This document shows, one piece after another, positions 1-64,000 of a stretch of DNA of 64,000 nucleotides. The stretch lies in NCBI GenBank assembly GCA_963837785.1, contig CAWIOW010000031.1, forward strand, positions 38,256-102,255, read 5' to 3'. The notes below the pieces were generated by a model. It did not search any database, was not told where the DNA came from, and worked only from the letters and a program-made list of their open reading frames with translations. Positions within the stretch are counted from its first letter, which is position 1. Each line of letters begins with the position of its first letter. The position numbers and the translations under genes were made by a program. Source of the stretch: an uncultured Deinococcaceae bacterium (lineage in GTDB: Bacteria > Deinococcota > Deinococci > Deinococcales > Deinococcaceae).

Positions 1-1407
1 AGCAGGGTTGGCGGTGGTTACTACGGTGTCGCTATCACCAAACTGCATTGCAGGTGGGTAAATGGTGTTTGTAGTGGTATCTAGAATATTAGTGCCACCA
101 AAATTTGCGGAATCAATACTAGTTTCTATAGAAATTGCGTCAATGGGGGCCGTATCATTGGCATCAGGATAGGTAATAACTGTTTTGTAGAGTACAGTGG
201 TGTCTGCTGCTACAGGAAGATCAACATTACCATCATTATCGGTATCAGTTAATGGATTACCAGCCATGTCTGTATAAGTTACTGTAACACCTGTTGGTAA
301 AGTACTTGAAATGAGATTATAAACATCATCGGCAGGGCTAGTATTGCTAATACTGTTGGTAAAAGTAACTGTATCTGCGGTGGTGTCTGTATCCCCTTTA
401 GGATATGCAACTTGCTCATCATCAAGCACTTTTATATCTACTGGAATCGTATCCGTAGATGGATAACCAGTAACCGGAGTTGTGGTGGTCGGAGGGGTGA
501 TGGTGGTGCTTGGATCATCTTGGGTTGGAATGGTGGTGGTATCGTTATCTGTACCAGCTGTACTATCAATTGGATCGGCTGTTGCACTTGATACTAGCGT
601 CTTAATCTCAACAAACTGCAAGTCTTGATTAGAGGCAAGGGCAAGATCATTGGTCTGATTATCTTCTTGACCCAATACACCAGTAGCATACCCGTTTCCG
701 GTAACATTACCTGTAGAAGTATCAAGATTGGTTCCTGTACCTAAAACAGTACCTACAGGAGTAGCAGGATACGTTGCTGAAACGGGCCCGCCCGCAGGTA
801 AGGTAAGCGTTGGAGGGAGTGTAACAACTTGGAAGAAATTGATGATTCCTTCGTCTGTTCCAGTTGCTACATCATCCCGATTTAAACTAATTTGGGTTAT
901 TGCTGTAGCATTGGTGATTTCTGCCGCGCTCAGTGTGCCATCATTGTTCGTATCCGCAGTGGCAAGGTAATATTTAACAGTGTGTATGGTTGTTGGGTCA
1001 ACGCCTGTAAGGTCAAAGCCTGACCAAAAATCTACTTTAACAAGTAGGTCTACATTACCAAGGTTAACAGCGCTATAGGGTGTGACAATAACAGCACCAG
1101 GCAGTACATTGGGGTATTTTTTAGTCGTGTTGTTAGGAGAGTTCTGAGTACCCGCGTCCGAAGTAAGACCATCATTAAACACAATGTCAAAGTTAGGTTT
1201 TGGTAACACGGTAGTTTGAACTTGGTTAGAGGTTACAGTTTCATTAGTGGTTGTTCCTGAAGGATTAGAAATATCGTAGTCGGCTTTTGCTGTATTGACA
1301 ATGATGGTTCCGGCAGGAGTTGTTGCAAAAGAAGTAGCAGGGCCAGCATAAGCTGCTCCAGCTGAAAGAGCTGCCATTAAAATTAAGGTTTTGTGATTAA
1401 GTTTCAT
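1..1407 (-). CDS. Secreted Thr/Asp-rich surface protein of the Deinococcus DUF11/S-layer-associated type; 3' end runs off the window
   Basis: Not in the ORF track. Manual translation from ATG 1407 (GGAGG RBS upstream) gives MKLNHKTLILMAALSAGAAYAGPATSFATTPAGTIIVNTAKADY..., a signal peptide followed by a TPAGT-I-N-A motif. It has Dx[DN]xDG loops (DTNNDGTLS, DTDNDGNVD) and stays open to position 1. Confidence 0.8.
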   Translation of the reverse strand, partial: MKLNHKTLILMAALSAGAAYAGPATSFATTPAGTIIVNTAKADYDISNPSGTTTNETVTSNQVQTTVLPKPNFDIVFNDGLTSDAGTQNSPNNTTKKYPNVLPGAVIVTPYSAVNLGNVDLLVKVDFWSGFDLTGVDPTTIHTVKYYLATADTNNDGTLSAAEITNATAITQISLNRDDVATGTDEGIINFFQVVTLPPTLTLPAGGPVSATYPATPVGTVLGTGTNLDTSTGNVTGNGYATGVLGQEDNQTNDLALASNQDLQFVEIKTLVSSATADPIDSTAGTDNDTTTIPTQDDPSTTITPPTTTTPVTGYPSTDTIPVDIKVLDDEQVAYPKGDTDTTADTVTFTNSISNTSPADDVYNLISSTLPTGVTVTYTDMAGNPLTDTDNDGNVDLPVAADTTVLYKTVITYPDANDTAPIDAISIETSIDSANFGGTNILDTTTNTIYPPAMQFGDSDTVVTTANPA

Positions 1408-1551
1408 TATATTGTGGTTCCTCCGAAAGAAACTAAACTATTAACTAAACTTTTGTTTAGCCCTGACTGATAAGTTATATTGGAGGTCTTCTATCAAAAA
1501 ACTCACAGAGAAATCCCATAAATCTTTGACTATTGTTACGGGAAGACTCAA

Positions 1552-1670
1552 GCCGAGCGATCTATGCAGATGGATGCTTGAGTGGATGAACTGAAAAAAT
1601 ATACCCCCCAAAGAGTGAAGAATTTGGCCTAAGAACCTTTATCTATCGCTTCGATGTGCCCTTTGACCAA
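1552..1670 (+). pseudogene. Decayed fragment of a COG0523 (CobW/ZigA-like) metallochaperone GTPase
   Basis: Reads AERSMQMDA*VDELKKYTP/(frameshift)/SEEFGLRTFIYRFDVPFDQ, resembling the W-x-x-EL-x-x-HTPE(T/S)EEYG-x-x-FVYR-x-x-x-PF segment of COG0523. It lies just upstream of a metal ABC transporter. Confidence 0.55.
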
Positions 1671-1687
1671 GTTACCCCGAACTGTTT

Positions 1688-1717
1688 CAGCCAATTACAG
1701 CCAATTACAGCCAATTA
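1688..1717. repeat. Tandem repeat CAGCCAATTA x3 (10 bp), intergenic
   Basis: Read directly from the sequence. Confidence 0.95.
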
Positions 1718-1780
1718 AGCTAAACCAACTTGAAAGCCCACATTCAACACCCCTCAAAGCAAACTTTAGGAGCAACAAAA

Positions 1781-2077
1781 ATGAGCCATAAATGTTATTT
1801 ACTTGGTTTACTTGGTAAAAAGAATTTAGTCGTCTACAGCGTCACCCACAAAGGTAAAGCCCGCGCCGCAGGTAAAGTAGGCTGTAAAGTTACTGAGTTA
1901 AGCAGGCAAGTTCAAAAGACCTACTTGCAAAACAATTTGCAAAAAAAGACCATTCTCGAGCAAGGTACAACTAACACTATTTGGCTTAGTGTCCATGCCA
2001 TCTGTAGCTTAACCGCCGTCTGTAGCTTAACTAGTAGTTTAATTAAGGGTGCGTTTAAGGGTATGGAGATCGTATGA
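1781..2077 (+). CDS. Possible small hypothetical protein (98 aa)
   Basis: AGGAG RBS precedes ATG 1781 and the stop overlaps the next gene's start (ATGA). No recognisable domain. Confidence 0.3.
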
Positions 2078-3045
2078 GACTCCATTTAAGCCTTTATTTA
2101 AGCCTATTGGCCCTAGCTGGATTTACAGCAATGGCAGCGGCCCAATCTGCCCAGCCGCCTAGTATTCCAACACTTAGTATTCCAACACTTAGTATTCCAG
2201 CGCTTAGTATTCCAGCGCTTAGTATTCCAATAAATGTGAGTGCCACCACCAGTATTATTGGAGACTTTGTAAAAGTTGTTGGGGGCAACCGTGTAAACGT
2301 AAATTTAATTGTCCCAGTGGGAAGTGACACTCATACTTTTCAGCCCACAACCGCTGTTATTCGTGGCCTTAGCAAAAGCCAAATTCTCTTTGCCAACGGC
2401 GCAAACCTAGAGCCTTGGCTGCCCAAATTAACAACCTCTGCCCCAAAAGTGCCCGTTAAAATACTCACTGAGGGCCTAAAATTACATCCTTTTACCGAAG
2501 AAGACTCCACAGCTGCCACCGACCCCCATGCTTGGTGGGATATGAAGCTAGCCGCTGGCTATGTTAAAAATGCACAAGAGGCACTGAGTAAAATTGATCC
2601 AGCGGGCAAGGCTATTTATGCCAAAAATGCGGCGTTCTATACCAAACAACTTATGGCCCTAGACCAGTACGCCCAAAAACAGTTTGCTACCCTGCCAAGC
2701 GCCAATAAAAACATTGTAACCAATCACGACGCCCTCAATTATTTTGCACTTCGCTATCATCTTAAAGTGGTTGGCGCAGTAATTTCTGGCCTAAGCACCG
2801 AGCGCGAGCCTACCGCTAAAGAATTAGCCAATTTGGTGAAAGTGGTTAAAAAAAGCGGCACCAAAGTCATTTTTACTGAAAATACTGTAAATGCACGGCT
2901 GGCCCAAACCCTTGCCAGCGAAACTAGAGCCAAAATAGCACCCCCGCTATACACCGATGCACTAGGCCCAAAAGGAAGCGCTGGCGAGACTTTTCTAAAG
3001 GCATTTAGGTACAACATAGATACGATGGTGCGGGCCTTAAAGTAA
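2074..3045 (+). CDS. Zn/Mn ABC transporter substrate-binding protein (ZnuA/TroA family)
   Basis: Signal peptide; motifs [20 protein letters not shown] and YTDALG. Confidence 0.93.
2161..2230. repeat. In-frame 15-bp repeat AGTATTCCA(ACA/GCG)CTT x4.7 encoding [10 protein letters not shown]
   Basis: Two ACA copies followed by two GCG copies, just after the signal peptide. Confidence 0.95.
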
Positions 3046-3056
3046 GGCTTGTCTTG

Positions 3057-3104
3057 AGTGGTCTGGAAGATTAGTGGTCTGGAAGATTAGTGGTCTGGAA
3101 GATT
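3057..3104. repeat. Tandem repeat AGTGGTCTGGAAGATT x3 (16 bp), intergenic
   Basis: Read directly; followed by AGCCAAATTATT x2. Confidence 0.95.
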
Positions 3105-3207
3105 TTATTGGGCTTATTGCTAAGCCAAATTATTAGCCAAATTATTAAATGATGACCTGTTCTGCTGCCATTCTCACACCATAAGAGCAAAAGAGTATGA
3201 TGATCTG

Positions 3208-3930
3208 ATGCTTGGGGTAAGACAACTTACAGTGCACTATGGTTCACAAGTGGCCTTGCAAGACGTTAGCCTGCGTTTTGAAGCGGGCCAATTTACCGCC
3301 ATTATTGGCCCAAATGGTGCAGGCAAAAGCACTTTACTTAAAACGATGGTGGGTATTCTTCCCGACCCCCAAGGCGCAGTACAGTTTGACGTCGGACACA
3401 CCGCCCAAGATTGCGTTTCTTATGTACCACAGCAGCAAACATTAGATTGGGGCTTTCCGGTTACGGTCTGGGATGTTGCTATGATGGGGCGTACTGGGCG
3501 ACTAGGTTGGTTTAAATGGCCCGCCCACAAAGACAGGCAATTGGTGGTGCATGCCCTTAAAGAAACTGGCGTTTTTGACTTGCGTAGTCGCCATATTGGG
3601 GCACTTTCGGGTGGGCAGCGCCAACGGGTTTTGCTGGCGCGGATGCTGGTGCGGCATGGGCATCTTTTGTTACTAGATGAACCACTAACCGGAGTAGACA
3701 GCAGCACCCAAGAGCAGTTAATGGCCTTGCTGCGTGCAGAGGCTGGTAAAGGCCGCGCTGTGGTAATGATTACCCATGACCTAGAACAAGCCCGTCGTTG
3801 GTGTGACCGAATTGTGTTATTAAACAAGAAAGTGATTGCCGATGGCACCCCAGAAGAGGTTTATACACCGCAAAATATAGAAGCCACTTTTAGCAGCAGC
3901 TCCCTTGGACATAGCCATGCAAAAGCCTAA
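3208..3930 (+). CDS. Metal ABC transporter ATP-binding protein
   Basis: Walker [10 protein letters not shown], signature LSGGQ, Walker B LLLLDEP. Confidence 0.95.
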
Positions 3931-4016
3931 GCCTAAGCCAGTGCCAGCTTTTTTAATTGCCACCCTTGATTGTTTCCTTTACATTATTTCACATTTCACT
4001 CAGTATTTCACTCATT

Positions 4017-4829
4017 ATGAACTGGCTAACTGACCCCCTACAATTTCAGTTTTTTCAACGCGCCTTGATCGCGGTGATATTGGTTAGCATTTTATGTGCC
4101 CTAGTGGGAGTTTGGGTGGTTTTACGTGGCCTAAGCTACATTGCCGACGCTATGAGCCATGCCGTTTTTCCGGGGATTGTGGCAGCCTTTTTAACCAAAG
4201 GCAATTTAATGATTGGGGCATTAATCGCCGCTGTACTCACTGCCCTTAGCATTGGTGCAGTGGGCAGGCGTAGCGGCCTAAAACAAGACAGCGCCATAGG
4301 CATTGTTTTTGTGGGCATGTTTGCGTTGGGTATCGTGATGTTATCGCTGGCCCCCACATTTACCACCGACCTAAGCAATTTTTTAATTGGCAATCCACTT
4401 GGAGTAAGTGTTCAGGATTTATGGAGCGCTGTAGTCGTCACCCTAGTAGTCGGGGCGGTGTTGTTGGCCTTGCAAAAAGAGTTATTGCTCACCTCATTTG
4501 ACCCCACCGAAGCAAGGGCCGTGGGCCTACCCGTAAAACGCTTAGAGAGTTTATTGCTTATTTTAATCGGTTTAGTAGTGGTTTTAACCGTTCAGATGGT
4601 GGGCACAACCCTAAGCGTTAGCTTACTGATTACCTCTAGTGCCACTGCTAGACTTATTTCGCATAGCCTGACAAGAATGATCTTAATGGCGGCAATGCTG
4701 GGTAGCTTTGGCGGCATTGTGGGCTTGTACCTCAGTTATTATTTAAATACCGCGCCTGGGGCGACTATTGTTTTGGTTAATACAGCAGTCTTTTTACTAG
4801 CTTTAGCCTTTGGGCGTAAAGAAAAATAA
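4017..4829 (+). CDS. Metal ABC transporter permease (ABC-3 family)
   Basis: [10 protein letters not shown] motif and multiple TM segments; start moved to MNWLTDP (ATG 4017). Confidence 0.93.
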
Positions 4830-5071
4830 GCATAGGTGGCACAGGCATAGTGGCTGGAAATAGCAAGGGTTTAGGATGTACATTAGTAACGAAGTATTAA
4901 TATGTATTTCTGTAAGGGCAAGTAAAATTAAGCAAGTAAAAGTGAAACTACGCTCTAGCAAGTAATTAAAAATGCTTATCTACGAGCACTATTATTTACT
5001 TATTTACTTATTTACTTTCACTATATTACTTTCACTATTTACATTTAGGTTTCGGCCTTTAGGGGGTTGGT

Positions 5072-6109
5072 ATGGCACGGTTGGTTACTTTATTTACAGG
5101 GCAATGGGCAGATTTGCCGCTGGCAGAGTTAGCGCCGCTAGCAAAACAAATGGGGTACGATGGCTTAGAATTAGCGTGTTGGGGCGATCATTTTAATGTG
5201 CAGGATGCTTTAAACAAGCCTGAATACCTGCTCCAAAAACGGGCGCTATTGCAACACCATGGGCTTGAGTGTGTGGCTATTAGTAACCATTTGGTGGGCC
5301 AAGCTGTATGCGACCTGATAGACCCAAGGCACCAAAGCATTTTGCCCGCGCATGTGTGGGGCGATGGTGAACCTGAAGGTGTACGCAGGCGGGCCGCTAA
5401 GGAATTAGCCGACACAGCACGGGCCGCCGCTAAATTTGGGGTGAAGGTAGTTAATGGCTTTAGTGGTTCTAGCGTCTGGCATAGCCTTTATGCCTTTCCG
5501 CCCACCGATCAGGCGTATTGGTCGGCTGGCTTTAAGGATTTTGCCACGCGCTTTAATCCTATTTTGGAGGTGTTTGATGAGGTGGGCGTTAATTTTGCCC
5601 TAGAAGTTCATCCCACAGAAATAGCCTTTGACATTGCTACCGCCGAGCGAGCACTAGACGCTGTGGCCTATCACCCGCGTTTTGGCTTTAATTACGATCC
5701 CAGTCACTTAGCCTATCAACACGTCAATTACATAGAATTTTTGCGACGTTTTTCGGCGCGGATTATGCACACTCACATGAAAGACGTGTGGTGGGGGCAT
5801 GGCAACGGCGACATAGGCGTATTTGGCGGTCATAGCAGCTTTGGCGACCCCCGCCGCTACTGGGATTTTAGGTCGGTTGGGCGTGGCAACCTAAAATTTG
5901 AGGACATTATTGTGGCCTTAGATGACACTGGCTACACTGGCCCGCTTAGCGTGGAATGGGAAGACAGCCGCATGGAACGCGTGTACGGCGCAACCGAAAG
6001 CGCTGCTTATTTACGCAAATTAGATTTTCCGTCTTCTCATGTGGCCTTTGACGCTGCATTTACTGGAAAAGATACAGCTAGAAAAGATACAGCTAGGAAA
6101 GACCCATGA
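5072..6109 (+). CDS. Sugar phosphate isomerase/epimerase (xylose isomerase-like TIM barrel)
   Basis: Motifs [25 protein letters not shown] and SVEWED. Confidence 0.9.
6068..6103. repeat. In-frame 15-bp repeat (KDTAR x2.4) at the C-terminus
   Basis: AAAGATACAGCTAG(A/G) repeated. Confidence 0.85.
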
Positions 6110-7230
6110 GAAAACTACGCTGGGCAATGGTGGGCGGTGGCAATGACGCTTTTATCGGTGCAGTACATAGAATGGCAGCCAATTTGGATGGTTATTATGA
6201 GTTGGTGGCGGGGGCGCTATCTAGCACGCCAGAAAAGTCTTATGCTTCGGGCTTAGCGCTTGGGCTAGCTCCTATGCGAAGTTACGGCACTTGGCAAGAC
6301 ATGTTGGCCCAAGAGCGCAAGCGGCCCGACCCCGTAGAAGTGATTACTATTGTTACGCCCAATCACTTGCATTACCCAGTGGCACTGGCAAGCGTGCAGG
6401 CTGGGTTTCATGTGATTTGCGATAAGCCGCTGGTGCATACGCCACAGCAAGCACATGAACTAGAGGCGGCGGTAAAGGCGGCTGGCACGGTGTTTGCGGT
6501 CACCTACAACTATAGCGGCTACCCCATGATTAGGCAGGCGCGGCACATGGCACAAACTGGACAGCTAGGGCAACTCCGCCGCGTAACCGTGGAATACCAC
6601 CAAGGTTGGCTGGCCCGCACAGAAACAGGCAAACAAGCTGCTTGGCGCAGCGACCCCGTCCAAAACGGCCCCGCTGGTTCGCTGGGTGATATTGGCACTC
6701 ACGCCGAGCAGCTTTTAAGCTACGTGACTGGTTTAAAACTAGAAGCCCTAAGCGCCGATACCACTGCTTTTGTAGAAGGCCGCCCCGTAGATGATGATGC
6801 TAGCATTTTGCTGCGCTTTAAGGGTGGAGCAAAGGGAGTTTTAACCTGCTCGCAAATAGAAATTGGGCGGGAAAACGACCTGCGAATCGCCGTGCATGGC
6901 AGCCTTGGCAGCATCAGTTGGCAGCAAGAAAATCCCAACCACCTTGTCTATGACCAACTAGACCAGCCGAGGCAATTGTTAACGCGTGGCAGCACTTGGC
7001 TCTGCGCTGAGGCCAAAGCCGCCACCCGCCTGCCTGCAGGCCACCCCGAAGCCTTTATTGAAGCATTCGCCAACATCTACAAAAACGCCGCCGAACATAT
7101 CCACGCTTTAGCGCTAGGCGAAAATCACACGCCCCAGTACCCAACCGTAAAAGATGGCGTGCAGGGCGTAGAATTTACAGATGCAGTCCTCAAAAATGCC
7201 AGCAGCCAAGACAAGTGGACAAAACTGTAA
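6106..7230 (+). CDS. Gfo/Idh/MocA family oxidoreductase
   Basis: Motifs MVGGG..AFIG, TPNHLH, CDKP and GDIGTH. Confidence 0.92.
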
Positions 7231-7296
7231 CCTCAGCCCCAAATTCTTCTAATCTTTATCCATCAACCCTTCACCCTTCACTCAAAGGAGCCTTAA

Positions 7297-8046
7297 ATGC
7301 CTACCCAACCCCGCATTACCGTTTGGCACGAATACCGCCACGAGCACGAAAACCCTAAAGTCGCCGCTGTGTACCCCAATGGCATGCACACCGTTTTAGC
7401 CGAAGGGCTTAGGCAGCACGGCTTTGAGCATGTTCGCACTGCCACACTAGACGAGCCAGAACACGGCCTAAGCGACGAAGTGCTAGCTAATACCGATGTT
7501 TTGCTGTGGTGGGGCCACAAAGCGCACGGTGATGTACAAGACAAAGTAGCCGATAAGGTAGTTAAACGCGTCTGGGACGGTATGGGCTTAATCGTGCTGC
7601 ATTCTGGGCACTTTAGCAAGCCTTTTACTCGCTTAATGGGTACGGGCTGCGACCTAAAATGGCGTGAGGCCAACGATAAAGAGCGCCTCTGGGTCGTTAA
7701 TCCCGCGCATCCTATCGCTGCGGGCGTGGGCGAATACATAGAGATAGAGCAAGAAGAAATGTATGGCGAACATTTTGATATTCCTACACCAGACGAGCTT
7801 ATTTTTGTCAGTTGGTTTTCTGGTGGTGAGGTATTTCGTAGTGGCTGTACTTTTACGCGGGGCAGCGGCAAAATCTTTTATTTTAGGCCCGGACATGAAA
7901 CCTACCCGACCTATTATCACAAGGGCGTGCGCCAAGTGATCGCCAACGCAGTACGATGGGCCGTGCCAACCGCCAGTGCGCCGCGCAAATTTGGCAATCA
8001 TCAGCCGCTAGAAGTCTTGCTTGCTGCTACGTCGGAGAGCAAATGA
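7297..8046 (+). CDS. thuA: ThuA-domain protein (trehalose utilisation)
   Basis: Motifs [19 protein letters not shown] and [10 protein letters not shown]. Confidence 0.88.
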
Positions 8047-9116
8047 TCACACCCGCCAAGAAAGTATCTATTGAAGTAGCTAATAAAGTCAAAAATGCTG
8101 CCATTATCGGCGCAGGCGGTATTTCGCAGCGGCATTTTGAGGGCTATGCACAGGCGGGCGTTAAAGTAGTTGCTATTGCAGACGCCAGCGCCAGCGTTCG
8201 CGAGCTAAGAGAAAAAGAATGGGGCGTGCGAACTTACAGCAGCCTTGAAGAATTGCTGGCCCATGAATTTGCCCACCAAGAAGGCATTCAGGCCATTAGC
8301 ATTTGTACGCCTAATGCTTTTCATGCCCCAGCTGCTATTACAGCGCTTAATTTGGGTCTTCATGTTCTCTGCGAAAAACCGCTGTCTATGGATATAGCCG
8401 CCTGCAACGCCATGATTGAGGCTGCCAAAGTCAGTGGTGCGGTGCTTCAAACTGGTCATCATCTGCGGTCTAGTCCGCTGGCCTTAACTGCCAAACGCCT
8501 GATAGACGAGGGCAAAATTGGGCGGGTCACGTTTATGCGCTTGCGTCAGGCCCACGATTGGGGCGGCGCGGCAAAGGTTCCGGGGCTATTTGGAAGCCTA
8601 GCTGCCAGTGGCGGGGGTACTTTGCTAGATAACGGCTGTCATATGATGGATTTGGCCCGCTACTTTGGCGGCAATGTTCGCAGCCTTTATGCCCGCATGA
8701 ATACCCTTAAATTTGAGATAGAAGTGGAAGATACCAGCCTTGTCAATCTAGAGTTTGAAAGCGGCGCACTGGCAAGCGTGGAAAATGCGTGGACAGCGAC
8801 TGGCTGGGAAGAAAGCTTTTTTATATATGGCACTTTGGGCGCACTGGAATGCAGCAACCGCATTGGCGAAGGCCAGCCGCGCCTGCGTTTTGCCAACCGC
8901 GAATTTGGATTTGGCGACTGGGCCAAGCTGGATGAGACTTGGTACGACTTTGCCAACAGCAGCAATGCACATGTTCGTAGCGTGCAAAAATTTATCAACT
9001 CCATAGAAAAAGATGTGCCCATAATTTGCACAGGCGAAGATGGCAGAGAAAGCGTGCGCCTTGTACTAAGCAGCTATGAAAGTGCTAAAAGTGGGCTGCC
9101 CGTTCAGTTATCTTAG
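8043..9116 (+). CDS. Gfo/Idh/MocA family oxidoreductase
   Basis: Motifs IIGAGGI, CTPN, CEKP and [10 protein letters not shown]; start at MITPAKK overlapping the thuA stop. Confidence 0.9.
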
Positions 9117-9179
9117 TTTATCTTGGTCTTTTTAGTTTTTTAGTTTTCTAAGCCACATACTGAGTCTGGCTTACCAAAC

Positions 9180-9234
9180 ATAGAGATCAAATAGAGATCA
9201 AATAGAGATTAAATAGAGATTAAATAGAGATTAA
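9180..9234. repeat. Tandem repeat ATAGAGATYAA x5 (11 bp), intergenic
   Basis: Two C copies followed by three T copies. Confidence 0.95.
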
Positions 9235-9271
9235 GATTATAAATTCCGTATCAGCCGCCTGCCTTTAGCTT

Positions 9272-9309
9272 AAAAAGCCGCCCAATCTAGGTTAAAGGGC
9301 GACTTTTTT
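9272..9309. terminator. Bidirectional intrinsic terminator
   Basis: AAAAAGCCGCCC...GGGCGACTTTTT between convergent genes. Confidence 0.7.
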
Positions 9310-9332
9310 ATTTTTAATTGTATGTTCGGGCT

Positions 9333-10277
9333 TTAGCTCTCGGTAAAAGCGCCTAATTTACGAAATCTTGCGGCACGGTTTTTGACTAAGTCGTCGGCAT
9401 TAAGAGCCATTAACTCTTGTAAATGCTTGCTTACCACTTCGCCTACTTCTTTGGCGGCGGCATCCATATCTAAGTGTGCACCACCTACGGGTTCGGGAAT
9501 GATTTCTTCTACAATACCTAGTTCTAATAAATCTGGGGCGGTTAGCTTTAAGGCTTCGGCGGCTAGTGGGGCTTTGCTGGCATCTTTCCAGATAATACTG
9601 GCGGCTCCTTCTGGAGAAATAACGCTGTACCAAGCATTTTCTTGAATAAGAACGCGGTTGCCAACGCCAATAGCGAGCGCGCCCCCGCTGCCACCCTCAC
9701 CAATAACCACGCTAATAGCTGGCACCCGCAAATTCAGCATGCGGCGGATGCTTTCGGCAATGGCCCAGCCTTGGCCCCGCTCCTCGGCCTCTAGACCGGG
9801 GTAAGCGCCTTGGGTGTCTACCAGCGCAATAACAGGTAGGTTAAACTTGTCTGCCATATCCATTAAGCGCACAGCCTTGCGGTAGCCTTCTGGGTTGGCA
9901 CTGCCAAAGCGCCGCTTAATTTTGCTTTTGGTATCGCGGCCCTTTTGTTGCAGTAACAACATAACCGGAACGCCCTGCCAGCGTGCAGGCCCACCAATAA
10001 GCGCGGGGTCATCCCCAAAACGGCGGTCTCCATGCAGTTCTAAAAAGTCGGTACACAGCCGCTCTACATAATCCAGCGCGGTAGGACGGCCCTGTGCGCG
10101 GGCCAACTGCACCCGTTCCCAGCGATTAGGCGGGGGTTTTTGGTTTTTTAGCTTCGCCACTTCAGCCTTTAATGATGAAATGGTGGTATCTAGGTTTTGT
10201 CCGGTTTTGGTGGCGGTTATTTCTAGGTCGCGGACATGTGCTTCTAGGACTTTAAGGGTGTCATTGGGTGCGCTCAT
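9333..10277 (-). CDS. accA: Acetyl-CoA carboxylase carboxyltransferase alpha subunit
   Basis: Motifs [23 protein letters not shown] and YSVISPEG. Confidence 0.97.
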
Positions 10278-11128
10278 GCAGTGGCCTCGCGCCGCATCAG
10301 CAGCCTAAGTAAAGTAGAGACATAGTTTTTTTGTTCGCGGCGATCTATCACGGCGTCTACCATGCCATGCTCTAGCAAAAATTCGGCACGCTGAAAGCCT
10401 TCGGGCAAATTTTGGCGAATGGTTTGCTGAATTACCCTAGGGCCAGCAAAGCCAATAAGCGCTTTTGGTTCAGCCAAGATTACGTCGGCAATGGTGGCAA
10501 AACTAGCCGTTACGCCGCCTGTGGTGGGGTCTGTTAAAATGCTGATATAAGGCAGACCTTTGGCGGTTAAGCCTTCTAGGGCCACCGTTGTTTTTGCCAT
10601 CTGCATCAGCGAAAGCGCACTTTCTTGCATTCTAGCTCCGCCACTGGCAGTAACGATAATCAGCGGTAGGTCGTGTTGGGCGGCATATTCGGCAGCGCGG
10701 GCAATTTCTTCGCCTACCACACTGCCCATGCTGCCCCCACTAAAAGCAAAGTCCATTACCGCCAGCGTAACGGGAACCCCGTTTATAGTTCCGGTTCCCG
10801 TGTAAATAGCGTCTGGGCGGCCTGTTTTTTTCTGGGCACGCTTAAGCCGCTCGGTGTATGGCTCGGTATCTTCAAAGTTAAGATGATCTACCGGATGTAC
10901 ATGTCCCGAAAGTTGTTTAAAAGTATCCTCGTCAATCAGCACTTGCACACGCTGGGTGGCGTTGGTTCTAAGGTGAGAGTCACACTTGGGGCAGACAAAA
11001 GCATTGGCCTCAAGGTCGCGGTTATATATCCCCTGTTTGCAATTGGGGCACTGTGTCCATAAATCGGGTGCGTCCGTCCCTGTTTGTTGCTGTGGACGGC
11101 GGCGGCGGAAAAAACGATCAAGCGCCAT
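10274..11128 (-). CDS. accD: Acetyl-CoA carboxylase carboxyltransferase beta subunit
   Basis: Zn ribbon [18 protein letters not shown] and SGGARMQE; start MALDRFF with GGAGG RBS. Confidence 0.97.
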
Positions 11129-11250
11129 GGGTGAATCCTCCCTTAATGGTCTCATTCTAGAGGGGGTAGAGGCTTTGTTCTGAACCCAGTTCAAACCGTT
11201 GTATCAAACCGTTGTAACCTAAACCTAAATCTGCAACACCAAACAACCAT

Positions 11251-11290
11251 TAAATTGGTACTGGTAAATTGGTACTGGTAAATTGGTACT
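11251..11290. repeat. Tandem repeat TAAATTGGTACTGG x2.8 (14 bp), intergenic
   Basis: Read directly from the sequence. Confidence 0.93.
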
Positions 11291-11308
11291 TAATTTAGAC
11301 CGTTAACC

Positions 11309-11761
11309 TTAACCCAGTTTGGCTTTAAGGTAATCGTCCATTTGGGCCAACTGAAGGTTTAGGTCGTTTTGCATGTGGTCGATACGGGCCTGTACAGCGC
11401 TAAGGTCTTCTGAGCTGGGCAAGGCTTTTTTGTCGCTTAAAACGTTTAGACGGTTATCTAAATGTGTTTGCAATTGAGCAAAACGGCTCCCCTCTTGGCT
11501 GTCTAAGCTAACGCGTAGGCTGTCCAGATCACGTAGCAATTTGGCGCTATCGGCCTGCGCCCGTAGGTTGCTAATACCCGCCCAAAAGTAAAACAACAAG
11601 GTTAGCAGCACAGCTAAAATAAGCAAAATAAGACCCATTGGCACTTGGGTATAGGTAACAAAGCCTAAGCTAATAGTATGGGGAAACATTAGAGAGTGGC
11701 GATTAAGCGCAGCAAAGATCGCTAACAGCACTAAAATGCCAAGAAGGACGATAGTTCGCAT
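11309..11761 (-). CDS. LapA-like membrane protein with a coiled-coil C-terminus
   Basis: Two N-terminal TM helices, FAALN motif, TAGGCT-N6-ATG start. Confidence 0.7.
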   Translation of the reverse strand: MRTIVLLGILVLLAIFAALNRHSLMFPHTISLGFVTYTQVPMGLILLILAVLLTLLFYFWAGISNLRAQADSAKLLRDLDSLRVSLDSQEGSRFAQLQTHLDNRLNVLSDKKALPSSEDLSAVQARIDHMQNDLNLQLAQMDDYLKAKLG

Positions 11762-11911
11762 AGGTTTAGCCTAACACTAATTACAGATAAGCTCTCTTAA
11801 TAACCTTGTATAATCTTGTTTAATAATCTTGTTTAACCCTGTTTGGCAAGGTTTAGCACGCACTTTAAAAAGTAGGTTTATGGTTTTTGGCACACTATGA
11901 GACAATGGAGC

Positions 11912-12319
11912 ATGTCTCTTAATTCGCCCACCTCTAAGCAAGTGGCCCTTATTGCCCACGACAAGAAAAAACTAGAGTTGGCCTTATTTGCCCTGGCTCA
12001 CCGCGACACCCTAAAACACTTTCGGTTGGTTGCCACTGGAACTACAGGCGGTATTTTGCAAAAGCAAACGGGCCTAGCTATAGAGCGTGTTTTATCTGGC
12101 CCACTGGGTGGGGATCAACAAATAGGGTCGCGCTTAGCTGAAGAAAACATTTTGGCAATATTCTTTTTCCGCGACCCCCTAACCGCTCAGCCCCACGAAC
12201 CAGATGTCAGCGCCCTTATGCGGTTATGTGATGTTCATGATGTACCACTTGCCACCAACCCAGCCAGCGCCGAAGCCTTAATGCTTTGGCTTAAGCTTCA
12301 GGTTGCGAGCGAACAGTAG
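11912..12319 (+). CDS. mgsA: Methylglyoxal synthase
   Basis: Motifs [25 protein letters not shown] and QPHEPDV; an alternative start exists at 11897. Confidence 0.96.
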
Positions 12320-12474
12320 TCCAGAAGATTGTTTAAAATTTGTGTATAAACAGAAAAGAGTTTACAGATTGGTATTTGGACCAACATAAATTAGCATTAT
12401 TAATCACTCTGCTTTATGAAATAAAGTGTGCCTGCCTGACCATCTGCAAAGGTGCCCAGTGCTACCCTTTAGCT

Positions 12475-13455
12475 ATGAAGAGTCCGACACAAGATTATGA
12501 TGTGGTTATTATTGGTGGTGGCCCAGCTGGTTTAACAGCCGCTATTTACACAGGCCGCGCCAGCCTTAAAACCGTGGTTTTAGAACGTGGCTTACCAGGT
12601 GGGCAAATTGCCCAAACCGAAGAAGTAGAAAACTACCCTGGATTTCCAGAACCCATTAGCGGCATGGAATTGGCCCAGCGTATGCAGCAGCAGGCCGAAA
12701 AATTTGGTGGCAAAATAGAGATGGAAGAGGTTTTGGCTGTGAAGCGCCTAGACGATGACCGTGCCCATGAATACCCCTTTTTGGTAGAAGGATACGGCGC
12801 TGATTACCGTGCCAAGGCCGTTATTTTGGCTACGGGCGCAAATCCTAAGCGCCTTGGCGTGGTGGGCGAAGAAAACTTTTGGGGCAAAGGCGTCAGCACC
12901 TGCGCCACCTGCGATGGTTTTTTCTATCGTGGCAAAAAAGTAGTGGTTGTGGGTGGGGGAGACGCCGCCGTAGAAGAGGGCTTATTTTTAACCAAATTTG
13001 CCAGCGAAGTCACCATTATTCACCGTCGCGACAGCCTGCGTGCTAATAAAGTAGCTCAGGCCCGCGCCTTTGCTCACCCTAAAATTAAATTTATTTGGGA
13101 TACTGCCATAGAAGAAATTCAGGGCGAGGGCAGTGTTTCTGGCGTTCGTCTTAAAAATCTTAAAACGGGTGAAACCAGCGAAATGGCAACCGATGGCGTC
13201 TTTATTTTTGTGGGCCACGTTCCTAACACAGAATTTGTAAAAGACCTTGTTCATTTGCGCGAAGATGGCTACGTGGATGTAAAAGAAGAAATTTATACCA
13301 ATGTTCCCATGCTATTTGCCGCCGGAGATGTTAGTGATTATATGTATCGCCAACTTGGAACCAGTATTGGGGCCGGAACCCGCGCTGCCATGAGTGCCGA
13401 ACGTGCCTTGGCTGCTTTAGAAGTCGCCGGACATACCATTACTGCCGCCGACTAA
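12475..13455 (+). CDS. trxB: Thioredoxin-disulfide reductase
   Basis: GGGPAG, CATC and GGGDAAVEE; start MKSPTQDY after TACCCT-N6. Confidence 0.96.
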
Positions 13456-13511
13456 GCAAAGTAGGCTTTAACCTAATAACCTAAGCTGAAAACTTAGCGG
13501 ATATGCCCAGT

Positions 13512-13545
13512 AAAAAACGTCAATCTTTAATAGGGTTGGCGTTTT
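13512..13545 (+). terminator. Putative intrinsic terminator
   Basis: AAAACGTCAATC...GGTTGGCGTTTT hairpin after trxB. Confidence 0.5.
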
Positions 13546-13568
13546 GGGTTAACATCCGTTATTTCGTA

Positions 13569-13604
13569 TTAATCTCAACCTTAATCTCAACCTTAATCTC
13601 AGCC
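13569..13604. repeat. Tandem repeat TTAATCTCAACC x3 (12 bp), intergenic
   Basis: Read directly; the last copy is degenerate. Confidence 0.9.
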
Positions 13605-13743
13605 AGAGTGCTTATCAGAAAATAATCAGATTCAATTTGCAAGCTAATACTTATTGTGGAGATATGGCTTGCTTAAAATGGGATAGATCATTTTTAGGTA
13701 TAGGTATACAGTAAATTTGCCGCCGGATTTTTAGAGGAGAATC

Positions 13744-14259
13744 ATGCCTTACCGTACTGTTCTGTTTCGTGCTCGCCGTAAAGGGGTGGGCTATCTTGCC
13801 AAAATACAACGACTGGCACGGAGTCTTAGGCCAGAGCAGGCCAGACCGGATGACATTTGGGCCAGCCAGTATTTAACTTCCGGCGAGGCGCGGGTTTATT
13901 TTGGTATGGATTCAAGAGACCGCGAACATGCTTGCCGTGTCACGCGGCATTTATTAAAAGACCACCCCTTTATTGACGAAGAAGTGATTGCGGCGGCCTT
14001 GTTGCACGATTGCGGCAAAAGTGTTCGCCGTTACTCGGTGATAGAGCGTGTCTTGGTGGGTCTTATTCCCAATAGGATTGCCCGCTTTTTGCCTCCCTTT
14101 GGGCCAATTGGCATTAGGGCGCACCATCCAGAATTAGGGGCGCGGTTGCTGGCACACCTTGGGGCAAGGCCCGCTGTGGCCCGTTTGGTAGCGCGGCATC
14201 ATCACCCAATGGGCGACCCAGACGCCGAATTACTGCACCATTACGATGAACAAGAATAA
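13744..14259 (+). CDS. HD-domain protein
   Basis: H...ALLHDCGK and HHPELGA motifs. Confidence 0.85.
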   Translation: MPYRTVLFRARRKGVGYLAKIQRLARSLRPEQARPDDIWASQYLTSGEARVYFGMDSRDREHACRVTRHLLKDHPFIDEEVIAAALLHDCGKSVRRYSVIERVLVGLIPNRIARFLPPFGPIGIRAHHPELGARLLAHLGARPAVARLVARHHHPMGDPDAELLHHYDEQE

Positions 14260-14262
14260 GCT

Positions 14263-14308
14263 GAACAAGAAAAAACAGGAGAGCTAAAACCGTCCTGTTT
14301 TCTTGTTC
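14263..14308. terminator. Bidirectional terminator
   Basis: GAACAAGAAAAAACAGGA...TCCTGTTTTCTTGTTC between convergent genes. Confidence 0.6.
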
Positions 14309-14357
14309 TGTTGCTGTTTTTAGCTTTTTAGGGGCTTAAGCTTTTATTCGTAAGATT

Positions 14358-14831
14358 TTATTCGTGGTCGTGATCGCTGTGCGCGTGTCCGTGGTCTATT
14401 TCGTCGGGGGTGGCGTCACGGACGTTTAGTACTTTGACATTAAAGTCTAGAACCTTACCAGCGAGGGGTGGGTTAAAATCCACTTTTACCTTGTCGCCGT
14501 CAAAGCTAAGCACCGTAAAAGGAATAACGCTGCCGTCCTCGGATTGGGCGTAGTAGGTGGCTCCGACTTCAATATCCTCTTCAAAATCAGCACGATCTAG
14601 GTCTTCAACACTGCTTTCGTCGCGTTCGCCATAGCCTTCTTCGGGTTGTACGGTCACTTTAATAGTGTCGCCAATAGACTTGCCTTCAAGGGCTTTTTCT
14701 AAGCCAGGAATGATGTTGTTGTGGCCCTGTAAATAAACCAAGGGGTCGTTAGGCTCGCTTTGGTCTATGATTTCGCCGTCTACAGTGAGTTTGTAATCTA
14801 GTTCTACTACTTTGTCTTGGGTGATATTCAT
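14358..14831 (-). CDS. slyD: FKBP-type peptidyl-prolyl isomerase SlyD
   Basis: Motifs IIPGLEKAL, PEEGYG and DFNPPLAGKVL, plus a His-rich tail. Confidence 0.93.
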   Translation of the reverse strand: MNITQDKVVELDYKLTVDGEIIDQSEPNDPLVYLQGHNNIIPGLEKALEGKSIGDTIKVTVQPEEGYGERDESSVEDLDRADFEEDIEVGATYYAQSEDGSVIPFTVLSFDGDKVKVDFNPPLAGKVLDFNVKVLNVRDATPDEIDHGHAHSDHDHE

Positions 14832-15006
14832 GAGAATCTCCATTATTCGCCTGCCCTTAACTCAAAGCTTCCGCGATTAGTGATGCTCCCGCAGTTTACC
14901 TTGTCTTGGATGAGGAGGTGTTCGTTTTTTCACACAAAAATAAATAAAAAGCAAAGCCAAGTTTAATTTTAAAAGACTCAGTTATGCCAGCGCTTATGCT
15001 AAAGCC

Positions 15007-16236
15007 ATGAACCAACCCCAGCCAAATTTACAGCCAAATTTACAGCCAGATAAGCTTAACTTTCCCATGTTTATTAGCGTAGAGCAGGCTAGGCAGCATT
15101 TACTGGACTTGCTCCCGCCACCACAATCAGAGTGGGTGACTGTGAGGGCGGCGCTTGGTCGTATTTTGGCGCAGGATTTGCCTGCATTGGTCAGCCACCC
15201 AAGCGCTACTGAAAGCGCCTTAGACGGTATTGCCGCCCGCGCCGCCGATACTGCTTTAGCCAGTGCTGCTGAGCCTGTTTGCCTTAAAGTCATTGGGGAA
15301 AGTCGGGCCGGATTGCCGTTTTTGGGCCAAGTAGAAGCTGGCGAATGTGTGCGGATTTATACCGGAGCGCCCATGCCAGCCGGAGCCGACGCCATTTGCC
15401 CAGTAGAACAACTTAAAGATGATGAACCAAATCATGTTTTGCTGCTGCGCCCCGCTTTGGTATCAGATGTAAGGCCCGAAGGCGGCGATTTTAAGGCTGG
15501 CGAAGTGGTGTTAAATGCGGGCTTATGGCTTACTGCGCCGCGTGTGGCTTTGGCAGTGGCTTTGGGTTATGCCAAAATTCCGGTACAAAAAAAGTGGCGG
15601 GTGGCGCTGTTATCTACCGGAGATGAAGTAGTAGAGCCAGGGCAGCCGCTGTTGGCGGGCCAAGTCTATGACAGCAACCGAATTGGCCTTGGGGCCATGC
15701 TGCAAGAAAGCGGCTGTGAGGTCATTCAGCTAGGGCACGCGCCAGACAGCCCCGAAGCGCTACAAGCTAGTATTTTGGGTGCAGGTGGGGCCGATTTACT
15801 GCTAACCAGCGGCGGCGTAAGCATGGGCAAATACGACTTTATGCGCGACCTGCTGATAGAACATGGCAAAGTATCATTCTGGAAAGTGCGAATGCGTCCG
15901 GGGGGGCCAGCTATTTTGGGTGGCTGGAACGGGCTGCCTGTGTTTGGTTTGCCGGGCAATCCGGTGAGTAGTTTGGTGGTGTATCACGTTATTGTTCGCC
16001 CAGTCTTAACGGGTCAGCCGCTGCAACTGCTAAAGCTGCGGGCCGCTACCCCATTTCGGGGTTTGCCAGACAAAACAGCCTTTTGGCGCGGCGTTATTAA
16101 AGACGGCCTTGTGCATGATTATAAAAACCAAGGCAGCGGCATTTTGCGCTCTCTTTCTGAGGCAGGGGTATTGGTTATGGTTGCCGAAGGTGCGGAGGTT
16201 AAAGCGGGCGATGACGTGGACGTTATTTTGCTATAG
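15007..16236 (+). CDS. moeA: Molybdopterin molybdotransferase
   Basis: Motifs SALDG, IYTGAPMP, STGDE, SGGVSMG and GLPGNP. Confidence 0.94.
   Translation: MNQPQPNLQPNLQPDKLNFPMFISVEQARQHLLDLLPPPQSEWVTVRAALGRILAQDLPALVSHPSATESALDGIAARAADTALASAAEPVCLKVIGESRAGLPFLGQVEAGECVRIYTGAPMPAGADAICPVEQLKDDEPNHVLLLRPALVSDVRPEGGDFKAGEVVLNAGLWLTAPRVALAVALGYAKIPVQKKWRVALLSTGDEVVEPGQPLLAGQVYDSNRIGLGAMLQESGCEVIQLGHAPDSPEALQASILGAGGADLLLTSGGVSMGKYDFMRDLLIEHGKVSFWKVRMRPGGPAILGGWNGLPVFGLPGNPVSSLVVYHVIVRPVLTGQPLQLLKLRAATPFRGLPDKTAFWRGVIKDGLVHDYKNQGSGILRSLSEAGVLVMVAEGAEVKAGDDVDVILL
15019..15048. repeat. In-frame 12-bp repeat CAGCCAAATTTA (QPNL) at the MoeA N-terminus
   Basis: Read directly; 2.5 copies. Confidence 0.85.
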
Positions 16237-16312
16237 CTCTGCGAGGTATCTTAGCGCTCTTACAGGGGCATATTTACAGAAGTGTAGGATTGTTTCACTC
16301 TACTCTTAACTC

Positions 16313-16747
16313 CTAAGCCTCAGCCACTTCACGCTTAAGGCGCATTAAAATGGCTCCCATTCCTCTTAGGCGCATAGGGGTAATCAGTTCGCTTAGGCCC
16401 ATATCCATATAAAACTGGTCTGGCACGCTTAAAATGGTTTCGGGAGTCGCTCCGTTTAAGGCTTCGTGCAAAATGCCAGCATAGCCGCGCACGGTTGGTG
16501 CTTCTGGGGGCACTTTAAAATGAAGCTGAATGCCGCCCTGATCGTCTTTTTCGGTAACCAAAAAGAATGGGCTGGTGCATTCGGGCACAGGCTGTAAAAA
16601 CTCTGGATGCTCTATGTATTTTTCGGGCAAGGCGGGTAGTTTCTTGCTGTATTCCAGTAGTGCTTGCAGCCTTAGGCTTTTGGGGGCGCTTTTAAACATA
16701 CTCACAATACTTTGTAGTTTTTCGGGTAAAGGGGCGGCTTCGCTCAT
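16313..16747 (-). CDS. sufE: SufE family sulfur-acceptor protein
   Basis: VPECTSPF (conserved Cys), EAPTVRG and RLRGM motifs. Confidence 0.88.
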   Translation of the reverse strand: MSEAAPLPEKLQSIVSMFKSAPKSLRLQALLEYSKKLPALPEKYIEHPEFLQPVPECTSPFFLVTEKDDQGGIQLHFKVPPEAPTVRGYAGILHEALNGATPETILSVPDQFYMDMGLSELITPMRLRGMGAILMRLKREVAEA

Positions 16748-16844
16748 AAACCCCACTGTACCTCTGATGCCTATGGTGGTATGGTGTGGCCTGTACAGTT
16801 GACTTAGTTTATCAACTATTGAGTTGGTCTACACTAATTTCTAA

Positions 16845-16949
16845 AGCAAGACCAACCTAGCAAGACCAACCTAGCAAGACCAATCTAGCAAGACCAATCT
16901 AGCAAGACCAATCTAGCAAGACCAATCTAGCAAGACCAATCTAGCAAGA
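16845..16949. repeat. Tandem repeat AGCAAGACCAAYCT x7.5 (14 bp), upstream of the rhodanese gene
   Basis: Two C copies followed by five T copies; no spacers. Confidence 0.97.
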
Positions 16950-16980
16950 TCAGTACCTTAACCCTTAAGGAGAACAAACC

Positions 16981-17841
16981 ATGAGCTACGCCAAAGATGT
17001 CCTTGTAAGCACCGAATGGGCCGCCCAAAACCTAAACACCGCCGGAATTCGTTTTATTGAAGTAGACGAAGATATTTTGCTGTATGACACCGGACACATT
17101 CTAGGAGCCGTAAAGCTAGATTGGCAAAATGACCTATGGCACCCCGTAGAGCGCGATTTTATTGAGCCAGAGCAAGTTGGCGCCCTACTTAGCCGACTTG
17201 GTATTAAGGCTGACGACCAAATTATTTTGTACGGCGACAAAAGCAACTGGTGGGCCAGCTATGCTTATTGGTTTCTTAGCTACAGTGGCGTAAAAAACCT
17301 AAAACTCATGAATGGTGGACGCCAAAAGTGGATTGCAGAAGGCCGCGAAATAAGTACCGAATATCCTATTGTGACCCCCAGTCATTACCCCGCCCTAACC
17401 CGCAATACCAGCCTGCGTGCCTACAAAGACGAAGTTAAAGCCCACCTTGCCAGCGTGCAAAACGGTACAGGCGCTTTGGTTGACGTGCGTAGCCCAGATG
17501 AATTTAGTGGCAAAGTGACCCACATGGCTAATTACCCACAAGAAGGCGTGCTGCGTGGTGGTCATATTCCGGGGGCGCGTAGCATTCCTTGGGCCAAAGC
17601 TACCAATGAAGATGGCACTTTCAAATCTGCTGAAGAGTTGGCAGCCCTATACGGTGGCGAAGGCGTAACAGCCGACAAAGAAGTAATTGCTTACTGCCGC
17701 ATTGCCGAGCGCAGCAGTCATTCTTGGTTTGTTCTGCGTGAATTGCTGGGCTACTCAAATGTTCGCAACTACGATGGAAGCTGGACAGAATGGGGCAATG
17801 CTGTTGGTATGCCCATAGAAAAAACCTACCAAGAAGCCTAA
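16981..17841 (+). CDS. Thiosulfate sulfurtransferase (two-domain rhodanese, SseA/CysA type)
   Basis: GHIPGA, active-site YCRIAERS and NYDGSWTEW. Confidence 0.94.
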
Positions 17842-17890
17842 GCTTAGCTAAATTTAACTTAAATGAAATTGCAAGGGTTTATATAAAACA

Positions 17891-17927
17891 AAAACAGAGG
17901 CGACATGTTAAGTATTGCCTCTGTTTT
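17891..17927. terminator. Bidirectional terminator
   Basis: AAAACAGAGGCGA...TTGCCTCTGTTTT between convergent genes. Confidence 0.7.
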
Positions 17928-17978
17928 AAATTTAAAAATTTACTTTAGCTTGAGTTTATCCCAACTGGCTGCTTAAAA

Positions 17979-18941
17979 TTAATGCAAAGGCACATGCCCC
18001 GGAAAGCCAATCAGGTAATCCAGCAAGTCCCCGACCATAGCCGAGGCCGTGACCATGCCGCCCGCGCCGCCGCCTGCAAAAATCAGTGAGCCGCACTCTT
18101 CGCCTTCATAAACCAGTGCATTGCGGGTGCCCCCAGCCGTCACTAAAGGATGGTTGGTATCTAGGCGCTGTGGCGAAACGGTGGCTTTCCATGTGTCGCC
18201 TTCGCGTTTTAGTTCGGCAACTAACTTAATGCGCTGCCCAGCGGCTTTAGCTTCTGCCATATCAGCGGGGGTTACGTTTTCAATACCTTGAACCTGCACC
18301 GCGCTATAAGAAAAGTTGGCATCGGCGCAAAAGCGTGCCAGTACGGTTAATTTATGGGCGGTATCAAATCCACCCACATCTAGGGTCGGTGGGTCTTCGG
18401 CGTAACCTAGGACTTGGGCTTCGGCTAGGGCGGTGGCGTAATCTTTACCGCCTTCCATTTGGGTTAAAATGTACAAACAAGTGCCGTTTAGCACAGCTTG
18501 TAGACTTTTAAAGGTGCTGGCCCGCAAGACGGTACTCATGGGGCCAATCACAGGAGTTCCCGCCATAACGCTGGCTTCGTAGTACAAGCGGCCCGCCAGT
18601 GCATGTTCGCGGAGTTCATCCCAGCGCTCGGCTAACAGGGCTTTATTGGCAGTAATCACCGGACGCCCCGAACGTAAATGCGGGCGCAATAGCTCTAGCG
18701 GGCGGTCTATCCCACCCATCGCCTCAATCAGTACCCCACATTCTTGTAAAAAACCGGGGTCATTGGTTACATTGGTGCCCTCTGGAATATCGCGGGGCTT
18801 GTTGACATCGCGCACCAATACGCCCGCTATTTCAAGGTTTACACCAAGGTCATCAAAAATATGCTTTCTACGCTGGATTAGGTTAAGGACATCTTGCCCT
18901 ACGGTGCCGCTGCCCAACATACCTACGGTGACGGTTCTCAT
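17979..18941 (-). CDS. hom: Homoserine dehydrogenase
   Basis: Motifs LGSGTVG, TANKA, YEASV and GFDTAHK. Confidence 0.95.
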
Positions 18942-18970
18942 AACGGTAGAGTGTAGCGCCTTGGTCGTTT

Positions 18971-19010
18971 GTTTGTTTGGGTTTGTTTGGGTTTGTTTGG
19001 GTTTGTTTGG
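18971..19010. repeat. Tandem repeat GTTTGTTTGG x4 (10 bp), intergenic
   Basis: Read directly from the sequence. Confidence 0.95.
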
Positions 19011-19044
19011 GTCGGCATAGGTGAGTGTTGTGCAGCGTGCCTGA

Positions 19045-19084
19045 GATTCTTGTTGGTTGATTCTTGTTGGTTGATTCTTGTTGG
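19045..19084. repeat. Tandem repeat GATTCTTGTTGGTT x2.9 (14 bp), intergenic
   Basis: Read directly from the sequence. Confidence 0.93.
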
Positions 19085-19152
19085 CTAAGCTGCCTTACCC
19101 CTCAGTCAGCTAGTCAGCAGTCAGCTCGCTTATTGGGCGCTAAACTGAGTGT

Positions 19153-19230
19153 ATGTTTCACTCTTCCTCGGTTCAATTCTCTTTTAGTAATCCGAATCAA
19201 ACACTGATTCTGATGAAGCTGGTCACATGA
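19153..19230 (+). CDS. Putative leaderless upstream ORF (25 aa) coupled to prfA
   Basis: TAAACT-N6-ATG start; [25 protein letters not shown]; its TGA overlaps the prfA ATG (ATGA). Confidence 0.45.
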
Positions 19231-20330
19231 GTTCCCGCCTCTCTGAACTCGCCGCCGAATTTAGCATGGTAGAGCGAGCGCTTGGTGATTCTGCCGCACT
19301 GGCAGACAACCGCGAATATACCCGCCTGACACGACGTCACCGCGAATTGCTGCCAGTAGCAACCTTGGTGCAGGAGCGCGATGAACTTTATGCGAATTTG
19401 CTTGGGGCCAAAGAGCTATTGGCAGACCCCGACATGCGCGAGATGGCAGAGGGCGAGGTTGCCAGCCTAAATGTTCGCTTGCAAGCCATTGAGCAGGAAT
19501 TAGAAGCCTTACTCTTGCCCACTGACCCAGCCGACGCCAAAAACGTGATTTTAGAACTGCGGGCCGGAGCGGGCGGCGCAGAAGCCAGCTTGTTTGTAAC
19601 TGATTTGCTGCGAATGTATACCCGTTATGCCGAAGGCTTGGGCCTTAATGTCAACATTCTAGATGCCAACGAAAGCGACCTTGGTGGGGCCAGTAAGGTG
19701 GTTGCCGAAATAACCGGAAAGTTTGCTTACCGTGCCTTTAAATGGGAGCGGGGTGTTCACCGTGTGCAGCGCATTCCCGCCACCGAATCGGCGGGCCGGA
19801 TTCATACCAGTACCATTACAGTTGCGGTGATGCCCGAAGCTGAACAGCACGACGTTCAACTAGACCTCTCGGAAGTGCGTTTTGATGTTTTTCGCTCGCA
19901 GGGCGCAGGCGGACAGGGCGTAAACACCACTGATAGCGCGGTGCGGGCTGTATACCGCGCAGGCACCCCCGATGAAATTATGGTGGTTTGCCAAGATGGT
20001 CGTTCGCAAATTAAAAACAAAGAAAAAGCCATTGTGGTGCTTACTTCCCGCCTTGCCGAGCGTGAGCGCCTTGCCCGCGAAGAAAAAGAACGCACAGACC
20101 GCTCTTCTCAGGTGGGCAGTGGAGACCGTAGCGAAAAAATTCGCACCTATAATTATCCCCAAAACCGCGTGACCGATCACCGATTAGAGGGCGAAGATAA
20201 AAATTATCCGCTAGATAGCGTAATAGAGGGAAATGTAGGGCCAGTGGTCGGCGCTTTGGCCCGCCTAGAAAAAGAAAAACAACTGATGACGATGGCGGCT
20301 CAAGAGGGCGGAACCTATGGGGCGGCGTGA
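19227..20330 (+). CDS. prfA: Peptide chain release factor 1
   Basis: GGQ motif, RF1-type PAT motif (RIPATES) and [15 protein letters not shown]. Confidence 0.96.
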
Positions 20331-20811
20331 CCTGCTGGTTGCTGCTGGCATTTTAAGAGACAAATTTGGGCGGGTATTGTTGGTAGGCAACGACTGGCAA
20401 GGGCATGGGCGGGTTCGTCATACCTTGCCAGGCGGTGTGGTAGAAGCAGGCGAAACCCTGCCTGAAGCGCTATACCGTGAAATTTTGGAAGAAACGGGAC
20501 TTAAGCTAACCGGAATTAAACACATGGCCTACACCGTGCATATAGAAGACGAGCGGCGCGGCGAGCGGGCTATTGCGGTGGCCTTTGAAGCCACTTGGGA
20601 AGGGCTACTTAATCCTGCCGATCCCGATGGTTTTATCGTAGAAGCCCGTTTTTGTGGTATAGAAGAAGCCCTAGATAAGCTAGAAGCGCCGCCCATGCGT
20701 GAGCCTTTAAGTGATTTTTTAAAGACGGGTGAGGCCGGACGTTTTTACGCTTTTAAAGGCTGGGATGGTCGGGGCGGCTTAAGAATTCCAGCTTTGCGGA
20801 ACCAAGATTAA
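20317..20811 (+). CDS. NUDIX hydrolase
   Basis: Nudix box [24 protein letters not shown]. Confidence 0.92.
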
Positions 20812-21093
20812 TGGGATGATAGCCTTATTAGAGAGAGAGTTTTGTCTTCTGAAAGTATCTGATTAGCGCTCCTTTAACTTAAGTTGGATCATTTTTATAT
20901 CTTCCCAAACGTAAAAAATCACATTAGATTAAATCACTATTTCTTTTTAAGCTGAAAACATAAGCGTGCTGGACATCGTTTTTTTAATTGTATGATGATT
21001 ATAATGTGAAAACTAGAGCTGTTTTTAGCATTAACAGAGAAAAATTTTCGTCGTCTGAGACAGTAAATTTCTGAAGGAAAAAGTTGTCTAGCT

Positions 21094-21109
21094 CCCCCCC
21101 CCCCCCCCC
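21094..21109. repeat. C16 homopolymer
   Basis: Read directly; about 300 bp upstream of the first island gene. Confidence 0.9.
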
Positions 21110-21406
21110 ATAATCCGAATCGTCCTATGATGAACGAGCAACAGAAATTTAGGAACCTCAAATGCTAGAGGAATGAATATCTTTAAGCATCCGAGGTTAA
21201 GTGAATTATACCAGCATCAAATCTGTAGTTAAAACAGCACGACTACGGGTTCATGACCCCGTGAAAATCTTTGCCAATCTATAATCACTAATCAGATACC
21301 AAAGCTTATATGGAAACGGCAAGTTATTTTATTTCGCCCGACGCTTTTAGTTTGGTTCTATGGTATCTAAGAGTCATGCGTAGTTTTTCTCTTGTGGAGG
21401 TACTTA

Positions 21407-21505
21407 ATGTCAATTACACTTACTGGATCAGATCTAACAATCGGTGATGTTGAGAAAATTTCACGTTTACACCTGAGGAAAAAGCTTTTCTTTTCGATGA
21501 AGTAA
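21407..21505 (+). pseudogene. 5' stub resembling a histidine/aromatic amino-acid ammonia-lyase (MIO family)
   Basis: GGAGG RBS, then MSITLTGSDLTIGDVEKISR, like the HutH N-terminal I-x-L-x-G-x-x-LT-x-x-DV-x-x-(I/V)-(A/S)-R pattern. It stops after 32 codons. Confidence 0.55.
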
Positions 21506-22119
21506 TTTGTGATCCTAGAGTTGAATTGATACATCCATTTCCATATCTTGATGTTATGACACGAAAGGAGAGAACTTCGCCGGCTGAGGGTTGGAGTGTT
21601 GATCCAATGCGAGCAGATAACTTAGGGCGGGGGGAAGGCAACCTACGAGATTACACTGTAAAGTATCTAAGGCAATTTTCCCCAGAAAATTCTATTTTTT
21701 ATGATCCTGCATGTTTGACAGGCGAATTTTTAGCTGAATTAAAGCGCCATTTCCCAAATTGTATAACTATAAGACAAGACCTTAGTCAGCAAATGGTAGA
21801 TGTCGCTAAGCTTAGAGTTGATCAAGTTGTACAAGGGAATGCTATTAATCCCTATCCTAGTAAGCAGTCAGTAGATTATATGTTTGTTAGATTTTTAAAT
21901 GCTGAGGTAGTAACGTCTGAACAAGCCCACACAATTTTTGATCGATTAGTAGAAGTAATGAAAAATAGTGGTAGGATAATAATATTTGGTCATACTCCTG
22001 TTCTTATTCAATCATCTTACTTTAAGAAAAAAGGATTCATTGTAGATCAAATGCTTGGATACTTAAAAACAGAACCGTACATTTTCCGATATTACGTTTT
22101 ACGAAAATCTACTTCATGA
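21454..22119 (+). CDS. Class I SAM-dependent transferase, similar to Nat-type 3-amino-3-carboxypropyltransferases; probably 5'-truncated
   Basis: YDPACLTGEFL (SAM motif I), DLSQQMV, RFLNAEVV and FGHTPVL. The frame is open from 21454 with no good start or RBS. The Nat similarity is from recall. Confidence 0.6.
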   Translation, partial: ENFTFTPEEKAFLFDEVICDPRVELIHPFPYLDVMTRKERTSPAEGWSVDPMRADNLGRGEGNLRDYTVKYLRQFSPENSIFYDPACLTGEFLAELKRHFPNCITIRQDLSQQMVDVAKLRVDQVVQGNAINPYPSKQSVDYMFVRFLNAEVVTSEQAHTIFDRLVEVMKNSGRIIIFGHTPVLIQSSYFKKKGFIVDQMLGYLKTEPYIFRYYVLRKSTS

Positions 22120-23426
22120 CCAGCAGTGAATTCAAAGAAAATCATTCTAGACTGATTCAACTTTCCAAAAGTAAAGAGACTGTTTTTGAATATCTTTCAA
22201 GCGTATATAATCTAAAAAATCAGTTTGAATCCCCAAGATACACAATACTGAACGAAATACTAGACAGACACATTAAAGCTATGTTTTTGATTAGTCAAAA
22301 TAAATCTAGTACGATATATCAATTGAATCGTGACATTATTTCGTATGCAGAGCATCATGCGTCAATTACTCACCCAGAAACAACGACTGTGGTAGCGAAT
22401 CAACTAATATATGCGAGTAAAGCGAAATCAAGACTCTTGAGTCTTTCTTGTGGTACTATACCACTTAGTAATAATCTCTTCCCTAGAGGATTATTTATAG
22501 GAAATCAACCTATCGCATTTGTGTCGCGAAAATATGATAGCTGTACCCCTTTAACTTGTCCACCCATCAAACCAGAGGCATTGCAAAATATTTTACGCAC
22601 TTTAGAAGAAAGTAATATTTTAGCACCTGAACGTGAAATAATCTTATCAAAATTAGACTCGATTCTTACACCCATGCTTGACACTGATATATTCTGGCGA
22701 CAGATTAGTATTTTAAATAGCGCGCTATTTAAAAATATGTTTTCTGACAATGATTCAGACAATGATCATCAATATTTTATGATCCCTGCGGAGATAATCG
22801 CTAAAGAATTGATTGAATCTCATTGTAAAGGCGAGACTGATCTCTGGTTGCTACGCAATTTATTTCAACCTAAGACACTCCGATTACTTTACGGCACGTT
22901 AAATGGTGTTCGGGGATTTTGGAATACATTAAATCAAAGTGGAACATTCTTTTTTTGGAAAGTAGATAAAAAGGGACGGCTTCATAGATTAAATCTTAAT
23001 GAGAACAATCTTGTGGACGATCAGAATCTGAATTTTTGTGAACTAAGTCCTATTGCAATTCTTGAAGCCATAGAACAACAGCGTTTAATGCCATCTATCT
23101 CATTTGCAATGTTAGTCACGATTTTTCAATTTGGAATCCAGAATTTTGGCGGCCTTCTACAATTTGATTACTTGGCTGAAGCACGTTCGAGGCTCACAAA
23201 GGTAGAAGGGTTAGACTTGACGCTTGATGAAAGCTATATTCTTTCTAAAACTCCTGATTCTTATTATGTTAATTTTGAAGAGAGGACATCTACATCAGGA
23301 GGACTTTTGCGTATAGCTAATGAAATTGGACAACAAGAACTCATGGAATTAGGTAATGAAACGATTGCAGAAAGTTTAGAAGGGTGTATTTCATTTGTGC
23401 GGTCATTATATCATAGCACTTCATAA
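22116..23426 (+). CDS. Hypothetical protein (436 aa), probable biosynthetic enzyme
   Basis: Long ORF coupled by ATGA; enzyme-like motifs SCGTIPLSN..FPRG, GTFFFW and GGLLQFDYL. Confidence 0.8.
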   Translation: MTSSEFKENHSRLIQLSKSKETVFEYLSSVYNLKNQFESPRYTILNEILDRHIKAMFLISQNKSSTIYQLNRDIISYAEHHASITHPETTTVVANQLIYASKAKSRLLSLSCGTIPLSNNLFPRGLFIGNQPIAFVSRKYDSCTPLTCPPIKPEALQNILRTLEESNILAPEREIILSKLDSILTPMLDTDIFWRQISILNSALFKNMFSDNDSDNDHQYFMIPAEIIAKELIESHCKGETDLWLLRNLFQPKTLRLLYGTLNGVRGFWNTLNQSGTFFFWKVDKKGRLHRLNLNENNLVDDQNLNFCELSPIAILEAIEQQRLMPSISFAMLVTIFQFGIQNFGGLLQFDYLAEARSRLTKVEGLDLTLDESYILSKTPDSYYVNFEERTSTSGGLLRIANEIGQQELMELGNETIAESLEGCISFVRSLYHSTS

Positions 23427-23455
23427 GTAAAATACCAACCATGGGAGGCGCAATA

Positions 23456-25381
23456 ATGTGTGGAGTGGTAGGTATAGTTAGTTTTGACGCTAAAATTGAT
23501 AAGAGCTATATTCAAATAGTCAATTCCATGCTAGAGTCTATCTCTCATCGTGGTCCAGATAGTAGTGGGATATTTTTAGAAAATAGAGTTGTTCTTGGTG
23601 CATGCCGACTTGCTATAAATGGGATATTGGATGGCGATCAGCCTATAGTGGATCCAAAATCCAAAGTAGCTATTGTATGTAATGGTGAATTATATAATTA
23701 CAAGAATTGGAGGAAACGGTTAGTTGAAAAAGGTCATGAATTTTTAACTAACTCCGATGTTGAAGTGATTCTACATTTATATATAGAATTTGGCATTGAG
23801 TTTATAAATAAGATTGATGCAGAGTTTGTATGCGCGATATATGACCCTAAAGTTGAAACAACTTTTATTATTCGCGATAGATTTGGAGTAAAACCTGTTT
23901 ATTATTATTTTGACGAGCAAAATCTCGTGTTTGCTTCTGAAATTAAAGCAATTTTCCAAGTGCCTGGAACATATCAGGGTATTGATACAACTAATATGCT
24001 ATACTCTTTTCTAAGGTTTGATATTCTAGATAGATCCGCTTTTAAAGGTATAAATATTTTAAAACCAGGAAACTATATAGAATTAAACAAAGAACATATG
24101 ACTGTTCAAAAGTATTGGGATTTTGCGGATTTTCTTGAGGATTTAGAACCTTGTGATGATAGATTTGATCAGGCTTGTCAAAAAACAGATTATCTATTAA
24201 CGCAGTCTGTATCTAAAAGACTCGATTCAGATTCTGAAATCGGATGTTTCCTTTCGGGAGGACTAGATTCATCCTTATTAGTGGCACTTATGAACAAATG
24301 TGGCCCATTAAAGTCTATTAAAACCTTCTCTATTAACTTTACTGACACTAGATATAGTGAAAAGATGTATTTCAACTTGGTGTCTGATTTGTTTGAAACT
24401 AGCCACCATTCTATAGAAGTAAGCGCGCGCGACCAAAGCAAACATTTTCCGAAAGCTTTATATCACTGCGAGCATTTCGTACAGCAAATTGATGGAACTG
24501 CAAAACTCATGCTAGCCGAGTTGGCATCTAAAAGTGTTAAGTCTGTATTAGTTGGAGAAGGTGCTGATGAAATTTTTCTTGGCTATCCCAGCTTTCTTTT
24601 ATCCCAAAGCTTAAATTATGGGGTAGAGGATATAAGAAGCATTGTTTCAAGACAGACTTCTAGATATGGCATCGACTATATAGAAAATCAAAATCGAAAA
24701 GTAGAAAAAATGATCGAAAAATACGGTTATTATCCAATGCAAGTTGACGCACTAGATAGTATTATAGATATTGCAAACGAATTATTGTCCCCTGAATTTA
24801 AATCTCAGCTATCATCTAAAGATTTCTTGGATTATGCTTTAAAAGACGCAAAGGTTAAAAAAAACATTTCATCAGTTAAAAATGAGCAGATTGTTTCAGT
24901 TAAAGAAACCATGCCGTCTTATCTCTTTGAATACCTCGGTGGTAAGGTTGAAATGGCCTCATCAATAGAGAGCAGGCTACCGTACCTTGATTTTGAACTC
25001 GTAAAATACGCGTGTTCCTTACCTATCGATTATCATATTCATGGAGGGATAGAAAAATTTTTATTGCGTTCAGTGTCAGCGACATCTCTACCAAAAGAGC
25101 TAGCAGACCGGCCAAAGCATGGATTCTCATCTTCGATAACTGATGGGTTTTTAGGATTAGAAAAAATTGATTATTTCGATCATTTCACCTCGCCCGAGTA
25201 TTGCGATAGCATAGGATATTTTGATGGTAAAGCTGTCCAAAAGTTAAAATCAAAAATTGTTTCTACTTACTCGATGAATAATCAGATCAGAACTATGAGA
25301 GAACGTGCTCTAGTATTTGTTTTATCTGTTCACTTACTAGATGTAATGTTCTCACCTAACAAAAGCCATCAAATATGTTAA
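23456..25381 (+). CDS. Asparagine synthetase B-like glutamine amidotransferase
   Basis: N-terminal MCG, HRGPD, CNGELYN, RDRFGVKP, LSGGLDSS and GEGADE; GGAGG RBS. Confidence 0.92.
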   Translation: MCGVVGIVSFDAKIDKSYIQIVNSMLESISHRGPDSSGIFLENRVVLGACRLAINGILDGDQPIVDPKSKVAIVCNGELYNYKNWRKRLVEKGHEFLTNSDVEVILHLYIEFGIEFINKIDAEFVCAIYDPKVETTFIIRDRFGVKPVYYYFDEQNLVFASEIKAIFQVPGTYQGIDTTNMLYSFLRFDILDRSAFKGINILKPGNYIELNKEHMTVQKYWDFADFLEDLEPCDDRFDQACQKTDYLLTQSVSKRLDSDSEIGCFLSGGLDSSLLVALMNKCGPLKSIKTFSINFTDTRYSEKMYFNLVSDLFETSHHSIEVSARDQSKHFPKALYHCEHFVQQIDGTAKLMLAELASKSVKSVLVGEGADEIFLGYPSFLLSQSLNYGVEDIRSIVSRQTSRYGIDYIENQNRKVEKMIEKYGYYPMQVDALDSIIDIANELLSPEFKSQLSSKDFLDYALKDAKVKKNISSVKNEQIVSVKETMPSYLFEYLGGKVEMASSIESRLPYLDFELVKYACSLPIDYHIHGGIEKFLLRSVSATSLPKELADRPKHGFSSSITDGFLGLEKIDYFDHFTSPEYCDSIGYFDGKAVQKLKSKIVSTYSMNNQIRTMRERALVFVLSVHLLDVMFSPNKSHQIC

Positions 25382-26535
25382 CTAGTTCGTGGAAATTCTT
25401 GTGTTTCAATTTCCTGTTTTATTTTTCAGAGGGATTTTTACTTATTTACTTGTTCAACAGTATTGCTCGAGACGGACTTAATTCTATAAACTCAAGTTTA
25501 GTGTTTGCGGTTTCATATTTGCCTACCATTCTTTTCTCTAAATTAATTTCCAATTATTTTATTAAGTATAGCAATAAAGTCATTCTTAACTCTTTAATTA
25601 CCTTAAGAATAATCCTTTGTATATCTGTTTATTATTTCTTTCCAAGCCAAAAGATACTTACTACACTCTTATATGTGTTTTTTATGGAGTTTTTGTGGTA
25701 TTACGCTGCCCCAATTATAGATAAAATGCAATCAGAAATATACGATAATTTAAATATGACAAAGCCTGAGTCTCTTCTTCAAGTCATTATTCAAATATCT
25801 TTATTTTTTTCACTTTTTTTAGGAGGGTATTTAGCAGATAAATTGGATTCCAATGTTTTGTTGCTGTTAACAGCAGTTTTACATATTTTATGTTTAGTAA
25901 TATCGTCTGGTATTACACACTCAAACGAAGATATCAAGAAGAGTCAAGAAAATTTTATTTATAGAACAGAAACCAAAAACAGCTCCTTCCCCATTGAACT
26001 CTTTGTATTGGGCGGTATTATAACTGCCTTCCCTCAAATATTAAATATTTTGTTGCCGTTAAAAATTTTCAATGTGTTTGGTGATTCAGCCAGTCTTGGT
26101 TTCATAGATGGATTATATAGCATCGGTGCGTTGTGTGCAAGTGTGTTTGGAGGTTTTATATTAATAAAATCGCGGTATAATCGTAGAATGGAGACTATTT
26201 TAATTGTTTTGATCTGTTTCGCTGTTTTAACTTTTTCATTGAGTAATACCATTTTCTTTAGTGCTCTTGTCTATTTCGTCTTAGGAGTTTTGATATCCCT
26301 CATGAAAATAAGAATAAGAAGTGAGATTTTCAAAACCTCAAAAAAGTATGAATCTGTATTTTTTCAAGATTATACACGATTTACATTAATTATAGCTCTA
26401 ATTTCTTGCTTGCTAACTGGAATATTTGGTCACTTTTTTAACTATGCCTCAGGGTATTTGGTTATAATTTTGGGCGCAATTATATCATTGTATATCGTGA
26501 ACAAAAACAGAAGAGATGATACCGAACTTTTATAG
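25375..26535 (+). CDS. MFS-type exporter
   Basis: About 12 hydrophobic segments; GGYLADKL motif. Confidence 0.8.
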   Translation: MLTSSWKFLCFNFLFYFSEGFLLIYLFNSIARDGLNSINSSLVFAVSYLPTILFSKLISNYFIKYSNKVILNSLITLRIILCISVYYFFPSQKILTTLLYVFFMEFLWYYAAPIIDKMQSEIYDNLNMTKPESLLQVIIQISLFFSLFLGGYLADKLDSNVLLLLTAVLHILCLVISSGITHSNEDIKKSQENFIYRTETKNSSFPIELFVLGGIITAFPQILNILLPLKIFNVFGDSASLGFIDGLYSIGALCASVFGGFILIKSRYNRRMETILIVLICFAVLTFSLSNTIFFSALVYFVLGVLISLMKIRIRSEIFKTSKKYESVFFQDYTRFTLIIALISCLLTGIFGHFFNYASGYLVIILGAIISLYIVNKNRRDDTELL

Positions 26536-26590
26536 TTCTAAATATTTACATTTCCGAACAATGATATTTAAGAATAGAGCTGCCATATAG

Positions 26591-26854
26591 CTGATGTTAC
26601 GCGCTGACAAAACCAATTTTCTAACATTTTATTAAGTTTTCATTTTCCCTAATCAATGTATATTGATAGATTACATCACTTTAGTTAAGTTCTTGTAAAT
26701 TTTGTCGCCTTTTATTAAGACTAATTGTGCGAAAATCACAATGTGTATCACGAAAAATGAGTTGTTTTTGAGGCAAATTTTTATGTAAACACCTTCTGTT
26801 TTTATTAAATCGCAATGTTCCCAGAAAATCCGAAATGTTGTCGCGTAACATCAG
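26591..26854. mobile_element. 264-bp MITE-like element
   Basis: Perfect 13-bp terminal inverted repeats CTGATGTTACGCG / CGCGTAACATCAG; flanks ATATAG/ATATAA; no internal ORF. Confidence 0.65.
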
Positions 26855-26876
26855 ATATAATTCGATTATGAATTAT

Positions 26877-26968
26877 ACGGCGATTAGGGGTTGATAGAGG
26901 GGATTTGAAAAGAGATAAAGCGCATATTGTAAGAGAGAATAACCAGAGCAACTTTAAGTCTCAAAGAG
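26877..26968 (-). mobile_element. 3' remnant of an IS transposase (IS982-like)
   Basis: The minus strand encodes SLRLKVALVILSYNMRF, like a DDE transposase C-terminus, and ends at ACGGCGATTAGGGGTTGAT, which resembles Deinococcus IS982 ends (from recall). Confidence 0.45.
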
Positions 26969-27214
26969 AGCCAAGGGTATAATCTTATTATGGCTGAACG
27001 TTGCAGTGAGTCACTAATATTTCTAGAAGAGGCTTTAAAGATCCTACGTACTCGATACCCCATATTTCCGCTAATTGAAAAGCGCATTCTTGAGATGATG
27101 CTTGTGGCCCACGCGGAACAGGGGCATGACCAAACCGTGATAGAACTTGAACACGCGCTTGATCAACAAGAAGCCCTTGCCGCCGCAAGACTGGGAGCTG
27201 CTTATACTTCCTGA
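26969..27214 (+). pseudogene. 3' fragment of a helical/TPR-like protein, truncated at the IS remnant
   Basis: QGYNLIMAERCSESLIFLEEALKIL...; begins abruptly at the IS junction and ends at the MFS gene. Confidence 0.4.
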
Positions 27215-28457
27215 AAAACTGTCTGAAAAACTGTGGAATAAGAACTTCACTGCTTACTTTGCAGCCACTGGGTTTTCATGTTTTGGAAGTACCTTCACAT
27301 TAGTAGCTCTGGGCTATCTAACCTACGAGAAAACTGGTTCTACCACAGGCTTTGCTATTAGCCTAGCCATCTCAGCAGGCACGGCTCTGCTAAGCCCTAA
27401 AGCTGGCGTTCTGGTCGATAAATATCCTCTCAAACCGATGCTCGTACTAGGCGATTTTATTCGCGGCTTGCTGCTTCTAGCTTTAGTTTTTGCAACCATA
27501 ACAAACCACTTTCATGTGGCTTTGGTATATATAGTTAGTCTTTTTAATGGGCTAATTGGACTTGTTTACAGGCCGGCTATTGGCAAGTTAATTCCCCGCA
27601 TGGTTCCCAAAAACCAGATCATGCGGGCCAATGGCTTAATGGGATCTATGTATAACACAGCTTCGATTCTTGGTTTCTTACTAAGTGGCACAGTTATGGC
27701 CTTTGTTGGCTCTACAACTACTATGCTTATTGATGCACTGACATTTCTTGTTATGGGCCTCGTCTTCTTATTCATTAATACAGGCGAGAAAGCCGCTGTA
27801 GCTTCAGCTAAACAAACTTCTACGCCAAAGCTCGAAAAGCCCGAAGGAAGCTGGCCCGTCTTTCAGTACATGGTAAGCAGCGGCATGCTCATTTGTCCTT
27901 TGCTCATTTTTCTTAGTTCCTTATACATTGCGCCGTTTCGTATCATTCTGCCTGAGCAGTTTAGCAGCCACATATTTGGTGCATTTTTCGCCTTTTACGC
28001 GATAGGAACTTTGCTTGCGGGCTTAACCACTGCCTATTTTAACCAGCGACTACTCCGCCGAGATGTACTGATAGTTAGTGTGTTGGCTGCACCTGTCTGT
28101 CTGGTACTTGCGGCCCTAACAACTCAGCCAAGCGCTTACTTTGCTATAGCACTACTTCTAGGCTTCTTCAATGACACCAGCAGTACGATCGCCTATTCCA
28201 GTATTCAGATGCTCATTCGTGATGACATTCGAGGTCGGGTGTTTGGCATTATGGGCCTAATTGAACGCGGCGGTATGCCCTTAGCGTACCTCACCCTCTC
28301 TGGTATGATTAATGCCTACTCCACCAGCATAATCTATATCATCTTCGCTACCGTTCTCTTAGCCATCTCACTGGGCATCATTACCTATTTGGTAAAACAA
28401 AATCTGTTAGGGCCAGACTCTCTTACCACTACAGACTCCCTTACCGCCACCGAATGA
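27147..28457 (+). CDS. MFS transporter (DHA3/macrolide-efflux-like); true start probably near 27220
   Basis: Motifs LWNKNF, AGVLVDKY, ANGL and RGRVFG. Confidence 0.88.
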   Translation: MNTRLINKKPLPPQDWELLILPEKLSEKLWNKNFTAYFAATGFSCFGSTFTLVALGYLTYEKTGSTTGFAISLAISAGTALLSPKAGVLVDKYPLKPMLVLGDFIRGLLLLALVFATITNHFHVALVYIVSLFNGLIGLVYRPAIGKLIPRMVPKNQIMRANGLMGSMYNTASILGFLLSGTVMAFVGSTTTMLIDALTFLVMGLVFLFINTGEKAAVASAKQTSTPKLEKPEGSWPVFQYMVSSGMLICPLLIFLSSLYIAPFRIILPEQFSSHIFGAFFAFYAIGTLLAGLTTAYFNQRLLRRDVLIVSVLAAPVCLVLAALTTQPSAYFAIALLLGFFNDTSSTIAYSSIQMLIRDDIRGRVFGIMGLIERGGMPLAYLTLSGMINAYSTSIIYIIFATVLLAISLGIITYLVKQNLLGPDSLTTTDSLTATE

Positions 28458-28487
28458 CTTCCCGAAAAACATCCTTATGGTAATACT

Positions 28488-29561
28488 ATGACTATCATTC
28501 CCTTGAACGACCTTGGCTGGGATTCTTATTTTGAAACACAACGCGCTCAGTATGCCGATTCCCACTTAGAACCCGCCCGCATAAGCTATGTCGAACGAAC
28601 CATGTATGGCGTTATCACTCCAAATGGAGAAAAGCGGGCCGTACTCTCCGGTCGGTTACAGCACTTCGAGCAAAAATCCCTAGTGGTGGGCGATTGGGTT
28701 CTCATGTCTCTCTTGGGCGAGGATGAGGCATATATTCACCACATCTTAGAACGTAAGACACTGCTTTCCCGCGCCTTTATGAATAAGGACTGGGCCTATT
28801 CTCGCAGCCTAGAAAAACAGGAGATTGCCGCCAACATCGATTACATTTTCATTGTGGTGGCTGCTGACCAAGATTTTAGTGTACGTCGCGTCGAACGATA
28901 CTTATCATGTGCCAAACAGTCGCAAGCTCAGCCCGTTATTCTACTCAATAAGATTGATAAAGCCGATGACCCTGATTACTTGATCGAAGAATTGCGCTCG
29001 GTGGCCTTCGGAGTGCCCGTACTCTCATTATCTGTTCAGGAAAATCAAGGGCTAGAGCAGTTGGCACCCTACTTCAAGCACACTATTGCCATCGTTGGCT
29101 CCTCTGGCGTAGGCAAATCCAGCCTAATCAATGCGCTCTGTGGTCGTGAGGTTCAGGCTTACGGCCCTGTGCGTAGCATGGATGACAAAGGTCAACACAC
29201 CACCACCCGCCGCGACCTACAACCGCTAGGTGGCGGTGGCATCCTCATCGATAATCCAGGTATCCGTGAAATTCAAATCTGGGCCGATGAACATGATGTT
29301 CAAGATGTCTTCTCGGATATTGAAGCGCTTGCACATGCTTGCCAATACCGAGATTGCACGCACAATAAGGAATCGGGCTGTGCAGTACTTGAGGCGGTAA
29401 ATAACGGCACTCTCGATCAAGGACGCCTTAAAAACTTTCGTCAGTTGTTGCAAGAAGCCAACTTGGTCGAGACTTACGACCGACAGGGTGCCGCCAAAAA
29501 GGAAGCCCGCAATCGTCGTCAGCGTATCAACACGAGCCTGCGAATGAAAGGCAAACGCTAA
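28488..29561 (+). CDS. rsgA: Ribosome small subunit-dependent GTPase A
   Basis: VVGDWV, NKID, GSSGVGKSSLIN, HTTT, DNPG and the Zn site CQYRDCTH..E.GC. Confidence 0.92.
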   Translation: MTIIPLNDLGWDSYFETQRAQYADSHLEPARISYVERTMYGVITPNGEKRAVLSGRLQHFEQKSLVVGDWVLMSLLGEDEAYIHHILERKTLLSRAFMNKDWAYSRSLEKQEIAANIDYIFIVVAADQDFSVRRVERYLSCAKQSQAQPVILLNKIDKADDPDYLIEELRSVAFGVPVLSLSVQENQGLEQLAPYFKHTIAIVGSSGVGKSSLINALCGREVQAYGPVRSMDDKGQHTTTRRDLQPLGGGGILIDNPGIREIQIWADEHDVQDVFSDIEALAHACQYRDCTHNKESGCAVLEAVNNGTLDQGRLKNFRQLLQEANLVETYDRQGAAKKEARNRRQRINTSLRMKGKR

Positions 29562-29569
29562 AACCAACT

Positions 29570-29651
29570 GGTACTCATAAATGGGTACTCATAAATGGGT
29601 ACTCATAAATGGGTACTCATAAATGGGTACTCATAAATGGGTACTCATAAA
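29570..29651. repeat. Tandem repeat GGTACTCATAAATG x5.9 (14 bp), intergenic
   Basis: Read directly from the sequence. Confidence 0.97.
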
Positions 29652-29687
29652 AACAGCAGCTTGCCGATGATGGTTTGCTGCTGTTTT
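29650..29687. terminator. Bidirectional terminator
   Basis: AAAACAGCAGC...GCTGCTGTTTT between rsgA and greA. Confidence 0.7.
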
Positions 29688-29742
29688 ATCAATTGAATGG
29701 CTTGGTTTAGCTGGAATTATGAGTTAGAATTATGAGATGGAA

Positions 29743-30213
29743 TTAATCGTATTCAACGCTTAAAACGGTAAATTGAGCCGTACCCTTTGGAAGCTGTACT
29801 GTCACTGTGTCGCCTGCTTTTTTGCCTGCTAAGGCTTGCCCAATAGGGCTGGCGTCGCTGACTTTGCCGTGCAACACATCTACTTCGTAAGTGCCAACCA
29901 ATTCAAACTGTCGCTCGGCTCCTTTGGCGTCGCGCACTTTGATTTTTGCGCCTAAGCCTGCGCCATTGCTGGCATCTTCTGCGACAATTTGGGCGCGTTC
30001 TAGTTGGTTCTCAATTTCTACAATGCGGGCTTCGTTTTCGCTTTGCTGCATGCGGGCTTCGTCATAGGCTGCACTTTCGCGCAAATCGCCATCGGCAATA
30101 GCAGTGCCCATATATTCCGAAATTTGCTCGCGGCGAGTGGTTTTTAAAAGATGGAGCGTTTCGGCGAGTTTGTCATAACCGCGCTGGGTCATGGTGATTT
30201 TTTCTTGTGTCAT
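29743..30213 (-). CDS. greA: Transcription elongation factor GreA
   Basis: GDLRESAAY and SPIGQALAGK motifs. Confidence 0.93.
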   Translation of the reverse strand: MTQEKITMTQRGYDKLAETLHLLKTTRREQISEYMGTAIADGDLRESAAYDEARMQQSENEARIVEIENQLERAQIVAEDASNGAGLGAKIKVRDAKGAERQFELVGTYEVDVLHGKVSDASPIGQALAGKKAGDTVTVQLPKGTAQFTVLSVEYD

Positions 30214-30258
30214 AGCCTTTAATTATAGTCGTTTTTTAAGAGCAAGCAAATTTTTGGC

Positions 30259-31251
30259 TTAGCCCATGACAAAATGATCGTCTTCTAGCCGCACGCTGGA
30301 TAATATTTGCTCATCGCCAGATGGTCTTGTGGTGGCTTGTAACTCTACGTATTTTCTAAGTGGCGTACGAATAACTTTGGGAGCCAACACTTCTTCAAGC
30401 TGAAAGATGCCGCCGCTGTTATTCATGCTTACACTAATAAGAACAGGTTTATTACGCCCTTTTTCAATGATAACTTCGTCTACAGCTAGGGCACTAATAG
30501 AGTGAATATCTACACTGCCAAGGCTAAAAGCTTTTCGGCCTCTGCCTTTAGTAATGTCAGTACCATCTGCTACAGCCGTAATAGCCCCCTCTATTGTGAG
30601 TGGCGCAGGATTTAGGTCGTGGCAGTTGATAGAACCCAAAATAAAAGCTCTTACTTTGCTGCGCTTAAGAGTATCGGAGTAAAGCGGCTTCATAATTCGG
30701 TCTAAAATAGGTAGGGCTAAGGCAACGCCGTGCTGTTCGTGGTGAAGGCGGTGTATTTGGTTGCCAATATCGTGCAGCATGGTTCCCAAAATAACAGTTA
30801 GAAAAACGTCGTCCACGTCGCCAATTCCAGAATCTATTAAGTCTGGTTTTACCCCGCCTTCTAACAGCAATTCGGTAATAGCCATACTCGCCGCGCCCGT
30901 AATAAAGGCATGTACTCGCCCATGATCGTTGTAGCCCATTTTTCGCATAGTGATGTAATTCGACATGTCCCAGTGGGCCAAAGCTTCTGGGTCATTTCTT
31001 AGGGCGTTATAGGCTGCTAGGGCGCGGGGGTAGCTGCTTAAATCGGCTTGAATGGCAATGTTGGCTTCTTCAATTAATTTGGCACGGGGCGTAGTGTATT
31101 CGATGACTTGGCTGGTTTGGGCTGTCGTAATATGCCGACCCTCAACCTCCATCACTTTACCATCCTGAACGCTTAATTTAAATTTCTGATCGGCCTGCTG
31201 CGTCAAGCCTGAACGAATAGAACTATCTTCTTTGCTTACCTTCTCATTCAC
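30259..31251 (-). CDS. HD-domain phosphohydrolase
   Basis: Motifs NDHGRVH, MLHDIGN and VADGTD. Confidence 0.85.
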   Translation of the reverse strand: MNEKVSKEDSSIRSGLTQQADQKFKLSVQDGKVMEVEGRHITTAQTSQVIEYTTPRAKLIEEANIAIQADLSSYPRALAAYNALRNDPEALAHWDMSNYITMRKMGYNDHGRVHAFITGAASMAITELLLEGGVKPDLIDSGIGDVDDVFLTVILGTMLHDIGNQIHRLHHEQHGVALALPILDRIMKPLYSDTLKRSKVRAFILGSINCHDLNPAPLTIEGAITAVADGTDITKGRGRKAFSLGSVDIHSISALAVDEVIIEKGRNKPVLISVSMNNSGGIFQLEEVLAPKVIRTPLRKYVELQATTRPSGDEQILSSVRLEDDHFVMG

Positions 31252-32041
31252 CTTTAAACTCCGGTTTACGTTTGTTTAAGAAAGCTTCTACTCCTTCCCT
31301 AAAATCTTTGGTTGCTACAGCCATACCAAACAGATCAGCTTCAATTTCTAGACCTGCTTCTATATGGGTATCCATGCCACGGCGCACGGCTTCTTTAACC
31401 AATGAAAGGGCAATTGGTGCATTCTTTAGGATTTGCTCGGCAACTTCGCGGGCTTTGGTTAGGGCATTGTCGGCAACGTAGTTAACAAGGCCAAGGCTTA
31501 GGGCTTCGTCTGCGGAAACTTGGCGGGCGGTCAACATTAGGTCTAGAGTGCGGCCTACCCCTACAAGGCGTGAAAGGCGCTGAGTGCCGCCAAATCCTGG
31601 CAACAGGCCCAAGCTGACTTCGGGCAGGCCAAATTTAGCGTTGGTTGCCGCCACCCGAATATCGCAGGCTAGGGCTAACTCAAAGCCGCCGCCTAGGGCG
31701 TAACCATTAACAGCGGCAATAACCGGAATAGGCAGGGTGCTGATTTGGTGCATGATATCTTGCCCAGCCAATGCTAATTCGCGTCCATCATAAACGCTTT
31801 GAAGCTCGGTAAATTCACTAATATCTGCGCCTGCTACAAAGGCTTTCTCGCCGCTACCCGTAATGATAAGAACGCCCACTTCGGCATTTTCAACGATTAA
31901 ATCAATGGCTTGGCTTATTTCGGATAAGGTTTCGGCATTTAGGGCATTTAGGGCTTTAGGACGGTGAATGGTTAAAACAGCCAAAGGGCCGTGTTGGTCA
32001 ATCTGAACATTTTCAAAATCAAATTCGTCAAGCTGAGTCAT
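31244..32041 (-). CDS. Enoyl-CoA hydratase/crotonase
   Basis: Motifs AFVAGADI, ALGGGFELALACD, GLPE and PGFGGTQRL. Confidence 0.93.
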   Translation of the reverse strand: MTQLDEFDFENVQIDQHGPLAVLTIHRPKALNALNAETLSEISQAIDLIVENAEVGVLIITGSGEKAFVAGADISEFTELQSVYDGRELALAGQDIMHQISTLPIPVIAAVNGYALGGGFELALACDIRVAATNAKFGLPEVSLGLLPGFGGTQRLSRLVGVGRTLDLMLTARQVSADEALSLGLVNYVADNALTKAREVAEQILKNAPIALSLVKEAVRRGMDTHIEAGLEIEADLFGMAVATKDFREGVEAFLNKRKPEFKGE

Positions 32042-32098
32042 GTCATCTATCCTGACATGTTCGGGCTGCTAAAGCCTAGAACGACTCTCTTCATCGGA

Positions 32099-32133
32099 GC
32101 TAAAGTATGTAGGGCTAAAGTATGTAGGGCTAA
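32099..32133. repeat. Tandem repeat GCTAAAGTATGTAGG x2.3 (15 bp), intergenic
   Basis: Read directly from the sequence. Confidence 0.85.
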
Positions 32134-32745
32134 CCTAAGATACCTCAGATTTGTAGTTAGGCAGAGAATGGCTTAAGCAGAATAAGAACTATTTTCTCTG
32201 CCCATAAACAAAAGATTATAGGTTTTGTGCGGAATAATATGAGAAATTATGTTATTAAATTAAGATGAGATCCAAAATGGGTGTTTTTGTATTTCCGAAG
32301 AACTCGAAGGATTAAGAAAATTGAAGTTTCTTTCATTGACCGCTAAGATAACGAAGATCAAATTTAAGTGTAAGATTTTTGCAATGAAAAGTTGTCACTT
32401 CTGAGAGAACAAAATCAGTAGTTTGGCGCGCGTAAAACGCAAAAAACCTTCACGTCTAACCCTGTCTTCATGAGAACTCACTCATGAAGTAGAAACCCTA
32501 GCTTTATAAAAGGTTTCTCATCTTAATCATAAATAAGATGTATGGGCGCTTGTCTTTTATTCTCATCAAAATATCTAATTCTCTAATAATATACACATAG
32601 TTTTAAGAAAAGGCTTTTTTTTTGGATTTTGTAACCCCGATTAGGGTTGGCAACGTGCAGGAATTCACATTCTACTCACCAGTTATGCCTACGGTACATA
32701 TAGGCAACGGGTGAAATGTACCCGTCCATTCTTAAGGAGAACATC

Positions 32746-33957
32746 ATGCGCAAATCTTTACTTCTCGTTTCTACTATCGCTTTAAGCCTCGGTTTTGCTG
32801 GTGCTCAAGCAGTTACTCTTACTGATGTTCCTGCTGGTCACTGGGCCAAAGAAGGCGTAGACAAAGCCGTTCAGTGCGGTCTTATTCTTGGCTTTCCTGA
32901 CAAGACTTTCCGTGGTAATGAAAACTTAACTCGCTACCAAGCTGCTCTTATTTTCTACCGCCTCTTGCAAAATGGCGCTTTAAGCGGCTGTGGTATGGGC
33001 GACACCGATATGTCTGCCATCACCAAAGGTATGCAAGAAGTCAGCACTGAATTGGCTGCTATTGCTAACCGCGTTACGGCTCTAGAAACCCTAAGCGCTG
33101 ATCAACAAGCCCGTATTGCTGCGCTTGAAGATAAGATCAACGCCATGCCTACCGATGGTACTGGTACCACTGCTAGCACTGATACCGCTGCATTGGACGC
33201 ACTAACTGCCCGCGTTGAAGCTTTAGAAGCAGCTATTGCTAACATCCCAGCAGGCCCAGTTGGCCCACAAGGCCCAGCAGGCCCACAAGGCCCAGCAGGT
33301 ATCCAAGGCCCAGCAGGCGTAACTGGAACCACTGGTACAACTGGTGGCACCACCATTATTGGCACCACTCCTGTTAACCCAGTTAAGCCTCCAGTTATTA
33401 TTGGCGGAAATGGCTCTGGTAGCACTAGCACGGGTATCATTCCTACTAAGGTTTCGGCTAATAACTTTTATGCAGGTGTTAATTTGGGCGCAACCGCTAC
33501 CAATTACAGCAACAATGCTTGCCTTGATCTAACCAATAGCAGTAAAGCTGTTGGCTTCTGCGTTGATGCTGGCCTTGTCGTTGGCGCCAAAAACCTTGTT
33601 GGCCCTCTAGGTGTTCAAATTGCTGCCAACTACCAACCCGCTCGGAATGCTATTCATACTGATGCCAACTTGATTTATGCTCTAGATACTGGCAGCAATC
33701 TATCCCCATATGTTGGTGTTGGTATTGGTGCAACCATGGGTAACCCAATTAGTGGTACAACAACAGCTACCGACCTCTATGCTAACGGCCTAGCTGGTGT
33801 GGACTACAGCTTAACCAACAGCTTAGGTTTGTTTGGCGAAGTAGACGCTCGTTACTACCTTAGCAACAAGGGCTATGGTACTGGCTTAAGCACTAGTAGT
33901 ACTGTTACCAGCGGCCTTAACTACGGCGGCAAATTCGGCGTTAAGTTCTCCTTCTAA
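32746..33957 (+). CDS. S-layer homology (SLH) domain protein with coiled coil, collagen-like linker and C-terminal beta-barrel
   Basis: Signal peptide, DVPAGHWA..GFPDKTFRG..TRYQAA, GPQGPA repeats and terminal KFSF; AAGGAG RBS. Confidence 0.9.
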   Translation: MRKSLLLVSTIALSLGFAGAQAVTLTDVPAGHWAKEGVDKAVQCGLILGFPDKTFRGNENLTRYQAALIFYRLLQNGALSGCGMGDTDMSAITKGMQEVSTELAAIANRVTALETLSADQQARIAALEDKINAMPTDGTGTTASTDTAALDALTARVEALEAAIANIPAGPVGPQGPAGPQGPAGIQGPAGVTGTTGTTGGTTIIGTTPVNPVKPPVIIGGNGSGSTSTGIIPTKVSANNFYAGVNLGATATNYSNNACLDLTNSSKAVGFCVDAGLVVGAKNLVGPLGVQIAANYQPARNAIHTDANLIYALDTGSNLSPYVGVGIGATMGNPISGTTTATDLYANGLAGVDYSLTNSLGLFGEVDARYYLSNKGYGTGLSTSSTVTSGLNYGGKFGVKFSF

Positions 33958-34006
33958 ACCTATCTAAACTTATTTGCCAAATAAACTTGGCATATAGATT
34001 TAAATT

Positions 34007-34035
34007 AAAGGCCCTCTGAAAAGGGGGTCTTTTTT
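34007..34035 (+). terminator. Intrinsic terminator
   Basis: AAAGGCCCTCT-GAAA-AGGGGGTCTTTTTT. Confidence 0.8.
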
Positions 34036-34176
34036 AATTAGTTTTTAATTAGTTTTTGACTGGTGTGGGTATGCTGGCTTTTTATGCTCTGCTAGACAGT
34101 TTTTGCAGCATAGGCTTGATTTTCAAGATTCAATCTCCTACAATTACGCCATAAACGTAATGTCCTAAAGGATTTA

Positions 34177-35529
34177 TTGATGACCCTCAACTCTGAAACA
34201 ATTTTGGCCCTTGCTACCGACGCCGGAAGCTTAAGCAATGGAAAGAAGTTGGCAACCCCAAGTAAGTGGCCCAGCTTAAATGTTCTAAGCAATGTACTTT
34301 GGGGTGAGTGCCAAGGCAGTGGTAAAAATCCTTATTTGGTGGCCGTAGATTTAAACGGCTTGGTTGTTAAGTGTAGTTGTCCTAGCCGCAAGTTTCCTTG
34401 TAAGCATGGCCTTGCTTTAATGCTGCTTTTTGTTTCGCACGCCGATAAATTTGGCAGTAAAGACGCCCCAGAAAGCATAAAAACATGGTTAGCGGGCCGC
34501 GAAGAAAGGGCGCAGAAGGCCGACATAGCTACGATGGAAAATGCGGAAGGCAAAGCTGCACCCAACCCTGTAGCACAAGCCAAGCGCCGCGCTGCCCGTG
34601 AAAAGAAGGTAAGTGACGGTTTGGCTTTGCTGCACATCTTTTTAAAAGACCTAGTGCGCGATGGTTTATCGGTGGCGGCAACCCGTTCCTATAGAGAATG
34701 GGATAATTTGGCAGCCCGCTTAATAGATTCACAGGCGGTGGGTGTGGCGCGGCAAGTACGGCAAATCCCCAAGTTTTTAACTGATTTTGCTGAGTTGCTA
34801 GCGCACTTGGGTAAGTTGGCCTTAATTTGTGAAGGCTGGAGCAACCGCGAAAATCTTTCTGCTGACGAACAAGCCGACTTGCGTACTACGATTGGGTTTC
34901 CCTTAGATCAGGCTGGTTTGTTGCTAGAAGACGGTATTAAGACCCGCTGGCACGTACTAGGCCAAGCTTTGCTAACAGAAGACCTTTTGATGATTCGCCG
35001 CACATGGTTACGCCGTGAAAGCCTTGCCCAAAGTAGTGGCCCCGAAATGGCACTTATTTTAGAATTTTCTGGTTTAGGCCAAGCAATGTCGGCGGCCTTG
35101 GTGGTGGGTAGTTACCTAGAAGCTGAACTCTGTTTTGCGCCGTCTGCTTACCCACAACGCGCCGTATTAAAGGGCATTCCTCAACAACTTGAACCAGCTA
35201 AAGACTTAAGTATTTTGGGCGAACCTATGTCGCTAGAGGCTATGCTGAGCGCTCACGCCGACGCTTTGGCGGTTAATCCTTGGCTAGAACGGGCTGGTTA
35301 TGTGGTGGGTTTGGTTCAATTGGGCCTGACTACTACGGCTGCTTTTGTGGTTAATACAGAAGGCCAAAGCTTGCCTGTTGCGGCTTCGTCAGACACCTTA
35401 TTTACATACCTTGCCCTAAGTGGTGGGCACCCTATTAATATTTTTGCTGAATGGGATGGGCAATCTTTATTATTGCTAAGCATGGAAGTAAAAGGGCAGT
35501 GGATACCTTTGCGGGGGCAATATGAGTGA
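34177..35529 (+). CDS. SWIM zinc-finger protein (YehQ-like)
   Basis: LWGECQGSGKNPY and CSCPSRKFPCKH. Confidence 0.88.
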   Translation: MMTLNSETILALATDAGSLSNGKKLATPSKWPSLNVLSNVLWGECQGSGKNPYLVAVDLNGLVVKCSCPSRKFPCKHGLALMLLFVSHADKFGSKDAPESIKTWLAGREERAQKADIATMENAEGKAAPNPVAQAKRRAAREKKVSDGLALLHIFLKDLVRDGLSVAATRSYREWDNLAARLIDSQAVGVARQVRQIPKFLTDFAELLAHLGKLALICEGWSNRENLSADEQADLRTTIGFPLDQAGLLLEDGIKTRWHVLGQALLTEDLLMIRRTWLRRESLAQSSGPEMALILEFSGLGQAMSAALVVGSYLEAELCFAPSAYPQRAVLKGIPQQLEPAKDLSILGEPMSLEAMLSAHADALAVNPWLERAGYVVGLVQLGLTTTAAFVVNTEGQSLPVAASSDTLFTYLALSGGHPINIFAEWDGQSLLLLSMEVKGQWIPLRGQYE

Positions 35530-37078
35530 TATTCAAGGTTTGGTAGCTGTGGCGGTTATTGGTACGTTGCGGGGCAAGTTGCCTGTTCATGGGGAAGCTG
35601 GTCAGGGTGAAATTGGTCAGGGTGAAATTGGTCAGGGTGAAGCTGCTTTAGCTGAAACTTTAAATAGTATCGTTAAACCCGACCCAGAAAGCACTTTACT
35701 GGCCCGTGCAGCCATTGCAAGCTTGGCCCAAGTGGCAGGCCAGCAGCCAAAACGGGGCGAGGTTAGTGCTGTTCAAAGCGCCCCACCTGAAACGCTTTCT
35801 GCCGCTCCAGAAGTATTTGCACGGCATTTTGAAACCATTATGGCTCATACTCCTGCCCTGTTGCCAGATGCCCTGTTGCCAGAGTGGTTAAAACTGTGTT
35901 CAGCGGGTAGCTGGCATATTCCACACCGTTTTTTGCCAGTTGTACTGGAATACGCGGCAGGTGGCAGAATAGAAGTGCAAGAAGCCTTGGCCCCTGCTTT
36001 AAGCAAGCGTGGGGCGTGGCTAGCCCAATTAAATCCAAAATGGCGCAGATTAGCCGAGATTGACCTTGAAGTTTGGGAAAAGGCTACCGACGCGGAAAAA
36101 GAAGCCATTATTCGTACCCTTAAAGCACACGATTTAGCCGCCGCTGCCACATGGTTAAACACACACTTTAAAACCGAGCCGACCACCGTGCGTAAGCGCT
36201 TGCTGAACAGCCTTCAAAGAAGTTGGCGGGCTGAAGATGCCCAACTAGAACCGCTGTTAGAGGAGGCTTTAACTGATCGCAGCGCCGATGTGCGAGAAGT
36301 GGCCCGCGTACTATTGCAAGGTATTCCCGCTAGCGCCTATAACACTCGTATGGCGGCCCGTGCAAAAGCGCTGATTTCTACCGAAAAAGCGAGCCTGCTA
36401 GACAGGTTAAAAGGCAAGAAAAAATATTTTCTTAATTTGCCAACCATGCCTGATTCTAAGCTTAAGCAAGATGGTCTAATCGAAACTATTCAGGCTGAAA
36501 CCACGCAAGCCAGCCAGCGGCTAGAAGAATTATTGACTAAGACACATTCCCAGCGGCTACTGGAAGAATTAGAGCTAAACCCTAAAACACTTTGCGAATT
36601 GGCCCAACACTTAGATGCCCTAGATGCTTTGGCACGCGGCGCTGTGGCTGTAAGTCACTCAGCTTTGGCGTTGCAACTCTTGCCTTACCTTAAATCCACC
36701 GACCCACAATACCTGCCTTTGCTGCGTATTTTGCCAGAGCAGCAGCGGCTAGAAAAACTGCACGAATTACTAAAAACCGAAAACTATTCAATGATTGGAC
36801 TGTTATTAAGCACTTTGCCCAAGCCTTGGCCTATAGCCGTTAGTAATAGCGTGCTGCAAAAGCTGCTTAACAATAAACAAAGTGAAAGAAAGTATGATGA
36901 GACCAATTGGGACGCTGTTTCAAGGTTGGCAGAGGTGGGCATGCACCCAGACACTACTTTTTCAATTGAAGAGCTGTCTCATATTACCGATTATGCCTAT
37001 CTGCTGCTCATTAATTTGCACACTACAACAGAATTACGCGCCCAAATATACGCCGATTTTAAGGCAGCGCGGGTATGA
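35522..37078 (+). CDS. DUF5691-like helical-repeat protein
   Basis: AVIGT, LLPEWL, RGAWLAQLNPKW and LEEALTDRS..VR motifs; position within the SWIM-AAA-VWA cluster. Confidence 0.75.
   Translation: MSDIQGLVAVAVIGTLRGKLPVHGEAGQGEIGQGEIGQGEAALAETLNSIVKPDPESTLLARAAIASLAQVAGQQPKRGEVSAVQSAPPETLSAAPEVFARHFETIMAHTPALLPDALLPEWLKLCSAGSWHIPHRFLPVVLEYAAGGRIEVQEALAPALSKRGAWLAQLNPKWRRLAEIDLEVWEKATDAEKEAIIRTLKAHDLAAAATWLNTHFKTEPTTVRKRLLNSLQRSWRAEDAQLEPLLEEALTDRSADVREVARVLLQGIPASAYNTRMAARAKALISTEKASLLDRLKGKKKYFLNLPTMPDSKLKQDGLIETIQAETTQASQRLEELLTKTHSQRLLEELELNPKTLCELAQHLDALDALARGAVAVSHSALALQLLPYLKSTDPQYLPLLRILPEQQRLEKLHELLKTENYSMIGLLLSTLPKPWPIAVSNSVLQKLLNNKQSERKYDETNWDAVSRLAEVGMHPDTTFSIEELSHITDYAYLLLINLHTTTELRAQIYADFKAARV
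35600..35641. repeat. In-frame 15-bp repeat GGTCAGGGTGAAATT (GQGEI) x2.8
   Basis: Read directly; a second 15-bp duplication (PALLP/DALLP) lies at about 35854-35883. Confidence 0.9.
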
Positions 37079-37324
37079 ATGCTGTTTTGACTAAGCAAGA
37101 GCCAATGCTTCGGCCCTCTCTTAATAAAGACGAGCCTACTGAGAAACGTAAACAATATGTCTTAACTTTAATTAAGGGCCAATATGACTCAGAAAATAGA
37201 TAGACAACTAGAACTAAGCAATTACTTAATGAACTTGATGAGATTTTTAGAGATCATAGTGAAATTGTAGATACAGCATGCCATAAATTTTAGCCCTCAA
37301 TCTTTGCTTTTTATAAGGAGACTT

Positions 37325-38428
37325 ATGACACAGATCCCCAATACTTCTACCCAAGATGTTCTTCGCCAACATGCCGAGCAACAATATGCCCACGAGCTTA
37401 GCGCTTTGGCAGAGCAAGATAAAAAGCCTAAGCCGCCGCAGTGGGATCTTAGCCCACATGCTGTTTTAACCTACCTAATGGGCGGAAAACTAAAAGATGG
37501 CACCGAGATAACTGCCAAATACATTGGCGAACGCCGCCTAATGGAAATCGCGGTGGCGACGCTTGCCACAGACCGTGCATTGTTATTGATTGGCGTACCT
37601 GGAACGGCAAAAAGCTGGGTCAGCGAACATCTTGCGGCGGCTATTTCTGGGGATAGCACTTTGTTAGTTCAAGGCACTGCCGGAACCAGCGAAGAAAGCA
37701 TTCGCTACGGCTGGAATTACGCCCGCTTGTTAGCAGAAGGGCCATCTGAAGCGGCGCTAGTAGAAAGCCCGATTATGCGGGCCATGCGAACGGGGAAAAT
37801 TGCCCGCCTAGAAGAACTTACCCGCGTACAAAGCGACGTACAAGACGCTCTTATTACCGTGCTATCCGAAAAAACTTTGCCTGTGCCAGAACTAAATACA
37901 GAAGTGCAGGCCATTCGTGGCTTTAACATTATTGCTACAGCCAACAACCGCGACAAAGGCGTAAATGACCTGTCTAGCGCCCTTAAACGCCGTTTTAATA
38001 CAGTGATATTGCCCGTGCCTGATAGCCTAGAGGACGAAGTAAAAATTGTAACCCAGCGCGTGCAACAGCTTGCCGCTGGACTGCAAATCCCCGCCGCGCC
38101 CCCAGCCCTAGAAGAAGTGCGCCGCATTGTGATGGTGTTCCGTGAACTTCGTGCAGGTGTGACCGAAGACGGCAAAACTAAAATTAAAAGCCCCAGCGGA
38201 AGCATGAGTACCGCCGAAGCTATAAGTGTGGTGAATCATGGCCTTAGCCTTGCCGCGCACTTTGGAGATGGCAATTTAAACGCCAGAGACGTTGCCGCTA
38301 GCCTTGTGGGGGCCGTTATTAAAGACCCTGTGCAAGATGGTGTAATTTGGCGCGAATACCTAGAAACGGTAGCCAAAAAACGTGATGACTGGAAAGATTT
38401 GTATAAAGCATGTAGGGCAGTAAGTTAA
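37325..38428 (+). CDS. MoxR-type AAA+ ATPase (YehL-like)
   Basis: GVPGTAKS, LEELTR and TANNRDKGVNDLSSALKRRF; AAGGAG RBS before MTQIP. Confidence 0.92.
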   Translation: MTQIPNTSTQDVLRQHAEQQYAHELSALAEQDKKPKPPQWDLSPHAVLTYLMGGKLKDGTEITAKYIGERRLMEIAVATLATDRALLLIGVPGTAKSWVSEHLAAAISGDSTLLVQGTAGTSEESIRYGWNYARLLAEGPSEAALVESPIMRAMRTGKIARLEELTRVQSDVQDALITVLSEKTLPVPELNTEVQAIRGFNIIATANNRDKGVNDLSSALKRRFNTVILPVPDSLEDEVKIVTQRVQQLAAGLQIPAAPPALEEVRRIVMVFRELRAGVTEDGKTKIKSPSGSMSTAEAISVVNHGLSLAAHFGDGNLNARDVAASLVGAVIKDPVQDGVIWREYLETVAKKRDDWKDLYKACRAVS

Positions 38429-38600
38429 ATAAATTTATCTTAAATTAAAAATTAACTTTAACCCTTTGTTCAGTGTATTTACGCAAAAATTTCCGCAATG
38501 CTGCTGCGTACACCTCGCTTCGGCTACCTTAAAATTTTGGTCATTCAGGGAAACCGCCGTTTCCATGCCAAAAGTATAATCCAGTTATACCCAGTAGGAG

Positions 38601-38798
38601 ATGAGTATGCGAAGTGTTTATTTGAGTGTTTATTTGAGTGTTTATTTGAGTGTTTATTTGAGAGTTAACTTAGCCGTTTTACTCAATGCGGCGGCTATAA
38701 CTGCTTGCTTTGGCATAATTTGGCTGGTATTACGATTTGAGACTTTTATAAATAAAGAATTGAGCAGTTTAAATAAAATAAAGAGTAATTTTTTATGA
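38601..38798 (+). CDS. Possible small membrane protein
   Basis: AGGAG RBS, one hydrophobic segment, and ATGA overlap with the next gene. Confidence 0.35.
   Translation: MSMRSVYLSVYLSVYLSVYLRVNLAVLLNAAAITACFGIIWLVLRFETFINKELSSLNKIKSNFL
38613..38660. repeat. Tandem repeat AGTGTTTATTTG x4 (12 bp; SVYL)
   Basis: Read directly from the sequence. Confidence 0.95.
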
Positions 38799-41116
38799 TT
38801 TCTATTTTTCCTATTCGTCATCACGGCCCCGGTTCGGCGCGTTCACTGCAAAAAGCACTAGAAAAGCTTAGGCCCGATATTGTACTTATTGAAGGCCCAG
38901 CCGACGCCGACCCCGTTATTCCGTTTTTATCGCACCCACAATTAAAGCCGCCAGTGGCACTTTTGGCTTATGTTAATGACAATCCTGCTAGGGCTGCTTT
39001 TTGGCCTTTTGCGGTTTTTAGTCCGGAATTTGTGGCATTTCAATGGGCGGCACAGGCTAGCAAAGTGGCGCGTTTTATGGACTTGCCTGCTAGTGCCACT
39101 TTAGGCATAAGCAAGCCCGACCCAGACAGTGCTAATTCAGACAGTGCTAATTCAGACAGTGCTAATTCAGACAGTGCTAATTCAGACAGTGTTAATTCAG
39201 ATGATGAACTGCGTGCCGACCCTATGCAGGTTTTGGCACAGGCGGCAGGGTACAGCGATTTTGAGTGCTGGTGGGAAACGTTGGTAGAAGCACGCGGGGA
39301 CGATACAGACGTATTCGCGGCGATTTTGGAGGCCATGCAAGAACTACGGGCCACCTCCAAAACGCTTACATTGCGCGAAGCCCAGCGTGAGGCGCACATG
39401 CGCGGGGCTATACGGGCGGCCCAAAAAGAAGGATTTATCAATATTGCTGTGGTTTGCGGGGCATGGCATTCGCCTGCGCTGGATGTAGAAGCATTTAAGG
39501 TGAAAGACGACACTGCGCTGCTAAAAGGGCTGCCTAAAGCCAAAGTAACCCTAACTTGGGTGCCTTGGACACATGGGCGATTGGCAAATATCAGCGCGGG
39601 AGAGTGGCAGTACGGCGCGGGGGTGCGCTCGCCAGGGTATTACCACCACCTTTTTATTACGCCAAAGGAGGTAACTGAGCGGTGGTTTGTACGTGTGGCG
39701 CGGCTCTTGCGTGATGAAAAACTAGAAGCCAGCAGCGCCAGCGTGATAGAGGCAACCCGCCTAGCCAATACCCTTGCAGCCCTTCGTGGACGCACTCTTG
39801 CTGGACTAGATGAACTAAACGAGGCCGCCCTAAGTGTGTTTGGCTGGGACAGTGACCTTCCGCTAAGGCTTATCTCCGAAAAACTGATTGTGGGTGAGGC
39901 TTTAGGCCGAGTACCCGACGACACGCCCACCGTGCCACTGGCCCAAGACTTAAGCAAGCAACAGAAAAAACTGCGCTTAAAGGTTCAAACCGAGCAGCTT
40001 AAATTAGAGCTAGACCTGAGAACCGACAATGATTTGGCGCGAAGTACGCTGTTTTATCGCCTTAATTTGCTGGGCATAGCCTGGGCCAACCAGCGGTACA
40101 GCAGTGGGCAGGGCACTTATAAAGAAGCCTGGGCACTCACTTGGAAACCCGAAATGAGCGTGCAAGTAGTAGAGGCCAGCCTCTATGGTCAGACTGTAGA
40201 GCAAGCCGCTAGCGCACAGGCCAGCGAAACGGCCCGCCGTAGCCAGTCTCTAATTGAACTTAGCAAACTACTAGAAATTATTCGTTATGCCGACCTGACC
40301 GCAGCCTTGCCTACCGCGCTAGATTCCTTAAATGCTCGCGCCGCCCAAAGCGCCGATGTCAGCGATTTGTTGGAAGCCTTGCCGCCGCTGGCCCGCCTTT
40401 CTCGCTATGGGGATGTGCGCAGGCGCAACGCTGGGGCGAGTGAGCAAATTAATAACGCTATCAATAACGCTATCAATAACGCTACCGATAACGCGACTGC
40501 CACCGCTTTAGCGTTACTTACACGCGCCTGTGTGGGCTTGCCTATTGCCGCCATTGGTTTGAGCGACACCGCTGCCGAAGTGTTGCAAAAGGCTGTAGCG
40601 AATGCTGATGCTGCCGTACATTTGCTAGCCAATGCCGACGCCCTAGCCGAATGGCAAGAAGCCCTGCAACACCTAGCCGATAGGGAAGACACTCACCCCT
40701 TACTAAACGGCGACGCTACCCGCAGGCTACGCGACGCCCAAAAATTAAATACAGATGAACTAGAACGCCGTATGGCTTTGGCCTTGGCTGCAAGTCATCC
40801 CCCGCTAGAAGTTACGGCTTGGTTAGACGGGTTTTTGGGCAAAAATGGTGACCTGCTTATTCATGATAAGACCCTGCTATCCTTAATAGACGGCTGGCTT
40901 AGCTTTCTTGATCCCGAAACTTTTCAAGAAGCATTGCCACTCTTAAGGCGAACCTTTTCGCGCTTTGCCAAAGCTGAACGTAGGGCTATTGGGGAAAATT
41001 TAAAAGGTGGCAGCCTAAATATTAAGGCTGTGCAAAACGAGCTACACGCACAGCGGGCCATGCGAGTGGTGCCGATAGCCTTAAGAATACTGGGAATAGC
41101 CAAGCTAGAAAAATGA
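38795..41116 (+). CDS. DUF5682 family protein (YehM-like)
   Basis: Motifs IRHHGPGSA, LIEGP, FSPE, REAHM and VVCGAWH. Confidence 0.88.
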   Translation: MISIFPIRHHGPGSARSLQKALEKLRPDIVLIEGPADADPVIPFLSHPQLKPPVALLAYVNDNPARAAFWPFAVFSPEFVAFQWAAQASKVARFMDLPASATLGISKPDPDSANSDSANSDSANSDSANSDSVNSDDELRADPMQVLAQAAGYSDFECWWETLVEARGDDTDVFAAILEAMQELRATSKTLTLREAQREAHMRGAIRAAQKEGFINIAVVCGAWHSPALDVEAFKVKDDTALLKGLPKAKVTLTWVPWTHGRLANISAGEWQYGAGVRSPGYYHHLFITPKEVTERWFVRVARLLRDEKLEASSASVIEATRLANTLAALRGRTLAGLDELNEAALSVFGWDSDLPLRLISEKLIVGEALGRVPDDTPTVPLAQDLSKQQKKLRLKVQTEQLKLELDLRTDNDLARSTLFYRLNLLGIAWANQRYSSGQGTYKEAWALTWKPEMSVQVVEASLYGQTVEQAASAQASETARRSQSLIELSKLLEIIRYADLTAALPTALDSLNARAAQSADVSDLLEALPPLARLSRYGDVRRRNAGASEQINNAINNAINNATDNATATALALLTRACVGLPIAAIGLSDTAAEVLQKAVANADAAVHLLANADALAEWQEALQHLADREDTHPLLNGDATRRLRDAQKLNTDELERRMALALAASHPPLEVTAWLDGFLGKNGDLLIHDKTLLSLIDGWLSFLDPETFQEALPLLRRTFSRFAKAERRAIGENLKGGSLNIKAVQNELHAQRAMRVVPIALRILGIAKLEK
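39123..39201. repeat. In-frame 15-bp repeat CAGACAGTGCTAATT (DSANS) x5
   Basis: Read directly; the last copy is DSVNS. Confidence 0.96.
40451..40486. repeat. In-frame 12-bp repeat AATAACGCTATC (NNAI) x3
   Basis: Read directly from the sequence. Confidence 0.88.
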
Positions 41117-41596
41117 TAGAAGGTTGTTAAATTTGATGAATAATGATGGAATTTATAAGATTATTTAAAGATTAAGCTAAGATAGTTGATATATTTGCTG
41201 TGGATTTTAATCTACTCTAAAGTTAATCAAAGTATTTTGGCGGAGATGTAGACTCTTTAAATGGGCCTCATTGCTGAAATCTGCGACCAAAGTGGAGCGT
41301 AATACTATTTTTCTGTGCCCGATAGTTTCCCTCAAAGTAGATTCCCTCAAAGGACTGTGGTTTTAGTCTGTACTACGCTAAAAATGATCTTTTGAAGGCT
41401 AAACTTAAGTTTTTGGCTTTTCTCAACTGGATAAACAGCGTTAAACAAATAAAAACACAGTTTATATACTCTTGAGTAATATCTCAACTCATTTTGAGTA
41501 TATTTCTTATTTTTATAAAGGTAATAATTCTGAAATCTACCTATAACTAAGATTATTAAGAAGTATTTGAAAGTTTTTAATTGGAGGATATTGTAG

Positions 41597-43594
41597 ATGA
41601 GTAATATTGCCCATCATTCTAAAACTCATAGGCAAACATCATCTTTGCCGCAAACTAAAGGAAAAGAATGGCAAGGAGCTGCTACGGTATGGATTATTTT
41701 AACTGGTGTAATAGTAGCTCACTTACTTGTATTACTTCAATTTTGGATTTTCCCACAATATTGCTATTTACCAGATAAATGGTTTAGTATTGTTATACTA
41801 TTATGTATGTTTGGCTTGGCTTTAGCCAACCTGATGCATTGGATTACCAAGAAAACGGTATTTTCAATGTTAATTATTATGAATATGGTATTTTTGCTGA
41901 CCAGATTTGGATTTTCTTTATTTGTTGTCGGGAGCATAGGAAAAATTCAAACCGAGCTTTCCACTTTTATGATTTGGTCTTTAACTATACCTATGCTAGC
42001 GGTGAGTGTGAAAGTAACACGCCTTGCCAAGCAGGCAAGTATTGCTCTGCCATTTGTGATATTATTGATGTCACTTGCTTTTTTTGGTTACCACAAATTT
42101 TCGATAAACTCAGAGATATGGTTTGGTCTTATTCAATTAATACTCGTATCTTTTACAGTTCTTCTTTCGGCTCAATCTATTAATAAACTAAGAGCCGCTC
42201 TTAAAAATAGTATAGCTGATAACAATACTTTAAGTTGACTTGCCTTTCAAGACAACTTAACTGGACTAAGAAACCGTGCTTTTTTAGATCAATACCTAGC
42301 TAAGCTTTGTGATAATGATCAGAAACTAGCCGTATTGTTTTTTGATTTAGATGGATTTAAGGCTATTAATGATACCTTGGGCCACGCTACAGGTGATCAG
42401 GTTTTGCGATTGGTAGCAAAGCGATTGACTAATCTTAGCCATCCTATTCTTAGCCATCCTGTAAATTGTATGGCTCGTGTTAGTGGTGATGAATTTGTAG
42501 TGGTTATAGAAGGCCAAACTCATTTAGTAGTAGCCCAGCTTGCTCAAAACATTATTAGCGAATTAGTTATGCCTTTTAGTATAGATGGTAATTTATTGGG
42601 CCTAAGTGCCAGTATGGGAATCTCATTTTTCCCCCAAGATGCTAAAGATGTTCACGAATTATTACTAAGAGCAGACCGTGCTATGTATGAAGTAAAGCGC
42701 AGTGGCAAAAATGGGTTTCAGTTTTATAAGTCAAATCCTACTGTGATAGATGAGCAGCGCCAGTTTTTAGAGCGAGAACTTCGTTTAGCGCAGGTGCGCG
42801 GTGAATTGTCTTTAGAGTTTCAACCTATTTTTAATATGCATGTCGGCGAAACCGTTTGTCTTGAGGCACTGGTACGATGGAAACACGCTCAATTTGGGAA
42901 GATTGAGCCACGGATTTTTATTGCAATAGCCGAAGAATGTGGTCTTATTTCTACCATTGGCGAATGGGTTCTTAAAGAATCTTTGGCTTCTGCAAGGCGT
43001 TGGTGGGATAATGGTTTTAGCCATATTCGGGTTGCTGTAAATGTTTCACTTTTACAACTCATGCAGACCCAATTTGTAGAAGTGGTACGCCTTGCCTTAG
43101 AAGGGGCTAATTTGCCACCAAATGCACTAGAATTAGAAGTTACTGAGGGGATTGACTTACGTGAACGTAGCCAGGTGATGAATACCTTGATTCAATTACA
43201 TGAACTTGGAGTTTTGTTATCACTAGATGACTTTGGTACAGGGTTCGCGTCATTGTCGCACCTTAACGATTTTCCGGTGCAGGTTGTTAAAATCGATAAG
43301 GTCTTTGTTGCCGATTTGGTGGGCACAACCAGCCCCGCCCGTAATCGCTATGTCCGTACTTTAATCGCTGCTATGGTCACAGTGGCTTCAGAATTGGGGT
43401 TAGATTTGGTGGTTGAGGGTATAGAAACCAGAGCGCAATACGAGGAATTGTTATTACTAGGTTGCCGCAGAGGCCAAGGTTATTACTTTTCAAAACCCAT
43501 GCCTGAAGCTGATTTGTTGATGTCGCTTAATCGGCTAAGCTTGGCGGCTGGGAATGTTCTTTGTAATTCAGAAACGACGATGCTTCATTCTTAA
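41597..43594 (+). pseudogene. Membrane GGDEF-EAL protein split by one in-frame TGA (42236-42238)
   Basis: The frame continues past the TGA as LAFQDNLTGLRNR...FFDLDGFK, then SGDEF, EALVRW and DDFGTG. Confidence 0.85.
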
Positions 43595-43982
43595 ACGCTT
43601 CATTCTTAAGCTGGCGAAAACAGGCACAGAAATAGGAGATAGCCCTAAAAGTCCGCTCCGCAGCATCCGTCTCTCGGTCAGCTACGTAGCCAGCTTTGGG
43701 GCCGTTTGGTAATAGATAAATAATTTGCTAGAATATGTGTGTAGCTAAATTGAAGCGCGAAAGTTAAGGCTTTATTCTTCTCTAGCAAGGAGACTTATTC
43801 ATGACAGAGGCCGTTGTAAAGCAAGTTAAGCTGAAAAAAATGAATTCAGCCAAGCAAAGATATAGATTTGTATTGGTTCATAATTTTAAGCAAACTTCTC
43901 TAATAAGCCATAAAACTATCTTAAATCATTTAAAATCTGCATTTACATTTAATTGTAACCTATTTAATCACTTGGAAACCAG

Positions 43983-44033
43983 CCTATGACTAATCCTATG
44001 ACTAATCCTATGACTAATCCTATGACTAATCCT
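43983..44033. repeat. 12-bp repeat CCTATGACTAAT x4 containing the start codon (MTNP x4)
   Basis: Read directly from the sequence. Confidence 0.96.
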
Positions 44034-45206
44034 GATACAGAACGGTTTCGGCGCTGGCGTTTGGTGCTGGGTGGGGGAGAGGCAGACGGCCTAAGCTTTG
44101 GCGAGAGTGGGGCCGAGATGCAGTTTTCTATGGAAGATAGGCGGATGGACAGCGCACTTAGTGAATTGTATGAAGGTGGCAATTCGGCAAAGGGTGGGCT
44201 AGGGGGTAGTGCGCCGAAAGTGGCTCGCTGGCTGGCAGATTTGCGCGAGTTTTTCCCGGTAAGTGTGGTGCGGGTTATGCAGCAAGATGCCATAGAGCGC
44301 CTTAATTTGACCCAGCTTTTATTTGAGCCAGAAATGATGGAAAACATTGAGCCAGACGTTAATCTTGTGGCAACGCTGCTGACGCTTAAGGGGGTGATGC
44401 CCGCCAAGGCCAAAGACGCTGCCCGCGCTGTGGTTCGCAAGGTGGTAGATGACCTCATTAAACGCCTAGAAGAGCCGACCCGCGCCGCTGTTTCGGGCAG
44501 CCTTAACCGTGCCCAGCGCAATTTTCGCCCACGCCCCAGTGAAATAGATTGGGACAAGACCATTCGGGCCAACCTAAAAAACTATCTTCCAGATCGCAAA
44601 ACCATCATTCCAGAGCGCCTAATTGGTATGGGCCGCAAACGCCGCAGCCTGCGCGACATCGTGTTATGCCTTGACCAGTCGGGCAGCATGGCCTCTAGCG
44701 TTATTTATGCGGGTGTGTTTGGCGCAGTGCTTGCCAGTTTGCCCGCTGTAAGTACCCGCGTGGTGGTGTTTGATACCGAAGTGGTGGATTTATCCGAGGA
44801 CTTAGATGACCCCGTAGACGTGCTGTACGGCATTCGCTTGGGCGGCGGCACCGATATAAACCGCGCCCTTGCCTACTGCCAAAACATTATTGATAAGCCA
44901 GAGCAAACCATTTTAATTCTTATTTCTGACCTTTACGAAGGCGGCAACGAGCGCGAAATGCTGGCTCGTGCGCGGGTGCTTAAAGATGCGGGCGTTAATT
45001 TTATTGCGCTGCTGGCCCTCTCTGATGATGGTGCGCCTAGTTACGATCACGGTGTGGCCCGTGCTTTTGCGGGAATGGGTATTCCGGCTTTTGCCTGTAC
45101 GCCCGATTATTTTCCGGCGTTAATGGCAGCGGCTATTCGCGGTGACGACATTAGCACTTGGGCAGGCGACCAAGGAATAGTAACCAAGGGCGGGGCTGTC
45201 GGGTAG
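43986..45206 (+). CDS. VWA domain protein (YehP/CoxE-like)
   Basis: RRWRLVLG, MIDAS DQSGSM, GGGTDI and ISDLYEG. Confidence 0.9.
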   Translation: MTNPMTNPMTNPMTNPDTERFRRWRLVLGGGEADGLSFGESGAEMQFSMEDRRMDSALSELYEGGNSAKGGLGGSAPKVARWLADLREFFPVSVVRVMQQDAIERLNLTQLLFEPEMMENIEPDVNLVATLLTLKGVMPAKAKDAARAVVRKVVDDLIKRLEEPTRAAVSGSLNRAQRNFRPRPSEIDWDKTIRANLKNYLPDRKTIIPERLIGMGRKRRSLRDIVLCLDQSGSMASSVIYAGVFGAVLASLPAVSTRVVVFDTEVVDLSEDLDDPVDVLYGIRLGGGTDINRALAYCQNIIDKPEQTILILISDLYEGGNEREMLARARVLKDAGVNFIALLALSDDGAPSYDHGVARAFAGMGIPAFACTPDYFPALMAAAIRGDDISTWAGDQGIVTKGGAVG

Positions 45207-45310
45207 GAACTGATTTAATTCAACATGGTTGAAAACTAAGCCACGAGATAAGCCACTTTGCTTATAGCTTTTTACCTTTACAGCACAGTATTTGTAGGGG
45301 CAATGGCTTC

Positions 45311-45784
45311 TTAATTTTCTTTGGCGTCCTTAGTCATGCGGCCTTGTGCAGTTTGCCTATGCCCCGTTGCTGGTACAAGTTTTCCAGCGCGTCCTAAGCC
45401 AAATTTGGGCATGTTGACATACACCGTCTCGGATTGGCCCGCCGCAACTTTGTAGGTTTCGTGCCAAATACCAACCGCACCTTTGGCTTTGCGGGCATTT
45501 TGGTTAAAGATGCGCCAAGCTGGAAGGTGGGCATGATTACGGTTGGCGGCGTAAGCGTTGAGTTGTTCTGTACTGCGCCAATATTGTACTTGGCTTAGCC
45601 CATGAAATTGGGTTGCCAGCATGCCTAATTCAGGGTTACGCTGAAGCTCAGCCACCATTTTAGGCATCGCTATCAGCACGGGCAGCCAAGCCCAAATCTT
45701 CCAAGGCTGATTGATCCGCACACCAATCATAAAAACCACAAAATCACCGTCTAGCTCGGCGGTTACACGTTCTGTGTTAATCAT
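45311..45784 (-). CDS. DUF4188 (monooxygenase af470-like) protein
   Basis: VVFMIGVRIN, QYWRS and GIWHETY motifs. Confidence 0.82.
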   Translation of the reverse strand: MINTERVTAELDGDFVVFMIGVRINQPWKIWAWLPVLIAMPKMVAELQRNPELGMLATQFHGLSQVQYWRSTEQLNAYAANRNHAHLPAWRIFNQNARKAKGAVGIWHETYKVAAGQSETVYVNMPKFGLGRAGKLVPATGHRQTAQGRMTKDAKEN

Positions 45785-46278
45785 TTTGTCCTTTGATAGT
45801 TCCGGTAGTAGCGGCCTTCATCAACAATGGGCTGGGCGTGGGCCTCGGCGTTGCCGAACTGGGCCAATCGGTCTAAAACACTGATAAGCCTCGCGGTATC
45901 GGTATAAATTTCAATTTTACTAACTTTGCCCCAGCAAATAGTAATGACGTTAATCCCGTTATTGTCGGCGTAGACTCCGTCTGTTCCGGTATTTTTTTCC
46001 GTCCAGCGCACTATGGCTAGAGTGTGCCAAGGCAGCCCGCTTACCTCAAGACTATGAATGTAAAAGCGAATATCTGGAAACAATTGAAAGAGGCGCTTAT
46101 ACCACTGGTTTATAAGCACAGGGCCAGAGCGGGTACCACTTAGGGCGTGGTCTAAACCTATAAAACTGTGCTTGGCTTTAGGCGCAAGCATATCCGTTAA
46201 TACGCTGATCTGGCCTCTATTTAGCCCACTAAACGCATTTAATATCTTACGCGCCACAATTAAGTGATACAACGACAT
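45781..46278 (-). CDS. SnoaL/NTF2-like protein
   Basis: HALSGTR, V.GLPW and WGKV..I..Y.DT motifs. Confidence 0.75.
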   Translation of the reverse strand: MSLYHLIVARKILNAFSGLNRGQISVLTDMLAPKAKHSFIGLDHALSGTRSGPVLINQWYKRLFQLFPDIRFYIHSLEVSGLPWHTLAIVRWTEKNTGTDGVYADNNGINVITICWGKVSKIEIYTDTARLISVLDRLAQFGNAEAHAQPIVDEGRYYRNYQRTK

Positions 46279-46361
46279 CGCTACTCCTTATCATCCACTT
46301 CGCAATCATCCACTTCGCATGGTCTATTCTAGATGGTCTGAAATAATTGTACACTCTTGAC

Positions 46362-46946
46362 ATGACTGAAGCAAGTCTTGGCCCTTCATCTTTTATTGTG
46401 TTGGGATTGTTGTCACTTTATGGCGCGGGTACTTCCTACGAGCTTAAGCGCTGGGCTGATGAATCTGTGGGTTACTTCTGGACTTTTCCACGCTCTCAGC
46501 TTTATGCCGAACCCCAGCGCTTAGTCACCCTTGGTCTACTTACAGAGCAACAGGAAGAATCAGGCCGCCGCAAACGCACTTTTAAAATTACACAGGCGGG
46601 CCAAGAAGCTCTAAAAGCTTGGTTGGGTCGGCCTGCGGGTGTGCCAGAACTGCGAGACCTTGGTCTGCTTAAATTGTTTTTTATAGACTGTGCCAATGTC
46701 GAAGCTTTACCACACCTAGCTGCCGAGCAATTGGCCCTTCATCAAGCCCGATTGACTGAGTATGAGAAGTTGCAAGAGGCCAATCATCACTTAGAGGGGT
46801 CTTCGGAAGCCACCACCCTACGAATGGGATTTTTGTATGAGCGGGCCAGTATCGCTTTTTGGTCAGAAGTACAAGCATCCAGCCCACAAGCATCCAGCCC
46901 ACAAGCATCCAGCCCACAAGCATCCAGCACTATTCAGGCTGATTAG
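46362..46946 (+). CDS. PadR family transcriptional regulator
   Basis: GYFW...SQLY, ITQAG..AL..WL and LLKLFF; TACACT-N6-ATG start. Confidence 0.88.
   Translation: MTEASLGPSSFIVLGLLSLYGAGTSYELKRWADESVGYFWTFPRSQLYAEPQRLVTLGLLTEQQEESGRRKRTFKITQAGQEALKAWLGRPAGVPELRDLGLLKLFFIDCANVEALPHLAAEQLALHQARLTEYEKLQEANHHLEGSSEATTLRMGFLYERASIAFWSEVQASSPQASSPQASSPQASSTIQAD
46871..46928. repeat. In-frame 15-bp repeat ACAAGCATCCAGCCC (QASSP) x3.9 at the C-terminus
   Basis: Read directly from the sequence. Confidence 0.96.
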
Positions 46947-46953
46947 GTGGCCC

Positions 46954-46994
46954 ATACAGATGTACCTGATACAGATGTACCTGATACAGATGTA
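46954..46994. repeat. Tandem repeat ATACAGATGTACCTG x2.7 (15 bp), intergenic
   Basis: Read directly from the sequence. Confidence 0.92.
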
Positions 46995-47218
46995 GAAGAG
47001 ATAAAGCTGCTGACTTGATTGCTTTAACTCTAGGCTCTCATCCAAAAAACTGACCAGAATGGCTGAACACCGAAGTATTGTCTTGAATAGCAAGACGGCT
47101 GACTTATGGATATCTTAATTTTTTGGGGTAATTGGCTTGGTACTTGGCCCTAGCACTTGCCTAGTTGGGGCTTGAGGTGATATCTTTAGTTTTGGCTTGT
47201 ATAAGGCCTGGAGGTTGC

Positions 47219-47476
47219 GTGGCGAGACGAAGAATGCCGGAACAGCGGGAAAAAAAGCCTAAGAAGGACGAGGATACCGTTCGTGCAGAGGGTGTTGTAG
47301 AAGAAGCTTTACCTAATACAACATTCAGAGTAAAGCTAGATACGGGTCATGACATTCTTGCTTATATCAGTGGAAAAATGCGAATTCATTACATTCGTAT
47401 CTTACCCGGTGACCGTGTGGTTCTGGAAATCAGCCCTTACGACACCAGTCGTGGGCGCATCGTCTACCGTAAGTAA
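47219..47476 (+). CDS. infA: Translation initiation factor IF-1
   Basis: EALPN..F and [18 protein letters not shown]; GTG start after GGAGG. Confidence 0.96.
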
Positions 47477-47598
47477 CAGGTTGTACTACCCAATAGATTC
47501 TTCGTTTGCTCTAAAGGGGCAAAACCTTGCAGTTAACCACTGTAGGTGAAGGGTCGAGCGCTGCCAGTTTAAATATCATGATGGGTGTTTAGCGGTTT

Positions 47599-47732
<134 letters not shown>

Positions 47733-47734
47733 GC

Positions 47735-48115
47735 ATGGCACGTGTAGCAGGTGTTGACTTACCCCGTGAAAAGCGTATCGAAATTGCTTTAACCTATATT
47801 TATGGTATTGGCCTAACCCGTAGCAAGGAAGTTTTAGCACGTACAGGCATTAGTCCTGATACCCGTGTTAAGAACCTATCTGAAGCCGAGCAGTCCACCC
47901 TCCGCGAAGCCATCGAAAAAGTCTACAAAGTAGAAGGCGATCTTCGCAGCGAAGTTGGGCAAAACATCAAGCGTCTTATGGACATTGGTGCTTACAGAGG
48001 ACTACGCCACCGTCGCGGTTTACCCGTGCGCGGACAACGTACCAAGACCAACGCACGTACCCGTAAAGGGCCACGTAAAACAGTCGCTGGTAAGAAAAAG
48101 GCCGCGAGGAAGTAA
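47735..48115 (+). CDS. rpsM: 30S ribosomal protein S13
   Basis: [10 protein letters not shown] and [15 protein letters not shown]. Confidence 0.98.
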
Positions 48116-48121
48116 TAAGCC

Positions 48122-48517
48122 ATGGCGAAATCTACCAAGGGCAAGACCCCACGCCGCGCTCGGCGCAATATCAGTGCGGGCCGTGCATATGTGCATGCCA
48201 GCTACAACAACACCATCGTTACCATTACCGACCTCGAAGGCAACTCTGTTGCTTGGTCTAGTGGTGGCACCATTGGCTATAAAGGCAGTAAGAAGGGTAC
48301 GCCCTACGCCGCCCAGTTGGCTGCCGCTGACGCCGTTAAAAAGGCTCAGCAAACCTTCGGCATGAACATCGTTGATGTGATTGTTCGTGGGAGCGGCTCA
48401 GGCCGTGAACAAGCCATTCGTGCTATTCAGGCCAGCGGTATTGAAGTGAAGTCTATTATGGATGACACCCCAGTACCTCATAACGGCTGCCGCCCCAAGA
48501 AGAAGTTCCGCGCCTAG
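48122..48517 (+). CDS. rpsK: 30S ribosomal protein S11
   Basis: ASYNNTIVT and [12 protein letters not shown]. Confidence 0.98.
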
Positions 48518-48706
48518 GCGCAAGCGCGCGCCCACCTGCCCCGTTTTCGTTTTCCCTCTCTAGCTTATTACTCTTAAGAGGATTGAAGGCGTACCACCGC
48601 CGAGAAAGCGGGCAACAGAGGGCCGCAGACCCGACTTAGATGTTCTAAACACCTTAAATAACACTTTGAAGCTGAACAAGCTAAGTCGTACAGGAGAATT
48701 AAGATT

Positions 48707-49324
48707 ATGGGTCGTTTTCGTGGATCAATTACCAAACAAAGTCGCCGTGAAGGAATTAACCTTGCGGAGACCGAAAAAGTTCAGAAGTACCTAGATCGTC
48801 GTCCTTATGGGCCTGGTCAACATGGTCAACGCCGCAAGGGTCGTCCTAGCGATTACAGCATTCGTCTGCGTGAAAAACAGAAGTTGGCACGCTTGTATGG
48901 TATGGGCGAAAAGCAATTTCGCAATCTCTTTGAAGAAGCATCTAACGTTCCTGGTGTTACGGGTACCGTGTTCTTGCAATTGCTAGAGCGCCGCCTTGAC
49001 AACGTGGTTTTCCGTATGGGCTTTGCTAGCACCCGCCGTCAAGCCCGTCAGTTTGTTGGGCACGGTCACATTTTTGTTAATGGCAAAAAAGTTGATATTG
49101 CCAGCTACCGCGTTAAAATTGGCGATGAGATTTCTATTGCTCAGGCTAGTCGTTCTAACGGTTTTATTCAAGAAAACATGGAAGCCCAAAAGCGCCGTCG
49201 TGTTAGTCCTTGGGTAGAGCTAAATCCAGAAACTTTTACCGGTACATTCTCACGCCTTCCTGCGCGTGAAGATTTGGCATTACCAATTAACGAGAACTTT
49301 ATCATCGAGTATTACTCGCGCTAA
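48707..49324 (+). CDS. rpsD: 30S ribosomal protein S4
   Basis: PGQHG, LREKQK and [11 protein letters not shown]. Confidence 0.98.
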
Positions 49325-49325
49325 C

Positions 49326-50341
<1,016 letters not shown>

Positions 50342-50483
50342 ACGGGCTTGTGGCTTAGGCCCGCTTAGCTTATGTTTGCTTAGGCTCAGTTAGTTCGTTT
50401 TTAGGTTAAACCGCTTGCCAGCCAACTTAGTTTTCATTTAGGTATACCTTGCTTAGTTGGCTTAATCTTTAAGGAGAAACACC

Positions 50484-50834
50484 ATGCGTCACGGTAAATC
50501 CGGTCGCAAGCTTAACCGCAATAGCAGCTCCCGTACCGCCTTGGCTCGTACCCAAGCGACGGCGCTGCTACGTGAGGGCCGTATTCAAACGACCCTGACT
50601 AAAGCCAAAGAGCTGCGTCCTTTTGTAGAAAAACTCATTACAACCGCTAAGGGCGGCGACCTACACGCTCGTCGTCTTATCGCCCAAGACATTCATGACA
50701 ATGCCGTTGTGCGTAAAGTTATGGATGAAGTGGCCCCTAAGTACGCCGAGCGTCCTGGTGGTTACACCCGCATTTTGCGTATCGGTACCCGTCGCGGTGA
50801 CGGCGTAACGATGGCCCTCATAGAATTGGTTTAA
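50484..50834 (+). CDS. rplQ: 50S ribosomal protein L17
   Basis: [12 protein letters not shown] and GGYTRI. Confidence 0.98.
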
Positions 50835-50912
50835 GTTTTTAACCAAACTTTTACCAACTCTACCTTTCTCTAATTCTACCTTTTCCTGTAAACTTGACAC
50901 TTGTTTTAACTT

Positions 50913-50941
50913 AAGACTCCGCCCTAGTGGTGGGGTTTTTT
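50913..50941 (+). terminator. Intrinsic terminator of the alpha operon
   Basis: AAGACTCCGCC-CTAGT-GGTGGGGTTTTTT. Confidence 0.75.
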
Positions 50942-50970
50942 GTTTTTGGATAAGGCTTGGGATTAGGTAG

Positions 50971-51026
50971 AGTGGTTGTTCTAAAGTGGTTGTTCTAAAG
51001 TGGTTGTTTTAAAGTGGTTGTTCTAA
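50971..51026. repeat. Tandem repeat AGTGGTTGTTCTAA x4 (14 bp) overlapping a promoter
   Basis: Read directly; the last copy runs into TAAAAT-N6-ATG. Confidence 0.95.
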
Positions 51027-51035
51027 AATAGAACC

Positions 51036-51629
51036 ATGACACCAACAATTGTGATAGTTCCGGGTTTAGGCGACAGTGAAGAAGGCCACTGGCAAACGCT
51101 GTGGCAGCAAAAGTTTGGCGCGGCGCGGGTTTGGCAAGATGACCCAGAAGACCCTACACCCCAGAGTTGGGCAGCTCGACTAGATGAAGTGATAGAAGCC
51201 ACTGCGGGCGACCTTGTTTTGGTAGGTCATTCGTGTGGGGTACTAACTATTGTGCATTGGGCCAACTTATACAGAAAAGACTTGCATAAGGAGAATGACC
51301 GTATAAAGGGAGCCATATTGGTTGGCCCTACCGATGCCGAGCAAGCCAATATGGCTAGTCTGGAACCGGTGGTGTGCCAAATGGCTCCTATTCCGATGCA
51401 GCTGCTTTCTTTTCCGGCCTTGGTGGTAGCCAGCGAAAACGACCCATTTGTAAGCTTTGAGCGTGCTGAAGCTTTTGCCGAAGCTTGGGGCGCAGAACTG
51501 GTAACGGTGGGCGAATCTGGGCATATTAACGTAGCCAGTGGACATGGTGACTGGCCAGACGGTGAAATTTTACTAAGCGAAGCCTTGCATGCTTGGACGC
51601 CTCCTAAAATCAGCCATTTTCAGATGTAG
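51036..51629 (+). CDS. RBBP9/YdeN family alpha/beta hydrolase
   Basis: VPGLG.S...HWQ, GHSCG, SENDP and GHIN. Confidence 0.9.
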   Translation: MTPTIVIVPGLGDSEEGHWQTLWQQKFGAARVWQDDPEDPTPQSWAARLDEVIEATAGDLVLVGHSCGVLTIVHWANLYRKDLHKENDRIKGAILVGPTDAEQANMASLEPVVCQMAPIPMQLLSFPALVVASENDPFVSFERAEAFAEAWGAELVTVGESGHINVASGHGDWPDGEILLSEALHAWTPPKISHFQM

Positions 51630-51646
51630 GCTTGAGCCAGATACAA

Positions 51647-51685
51647 AAAACAGCCCCATACTTCTTAGAGTTACAGGGCTGTTTT
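51647..51685. terminator. Bidirectional terminator
   Basis: AAAACAGCCC...GGGCTGTTTT between convergent genes. Confidence 0.6.
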
Positions 51686-51717
51686 GCTTGGCTATTTGTT
51701 TTTGCTGTAGCTAAAGT

Positions 51718-52134
51718 TTAAGCACTAAATGGAGCAGTTTTGGGTTCTTTGTGTTCGGTTGTTGCAATTGTAGTTATTGTAGTTTCAGTAGCTTCTGGAG
51801 TAGTTTTTGCAGCAACTGGCTCAGCGTACTTATCTAATACGGCTTCAAAAGCGCGCTTGGGCTGTGCGCCTACGATGCTTTCTACAAATTCGCCATTTTT
51901 GAATAGAATTAAAGTAGGGATGCTCATAACGCGGTATGTGGCCTGAATCATGGGGTTTTCGTCTACGTTTAGCTTGCCGATTTTAACGCGGCCTTCGTAC
52001 TGACCAGCTAATTCTTCTATAACAGGGGCAATAATACGGCAGGGGCCACACCAAGGAGCCCAAAAATCAACCAAGGTGTAGCCCTCACTGATTTCTGCGC
52101 TAAAGTTGTCGTCGCTTAGTTCTATAGGCTTCAT
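51718..52134 (-). CDS. trxA: Thioredoxin with a Thr-rich C-terminal tail
   Basis: WCGPC active site; start MKPIEL after TATAAT-N6. Confidence 0.95.
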   Translation of the reverse strand: MKPIELSDDNFSAEISEGYTLVDFWAPWCGPCRIIAPVIEELAGQYEGRVKIGKLNVDENPMIQATYRVMSIPTLILFKNGEFVESIVGAQPKRAFEAVLDKYAEPVAAKTTPEATETTITTIATTEHKEPKTAPFSA

Positions 52135-52318
52135 GAAACCATTATACCCGCTAAGCGCCCAAAACAAATATGATCTAAGTGGTTAAGTTGCACCTAAGTA
52201 TTTATATAATGTATAAAATTTAACAAAAAAACGGCAAGTACTTACACAGTATCAAGGTGGAGAGCTTATTGGGTTATTCATTTATAGACTTATTAAATGC
52301 TAGGCTATTAAAGGTAAG

Positions 52319-52672
52319 GTGAATGTCATCTCAGATGAAGTTTTAATCAGCTCAGCCGAGTTTTTTGAAGGTATTCAACTGTTTAATAAACGCCAATGGT
52401 GGGAGGCTCATGAAGCGTGGGAGCCAGCATGGCAGCAGGCAGCTTCATTGGATAGAATATTTTTGCAAGCCTTAATTCTTATGGCGGCGGCCCTTCATAA
52501 ACGTTGGTATCATGGGAGCCTAGCTGATCGTAATTATTTCAAGGCTGAGCGTTACCTAGAACAGCTTCCTGATGTTTATGCAGGAGTTAATTTGGTACAA
52601 CTTCGTCAAGATGTCTGGGCGGGCTTGTATGATGCGAATGCTAAGGTCATCATAGCTATTGCTGGCGGTTAA
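52319..52672 (+). CDS. DUF309 protein
   Basis: GIQLFN...WWEAHEAWE..W motif. Confidence 0.85.
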   Translation: MNVISDEVLISSAEFFEGIQLFNKRQWWEAHEAWEPAWQQAASLDRIFLQALILMAAALHKRWYHGSLADRNYFKAERYLEQLPDVYAGVNLVQLRQDVWAGLYDANAKVIIAIAGG

Positions 52673-52732
52673 TAAGAATTAGATAAGTCAATATTGAGCT
52701 TGGTTGTAGGCTTCCGCTATCTTAGAGTCTAC

Positions 52733-52765
52733 GTTTGAATGGACACTGTTTGAATGGACACTGTT
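52733..52765. repeat. Tandem repeat GTTTGAATGGACACT x2.2 (15 bp), intergenic
   Basis: Read directly from the sequence. Confidence 0.85.
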
Positions 52766-52816
52766 ATTCGAATTTTATAAAGTTGTTAAGCATGATAACT
52801 CAGGGGGATTTACCAG

Positions 52817-53407
52817 ATGGAACGCATTGCATTATTTATTGACGGAGCAAACGTATACGCAGCAGCCAAGAGGCTGGGATGGAATTTTGATCACCGTAAG
52901 ATTTTGGAGCATTTTGCTTCTTATGGCACTTTATACAATGCCTTCTATTACACCGCTATTCCCACACCCATTGACGACAAACAAAAGCGTTTTACCGACG
53001 CCCTAACCTATATGGGCTATACCGTTCGTACTCGCCCACTGCGCGAGGCCACCGATGAAAATGGGGATACTTTTCGCCGCGCCAATCTAGATATAGAAAT
53101 TGTGACCGACCTGCTTTCTACTTCTGACCTGTATGACACCGCTATTTTGTTAACTGGCGATGGGGATTTTGAGCGTCCTGTAGAGGTGCTTAGGGCGAGG
53201 GGTAAGCGGATTATTGTGGCTAGCATTGCCGAGATGACCAGTTACGAACTTCGCAACGTTGCCGATACTTATGTTGATTTTAAGGACATCCGCGAGCATG
53301 TAGAGCGCCCCGGATACCGTTTGCCCAGTGAGCAACAACCCCGCCCCAGCGAAACCGCCCGCCCTTATTATGTGTCTGCGGCCCTAACTGAGACGGATGA
53401 ACACTGA
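52817..53407 (+). CDS. NYN domain (LabA/DUF88-like) protein
   Basis: FIDGAN and LTGDGDF motifs. Confidence 0.88.
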   Translation: MERIALFIDGANVYAAAKRLGWNFDHRKILEHFASYGTLYNAFYYTAIPTPIDDKQKRFTDALTYMGYTVRTRPLREATDENGDTFRRANLDIEIVTDLLSTSDLYDTAILLTGDGDFERPVEVLRARGKRIIVASIAEMTSYELRNVADTYVDFKDIREHVERPGYRLPSEQQPRPSETARPYYVSAALTETDEH

Positions 53408-54431
53408 GTCTGAGCCATCTGTTAAGCCGTTAAATCTGCCGATTGCCCTTGACGCAATGGGTGGAGATCATGGCCCCTCGCCTATTGTGGAGGGGGCCGT
53501 TTTGGCGGCTAAATCGGGTGTGTCGCTGATACTGGTGGGAGACCGCGTTAAACTTCACGCCGAACTGGGTAAGTATGCGGGCAGTGTGCGTTTGCCTATT
53601 GAGATTGTTGAGGCCATAGATGTTATTGGTATGGACGAACACGCCAGCGATGTGCGAAGTCGTCATCAGGCCAGCATTAATGTGTGTACACGCCTTGTTA
53701 AAGAAGGCAAAGCAGCGGCAGCGGTAAGTATGGGCCACAGTGGGGCTACAATGGCCTCAGCTTTGCTTACTTTAGGCCGGATTAAAGGGGTAGAACGGCC
53801 CGCTATTATTACTCACCTACCCACTCGTACTGGTTTTACGACCATGCTAGATGCTGGGGCCAACGCTGATGTAAAAGCCAGTTATTTGGCACAATGGGCG
53901 CAGCTTGCTACGGTGTATTTAAAGGTCTTGGAAAATAGAGAAAACCCAACAGTGGGACTTTTATCTATTGGCGAGGAAGAACATAAAGGCAGCCAACTGG
54001 TATTAGAAGCCCACGCTTTATTAAAAGCAATGAATGGCAAAGGTGTTAATTTTTACGGTAATGTAGAAGGCCGCGACATTTTTTATGGAACCACTGACAT
54101 TGTTGTTACTGATGGGTTTACGGGTAATGTGGTGCTTAAACTAGCAGAAGGCGAGGCCAAAGTAATGTTTGGCTGGATTAAAGATGCCCTAAATTCTACT
54201 TTGCAAAGTAAATTAGGCGGGTTAATGGTGCGTAAGGCGCTGCGTGGCTTAGCCGAGCGAGTTGACCCCAGCACGTATGGGGCCAGTATTTTAATCGGGG
54301 TGCGCGGTCTTACCTTTATTGGGCATGGGAGCGCCGATGCCAGAGCCGTTAAAAATGCTTTGCTGCGGGCTTCGCGGGCCTACGAGGGCCAACTGGTGCC
54401 CCGTTTAGAGGCAGCCTTTAAATCAGACTAG
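53397..54431 (+). CDS. plsX: Phosphate acyltransferase PlsX
   Basis: ALDAMGGDHGP, DAGANAD and VTDGFTGNV. Confidence 0.95.
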   Translation: MNTESEPSVKPLNLPIALDAMGGDHGPSPIVEGAVLAAKSGVSLILVGDRVKLHAELGKYAGSVRLPIEIVEAIDVIGMDEHASDVRSRHQASINVCTRLVKEGKAAAAVSMGHSGATMASALLTLGRIKGVERPAIITHLPTRTGFTTMLDAGANADVKASYLAQWAQLATVYLKVLENRENPTVGLLSIGEEEHKGSQLVLEAHALLKAMNGKGVNFYGNVEGRDIFYGTTDIVVTDGFTGNVVLKLAEGEAKVMFGWIKDALNSTLQSKLGGLMVRKALRGLAERVDPSTYGASILIGVRGLTFIGHGSADARAVKNALLRASRAYEGQLVPRLEAAFKSD

Positions 54432-54552
54432 ATTGAGCTTAAGTTAAACTTAAACTTTAACTTTAACTTAAGGGCGACGAATGGCTTTTGCTGCTCGCCG
54501 CCTTTGTGATTTGTTTTGATGACGAGAATCCTCATGTTTTTATGAGAAGCTA

Positions 54553-55701
54553 ATGCGTATGCTTGATGAATTACAGGTGCAACTTATTAAGCCACAAGTT
54601 TGGGTAGGCTTGGCTGTTACGGCGGTTATAGCCTTTGGTATCTACCGTTTTGGGCAAATGCTTTTGCAACAACTGCAAGGTCATATTGATAGTCGCCTAT
54701 TGCAATTTGTAAAAATTTTGTGGTTCTTGTGTGTTTTATTAAGCTGGTTATGTGTTGCTACTTATGTTGCTTATATTCCCAGTGCTGGTTTCTTTTTTGA
54801 AACAGGCCAATCTATTGTCAGTGGCCTAGAACAAACAACAGGCCGAGTCTTAGTTGTGGTGATTTTGGCTGCTATTGCTTGGAATTTAACAGGCAGTATC
54901 ACCAAGCGTATTGTAGCGAGTGACGATTTTAATCGGCGTTCCGTGCGAATAAATACTTTAAAAGGAGTTATAGAAAGCACTTTAAAAGTATTTATTGTCA
55001 TTATTTCGGTTATTGCTGTTTTTAGAATCTTTGGATTTGATGCCACAGGTTTATTGGCAGGTGTTTCTATTCTTGGTTTGGCAGTTGGGTTTGGTGCACA
55101 AAGCCTAATTAAAGATGTATTTACGGGCTTTTTTATCTTGTTAGAAGACCAGTATGGTGTTGGAGATGTAATTGCTGTTAATACTGGCCTACTTAGTGGA
55201 AGTGTAGAACGGCTTAATTTACGGGTAACAGCCCTTCGCGCTTTAGATGGAACAGTGCATATTATCCCCAACGGTCAGATTGCTACGGTTAGTGTGAGTA
55301 GTAAAGACTGGAGCCGCGTTGTTGCCACAATAGATGTTACTTATAACGCAAACATTAACCATGCTATTAAAGTTTTGACAGAAGTAAGCAATAGTATTTA
55401 TGAAGATGAAGAATGGGCTAGTTATTTTCTAGAACCCCCAGAAGTTCATGGTGTGACCGAATTGGCCCCCGACGGTGTAACCTTGCGAGCTTTGTTTAAA
55501 GTGCAGCCCAAAAGTCAGTACCCTATTGGCAGAGAATTTAATAGGCGTATTAAAATTGCTATGGATCAGGCCGGAATTGAAATTCCAAGCCCACAACGTA
55601 GCGTTAATTTTTCTAGTGGGCCGCTTGAAATTCGCCTAACCCATGAAGGCAACTTGGCAGCACAACCGACCCCACCCGCCTCAACAGAACCTCATTCTTA
55701 A
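54553..55701 (+). CDS. Small-conductance mechanosensitive channel (MscS family)
   Basis: GLAVGFGAQSLIKD, EDQYGVGD and IIPNG. Confidence 0.92.
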   Translation: MRMLDELQVQLIKPQVWVGLAVTAVIAFGIYRFGQMLLQQLQGHIDSRLLQFVKILWFLCVLLSWLCVATYVAYIPSAGFFFETGQSIVSGLEQTTGRVLVVVILAAIAWNLTGSITKRIVASDDFNRRSVRINTLKGVIESTLKVFIVIISVIAVFRIFGFDATGLLAGVSILGLAVGFGAQSLIKDVFTGFFILLEDQYGVGDVIAVNTGLLSGSVERLNLRVTALRALDGTVHIIPNGQIATVSVSSKDWSRVVATIDVTYNANINHAIKVLTEVSNSIYEDEEWASYFLEPPEVHGVTELAPDGVTLRALFKVQPKSQYPIGREFNRRIKIAMDQAGIEIPSPQRSVNFSSGPLEIRLTHEGNLAAQPTPPASTEPHS

Positions 55702-55714
55702 AACCAGATAGATA

Positions 55715-56008
55715 CTACTCATCATTGTCCCAGCTTGTAAAACCTTCTTTACGGCGGGACTTTTTGCCTTTTTTCTTGGCGGGCTTGGGCGGCATGGCTA
55801 ACACATATGGGCCGTTACCACACGGCGAGGCCACTTCGCCTAGCCGCCTTAGCGGGTCGTCTCGCTCATTGCCTGCCAAATGAACATGCCTGCCATCGCA
55901 AAAGGGGCACTGGCCCACCGACCAAAACAGGATTTTCGTGTTTGGCATAGGCAATAACTGCGCGTAAGCTGGAGGCGTGATTAGAGGTTGGCGGTGCTTT
56001 TTAGCCAC
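55715..56008 (-). CDS. Small hypothetical protein with CxxC-x3-HxH...C
   Basis: CPFCDGRHVH...PC followed by a Lys-rich tail. Confidence 0.65.
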   Translation of the reverse strand: MAKKHRQPLITPPAYAQLLPMPNTKILFWSVGQCPFCDGRHVHLAGNERDDPLRRLGEVASPCGNGPYVLAMPPKPAKKKGKKSRRKEGFTSWDNDE

Positions 56009-56087
56009 AGCCTAGGCTAGAGCGCTAGGACTTTAAACACCGTGAGCGTGCAGCCAAAACCATAGAACATGTTTCTAATAGTCGTCA

Positions 56088-56399
56088 TTAGCCCGCAATA
56101 TCGCGCAGTTTTTCTACGCGGCTAGCCAACTCGCTTAACTCTAAAGAACGCAAAGATTTGGTGGTGCGGCTCATGCCTGCTTCGTCTATTCGGCCTTGGT
56201 TCCAGCCTGCAATCAGCATGGCGCAGCCCTGAAGCGCGTCTGTTACGGTTTCTCTGTGAAACATTGCCGCAAGGTTGCTGGCCCCAACGGGCTTTGTTTG
56301 CTGAATTTGGGCCTGAGTGTCTAGCACCACTTGTATAAAAACTTGGTCTAAGCGCGCACGGTCATTGGCAGAAATAGCTTTTCCAGTACTTTGGGTCAT
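56088..56399 (-). CDS. Hypothetical protein
   Basis: 103-aa ORF with TAAACT-N6-ATG start. Confidence 0.7.
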   Translation of the reverse strand: MTQSTGKAISANDRARLDQVFIQVVLDTQAQIQQTKPVGASNLAAMFHRETVTDALQGCAMLIAGWNQGRIDEAGMSRTTKSLRSLELSELASRVEKLRDIAG

Positions 56400-56462
56400 A
56401 CCTTTAGTTTAAGGGCCAGCACTATTGCTCATACTATTGTTAAGCTTAGGCGGGTATTAAGC

Positions 56463-58403
56463 TTAGGCGGGTGCTGTGCCCTCTGGTGATAAAATGGTTA
56501 TCGCCCCTCTAGTGCTTGCATCCGTCTCTCGGTCAAGTTGCCCGCCCTCAAGCAAAGTGGCAAATTCGGCCCCCGTTAGGGTTTCGCGTACTAACAAAAT
56601 TTCTACGATCTTGTGCATCTGTTGCAAATACTGCTGGGTCAGCCTCAGCACTCGTTGATAAGCTAAGTCAATTAACTTTTTAACCTCTTCGTCAATTAAT
56701 CGGGCCGTTGCTTCGCTCATCGGCACAAATTGCGATCTACCACCCAGATAATCGCCTTGGTTTTGGGCTAGGGCCACTTTGCCAATTCGGTCACCCATGC
56801 CCCACTCGGTCACCATGCGGGTGGCGATACTGGTGGCTTGCTGAAAGTCACTTTGCGCGCCTGTGGTGATTTCGCCGTAAACAACTTCTTCGGCAGCGCG
56901 CCCTGCCAAAGCCACTGCAATCATGTCTTCTAGAGCAGGGCGGGTGACGTGCAAGCGGTCGTCTGCGTCGGGCATCATGTAGCCAGCCGCCTGCCCCCGA
57001 GGCACGATTGTTAATTTGGCAACGCGGTTGGCGTAGGGCAAAAGTTGAGCAGCAAGGGCATGACCAACTTCGTGGTAGGCAGTGATTTTACGGTCTGCGG
57101 CCCTGACCACCATGCTACGGCGCTCTGGCCCCATCAGCACTCGGTCACGGGCTTCTTCCACATCCTTATCCATAATTCTTTTACGGCCTTCACGGGCGGC
57201 TAACAAGGCTGCTTCATTCAATAAATTTTCTAGGTCTGCGCCTACCATTCCAGCGGTTCGGCGGGCCACCACCCCAAGGTCTACGCTGACATCTAGGGGT
57301 TTTTTACGAGCATGTATTCTTAAAATTTGTTCACGGCCTCGGACATCTGGGGCGTCTACCACCACTTGGCGGTCAAACCGACCTGGACGCAGCAAGGCTG
57401 CGTCTAGCACATCTGGTCGGTTGGTAGCTGCCAAAATAATAACTTCTTTAGCAGAGCCGAAACCGTCCATTTCTACTAAAAGTTGGTTTAAAGTTTGTTC
57501 GCGTTCGTCGTTGCCACCTTGCATACTTAAGCCCCGTTTACGTCCTACTGCGTCAATTTCATCAATAAAGACGATACAGGGGGCCGATTTGCGGGCTTGT
57601 TCAAACATGTCGCGGACACGGGCCGCTCCAACCCCAACAAACATTTCTACAAAGTCTGAACCACTAATAGAAAAATAAGGAACTTTGGCTTCTCCAGCAA
57701 CCGCTTTGGCAAGTAAGGTTTTACCAGCACCGGGCGGGCCAACCAATAAGATGCCGTGCGGAATTCTGGCTCCAAGTTGGTGGTATTTTTCGGGTTGTTT
57801 TAAGAAGCCAACGATTTCTTGTAAATCTTGCTTGGCTTCATCGCAGCCAGCCACGTCGCTAAAATTAAGTTTCATTTGCCCTTCAGCAATCACCGATGCC
57901 TTAGACTTTCCAAACCCGCTGGCGCCTCCGGTGGGATTGCTATTTTTTAGCGTGCGCCAAAGCATAAGCAAGACTAGGGCGGTTAAAATAAGGGGCAAGA
58001 CTTGCCCAATCCAACCAAAAGGTGAGCCTGCTGCCACCACTTTTAAGGGCACATTGGCTGAGCGAATTTTGTCTAAGGTGGCCCCATCCGCAGGCACAAC
58101 CAAAGTACGCGGTCTCATATTGGCAATAAAAGCGACTGTTGCCGTGCCAGAACTATCCAAGATGACTTGTTTTACTTTGTGATCGCTTAAGTCTTTAAAA
58201 AATTTATTGGTGGTGTATATTCCAGAATCTTTTGTCTCTGTACTTGGTTTAATGGTACTTGGTTTAATGGTACTTGGTTTAATGACAGTAGCGTTAACAA
58301 CACTGGAAAAAGCAGAGGCTTGGTGGGCATTTTGCGATTGTGCGGCTGGGCCAAAAGCAAGCAACCCCACAAGCATGATAAGGGGCCGTGCAAAGCGGTT
58401 CAT
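56463..58403 (-). CDS. ftsH: ATP-dependent zinc metalloprotease FtsH
   Basis: [21 protein letters not shown] and HEVGH. Confidence 0.96.
58240..58284. repeat. In-frame 15-bp repeat (IKPST x3) in the FtsH N-terminal region
   Basis: GTACTTGGTTTAATG x3. Confidence 0.95.
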
Positions 58404-58576
58404 GTCTTTATGCTACGTCACTTTTCGCCTTTAAACTGTTGTTTTGTGCGGCCCTTTGCCCTAAGCCTTGGCCTGCCAGAGTTAAGCCAGATTGGTAGCT
58501 TTCTACTGCAATCAACCGGAAAATCAAGCGGAATTTATATAAGATTTGCGTCAGGCAAAGTGGTTATGCTTAGCCT

Positions 58577-59068
58577 ATGCGCCGACTTTTGCTGCTCAGC
58601 CCACTTGCTTTAACCCTGAGTGCCTGCACTATTTCTTTGCAACCTAATACAGGCTTACAAGCCAACGGAAACAATCTGATTGCCAACCTGCGCCCAGACA
58701 GGGGAGAGGGGGCCGTGTATAGAGTTGGGGATGATATGCGTATCAGCATTACCACCCGTTCGGCAGGCTACCTGACTTTGATCGCCTTACAAAGCAACGG
58801 CTATACTTCTACTTTGGTACGCAATGCCTATATTTCTGCGGGTAATACTGTGTTTCCTAGGGCAGAAGATGGTGTGACTTATACGGTGGGTGAACCACGC
58901 GGTTTACAACGTGTGCGCGCTATTTTTACTCGTGTTCGCCCCACCACAGATTGGGCCTTTGGCGGCGTATATGATGGTCAGCGCTGGAACGATACGACCA
59001 ATGAATATGTGGCCCCCTATTCCGCCGCAGACCGCGATGTTCAAGAAACATATTTAACCATTCGCTAA
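58577..59068 (+). CDS. DUF4384-like lipoprotein
   Basis: Lipobox LSAC; Y.VGD, GYLTL and FP motifs. Confidence 0.78.
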   Translation: MRRLLLLSPLALTLSACTISLQPNTGLQANGNNLIANLRPDRGEGAVYRVGDDMRISITTRSAGYLTLIALQSNGYTSTLVRNAYISAGNTVFPRAEDGVTYTVGEPRGLQRVRAIFTRVRPTTDWAFGGVYDGQRWNDTTNEYVAPYSAADRDVQETYLTIR

Positions 59069-59106
59069 ATCTTTTTCAACTTCACGGTATTCAGTATGAT
59101 GCGCCT

Positions 59107-59436
59107 ATGAGCCTAACTTTTGCCGATGCTAGCACCCGCGTAGATGACTTTATTGGGCAGTTTAAGGAAGGCTATTTTCCGCCGCTGCTAATGCTGGCTC
59201 GTCTGACCGAAGAAACCGGAGAAATTGCCCGCGTTATTGCCCACCAAAACGGCAAAAAACCCAAAGCGGGTGAAGCTGAAGGCGACCTAGAAATGGAATT
59301 AGCCGACTTGCTGTTTGTGATGATCTGTATGGCAAACGAGCACGGCCTAAATTTAGAGCGCGGCTTTGAACGTATGATGGACAAAATTGAAAAACGCGAC
59401 GCTGAGCGCTGGACGAAAAAAGACCCAGCCCAATAA
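59107..59436 (+). CDS. MazG-like nucleotide pyrophosphohydrolase (YpjD-like)
   Basis: GYFPPL, LTEETGE and ELADLLFV. Confidence 0.9.
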   Translation: MSLTFADASTRVDDFIGQFKEGYFPPLLMLARLTEETGEIARVIAHQNGKKPKAGEAEGDLEMELADLLFVMICMANEHGLNLERGFERMMDKIEKRDAERWTKKDPAQ

Positions 59437-59541
59437 AGTCAACACAGAAGTGCCGTATGATCTCCAACAGGCAAAGCATACCCTCAATGTTAGTATTGAC
59501 TTGCGCCATATCTCTAAAAATGCGCCTTGGATGGAGTAAAT

Positions 59542-60099
59542 ATGTCTAATACGGAAAATTCTTTAAGCTCAGCATCAGCAAGTTTAGACCTACGTTACCC
59601 CATTGGCCCCATGCCTACCCCGCCGCAGTTAAGCCCAGAAGAACGGGTGCAGGCCATAGCTGAAATTCGTGCCTTGCCCGCACAGTTAAGGGCCGCCAGC
59701 ACAGGCTTAAGCGCCGAGCAATTAGATACCCCTTACCGCGAAGGTGGCTGGACGGTACGCCAAGTCATTCACCATGTTGCCGACAGCCATATGAACGCTG
59801 TTATTCGGGTGAAATTAGCGCTAACAGAAGAGAATCCAACGGTTAAGCCTTACGAAGAACAATTGTGGGCCGAGCTAGTCAACACCAAACTAGACCCAGA
59901 AATAAGCTTGATGTTGCTAGAGCAGTTGCATACGCGTTGGGTGGCAATGCTAGAGCAAATCACCGACTACAGCCACAGTTGGACGCATCCTGCACAGGGA
60001 AAAACCTACACCATAGACACTTTGCTGGCTATGTACGCTTGGCATGGGCAGCACCACACCGCCCACATTAACAACCTGCGCCAAAGCCAAGGCTGGTAA
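59542..60099 (+). CDS. YfiT/BstA family bacillithiol transferase (DinB superfamily)
   Basis: LRYPIG, YREGGWTVRQVIHHVADSH and YAWHGQHH. Confidence 0.9.
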   Translation: MSNTENSLSSASASLDLRYPIGPMPTPPQLSPEERVQAIAEIRALPAQLRAASTGLSAEQLDTPYREGGWTVRQVIHHVADSHMNAVIRVKLALTEENPTVKPYEEQLWAELVNTKLDPEISLMLLEQLHTRWVAMLEQITDYSHSWTHPAQGKTYTIDTLLAMYAWHGQHHTAHINNLRQSQGW

Positions 60100-60260
60100 G
60101 GTTATCTGGTAAGGTCATGCAGCATGGCGAAACCCCTAGGATCCCTAGGATGCTGCCCTACTTAGAATGTATTCCACCAAGTTCTTTTACGAAGATGTCT
60201 TGCGTGAGTGGCGCAAGCAAAAAGCAGAAGCTTCTTAGCCTCTGCCTTAATAAAGTTGTA

Positions 60261-61181
60261 TTACTCGTAGCCAAGTTCGCGCAAGGCTTCTGGGTCTTCG
60301 CGCCAGCCGTTAATCACAATTACTTCTAGGCCCAAAAATACTTTTCTATCCAAAAAGATTTCTAGTTGCTTGCGGGCGGCTTGTCCAATTTCACGCAGTT
60401 GCTTGCCACCCGCGCCGATAACCATGCCTTTATGGGTAGCTTTTTCTACCACGATCTCGCCCAAAATACGTTGTAGGCCGTCGTCGCGTTCTGTCCAACT
60501 ATTAACCCGCGTGGCTACTGCATAGGGCAGTTCGTCGCGCAGTTTTTTCATGGCTTCTTCGCGGATAATTTCGGCGGCCCACATCTCGCGGGTTTGGTCG
60601 CTGGCACTGCCAAGCGGGTAGAAAAAGGGATTTTCGGGCAATACTTCTAGTAATTGCTCTTTAAGCAGGGCCACCGCATTAGGATTATTTTGTGCCGATA
60701 GCATCGTTTCGCTGGTTTCACCTTTGCGGCCCTCTAGTAAGCTTCTGTACAACTTCATGGCTTCTTCTGGGTATTTGGCGGCGTCCATTTTGTTGCCAAC
60801 CAAGTACAACGGCTTGGGCAGGTCGCGGATTTGGCGGGCCACCAAAGAATCTTCGTCGGTGGGCGGGTGGCGCAGGTCTACAACCCAAATAACAGCGTCT
60901 ACATCGGCTAGGGCGCTATTTATTTCGTGGTTCATGTATTTTCCAAGAGCGTCTTTGGGCTTATGCATCCCGGGGGTGTCTACAAAAACAATCTGGCGGT
61001 CGGAAGTGCTGTAAATTCCGCGCACACCACGCCTTGTGGTCTGAGGTCTGGGGCTAGTGGGGGCCACTTTTGTCCCCAAAAAGCTATTAAGCAAGGTGCT
61101 TTTGCCGACATTTGGTTTGCCGACGATGGCTATAAACCCAGAATGGGTCTGTGTTTCGCCACTTAAAGAAAAATCCGTCAT
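60261..61181 (-). CDS. era: GTPase Era
   Basis: [17 protein letters not shown] and the KH motif VIGAGG. Confidence 0.96.
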
Positions 61182-61242
61182 CCCCTCTATTCTCTCACGG
61201 ACTGGGCCTTACCATAGTGGGGCAAACATTTAGTATTGAAAA

Positions 61243-62049
61243 TTACTTGCGACCCTGAATTTTGGCGATAATTCTAGGCATTAGGCCGCGTGGCACGAAA
61301 CGGGGAACCAAAACTTGAATTTGGTTGGACAGTCCGGCTATCACTACCGCCTGACCGCGCAACATGGCATCTACTCCAATTTTTGCCACTTGGTCGGCAC
61401 TGAGTAGGGTTAGTTGCCTTATGCCGTTAGAACTCTCTAGCAATTTGCTTTCGCCAAGCTTGCTTACCGCCTGAAAACCAGTTTCTACAGGGCCAGGGCA
61501 AAGGGTTGTAACGCTAACCCCAGTGCCGCGCATCTCTTCGTTAACCGCCTCGGAAAAGCTGAGCACGTAGGCTTTACTGGCGTAATACACAGCCATCAGC
61601 GGCCCAGGCATAAAAGCGGCAGTGCTGGCAATATTTAAAATACGCCCGCGCCCACGCTTCGCCATTTGCGGCAAAAATCGGCGGGTTAGGTCGGTGAGAG
61701 CCACAATATTGACGTTTAGCATGTTGTGAATTTCATCTAGGTTTTGCTTTTCAAACTCGCTATAGCCACCAAAGCCAGCATTATTAACCAAAATATCTAC
61801 ACTTAGGCCAAGGCTATTCACTGCTTTTTCTAGCGTCTCGCCTGCGTTTGCCAAGCTTAAATCGCAGCCAATCACGTAAGCGGTGATGCCATATTGCTGG
61901 CTTAACTGTTGAGACAAGGCGTTTAATTTGTCTTCGCTGCGGGCCACCAAAATAAGGTTAGAACCTTTTTGGGCCAGTTGGTGGGCTAGGGCTTCACCGA
62001 TGCCGCTGCTGGCTCCGGTAATAAGGGCTGTTGCAGGAGATGTGGTCAT
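61243..62049 (-). CDS. Short-chain dehydrogenase/reductase
   Basis: TGASSGIG, NNAG and YYASK. Confidence 0.93.
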   Translation of the reverse strand: MTTSPATALITGASSGIGEALAHQLAQKGSNLILVARSEDKLNALSQQLSQQYGITAYVIGCDLSLANAGETLEKAVNSLGLSVDILVNNAGFGGYSEFEKQNLDEIHNMLNVNIVALTDLTRRFLPQMAKRGRGRILNIASTAAFMPGPLMAVYYASKAYVLSFSEAVNEEMRGTGVSVTTLCPGPVETGFQAVSKLGESKLLESSNGIRQLTLLSADQVAKIGVDAMLRGQAVVIAGLSNQIQVLVPRFVPRGLMPRIIAKIQGRK

Positions 62050-62145
62050 AGGCTAAGCTTAATTTACTAAGGGTAAGTTTGTCAAATACCTAAAATAAAG
62101 CAAATCTCATTTGACTCTTAGGCAAAAATCGTCTTTAATTTACTC

Positions 62146-62790
62146 ATGGTTAATCAAGGCCGCGCCAGATCAGTGACCGCCAAGGCCGCCAGACAAGCCA
62201 GCATTTTGCAGCAGACTTTGTTGCTGTGGCAGCGGCACCGCTATGAAGAAGTAACGCTGCAACTGGTCGCCGAGCAAATGGGCCTAAGCAAACCTGCTTT
62301 GTATAGTTATTTTTCTAGTAAAGAAAGCCTTTTTTTAAGTTTGTACGAACAGTTGGTAGCTGAATTTTTAAGCGAATTAGCCAAGCATTTGCAATTAGGC
62401 GGACAACATAGCCCGCGCACGCTAGCCATTTTGGTCAGCACACTATTGCTAGAGCGTCCCGAATTTATCCGTTTGGTGGTGTACCTTGCTACTTTGCTAG
62501 AGCGAAATATCAGCCCACAGCGCGCCCTAGAACACAAGTTATGGCTGCTAGACCAACTTGCTTCAGTTACGTTGCTCATAGAGGCTAAGGCTAGCTTGCC
62601 AGCGGGCTTGGGCTTGCAATTACTAACTTATACACAGGCCATGCTAGCGGGCCTTTATCCTATGAGCGACCTCGCTCCGGCTATTTGTCAGGCCTTAGAA
62701 AACGACGAATTAAGTGTGCTAAAAGTGGATTTTAAGCGGGTCTTGCCCGAAGCTCTAGCGGCCTTATACACTGGCCTTGCCCAAACATAG
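62146..62790 (+). CDS. TetR/AcrR family regulator
   Basis: HTH VAEQMGLSKPALYSYFSSKE; divergent from the SDR gene. Confidence 0.9.
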   Translation: MVNQGRARSVTAKAARQASILQQTLLLWQRHRYEEVTLQLVAEQMGLSKPALYSYFSSKESLFLSLYEQLVAEFLSELAKHLQLGGQHSPRTLAILVSTLLLERPEFIRLVVYLATLLERNISPQRALEHKLWLLDQLASVTLLIEAKASLPAGLGLQLLTYTQAMLAGLYPMSDLAPAICQALENDELSVLKVDFKRVLPEALAALYTGLAQT

Positions 62791-63054
62791 ACCAAACATA
62801 GAGTAAGCCTAAGCCAGCATTAACAGCCAGTTGACGCGAATTCTGGACAAATTAATTGACTCAATAGTGTGGCATTAAATGCTTAAACAGTGGGCCAAAA
62901 TGGGCCAAGCCAAGCAAAATGTTAGTTTGTATGCAGAAATACTAGATGATTATTCGTAAATAATTTTAACTAGAAGTTATACGGAACTGCTTTGATTACA
63001 TGTTTTTTAAAATAGACTTGCAACTTCTCTCACCTGATTAGGATATAAAGGGGT

Positions 63055-63633
63055 ATGAATTCAATGACTCCACCAACGGCAGAGGCTAGTGTTCAAACCA
63101 TGTTTGCTCAAAGTAGTGCTGTTTTATCGCAGCCTAGTTCGGCTATTTTCGAGCGTTTTGAGCGGGCTGGTGGAACCAAAAGCGCTTTTACCTATGTTCT
63201 TATTTCGGCATTGGTTTCTGCCCTTATTGCCGCTTTGGGTTCATTGTTTAATGATAATTCTTTTATTGGTCAATTTATTGGCACTTTAATTAGTGTACCA
63301 CTAAGCTTCTTTGTTTTTACTGGAGCAGTCTATTTTATTGGTAAAAACTTATTTAAAGGTACCGGAACCTATCCAGAAGTAGCTTATTCTTTTTCTCTAT
63401 TTTATGTTCCTTTAAGTATTTTGGCAACAGTAATCGGAATCATTCCCATTCTTGGTTGGGCAATAGCATTTTTAATAGGTATAGCTATGATTTATTTTGG
63501 TTATCTTGCCGTGCGTTCTAGCATGAATATCTCTGATACTGGCACATCTATAGCCACACTTGTTTTGTCGTGGATTGCTAGTGCCGTTGTGGGTGGAATA
63601 TTGATTAGCATTGTTCAAGGTATCTTTAAGTAA
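63055..63633 (+). CDS. Yip1 family membrane protein
   Basis: About 5 TM segments; GTGTY and IPILG motifs. Confidence 0.8.
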   Translation: MNSMTPPTAEASVQTMFAQSSAVLSQPSSAIFERFERAGGTKSAFTYVLISALVSALIAALGSLFNDNSFIGQFIGTLISVPLSFFVFTGAVYFIGKNLFKGTGTYPEVAYSFSLFYVPLSILATVIGIIPILGWAIAFLIGIAMIYFGYLAVRSSMNISDTGTSIATLVLSWIASAVVGGILISIVQGIFK

Positions 63634-63641
63634 ATTACTAT

Positions 63642-63691
63642 TTAAATAAGCAGGGGCTAGAGTTTAAATTCTCTAGCCCCTGCTTATTTAA
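63642..63691. terminator. Bidirectional terminator with a perfect 21-bp stem
   Basis: TTAAATAAGCAGGGGCTAGAG / CTCTAGCCCCTGCTTATTTAA. Confidence 0.85.
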
Positions 63692-63733
63692 TGTTTACCT
63701 TATTTAATATTTACCTTATTTGATGTTTACCTT
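63691..63733. repeat. Degenerate 16-bp tandem repeat ATGTTTACCTTATTTA x2.7
   Basis: Read directly from the sequence. Confidence 0.8.
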
Positions 63734-63743
63734 GAATTAAAAC

Positions 63744-64000
63744 TTACTGATCGCTGTATACATGTACCGCCACATCTAACTTGCCCTTGCCACCACCGTA
63801 GTATGTGCCACGTACCGGAGAAACATCGCTGTATTCCCGCCCGTGCCCGATCTTGACGTGTTTTTCGTTGGCAATGCAGTTGTTGGTGGGGTCGTAACCC
63901 AGCCAGCCATATCCTGGAATAAAGCACTCTACCCAAGCGTGGGTCGCCTCGGCCCCTACCATTTCGCCGCCGCTGTATAAATAGCCGCTGATATACCGCG
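63744..64000 (-). CDS. Transglutaminase-like protein, C-terminal part (5' end lies outside the window)
   Basis: RYISGYL, THAWVE, GYDPTN and GREYSDVSPVRG. Confidence 0.9.
   Translation of the reverse strand, partial: RYISGYLYSGGEMVGAEATHAWVECFIPGYGWLGYDPTNNCIANEKHVKIGHGREYSDVSPVRGTYYGGGKGKLDVAVHVYSDQ

Follow-up and report, generated by a model that had tools for sequence, protein, structure and literature searches.

Short, locus-unique tandem repeats across a Deinococcaceae genome share a positional cytosine mark at their sharp junctions

Distribution and origin of the tandem arrays

The genome of an uncultured Deinococcaceae bacterium (GCA_963837785.1; hereafter, the study genome) carries 1,110 exact tandem arrays with a period of 10–18 bp (45.6 per 100 kb). 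This density is about 20-fold above that of sampled relatives (other Deinococcus: 2 per 100 kb), and many sharp arrays have a same-strand cytosine at position −4, four nucleotides 5′ of the breakpoint, at both junctions (hereafter, C(−4)). We propose that these duplications are probably started by mis-ligation by a type IA topoisomerase (TopA), expanded by slippage, and filtered by selection.

The arrays were noticed in a 64-kb stretch of one contig (hereafter, the window), for which an initial annotation reported more than 25 of them, and Tandem Repeats Finder (TRF) returned an array for each of the 19 positions given as examples, three with starts shifted by 1–8 nt (2160, 35599, and 63683). 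The repeat field (1688..63733) comprises 35 exact arrays (period 10–18; mean 0.14 and maximum 1 in 100 local shuffles) plus degenerate ones, and is a sample of a genome-wide trait: all 49 contigs carry arrays, at 16–90 per 100 kb (period 10–17). The main arrays are as follows, where X1 is the sole public sequencing run.

1688..1717: 10-bp unit ×3.0; intergenic, sharp junctions, C(−4) absent
2160..2230, plus strand: 15-bp unit ×4.7, degenerate; lies in a ZnuA-family gene (2074–3045), in frame and ahead of the Pfam domain
3057..3104: 16-bp unit ×3.0; intergenic, with only the outer junction carrying C(−4)
6066..6102, plus strand: 15-bp unit ×2.1–2.5; at the C-terminal end of a xylose-isomerase-like gene, both junctions carrying C(−4) in register 1
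9180..9234: 11-bp unit ×5.0, degenerate; intergenic
11251..11290, plus strand: 14-bp unit ×2.9; intergenic, both junctions carrying C(−4) when read in the outer register
13569..13601: 12-bp unit ×2.8; intergenic, spanned by an X1 contig with one substitution and no gap
15019..15048, plus strand: 12-bp unit ×2.5; MoeA N-terminus
16845..16949: 14-bp unit ×7.5, degenerate; intergenic, highest copy number in the window among 10–18 bp units
18971..19012: 10-bp unit ×4.2; one unit shorter in one X1 contig (depth 2.7; may be graph collapse)
19045..19084: 14-bp unit ×2.9; intergenic
27211..27234, plus strand: 12-bp unit ×2.0, sharp; both junctions carry C(−4), and no other exact array lies in the low-GC island (~20.8–28.4 kb)
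29570..29651: 14-bp unit ×5.9, perfect; intergenic
35599..35641, plus strand: 15-bp unit ×2.9; in frame in a DUF5691 gene
35854..35883, plus strand: 15-bp unit ×2.0, sharp; in frame, both junctions carrying C(−4)
38613..38666: 12-bp unit ×4.2–4.5; intergenic
39123..39201, plus strand: 15-bp unit ×5.3; within a DUF5682 gene, in frame and encoding DSANS repeats
43983..44033, plus strand: 12-bp unit ×4.2; covers the start of a VWA-CoxE gene and so repeats its ATG start codon
46290..46319, plus strand: 15-bp unit ×2.0, sharp; intergenic, C(−4) at both junctions
46871..46928, plus strand: 15-bp unit ×3.9; in frame, encoding QASSP repeats in the C-terminal tail of a PadR regulator
46954..46994: 15-bp unit ×2.7; intergenic
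50971..51027: 14-bp unit ×4.1, degenerate; minus-strand C(−4) at both junctions
58240..58284, minus strand: 15-bp unit ×3.0; in frame near the FtsH N-terminus, IKPST repeats
63683..63733: 16-bp unit ×3.2 (91% matches); intergenic

The units appear to be copied from their own loci, as first described: 1,045 of 1,076 units are distinct genome-wide, the most-shared one is carried by IS copies, and lengths reach a ceiling near 17–18 nt. The units have no sequence in common and Rfam families gave no match in the window, which agrees with the earlier exclusion of REP, CRISPR, and dispersed repeat families. The accompanying statement that no motif is shared holds for the units and fails for the junctions, where C(−4) recurs.

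Comparisons among IS copies showed an array gained from a single-copy state, the ancestral condition that had been predicted, with stepwise gains (1.4, 2.4, and 3.4 copies), and an identical 16-bp duplication is present in 11 IS copies and missing from others. Contigs of X1 span arrays (this run is shallow, available at contig level, and may derive from the same sample as the assembly), and older arrays are degenerate. The one-unit loss at 18971 comes from a single shallow contig and was not counted as copy-number variation. These data confirm that the arrays are a real, genome-wide trait, and show that they arose de novo and are lineage-specific among the sampled genomes. They also support the initial annotation's view of a process that is specific to this lineage, remains active, and duplicates local DNA. 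A partial copy terminates ~60% of arrays, 28% lack microhomology, and a no-homology class fits only ~380–400 of 932 perfect arrays, the remainder having partial copies. Inverted unit ends were not enriched (5/401 vs. 1.7%).

Among 110 Deinococcus genomes, no sister lineage exceeded 78% DNA identity over a 3-kb ribosomal-protein stretch, and the best TopA homologue reached 77%. The TopA pattern specific to the study genome had no match in metagenomes, and 62 metagenome loci held 2 arrays in 562 kb. In Trueperaceae, 40 topA-centred regions from 128 genomes had 5.5 arrays per 100 kb; at the richer loci, arrays were clustered in short stretches, presumed to be the TopA tail, and no second repeat-rich genome was identified among the 40 regions. 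Five of the richer genomes were checked for polA, and each has it.

Coding arrays and selection

Arrays within genes are strongly constrained by reading frame. The unit is divisible by three in 341 of 359 in-ORF arrays of at least 10 bp, and in coding spans defined by homology, 10 of 11 arrays are in frame vs. 197 of 587 (p = 1.6e-4). Coding-strand units are A-rich (35.6% vs. 26.6%), and the encoded residues are enriched in disorder-promoting types and depleted in W, C, and F. This supports the idea that selection filters the arrays, leaving those that are intergenic or that add in-frame units to loops and termini. The genome tolerates in-frame insertions of disordered sequence in ~300 genes (301 by the gene caller used), so that a bacterial chromosome bears a Borg-level repeat load even though the genus is known to repair its genome accurately.

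A cytosine mark at duplication junctions

C(−4) is present on the same strand at both junctions in 107 of 257 sharp arrays, compared to 10.3% of matched local controls (p = 5e-39), and in 103 of 252 after collapsing identical units. The signal is specific in offset (107 arrays at offset 4 vs. 13–28 at offsets 2, 3, and 5–8) and in base, with a peak for C and none for A, G, or T, and it occurs both within (30/60) and between genes (64/159). Unsupervised EM on 476 arrays recovered C at −4 (64% and 54%; G 6%) in an AT-rich context, with a log-likelihood of 382 vs. 92 for simulated duplications. The base 5′ of the junction C is A-enriched (81/216 vs. 23% background), and no 4–5 nt junction word dominates (commonest 15/514). 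The mark showed neither a transcribed-strand bias (141:118, p = 0.32) nor a lagging-strand bias (106:101, using a noisy skew proxy). Arrays pooled from other genomes had C(−4) at both junctions in 7 of 26 sharp cases, numbers too few for a test.

A published cleavage rule for type IA topoisomerases places C at −4 (PMC3467081), and TopA cleavage in vivo is described at a lone C within an AT-rich stretch (PMC9352719). The junction mark matches this rule and likely points to a type IA topoisomerase, even though the rule may not be that of Deinococcus TopA. The E. coli motif described in PMC9352719 has T at −5 and E. coli TopA follows RNA polymerase, whereas the junctions of the study genome are A-rich at −5 and the mark has no transcribed-strand bias.

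TopA and the E. coli R168C mutant

The study genome has one TopA gene, which retains both the catalytic tyrosine and the R-R-x-x-D-R motif of the pocket. No R168/R35-type substitution is present, the R-R-x-x-D-R and HIRDLP arginines being kept at what we take, following E. coli numbering, to be these positions. Two further features were considered and rejected as causes. The gene reads in two frames, probably through an assembly error because 6 of 117 conserved genes, rpoA included, are frameshifted; X1 contigs do not cover the site. The Y177 equivalent is F, as in 2 of 118 scored TopA homologues, and the same state occurs in 120 of 120 motif-picked TopA loci with 1.6 arrays per 100 kb and in genus g19, which lacks the repeat trait. 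No causal TopA change was found in the study genome.

In the E. coli topA R168C mutant, repeat-independent tandem duplications of 2–19 bp were reported in galK (Bachar et al. 2020, PMC6954433). In that account the authors found no motif, called de novo repeat formation an open question, and described the origin of the first two-copy repeat from unique sequence as unknown. We re-analyzed the duplications printed there, collapsing identical events and leaving out tdk526 (9-bp ambiguity), the lptG event of the R35P clone, 2–3 bp events, ubiI, and three segment-replacement events. As a positive control for the mark, this set was negative: C(−4) occurred at both junctions in 6 of 30 duplications vs. 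6.2 expected (7/30 if yejM is taken at the printed 11 nt), and at the outer junction in 21 of 30 vs. 17.6 expected (p = 0.12).

A proposed mechanism and its alternatives

Under the proposed mechanism, TopA would cut single-stranded DNA 4 nt past a C and remain on the 5′ end. Instead of resealing, it would ligate the bound 5′ end to a 3′-OH lying 10–17 nt further on a same-sense strand, supplied either by TopA making a second cut in another copy of the genome or by an end extended through strand displacement. The acceptor would again be favored where the TopA pocket meets C at −4. The two-copy product would then grow or decay via microhomology slippage and, in a final step that the coding arrays support, selection would leave in-frame loop or terminus units and intergenic arrays. 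Hundreds of fixed events with a single-base, single-strand mark would in this way name a candidate enzyme and make repeat origin directly testable.

The mechanisms initially suggested were slippage without correction, fill-in of staggered breaks, and an unusual polymerase or repair pathway, the polymerases covered here being PolA and PolX. Slippage can account for later expansion and for the partial-copy class, but not for homology-free births with a junction mark, and its uncorrected form through loss of mismatch repair is contradicted by the presence of both MutS and MutL, each in a long open frame. Fill-in predicts opposite-strand marks at the two ends and is disfavored because these are not enriched (35/257 vs. 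45 expected). The initial interpretation is, overall, partly supported.

Loss of PolA, the 5′ flap nuclease, is an unlikely alternative source, in which persistent flaps re-anneal to give microhomology-mediated duplications like those of yeast rad27 and TopA at most acts on flaps. The PolA polymerase and 5′–3′ exonuclease domains were not found in the study genome (74.5% complete), all 93 Deinococcus genomes of at least 90% completeness have PolA, and the HAD gene located after polA in many relatives lies mid-contig with polA not adjoining. The partial-copy ends agree with this reading, and loss of rad27 raises such duplications 7–10 fold in the data presented in a 2026 preprint (bioRxiv 10.64898/2026.02.28.708716). 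However, four of 13 repair and topology genes (polA, xseA, topIB, and uvrC) were not found, as expected from incompleteness (p = 0.43), and essential ribosomal-protein genes also lack matches; synteny around polA is uninformative because gene order is too reshuffled. Only 2 arrays in 67 kb were present in three other MAGs that also gave no polA match. Lagging-strand bias is absent, and PolA loss by itself leaves C(−4) unexplained.

It is less likely still that births occur at an ordinary rate and pile up through strong drift or weak deletion in a low-GC, IS-laden lineage, with the TopA mark recording a normal, rarely seen homology-free source. The study genome has a GC content of 47% (~55–73% in other Deinococcus loci) and 174 kb of multi-copy DNA, and array density falls from ~50 per 100 kb in the core to 6.8 per 100 kb in low-GC DNA that was probably acquired. 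The microhomology-free share also resembles the 25–30% given for microbes in the same preprint, so both duplication classes are raised together. Against drift, selection is clearly acting on coding arrays, and low-GC relatives in family f5 have 0.8 arrays per 100 kb.

There is a slim chance that another nicking or strand-transfer enzyme produced the same geometry, either UvrC, making its 3′ incision where a C is damaged, or a transposase of the HUH (IS200/IS605) type. UvrC cuts the fourth to fifth bond 3′ of a lesion and 12–13 nt are excised, and two Y1 transposase genes are present in the study genome. However, an excision patch accounts for C near one end, not both, the A-enriched base 5′ of C does not single out pyrimidine dimers, and uvrC was not found (weak evidence at this completeness); unlike HUH targets, the junctions have no dominant word.

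Sequencing or assembly artefacts, despite single-base indel errors in ~5% of tested genes and the shallow X1 data, are hardly credible and already largely refuted by the in-frame bias, the duplication limited to 11 IS copies, the degenerate older arrays, the spanning X1 contigs, and the position of six frameshifts, none of which lies at an out-of-frame array of at least 10 bp.

Comparison with known repeat systems

Genome-wide, locally unique non-coding tandem repeats are also found in the Ehrlichia ruminantium chromosome, where units are much longer and, to our knowledge, carry no enzyme mark. Microhomology-mediated tandem duplication, to which the preprint (bioRxiv 10.64898/2026.02.28.708716) assigns most first duplications, resembles the process seen here in its partial-copy class, stepwise expansion, and similar microhomology-free share, but the study genome adds homology-free births with a positional base mark; the word 'topoisomerase' is absent from the preprint's main text. 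The E. coli R168C duplications are alike in being de novo and homology-independent, of similar length, and tied to a type IA topoisomerase. They represent, however, a few dozen events in a laboratory mutant without C(−4) enrichment in the set analyzed, whereas the study genome keeps the R168 equivalent and has a strong mark, with ~1,100 arrays fixed. In the literature covered, which lies mostly outside subscription journals, we found neither a natural type IA duplication signature nor an account of these repeats.

There is also a likeness to Borgs, as had been suggested from the window. Under the criterion of the Borg paper (arrays of at least 50 nt and at least 3 copies; Schoelmerich et al. 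2023, PMC9879509), the study genome has 149 arrays, which make up 0.42% of the assembly and amount to 6.1 per 100 kb, compared to 5.3–9.2 per 100 kb in the rows of the Borg table considered. Both share locus-unique perfect arrays at equal density with flanking partial copies, and ORF units that are multiples of three, A-rich, and encode disorder-promoting residues; density, frame filtering, and amino-acid bias thus all agree with the Borg-like pattern. Borgs are linear archaeal extrachromosomal elements, whereas the arrays described here lie among core genes on 49 of 49 contigs of a bacterial chromosome, and unit lengths stop near 18 bp vs. 18–36 bp in the Borg examples. For Borg repeats, slippage by PolB9 was proposed (PMC9879509). 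It is quite possible, if short of probable, that wild TopA acts as an illegitimate ligase whose natural, long-running signature is seen here as 10–17 nt repeats at Borg-level density that have seeded ~300 proteins with disordered insertions, and that it is perhaps a general source of homology-free repeats, including those of Borgs.

Density and distribution of short tandem arrays

Tandem Repeats Finder (TRF) recovered all 19 example arrays of the initial annotation, and the observation was borne out, with 35 exact arrays (period 10–18) in the window versus 0.14 in shuffles. The window covers 38256–102255 on contig C31 of the uncultured Deinococcaceae bacterium (GCA_963837785.1, hereafter G000; 2.43 Mb, 49 contigs, 46.9% GC, 74.5% complete), whose whole assembly holds 1,110 exact arrays (45.6 per 100 kb), with every contig represented. 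Two-copy arrays account for 786 of 1,076, the maximum copy number is 11, and each unit is essentially its own sequence, as had been claimed (1,045 distinct units among 1,076 arrays). Intergenic unit lengths climb to 14–15 and drop steeply beyond 17, and those of arrays with low junction ambiguity (hereafter, sharp arrays) stay level between 10 and 15 and stop near 18.

The density in other Deinococcus, which the initial annotation took as a check on the trait, is 2.2 per 100 kb (26 arrays in 1.17 Mb); this and the counts for the low-GC family f5 (2 in 0.26 Mb), Trueperaceae (40 in 0.73 Mb), and unrelated TopA (DNA topoisomerase I) loci (20 in 1.25 Mb) describe sampled loci rather than whole genomes. 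The excess in G000 is about 20-fold over sampled relatives. Some Trueperaceae topA regions, L405 (G331), L403 (G250), L410 (G326), and L401 (G359), have 4–8 arrays per 20 kb, mainly 12- and 15-mers and often clustered; polA of G331 (L425) is read in more than one frame. Its named TopA homologues assign G000 to Deinococcus. None of 110 genus members is closely related to it (nearest, 78% DNA identity over a ribosomal-protein stretch), its FtsH is at best ~80% identical to relatives, and its 47% GC lies far below all other sampled Deinococcus loci (about 55–73%). Gene order is strongly reshuffled, and the S10-spc ribosomal-protein genes have no match in G000, including upstream of the alpha operon. 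The repeat trait is real and genome-wide and was not seen in the relatives sampled; its junction signature is both strong and specific.

Features carrying or lacking arrays (window coordinates, except topA)
About 20800–28400: low-GC island (33–38%), nearly array-free, with a methyltransferase, an unknown 436-aa protein, an asparagine-synthase-family gene, and two transporter-like genes
21094–21109: 16-C run within the low-GC island
34177–45206: cluster of SWIM zinc finger, DUF5691, MoxR-type AAA ATPase, DUF5682, and VWA-CoxE genes
43983–44033: array over a start codon, multiplying the start (MTNP repeats)
G000 contig C37, 33578–36575: topA, with a 9-bp-unit stretch in a catalytic-region loop and 12- and 15-bp arrays in the C-terminal tail

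The island is probably acquired DNA. Low-GC windows hold 3 arrays in 44 kb, a density of 6.8 per 100 kb versus about 50 in core DNA, a scarcity that would arise if array load grows with residence time. The gene cluster, broken by a membrane protein and a GGDEF-EAL gene, has arrays in three of its five genes. N-terminal arrays are common in G000, where the first 150 nt of genes hold 100 of the 335 in-gene arrays. The topA stretches are repeat-derived insertions. The rpoA gene (about 49336–50341) occupies two reading frames, with the frame changing at a short run of C residues near 49530; such a reading of an essential gene points to single-base indel errors in the assembly.

Origin and age of the arrays

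The arrays are biological. Where homology to proteins of relatives defines the coding span, 10 of 11 arrays have units that are multiples of three, versus 197 of 587 intergenic arrays (p 1.6e-4). The orthologue alignments proposed in the initial annotation reveal a clear net insertion in six of eight alignable cases, and the other two arrays sit in the variable TopA tail. Among IS copies 96–98% alike, one 16-bp duplication is present in 11 copies and missing from others, and a second is found in just a few of them. The copy number of one 15-bp array is 1.4, 2.4, or 3.4. Multi-copy DNA totals 174 kb in about 91 segments on several contigs, consistent with an IS expansion; a 2-kb multi-copy element has a 17-bp indel without duplication, which could be a reciprocal deletion product. 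In the public run X1 the organism is present at shallow coverage, with 28 of 59 contigs matching at ≥99%. One of its contigs bridges the array at window positions 13569–13601 and another the topA 15-mer array without difference, weak independent support since X1 is possibly the source sample. TRF returned 1,725 rows of period 10–18, 785 of them perfect and the others down to 60% matches, a spread indicating an old and continuing process.

A cytosine mark at the junctions

Junction ambiguity is at or below chance in about 40% of perfect arrays. In an alignment of the 257 sharpest, both ends showed a C at −4 on the same strand, lying outside the array at one end and within it at the other. This C(−4) mark occurs at both junctions in 107 of 257 arrays versus 10.3% in matched local controls (p 5e-39), and in 103 of 252 after de-duplication. 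It is limited to base C and offset 4, is present in coding and intergenic arrays, and persists in arrays with at least three copies (25 of 66); opposite-strand geometry showed no enrichment in sharp arrays. Unsupervised EM found C in 64% and 54%, with G scarce near the cut. The mark fades to 11–13% in 5–7 bp repeats, mostly chance repeats, and leaves a weak residue (17–21% at the outer register) in arrays with long partial copies. The duplication substrate is strand-neutral (sense:antisense 141:118; 106:101 by a noisy replication proxy).

Topoisomerase I as the candidate enzyme

Bacterial topoisomerase I and reverse gyrase cleave 4 nt 3′ of a C via R169, R173, and Y177 (PMC3467081), the E. coli in vivo cleavage motif is a single C within an AT-rich patch (PMC9352719), and repeat-independent 2–19 bp duplications arise in an E. 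coli TopA mutant (PMC6954433). We consider TopA mis-ligation followed by slippage the likeliest mechanism, with moderate confidence. TopA would remain attached to the 5′ end of the first site and join it to a 3′ end that lies 10–17 nt downstream and likewise suits the pocket, and slippage would follow; enzyme footprint may set the lower size limit and available single-strand length the upper.

Thirty duplications of the E. coli R168C mutator, taken from the PMC6954433 supplement and positioned on the BW25113 genome, show no enrichment of C(−4) at both junctions (6 of 30 versus 6.2 expected, scoring the yejM event as 12 nt; the printed 11 nt would give 7 of 30) or at the outer junction (21 of 30 versus 17.6). 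With R168 adjoining the pocket, the mutant enzyme may no longer follow the C(−4) rule. The single TopA of G000 retains both the pocket arginines and the catalytic tyrosine; it departs from 36 genus orthologues at 12 conserved columns, within the range of 0–35 among the orthologues themselves. The Y177 equivalent is F, as in 7 of 364 Deinococcota genomes, and was rejected as a cause: the change is widespread in Bacteroidota, in carriers without repeats. The two-frame reading of topA was likewise rejected, being shared by 6 of 117 tested genes, including rpoA. TopA is therefore implicated through its mark, not through a mutation.

Of the repair genes to be inventoried according to the initial annotation, MutS, MutL, two DnaQ-type exonucleases, PolX, and RecJ are present on the G000 contigs, as are an RNase HI-like protein (weak match), RNase HII, SbcD, and TopA. 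PolA acts in flap processing and exonuclease VII in 5′-tyrosyl processing, and loss of either would be a plausible cofactor of the duplications. PolA, XseA, topoisomerase IB, and UvrC, each found in all sampled complete genus members, were not found in 74.5%-complete G000; missing 4 of 13 repair or topology genes fits that completeness (p 0.43), and essential ribosomal-protein genes likewise lack a match. No result here demonstrates loss of PolA or exonuclease VII.

Comparison with known systems

The literature search found no printed natural C(−4) duplication signature, although supplementary data of a preprint on microhomology-mediated duplication (bioRxiv 10.64898/2026.02.28.708716) may bear on this; the partial-copy majority in G000 fits the process as that preprint presents it. 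The Borg likeness drawn in the initial annotation holds for density, frame filtering, A-richness, and residue bias but not for membership, as there is no Borg element. Counted as in the Borg study (at least 50 nt and 3 copies), the arrays of G000 number 149, or 6.1 per 100 kb, versus 1–4 in each Methanoperedens genome; among four table rows, Borgs of 0.66–1.09 Mb have 50–76 each (PMC9879509). Although G000 TopA lacks the R168 change, so that G000 is not a member of the R168C type, its arrays probably work like the TopA-linked duplication mutator of E. coli.

Follow-up and report, generated by a model that had tools for sequence, protein, structure and literature searches.

The locus raises the question of how perfect, short tandem arrays arise in a bacterial chromosome, and why those lying inside genes keep the reading frame. 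A preliminary description of the window (the whole stretch of 64,000 nucleotides analysed, from an uncultured Deinococcaceae bacterium) had proposed that arrays in coding DNA always preserve frame, have units of 12 or 15 bp and sit in termini or linkers, and that they come from a generator blind to frame whose products are filtered by selection. Such a frame rule is expected: it reflects ordinary purifying selection and has been described before, in the Borg elements of archaea. What was not expected is a generator with a length cap at work in the chromosome of a bacterium.

Arrays in the window and in the genome

All ten coding arrays named at the outset were found in their places, on the plus strand except for that of FtsH. 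The unit lengths are less uniform than claimed, as 9-bp (31934, 51767) and 18-bp (33262) units also occur, and coding arrays beyond that list were found at 27211 and 35854. In the MntC-like protein (2074-3045), 4.7 copies of a 15-bp unit (SIPT/AL, 2160..2230) separate the signal peptide from the ZnuA domain, which starts at residue 55. A xylose-isomerase-like protein (5072-6109) has KDTAR at its C-terminus (15 bp, 2.5 copies, 6066..6102), and a PadR regulator carries QASSP in its C-terminal tail (15 bp, 3.9 copies, 46871..46928). The N-terminal tail of MoeA holds QPNL (12 bp, 2.5 copies, 15019..15048), and the variable segment behind the signal peptide of FtsH (56463-58403) holds IKPST (15 bp, 3 copies, 58240..58284, minus strand); neither peptide is present in the 16 congeneric orthologs shown. 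An MFS transporter has a doubled 12-bp unit close to its N-terminus (27211..27234). The DUF5691 protein (35522-37078) contains QGEIG near its N-terminus and within the Pfam span (15 bp, 2.9 copies, 35599..35641), and a second, in-frame 15-bp unit in two copies (35854..35883). In the DUF5682 protein (38795-41116), DSANS (15 bp, 5.3 copies, 39123..39201) occupies a hypervariable loop predicted as low-confidence coil, and NNAI (12 bp, 3.7 copies, 40451..40494) brings a second loop to 34 residues, against 16-25 in 90 homologs, as a predicted helix extension. LSHPI (15 bp, 2.1 copies, 42429..42460) adds 5 residues to a GGDEF domain directly before the ARxSGDEF motif. MTNP (12 bp, 4.2 copies, 43983..44033) lies across the start of the VWA_CoxE gene, with an ATG in each unit; the array begins 3 bp ahead of the first ATG, and its translated extent is putative.

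Between genes, the longest array of the window has a 14-bp unit in 7.5 copies (16845..16949) and belongs to the non-triplet class, and another 14-bp unit, in 5.9 perfect copies, follows rsgA (29570..29651). An 11-bp unit is doubled over the stop codon of the gene at 62146-62790 (62781..62802, plus strand), a position where the non-triplet class is tolerated. Counting exact 10-18-bp arrays of the window, all 11 inside genes are triplet, as are 7 of the 19 intergenic ones; of the remaining two, a triplet array spans a gene start and the 11-bp array a stop.

The assembly holding the window is a low-GC (47%) Deinococcus of 2.43 Mb in 49 contigs. It contains 1,110 perfect tandem arrays with 10-18-bp units, against 1 in an order-5 Markov control genome and 30 in 2.57 Mb of a complete congener, G084, which gives this genome about 40 times the density. 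The arrays are present on all 49 contigs, ordinary chromosomal ones with ribosomal and core genes, and 1,024 of the 1,055 merged arrays have distinct units, the commonest sitting in a multicopy insertion sequence. Copy number is mostly 2-3. Unit length peaks at 14-15 bp and is sharply cut off above 18 bp, only 23 arrays having units of 19-60 bp. The lower edge of this size window is soft, because 4-9-bp units are also in excess between genes; repeats of 1-4 bp show no genome-wide excess. The GC content of the units is 0.335, against 0.402 for local DNA, and they fold less than their own shuffles. Coding units have 35% A on the coding strand, compared with 27% in genes, while between genes the units are rich in A+T and show no strand bias. 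No boundary motif was found at array edges. We found no description of such repeats in Deinococcus in a literature search largely outside subscription papers. Nor did we find close relatives of the genome: for MoeA and FtsH, with 41 and 111 genomes searched, the top congeners reach 76-80% identity, and 10 metagenome loci gave no closer relative than the congeners. For DUF5682, the best match is at 70%.

Reading frame, position and selection

Since a non-triplet array would split an open reading frame, a frame test that uses ORF calls alone is circular, and is valid only together with one based on homology. With gene calls, 331 of 339 coding arrays are triplet, against 191 of 577 (33%) between genes (p 1e-97); in coding spans defined by homology, the count is 116 of 116. 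The genome-wide comparison thus bears out a generator blind to frame, as seen in the intergenic third, and a selective filter, as seen in the homology-defined spans. That frame is always preserved holds by homology but not entirely by gene calls, and in 26 cases a non-triplet array overlaps the final codons of a gene by more than one unit. We detected no frameshift junction explained by a non-triplet 10-18-bp array. Phase-variable contingency loci, acting as on/off switches, were rejected on the absence of non-triplet arrays among the 116 homology-defined cases.

In total, 282 of the 2,158 called genes bear an array. Orthology was judged against a single congener (G084, about 70% median identity; orthologs at G084 2.4-2.8 Mb are absent from all counts). 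Termini are enriched about six-fold, as expected from the preliminary description, yet 142 of 206 arrays fall within the conserved aligned core, in variable loops; in the window, LSHPI in its GGDEF domain, and QGEIG, DSANS and NNAI inside Pfam spans, do likewise. Most surviving inserts lie in loops inside domains rather than in termini or linkers. Among the core arrays, 32 of 142 show no gap in the alignment, and a few are old repeats at the protein level. A net gain in length is seen in 35 of the 39 arrays that are tightly anchored, and several copy ancestral residues. The repeat peptides are absent from orthologs in the MoeA, FtsH and DUF5682 alignments, in line with their being new.

Sequence flanking the arrays is 0.39 identical, compared with 0.59 +/- 0.016 in 1,000 permutations, and array density changes with rising protein identity from 30 to 34, 22, 8.8 and 1.9 per 100 kb, a 13-fold drop by which selection can also be recognised. 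The most conserved housekeeping proteins largely exclude arrays, which amends the first suggestion that housekeeping proteins gain such segments. The accompanying remark that ribosomal-protein genes are free of arrays carries no meaning in the window, where such genes are few and short, and a composition filter for ribosomal proteins caught 18 genes, mostly others; its real support is that genes at least 80% identical to the congener hold 4 arrays in 215 kb. The inserts are polar and disorder-promoting in composition: W, F, Y, C, I and M make up 6.2% of residues, where variable segments lacking arrays have 13.4% and intergenic units, once translated, 24.2%. A disordered state agrees with this composition and with the coil predicted for DSANS, but NNAI, one of the two inserts modelled, is predicted to extend a helix. 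The arrays can be read as an insertion scan made by nature, which points out in about 280 proteins the loops able to accept 4-30 extra residues.

The argument from frame had also been used against a sequencing artefact, and the many single-base frameshifts in the assembly meant that this question needed more than that argument. The consensus is indeed error-prone, with 61 frameshift junctions in homologous genes, essential ones included, as would suit arrays that were sequencing or assembly errors. Frameshifts, however, are flat across conservation classes (4.5, 3.7, 7.3 and 4.3 per 100 kb), whereas arrays show their 13-fold fall and never break frame (p 1e-8). An independent run, covering the region at depth 2-5, has a contig (piece 35674-35933) that crosses the array at 35854 with 0 gaps, and another, at depth 3, in which 12 letters are missing at 38652, one unit of the intergenic 12-bp array at 38613..38666 (4.5 copies), the only site of read-level polymorphism. 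Two further runs contain next to nothing of the region, and no RNA data set containing it was listed. Separate insertion-element copies, moreover, carry the same duplication. We give an artefact next to no credence.

Birth and growth of the arrays

Copies of the genome's own insertion sequences can be compared before and after duplication, and they provide a rough rate and the signature of the junctions. Among 63 element copies, we counted 324 substitutions, 9 events involving 10-18-bp units and 11 short indels (1-2 bp), or about one duplication per 30 substitutions; direction was assigned by parsimony, and exact loss of a unit would look identical. The count leaves out a 17-bp indel of the IS607-like family, which is a simple deletion. 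At 21 ends of a multicopy element, one 16-bp unit is single in 10, double in 10 and eightfold in 1. Five one-to-several events have a junction overlap of 0-2 bp, and in two element families the repeat grew out of a partial one already present. Among 376 clean two-copy arrays, 254 have an overhang of 0-3 bp, in near-chance proportions, and 122 a partial copy of 4-14 bp, for which the null is about 2%. Most fresh duplications, then, show no junction homology beyond chance.

We consider it probable that this lineage keeps making local tandem copies of 10-18 bases, that selection likely purges the harmful ones, leaving polar inserts in loops and at ends, and that repair of nicks or breaks is the most likely source. 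At birth, one stretch is doubled in place, mostly without above-chance homology at the junction and preferentially in AT-rich, weakly self-folding DNA, with lengths peaking at 14-15 bp under a hard cap near 18 bp. Nick- or break-based repair may do this if a nick, or a pair of staggered nicks, frees a short single-stranded end that is then filled in and religated rather than trimmed. Two copies then gain or lose whole units, as the copy-number changes show, presumably by slippage. Statistically, non-triplet arrays persist only between genes or over stop codons, and in proteins of low conservation triplet arrays survive at the termini and within loops. We are highly confident of growth, filter and frame-blind generator taken jointly; for birth at nicks, we put the chances at about even. 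Paired nicks are documented to give homology-free tandem duplications in eukaryotes, according to PMC5730883. Searches of the assembly, 74.5% complete, found neither Ku nor an ATP-dependent ligase, which leaves the canonical end-joining route unsupported there; PolX is present, and PolX and the PHP region of DnaE look ordinary compared with G084. A further-reaching reading is conceivable, though doubtful: an undescribed homology-independent duplication pathway of bacteria, with a protein-set ruler capped near 18 nt (possibly altered Pol I flap processing), may act at the frequency of small indels, about once for every 30 substitutions, and may have lengthened about one gene in eight with new loop peptides, as a chromosomal counterpart of the Borg repeat generator.

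The 122 partial copies and the two element families growing out of partial repeats speak against repair-based birth and fit replication slippage seeded by short direct repeats, which could explain both birth and growth if loops of 10-18 nt escape mismatch repair. Longer loops are described as poorly handled by mismatch repair (PMC4060949), the units fold weakly, and the independent run shows whole-unit polymorphism. We nevertheless regard slippage as an unlikely origin, given the chance-level overlap in two thirds of clean arrays and in five element events, the lack of excess of 1-4-bp repeats genome-wide and the presence of MutS, MutL, RecJ, SbcD and a DnaQ-like protein; it also leaves the cap near 18 bp and the 40-fold excess over the congener unexplained. 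As far as genes go, loss of mismatch repair was rejected on the same presence of MutS and MutL; mutS carries one single-base frameshift near its end. By analogy with FEN1/rad27 mutants and their flap-derived duplications, the 5' flap nuclease of Pol I may have been lost or weakened, so that flaps displaced at Okazaki junctions or repair patches would be ligated as duplications, with a length cap set by the protein. Neither Pol I domain was found in the assembly, and the 5' nuclease is in 34 of 34 near-complete relatives; yet gyrA, which is essential, is likewise missing from this 74.5%-complete assembly, and so are uvrB and uvrC, with uvrA and mfd present. The absent neighbour is uninformative on polA, since no more than 8 of 22 congeners have glmM and polA side by side. 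Moreover, unit composition shows no bias by inferred replication strand (198 vs 192, a weak test, as contig orientation by skew is weak), and rad27-type duplications use flanking direct repeats, so that we hold Pol I loss to be quite unlikely.

That the repeats are kept as useful disordered segments or protein tuning knobs, as proposed for Borgs, whose authors argue for function in PMC9879509, would suit the 282 genes bearing arrays and the disorder-promoting composition. It is very improbable here, since triplet arrays are less dense within genes (16.9 per 100 kb) than in intergenic DNA (41 per 100 kb) and rarest in conserved genes, the units are unique and absent from orthologs, and arrays also arise inside insertion sequences. 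Nothing in our data shows the new segments to be useful; most likely they are tolerated by-products, not adaptations. Footprints of integrases or transposases (target-site duplications, Cas1- or casposase-like activity) would be homology-free and of defined length, in a genome with many insertion sequences, one family of which is IS607-like and bears TnpB. The copies are, however, head-to-tail with no spacer or element between them, lengths spread across 10-18 bp without boundary motif, Cas1 was not found in the incomplete assembly, and arrays lie within the elements themselves. CRISPR and transposon target-site duplications were rejected on these grounds, and we allow footprints in general a very slender chance.

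Comparison with known repeat systems

The origin of perfect tandem repeats in DNA that was not repetitive before is a question posed by Borgs and by Methanosarcina, hence the interest of a generator in Deinococcus, a genus that includes genetically tractable members. A heptamer class of prokaryotic long simple sequence repeats was reportedly described by Mrazek et al. in 2007. Its units are of 5-11 bp, dominated by 7-mers with recurring motifs, unlike the present ones, which peak at 14-15 bp, are distinct in 1,024 of 1,055 cases and, when non-triplet, are excluded from gene interiors. The two share a genome-wide repeat habit and, in the terms of PMC4060949, units too long for efficient mismatch repair.

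Methanosarcina satellites, as Subirana and Messeguer (2019, PMC6749651) present them, resemble our arrays in having short, mostly unique units in at least four copies. With a satellite defined as at least four repeats of 10-200 nt, 88 perfect arrays qualify, or 36 per Mb, the rest having fewer than four perfect copies; Methanosarcina ranges over 7-89 per Mb, and the top bacterium in Table 1 of that paper has 23 per Mb. Our density exceeds that of every bacterium in this table, under a stricter perfect-copy rule and with a different program. The short bacterial satellites given in PMC6749651 come from 6-8-bp microsatellite families, whereas the units here are primitive and unique. The paired-nick duplications of plants and mammals are likewise head-to-tail local copies made without prior repeats, but their route, as set out in PMC5730883, needs Ku and ligase IV, the former and any ATP-dependent ligase being among the genes not found here.

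The closest likeness is to the Borg repeats as described by Schoelmerich et al. (2023, PMC9879509): perfect arrays, locus-unique units, partial flanking copies, richness in A and copy-number variation, which here takes the form of one unit missing in one independent-run contig (a thin observation) and of 1, 2 or 8 units among element copies. Borg repeats in ORFs are reported there as all divisible by three, against 14-38% in intergenic DNA, and their peptides as polar and poor in F, C and R. By the criterion of that paper (perfect, at least 50 nt, at least 3 units), 149 arrays cover 0.42% of this genome, compared with 0.62% of Borgs and at most 0.01% of Methanoperedens. Borgs, however, are linear archaeal extrachromosomal elements, whereas the arrays described here lie on normal chromosomal contigs of a bacterium, with ribosomal and core genes around them, have units limited to about 10-18 bp, mostly in 2-3 copies, and yield evidence that favours tolerance over function.

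Short tandem arrays across the genome

Counting exact arrays with two or more copies of a primitive 10- to 18-bp unit, we found 1,110 in G000 (the assembly that contains the window, at C31:38256-102255; 2.43 Mb, 49 contigs, 74.5% complete); an order-5 Markov genome yielded 1. Units of 19 to 60 bp gave only 23 arrays, and the genome-wide count showed no excess of 1- to 4-bp units; the intergenic unit-length spectrum has its maximum at 14 bp, collapses beyond 17 bp and keeps some excess down to 4 bp. All 49 contigs carry arrays, and the 1,055 merged arrays comprise 1,024 distinct units. Judging from Deinococcus-specific models and named homologs, G000 belongs to Deinococcus, and searches of genomes, metagenome loci and homologs found no close relative. 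The complete congener G084 has 30 arrays in the 2.57 of its 2.97 Mb examined, that is 1.2 per 100 kb versus about 46 in G000. In a small sample (6 kb) of another Deinococcus genome (L034/L199, on G114:C118) there are two arrays, of 13 and 14 bp.

Could the arrays be sequencing artefacts? Homologous genes of G000 contain 61 frameshift junctions (47 of the +1 class), about 1 for every 20 kb of conserved coding sequence; essential genes are also hit, and judging from the partner sequences the affected genes include alaS, lon, rplL, ftsA and mutS; in the window, rpoA changes frame near 49530. These single-base frameshifts are likely to be consensus errors. Across conservation classes of 1,267 de-duplicated homology spans, however, they remain flat (4.5, 3.7, 7.3 and 4.3 per 100 kb), whereas arrays fall (18.2, 17.0, 5.2 and 1.4). 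Moreover, an independent sequencing run of a near-identical strain (X1, depth 2-5) crosses the array at 35854 without a gap, and in one contig lacks one 12-bp unit at 38652. Both observations argue against an artefact, as the preliminary description had held.

Window ORFs 41597-42238 and 42335-43594 resemble one GGDEF-EAL gene split by a single-base frameshift (~42240-42335); a GGDEF-EAL gene breaks into a cluster of SWIM, DUF5691, MoxR-like AAA, DUF5682 and VWA_CoxE genes (34177-45206). The assembly's longest homopolymer is a 16-C run at 21094-21109, and ARAGORN predicts a 91-bp tRNA-Glu at 12360-12450 (minus strand), directly upstream of the thioredoxin reductase start. An island of 33-38% GC (21526-28457), almost devoid of arrays and possibly a recent acquisition, encodes a methyltransferase, a 436-aa protein for which no Pfam match was found, an asparagine-synthase-like amidotransferase and two transporters.

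Reading frame and placement in proteins

With 2,158 genes from a self-trained gene caller, units are multiples of three in 331 of 339 arrays in called genes, against 191 of 577 in intergenic DNA. On called genes such a test begs the question, as any non-triplet array would break its own ORF in two; coding DNA was therefore defined by homology (tblastn of proteins from G084 and a second genome, G007, chained across frames; 1,422 spans, 1.13 Mb): all 116 arrays inside these spans are triplet. The eight non-triplet arrays in called genes comprise five at most 51 bp from the stop, one interior, and two near the called start of a single insertion-sequence gene. Stop codons are overlapped by 93 non-triplet arrays, in 26 cases by more than one unit. 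At intergenic density, genes would be expected to contain about 806 arrays with triplet units and 1,630 with non-triplet units, figures somewhat inflated by the AT preference of the generator; the actual counts are 331 and 8. The frame filter first proposed for this window is real but ordinary, and has already been published for another system.

Within the window, all ten arrays named in the preliminary description were found, along with two coding arrays that it had overlooked, and exact 10- to 18-bp arrays are triplet in 11 of 11 cases in genes versus 7 of 19 between them. Its limitation of coding units to 12 or 15 bp does not hold, as 9-bp and 18-bp units also occur in genes, nor does its placement in termini or linkers suit LSHPI (within a GGDEF domain) or QGEIG, DSANS and NNAI (within Pfam spans). 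The MTNP array spans the start codon of its gene. An SLH-domain surface protein has imperfect collagen-like and Thr/Gly repeats of 9/18 bp (33160-33345); they align without a gap to the congener and are therefore an older, protein-level repeat outside the flood.

We could place 206 arrays by means of the 1,211 reciprocal best hits whose partner is complete: 44 at the N-terminus, 20 at the C-terminus and 142 within the aligned core. Termini are thus over-represented (31% of arrays in 5% of residues), but most arrays are not there. Core arrays have a flank identity of 0.39 versus 0.59 +/- 0.016, and the partner shows a gap of about the length of the extra copies in 86 cases and none in 32; array density drops as protein identity rises, starting at about 30 per 100 kb and ending at 1.9. 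When anchors within six residues were demanded (39 of 128 arrays kept), 35 were net gains, 2 equal and 2 shorter, several being copies of ancestral residues. The repeat peptides are missing from the relatives compared: those of MoeA and FtsH from all 16 orthologs shown for each, and DSANS and NNAI of the DUF5682 protein from all 90 homologs.

Coding units are enriched in N, T, S, P and Q, and W/F/Y/C/I/M make up 6.2% of them versus 13.4% of array-free variable segments. The disorder expected of the inserts was borne out in part by an AlphaFold2 model of DUF5682 (91 sequences, mean pLDDT 89.6), in which DSANS is predicted as low-confidence coil (blocks at pLDDT 78, 55 and 48), but NNAI as a helix start (62-81). 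Given the core placement, low flank identity, residue bias and this mixed model, the inserts are better described as mostly flexible and lying in loops and at ends than as disordered and confined to termini or linkers.

Birth and growth of arrays

Multicopy elements provide before/after pairs for array birth. In an IS607-like element, which we read as resolvase plus TnpB, one 16-bp unit is single at 10 ends, double at 10 and eightfold at 1 of 21. This element has at least 17 near-identical full copies (for example C24:45121-46888; TnpB of 438 aa), and further TnpB, transposase and ~270-bp MITE-like families are also expanded. Five one-to-several events in elements have junction overlaps of 0-2 bp, and in two other families growth started from a partial copy already present. 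Sixty-three element copies from six families differ by 324 distinct substitutions (C>T and G>A dominate in the majority of families), 9 events of 10- to 18-bp units, to which the eight-copy expansion adds a tenth event, and 11 indels of 1-2 bp; a single 33-bp duplication and six further indels were also seen. This gives about 1 event of 10- to 18-bp units per 30 substitutions, with direction set by parsimony. The C>T/G>A excess and the low GC of G000 (47.1%; GC3 ~47%; 61-74% at 42 congeneric loci) suggest that GC erosion is under way.

Of 792 distinct two-copy arrays genome-wide, 376 have no degenerate third copy; overhangs of 0, 1, 2 and 3 bp account for 130, 68, 32 and 24 of these (254 in all; null proportions 0.54, 0.28, 0.12 and 0.04), and 4-14 bp for 122. 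Units are richer in AT than adjacent intergenic DNA and fold less than their own shuffles. We saw neither a motif at the array boundaries nor a bias by (inferred) replication strand.

Local duplication is blind to frame, arrays change by whole units, and selection acts on frame, site and residue type. As to birth, one nick or a pair of nicks may leave a short single strand, melted or displaced, that is then filled in, which would account for the missing homology, the AT preference and the length cap; growth would then proceed by slippage. Paired-nick tandem duplications are described in eukaryotes (PMC5730883).

G000 encodes MutS, MutL, RecJ, RecA, SbcD, RNase HII, a DnaQ-like protein and PolX. 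Searches of this 74.5%-complete assembly failed to find Ku, ATP-dependent ligase or Cas1. Pol I is missing from it too, although all 34 near-complete relatives have it; polA lies beside glmM in just 8 of 22 congeners, so that the glmM neighbourhood carries no weight here. Since gyrA, uvrB, uvrC and uvsE are equally missing (uvrA and mfd are present), incompleteness is the simplest explanation for these absences and that of polA. DnaE (C42:729-5996, 1,755 aa) carries a ~440-aa insert, lacking in G084, with ends that we read as intein-like and small peptide duplications of its own.

Comparison with known repeat systems

Perfect four-copy arrays reach 36 per Mb in G000, above the highest bacterial value (23) in a survey of 119 species and inside its Methanosarcina range, although a different program was used (PMC6749651). 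The literature searched contained no report of such repeats in Deinococcus. In Borg elements, as described in PMC9879509, every ORF repeat is divisible by three, against 14-38% of intergenic ones, and units are unique and occupy 0.62% of the genome. The G000 arrays follow the same frame rule and, by the Borg criterion, occupy 0.42%; they behave like Borg repeats without being members, since they lie on a bacterial chromosome. What stands out here is a dense, length-capped, largely homology-free generator in such a chromosome, with an internal estimate of its rate.

What the first reader, a model, noticed from the sequence alone, without database searches (positions are those of the whole stretch)
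21407..26535. Uncharacterised small-molecule biosynthetic cluster on an AT-rich island
Seen: a tightly coupled operon of an ammonia-lyase-like stub, a SAM-dependent transferase (DPACLTG, RFLNAEV, FGHTPV), an unknown 436-aa protein, an AsnB-like amidotransferase with intact Cys2 and SGGLDSS, and an MFS exporter. Known (recalled): these transferase motifs resemble Nat, the nocardicin 3-amino-3-carboxypropyltransferase; AsnB-like enzymes form amides in secondary metabolism; MIO lyases supply deaminated or beta-amino acids. Inference: an NRPS-independent pathway to an aminocarboxypropylated, amidated amino-acid-derived metabolite. I do not recognise this gene combination.
Basis: partly seen in the sequence, partly recalled or inferred. 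Interest (0 to 1): 0.75.

Follow-up and report, generated by a model that had tools for sequence, protein, structure and literature searches.

The report
Broken copy of undescribed biosynthetic cluster
This AT-rich, likely imported gene block is a damaged copy of an uncharacterised small-molecule pathway whose three core genes lie intact side by side in two Streptomyces strains; it would attach a homoserine unit to a phenol and form amide bonds, using an unannotated enzyme predicted to fold like the poorly understood ligase BshC.

Summary
The genes are real and lie on an AT-rich insert (34% GC against 47%), but this copy is broken. A 32-codon lyase-like stub runs out of frame into a Nat-like aminocarboxypropyltransferase. 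That transferase lacks about 120 N-terminal residues and a good start codon, and carries S86L and G105R at near-invariant columns. An IS66 end sits 107 bp upstream.

The other three genes have full-length frames: a 436-aa unknown, an AsnB-like amidotransferase and an MFS exporter. The unknown has no Pfam or NCBIfam family. Its model matches BshC (Z 17.6), then class I tRNA synthetases, so it is likely an amide-forming ligase.

Full-length transferase, unknown and AsnB carry consecutive accession numbers in two Streptomyces strains. A metagenome contig keeps the order transferase-unknown-AsnB-MFS in decayed form. None of 363 other genomes of the host phylum has the transferase or the unknown.

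Best reading: the intact cluster is an NRPS-independent route to an amidated, aminoacylated O-aryl-homoserine compound, and it is probably dead here. The chemistry is inferred, the lyase identity of the stub is only suggestive, and nine literature searches found no such cluster.

The parts
20855..21099 (.). Non-coding repeat (MITE-like) starting with the same 12-bp terminal sequence as the genome's IS66 element
   Evidence: 51 blastn hits in the genome; shared terminus
21202..21299 (.). Isolated 98-bp end of an IS66-family element, 107 bp upstream of the stub start
   Evidence: 84-94% identical to ends of a 1439-bp element with 8-bp target duplications, whose ORF is DDE_Tnp_IS66, E 6e-33; no matching duplication here
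21407..21505 (+). 32-codon stub behind a GGAGGT ribosome-binding site (21396-21401); first about 20 residues resemble the N-terminus of MIO aromatic amino-acid lyases, the rest is out-of-frame transferase DNA
   Evidence: profile from 30 histidine ammonia-lyase loci: 2 of 4216 null N-termini as high, 5 of 5000 shuffles; no library hit
21460..22119 (+). 5'-truncated Nat-like (isonocardicin-synthase-like) 3-amino-3-carboxypropyltransferase remnant, 219 open codons, with S86L, G105R and Q210R at near-invariant columns
22116..23426 (+). Protein X, 436 aa, full-length frame, unannotated family with a predicted BshC / class I aminoacyl-tRNA-synthetase-like fold; likely amide-forming ligase
   Evidence: No Pfam or NCBIfam hit; 923 related clusters; model pLDDT 83.7; Foldseek E 5e-5, prob 1.0 and Z 17.6, rmsd 4.2 over 352 residues to BshC 4wbd
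23456..25381 (+). AsnB-like glutamine-dependent amidotransferase, 641 aa, full-length frame (Cys2, SGGLDSS, GEGADE); member of a distinct subgroup
   Evidence: TIGR01536 403 bits over cut-off 267; closest three homologues 49-50%, generic AsnB about 30-34%
25375..26535 (+). MFS transporter, 386 aa, full-length frame; likely exporter
   Evidence: MFS_1 E 9e-11; about 10 hydrophobic segments; counterpart at the same position in L002, E 2e-32
27147..29561 (+). Second MFS gene and an RsgA-like GTPase: inside the stretch that a relative lacks, but with host-like GC (47.5%); not counted as part of the cluster

Best explanation
The block is a deletion-damaged, likely horizontally acquired copy of a conserved cluster (Nat-like transferase, BshC-fold protein X, AsnB-like amidotransferase, MFS transporter) that, when intact, would make and export a small amidated O-aryl-homoserine compound without an NRPS, and this copy probably makes nothing. 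Shown: gene content, truncation, low GC, absence from 363 related genomes, conserved order elsewhere, and family or fold of each protein. [quoted passage not shown] The order of steps 2-4 is unknown. Here a deletion joined about codon 20 of the first gene to about codon 120 of the transferase, removing steps 1 and 2.
For: Truncation: eight full-length homologues align only from residue 117-133 onward, and their first 125 residues have no match in the genome at E < 0.1. No ribosome-binding site before TTG 21526 or ATG 21556, a perfect one before the stub. Two radical changes at 37 near-invariant columns; 1 of 40 homologues has as many. IS66 end just upstream. Foreign origin: GC 34%, GC3 24-30% against 46-53% in flanking genes, 0 of 363 other phylum genomes with the transferase or X, and one relative (G010, L018) with the flanking NUDIX and greA genes about 240 bp apart. 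Conserved cluster: accessions MEV5147188/189/190 and MEV5387263/262/261 for transferase/X/AsnB in Streptomyces sp. NPDC052727 and NPDC052721; these proteins are the first or second best non-self hits in all three searches; L002 keeps the four-gene order. Chemistry: a mollusc Nat homologue modifies phenol oxygen and needs it (PMC11869996, section 8); X fold; distant X relatives are fused to ATP-grasp-like domains (4 of 26 scanned, 1 over the Pfam cut-off) or lie in plasmid clusters with ATP-grasp and MFS genes.
Against: No enzyme was assayed and no substrate is known. The gene upstream of the Streptomyces transferase could not be fetched, so a lyase in the intact cluster is unverified. L002 shows no lyase match in the locus. 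The unweighted decay test was not significant (7 of 40 homologues deviate as much; AsnB deviates more than 39 of 40 of its more distant homologues). Natural Nat homologues of 232-243 aa exist, so the lost region may be partly dispensable. X and BshC show no significant profile-profile match (E 0.35, weaker than an unrelated control at 0.034). The two Streptomyces strains share an identical transferase and count as one event. The empty site was seen in only 1 of 10 relatives examined; the other nine have different genes there. No sequencing contig covers the junction.
Confidence: 0.55

Rival explanations
1. The intact cluster acts on a non-phenolic acceptor: for example the stub came from a histidine ammonia-lyase and the transferase alkylates an imidazole or amine nitrogen, or it transfers a methyl group.
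For: Twenty residues cannot separate histidine, tyrosine and phenylalanine lyases (one search used histidine lyases). Pfam calls the protein a methyltransferase domain. Other Nat-like genes are fused to or beside YcaO genes, so the family serves other pathways. PMC11869996 says the activity of such transferases is hard to predict.
Against: Nat is the only significant sequence hit in the PDB and the top four fold hits (E about 1e-16 to 1e-18, TM 0.85-0.88, against 1e-8 for the best methyltransferase). The remnant is 43% identical to a mollusc homologue (P0054) of the group shown to alkylate phenols.
Confidence: 0.17
2. The remaining X-AsnB-MFS genes still work as a smaller module, modifying and exporting a substrate that does not need the transferase.
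For: All three frames are full-length, and X has 0 radical changes at 16 near-invariant columns. X and AsnB homologues lie on contigs of equal length (16311 and 8663 bases) for which no Nat-like hit was listed. L002 keeps X and MFS whole while both the transferase and AsnB are deleted internally.
Against: A recent deletion leaves neighbours intact for a time. Promoter-like sites are at chance level (32 found, 27 +/- 6 expected), and IS remnants occupy the upstream region. No expression data were obtained.
Confidence: 0.15
3. The stub-transferase junction is an assembly error in a 74.5%-complete genome, and the organism has a complete working cluster.
For: The genome is incomplete, and the one public run found does not cover 21286-22067.
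Against: No repeat lies at the junction. The missing pieces are nowhere in the assembly. The remnant has radical changes in its SAM-binding motifs.
Confidence: 0.08
4. A -1 ribosomal frameshift in the A-rich stretch near 21476-21483 joins the stub to the transferase frame and gives an active short enzyme.
For: The two frames overlap in -1 relation and contain G_AAA_AAG. Short natural homologues exist.
Against: The A-run is simply the conserved Glu-Lys codons of the transferase. Even the short homologues keep about 20-25 residues that are missing here. S86L and G105R would remain.
Confidence: 0.03

Closest known systems
Nat / isonocardicin synthase of nocardicin biosynthesis (PDB 8zhu, 8zhv, 9upq)
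   Same: Class I SAM-binding fold and motifs; E 1.6e-31 over query residues 6-216; model TM 0.85-0.88, 33-35% identity.
   Different: This copy lacks the part matching Nat residues 1-117. No NRPS or other nocardicin gene is in the block. The closest homologues (52-53%) form a separate group with X and AsnB.
Mollusc ACT of the bursatellin-oxazinin (bur-ox) pathway (PMC11869996)
   Same: Nat homologue that makes tyrosine-derived phenolic homoserine ethers from SAM (abstract, part 1 and section 8 read). A Pinctada homologue is 43% identical to the remnant.
   Different: bur-ox uses a monomodular NRPS, a P450 and flavin monooxygenases; none is here, and bur-ox as described has no AsnB-like or BshC-fold gene.
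BshC (YllA), putative cysteine ligase of bacillithiol synthesis (PDB 4wbd; PF10079)
   Same: Best structural match for X, well above the next (Z 17.6 against 11.5). The weak colinear alignment puts X's GGLLQFDY against GPGEIAY.
   Different: 8-10% identity, no Pfam match, the TGQQ and ASxDHD motifs seen in the 30 fetched BshC proteins are replaced by AEHH and SCGT, X is about 100 residues shorter, no bshA/bshB is nearby, and the genome has its own BshC on another contig. BshC activity had not been shown in vitro as of the 2015 review (PMC4360819, passages).
AsnB-like glutamine amidotransferases of secondary metabolism (TIGR01536; named examples such as PhzH and OxyD are recalled, not from a call)
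   Same: Ntn glutaminase with Cys2 plus an adenylating synthetase domain.
   Different: Own subgroup (CEHxVQQxDG and LGGKxEMA motifs in 13 of the 18 aligned sequences); below the cut-offs for lasso cyclase, NAGGN amidotransferase and PRK09431 AsnB; acceptor unknown.
Staphylopine-type and microcin C aminocarboxypropyl systems (CntL, MccD; PMC10491745 passages)
   Same: Small clusters with an acp transferase; an exporter in these clusters is recalled.
   Different: The review states that NAT is not homologous to NAS, CntL or MccD. No opine dehydrogenase, racemase or precursor peptide is here.

Membership tests
Nat-like aminocarboxypropyltransferases | Sequence and fold closer to Nat than to methyltransferases | tested here: met
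Nat-like aminocarboxypropyltransferases | Full-length gene with N-terminal region and a usable start | tested here: not met
   About 120 residues missing, no ribosome-binding site; met by the Streptomyces orthologue P0033, 341 aa
Nat-like aminocarboxypropyltransferases | Conserved DPACSTG and IGQD motifs | tested here: not met
   S86L (Ser in 40 of 40 homologues) and G105R (Gly in 39 of 40)
Nat-like aminocarboxypropyltransferases | Transfers acp rather than methyl from SAM, onto a phenol | not testable with these tools
   Needs an enzyme assay
BshC (PF10079) | Rossmann / class I synthetase-like core fold of 4wbd | tested here: met
   (predicted model)
BshC (PF10079) | Match to the family profile and to the TGQQ and ASxDHD motifs | tested here: not met
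   No Pfam hit, no NCBIfam BshC hit in 93 members, no PDB hit with the 93-sequence profile, hhalign E 0.35
BshC (PF10079) | Linked to bshA/bshB bacillithiol genes | tested here: not met
   Neighbours are the transferase, AsnB and MFS; a separate BshC lies on contig C21
BshC (PF10079) | Amide-bond (cysteine-adding) ligase activity | not testable with these tools
   Needs an assay
AsnB-like glutamine amidotransferases | N-terminal Cys2 Ntn domain plus PP-loop synthetase domain over the curated cut-off | tested here: met
   TIGR01536 403 > 267 bits; PF00733 and PF13537
MIO aromatic amino-acid lyases (PF00221) | N-terminal sequence pattern | tested here: inconclusive
   Custom profile suggestive; libraries blank
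MIO aromatic amino-acid lyases (PF00221) | MIO-forming motif and full domain | tested here: not met
   The stub is 32 codons; the only PF00221 match in the genome is on contig C33
Nocardicin or bur-ox gene clusters | NRPS gene in the cluster | tested here: not met

The most novel reading that the evidence does not exclude
The intact transferase-X-AsnB-MFS cluster of Streptomyces sp. NPDC052727/NPDC052721 makes an undescribed class of aminoacyl O-aryl-homoserine amides. X is a member of a large unannotated family (over 900 sequence clusters) of BshC / class I synthetase-fold peptide ligases, possibly using aminoacyl-tRNA, which would be a new route to amide bonds in natural products and a tractable model for the unsolved BshC reaction.
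Probability: 0.3. Interest if true: 0.75.

Novelty: new variant of a known kind. Interest (0 to 1): 0.5.

Why it matters
Few aminocarboxypropyltransferases are characterised (PMC11869996 calls them rare). The two Nat-type examples I found in print, nocardicin and bursatellin, are tied to NRPS pathways (the nocardicin link is recalled). A four- or five-gene NRPS-free cluster built around one would point to new chemistry and is small enough to express whole. Protein X matters more. It extends the BshC fold to natural-product clusters, and BshC's own reaction had not been reconstituted as of a 2015 review, so a homologue with identifiable small-molecule partners makes that question testable. The copy in this window is mainly a signpost: it is likely dead, and work should be done on the intact Streptomyces genes.

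Tried and rejected
Loci searches. The genome-contig scan with the transferase gave 1 locus from 110 pattern matches, a weak archaeal hit (E 1e-4 over 43 residues), not used. The metagenome scan with X gave 1 locus from 75 matches. Viral scans gave none, and the 93-sequence alignment had no usable pattern. Plasmids hold only distant X and Nat relatives and generic AsnB genes. The DNA around the Streptomyces triad could not be obtained, so the upstream gene and cluster limits are open.

Sequencing. One public run holds 0.23 of the sampled words. Its short contigs match X, AsnB and both MFS genes almost exactly but do not cover the junction. It may be the source sample and is not counted as support.

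Stub. No hit in Pfam, NCBIfam, PDB (only a repeat protein at E 0.11) or plasmids. It does not align with the genome's own lyase. The atlas search on it did not complete.

X. The atlas returned only 'hypothetical protein' clusters. Profile comparison with BshC is not significant. A HIGH-like motif could not be established, because residue-level structural alignments are not printed.

Other. The promoter scan is at chance level. The unweighted count of conserved-site deviations does not single out the transferase.

Rejected. Beta-lactam synthetase: Cys2 is present (that these enzymes lack it is recalled). Housekeeping asparagine synthetase: separate subgroup on an island. X as the organism's BshC: another copy exists.

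Literature. Searches found no paper on this gene combination or on a BshC-like enzyme in such a cluster. The BshC structure paper was not held, and no Nat structure paper turned up, so residue roles in both are not taken from the primary papers. No supplements were read.
Full report
Setting. The window lies on contig C31 of a 2.43-Mb genome that is 74.5% complete. Its flanking genes are 77-93% identical to those of 40 of 40 same-genus genomes. I read it as Deinococcus-like from gene content; no call names it. The block 21407-26535 is 34.0% GC against 47.1 +/- 2.8%, and 2 of 892 same-size windows are as low. GC at third codon positions is 24-30% against 46-53% in the flanking genes. In 1 of 10 relatives examined (G010, locus L018) the order prfA, NUDIX, greA, HD protein, enoyl-CoA hydratase, S-layer-like gene is the same as here with nothing between NUDIX and greA; the other nine have different genes after NUDIX. 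About 8.9 kb is therefore extra here, including a second MFS gene and an RsgA-like gene of host-like GC. Neither the transferase nor protein X was found in 363 other genomes of the phylum.

The transferase is Nat-like but truncated. The frame 21460-22119 has 219 open codons. Its only significant PDB sequence hit is isonocardicin synthase (8zhu, E 1.6e-31, chain residues 118-325). Its model's top four fold hits are the Nat structures (TM 0.85-0.88), far ahead of methyltransferases. There are 104 database hits including itself; the closest are 331-341 aa. Eight of these align to the window only from residue 117-133 on, and their first 125 residues match nothing in the genome (best E 0.15). The first start codon in frame is TTG 21526, without a ribosome-binding site. 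The remnant carries S86L, G105R and Q210R at columns conserved in 40, 39 and 40 of 40 homologues. Counting only radical changes at columns at least 95% conserved, it has 2 of 37, matched by 1 of 40 homologues. The unweighted count was not significant (7 of 40), and the weighting was chosen afterwards. Shorter natural homologues (232-243 aa) exist, but five of six examined extend about 20-25 aligned residues further upstream than this frame, and the sixth has a low-complexity N-terminus.

The stub. ATG 21407 follows GGAGGT by five bases and opens 32 codons in a different frame. No library recognises it. A profile from the N-termini of 30 histidine ammonia-lyase loci scores it at 14.7. Two of 4216 genome N-termini score as high, and 5 of 5000 shuffles; the training sequences score 19-52. 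This is suggestive of an MIO lyase start, no more. The simplest account is one deletion that joined about codon 20 of the first gene to about codon 120 of the transferase. Upstream lie a MITE-like repeat (20855-21099; 51 genome hits) and a lone 98-bp end of an IS66 element (21202-21299), with no matching target duplication. No public contig covers the junction, so an assembly error is not excluded.

Protein X. It has no Pfam or NCBIfam family (also none meaningful among 26 and 93 relatives). A word search found 8 relatives at 30-38% identity, and a profile search found 923 clusters at E <= 0.001. A tree of 35 sequences puts X in a supported clade of 11 with the Streptomyces and L002-type proteins. 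The model (pLDDT 83.7, pTM 0.86) matches BshC in Foldseek (E 5e-5, prob 1.0, the only hit under 0.001) and in the wide search (Z 17.6, rmsd 4.2, 352 residues). The next hits are class I LysRS (Z 11.5), GlnRS, MshC and other class I synthetases, with cyclodipeptide synthases at Z about 5-6. Sequence support is absent: hhalign against 30 BshC proteins gives E 0.35, weaker than an unrelated control. The alignment is colinear but does not keep BshC's motifs. The genome has its own BshC. So X likely works like BshC or MshC (amide formation) but is not a member of that family. Four of 26 scanned relatives carry ATP-grasp-like domains. Distant relatives on plasmids lie with ATP-grasp, amidinotransferase, FemAB-like and MFS genes, with HypE/HypF, ATP-grasp and MFS genes, or beside an MFS gene. 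Two earlier scan notes describe a similar BshC-fold family in CPR bacteria; they are unchecked and not independent support.

AsnB and MFS. The amidotransferase passes TIGR01536 and keeps Cys2, SGGLDSS and GEGADE. Its three best homologues are 49-50% identical, and about a dozen form a subgroup apart from generic AsnB. The MFS protein matches MFS_1.

Conservation of the cluster. In Streptomyces sp. NPDC052727 the transferase, X and AsnB homologues are MEV5147188, 189 and 190; in NPDC052721 they are MEV5387263, 262 and 261. They are full-length and, by accession number, adjacent in the same order; I did not see the DNA. The two strains share an identical transferase and count once. Equal contig lengths hint at further pairs: transferase and X on 18342 bases, transferase and AsnB on 10492, X and AsnB on 16311 and 8663. 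This is indirect. Metagenome locus L002 (about 63% GC) shows a 69-residue transferase fragment, whole X, an AsnB start followed by a weak internal fragment, and a whole MFS counterpart (E 2e-32), in the same order and without a lyase match. The module thus occurs at both high and low GC and has decayed at least twice.

Mechanism. For the intact cluster I propose an NRPS-free route. A phenolic acid or amino acid from tyrosine is O-alkylated with the aminocarboxypropyl group of SAM, X forms an amide, AsnB converts a carboxylate to a carboxamide, and the MFS protein exports the product. The phenol acceptor rests on the mollusc Nat homologue, which required the phenolic hydroxyl (PMC11869996, section 8), and on nocardicin (recalled). 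All steps are inferred, and the lyase step is the weakest. In this genome the first two steps are lost. Confidence is about 0.85 that this is a broken imported copy of a conserved cluster, and about 0.55 for that together with the outline chemistry. Rivals are a different acceptor or methyl transfer (0.17), a working residual module (0.15), an assembly error (0.08) and a frameshift rescue (0.03).

Comparison and novelty. Each part has a known relative (Nat, BshC, AsnB, MFS), but the combination matched nothing in nine searches of the held literature, which lacks most subscription journals; MIBiG was not available. Papers seen: PMC11869996 (part 1 of 5, passages and section 8), PMC10491745 (passages) and PMC4360819 (passages). 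Verdict: a new variant of a known kind, interest 0.5. The value lies in the intact Streptomyces cluster and in the X family, not in this copy.

Noticed in passing
G000 whole genome: GC is 47%, low for the genus I take this to be (recalled), with many mobile repeats: the 12-bp IS66 terminus occurs 56 times, and a 1439-bp single-ORF IS66 element has 8-bp target duplications.
   Followed up: partly
window 27147-29561: A second MFS gene and the assembly's only RsgA-like GTPase lie inside the stretch missing from relative G010, but have host-like GC, which suggests a separate insertion or rearrangement.
   Followed up: partly
window 29570-29651: Perfect 14-bp tandem repeat (about six units) between the RsgA-like gene and greA, at the right edge of the insert.
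   Followed up: no
window 26586-26859: 37-bp imperfect inverted repeat enclosing 200 bp, with three partial copies elsewhere in the genome; MITE-like. A further short repeat follows at 26876-26974.
   Followed up: partly
window 21094-21109: Run of 16 C at the end of the upstream MITE-like repeat.
   Followed up: no
window 41001-44000: Another AT-rich stretch (33-41% GC).
   Followed up: no
L006:8795-11008 and L007:8559-10597: Nat-like domains fused to (Bacillus cereus plasmid) or directly after (Pantoea plasmid) YcaO-like genes, a second uncharacterised context for this transferase family.
   Followed up: no
L011:1-13395: Streptomyces plasmid cluster (cupin, methyltransferase, SDR, amidinotransferase, dehydrogenase, ATP-grasp, MFS, distant X relative, FemAB-like protein); looks like another undescribed NRPS-free peptide pathway, with matching X relatives on six plasmids.
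   Followed up: no
L012:689-10837: Streptomyces clavuligerus plasmid: a seemingly split X relative after hypE/hypF and a haem-oxygenase-like gene, near ATP-grasp, arginase and MFS genes.
   Followed up: no
L002:9746-12784: Second decayed copy of the cluster in which X and the MFS gene stay whole while the transferase and AsnB are deleted internally; the X cluster has 24 members, so this reduced form may be common.
   Followed up: partly
G000:C33:8495-9859 (L004): The genome's own aromatic amino-acid lyase is of a divergent type (E 3e-118 against about 1e-195 for most relatives; similar scores in G008 and G024).
   Followed up: no
P0149 cluster: An X homologue is conserved across many Streptomyces achromogenes strains, and another occurs in Nonomuraea monospora (P0136); contexts not seen.
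   Followed up: no
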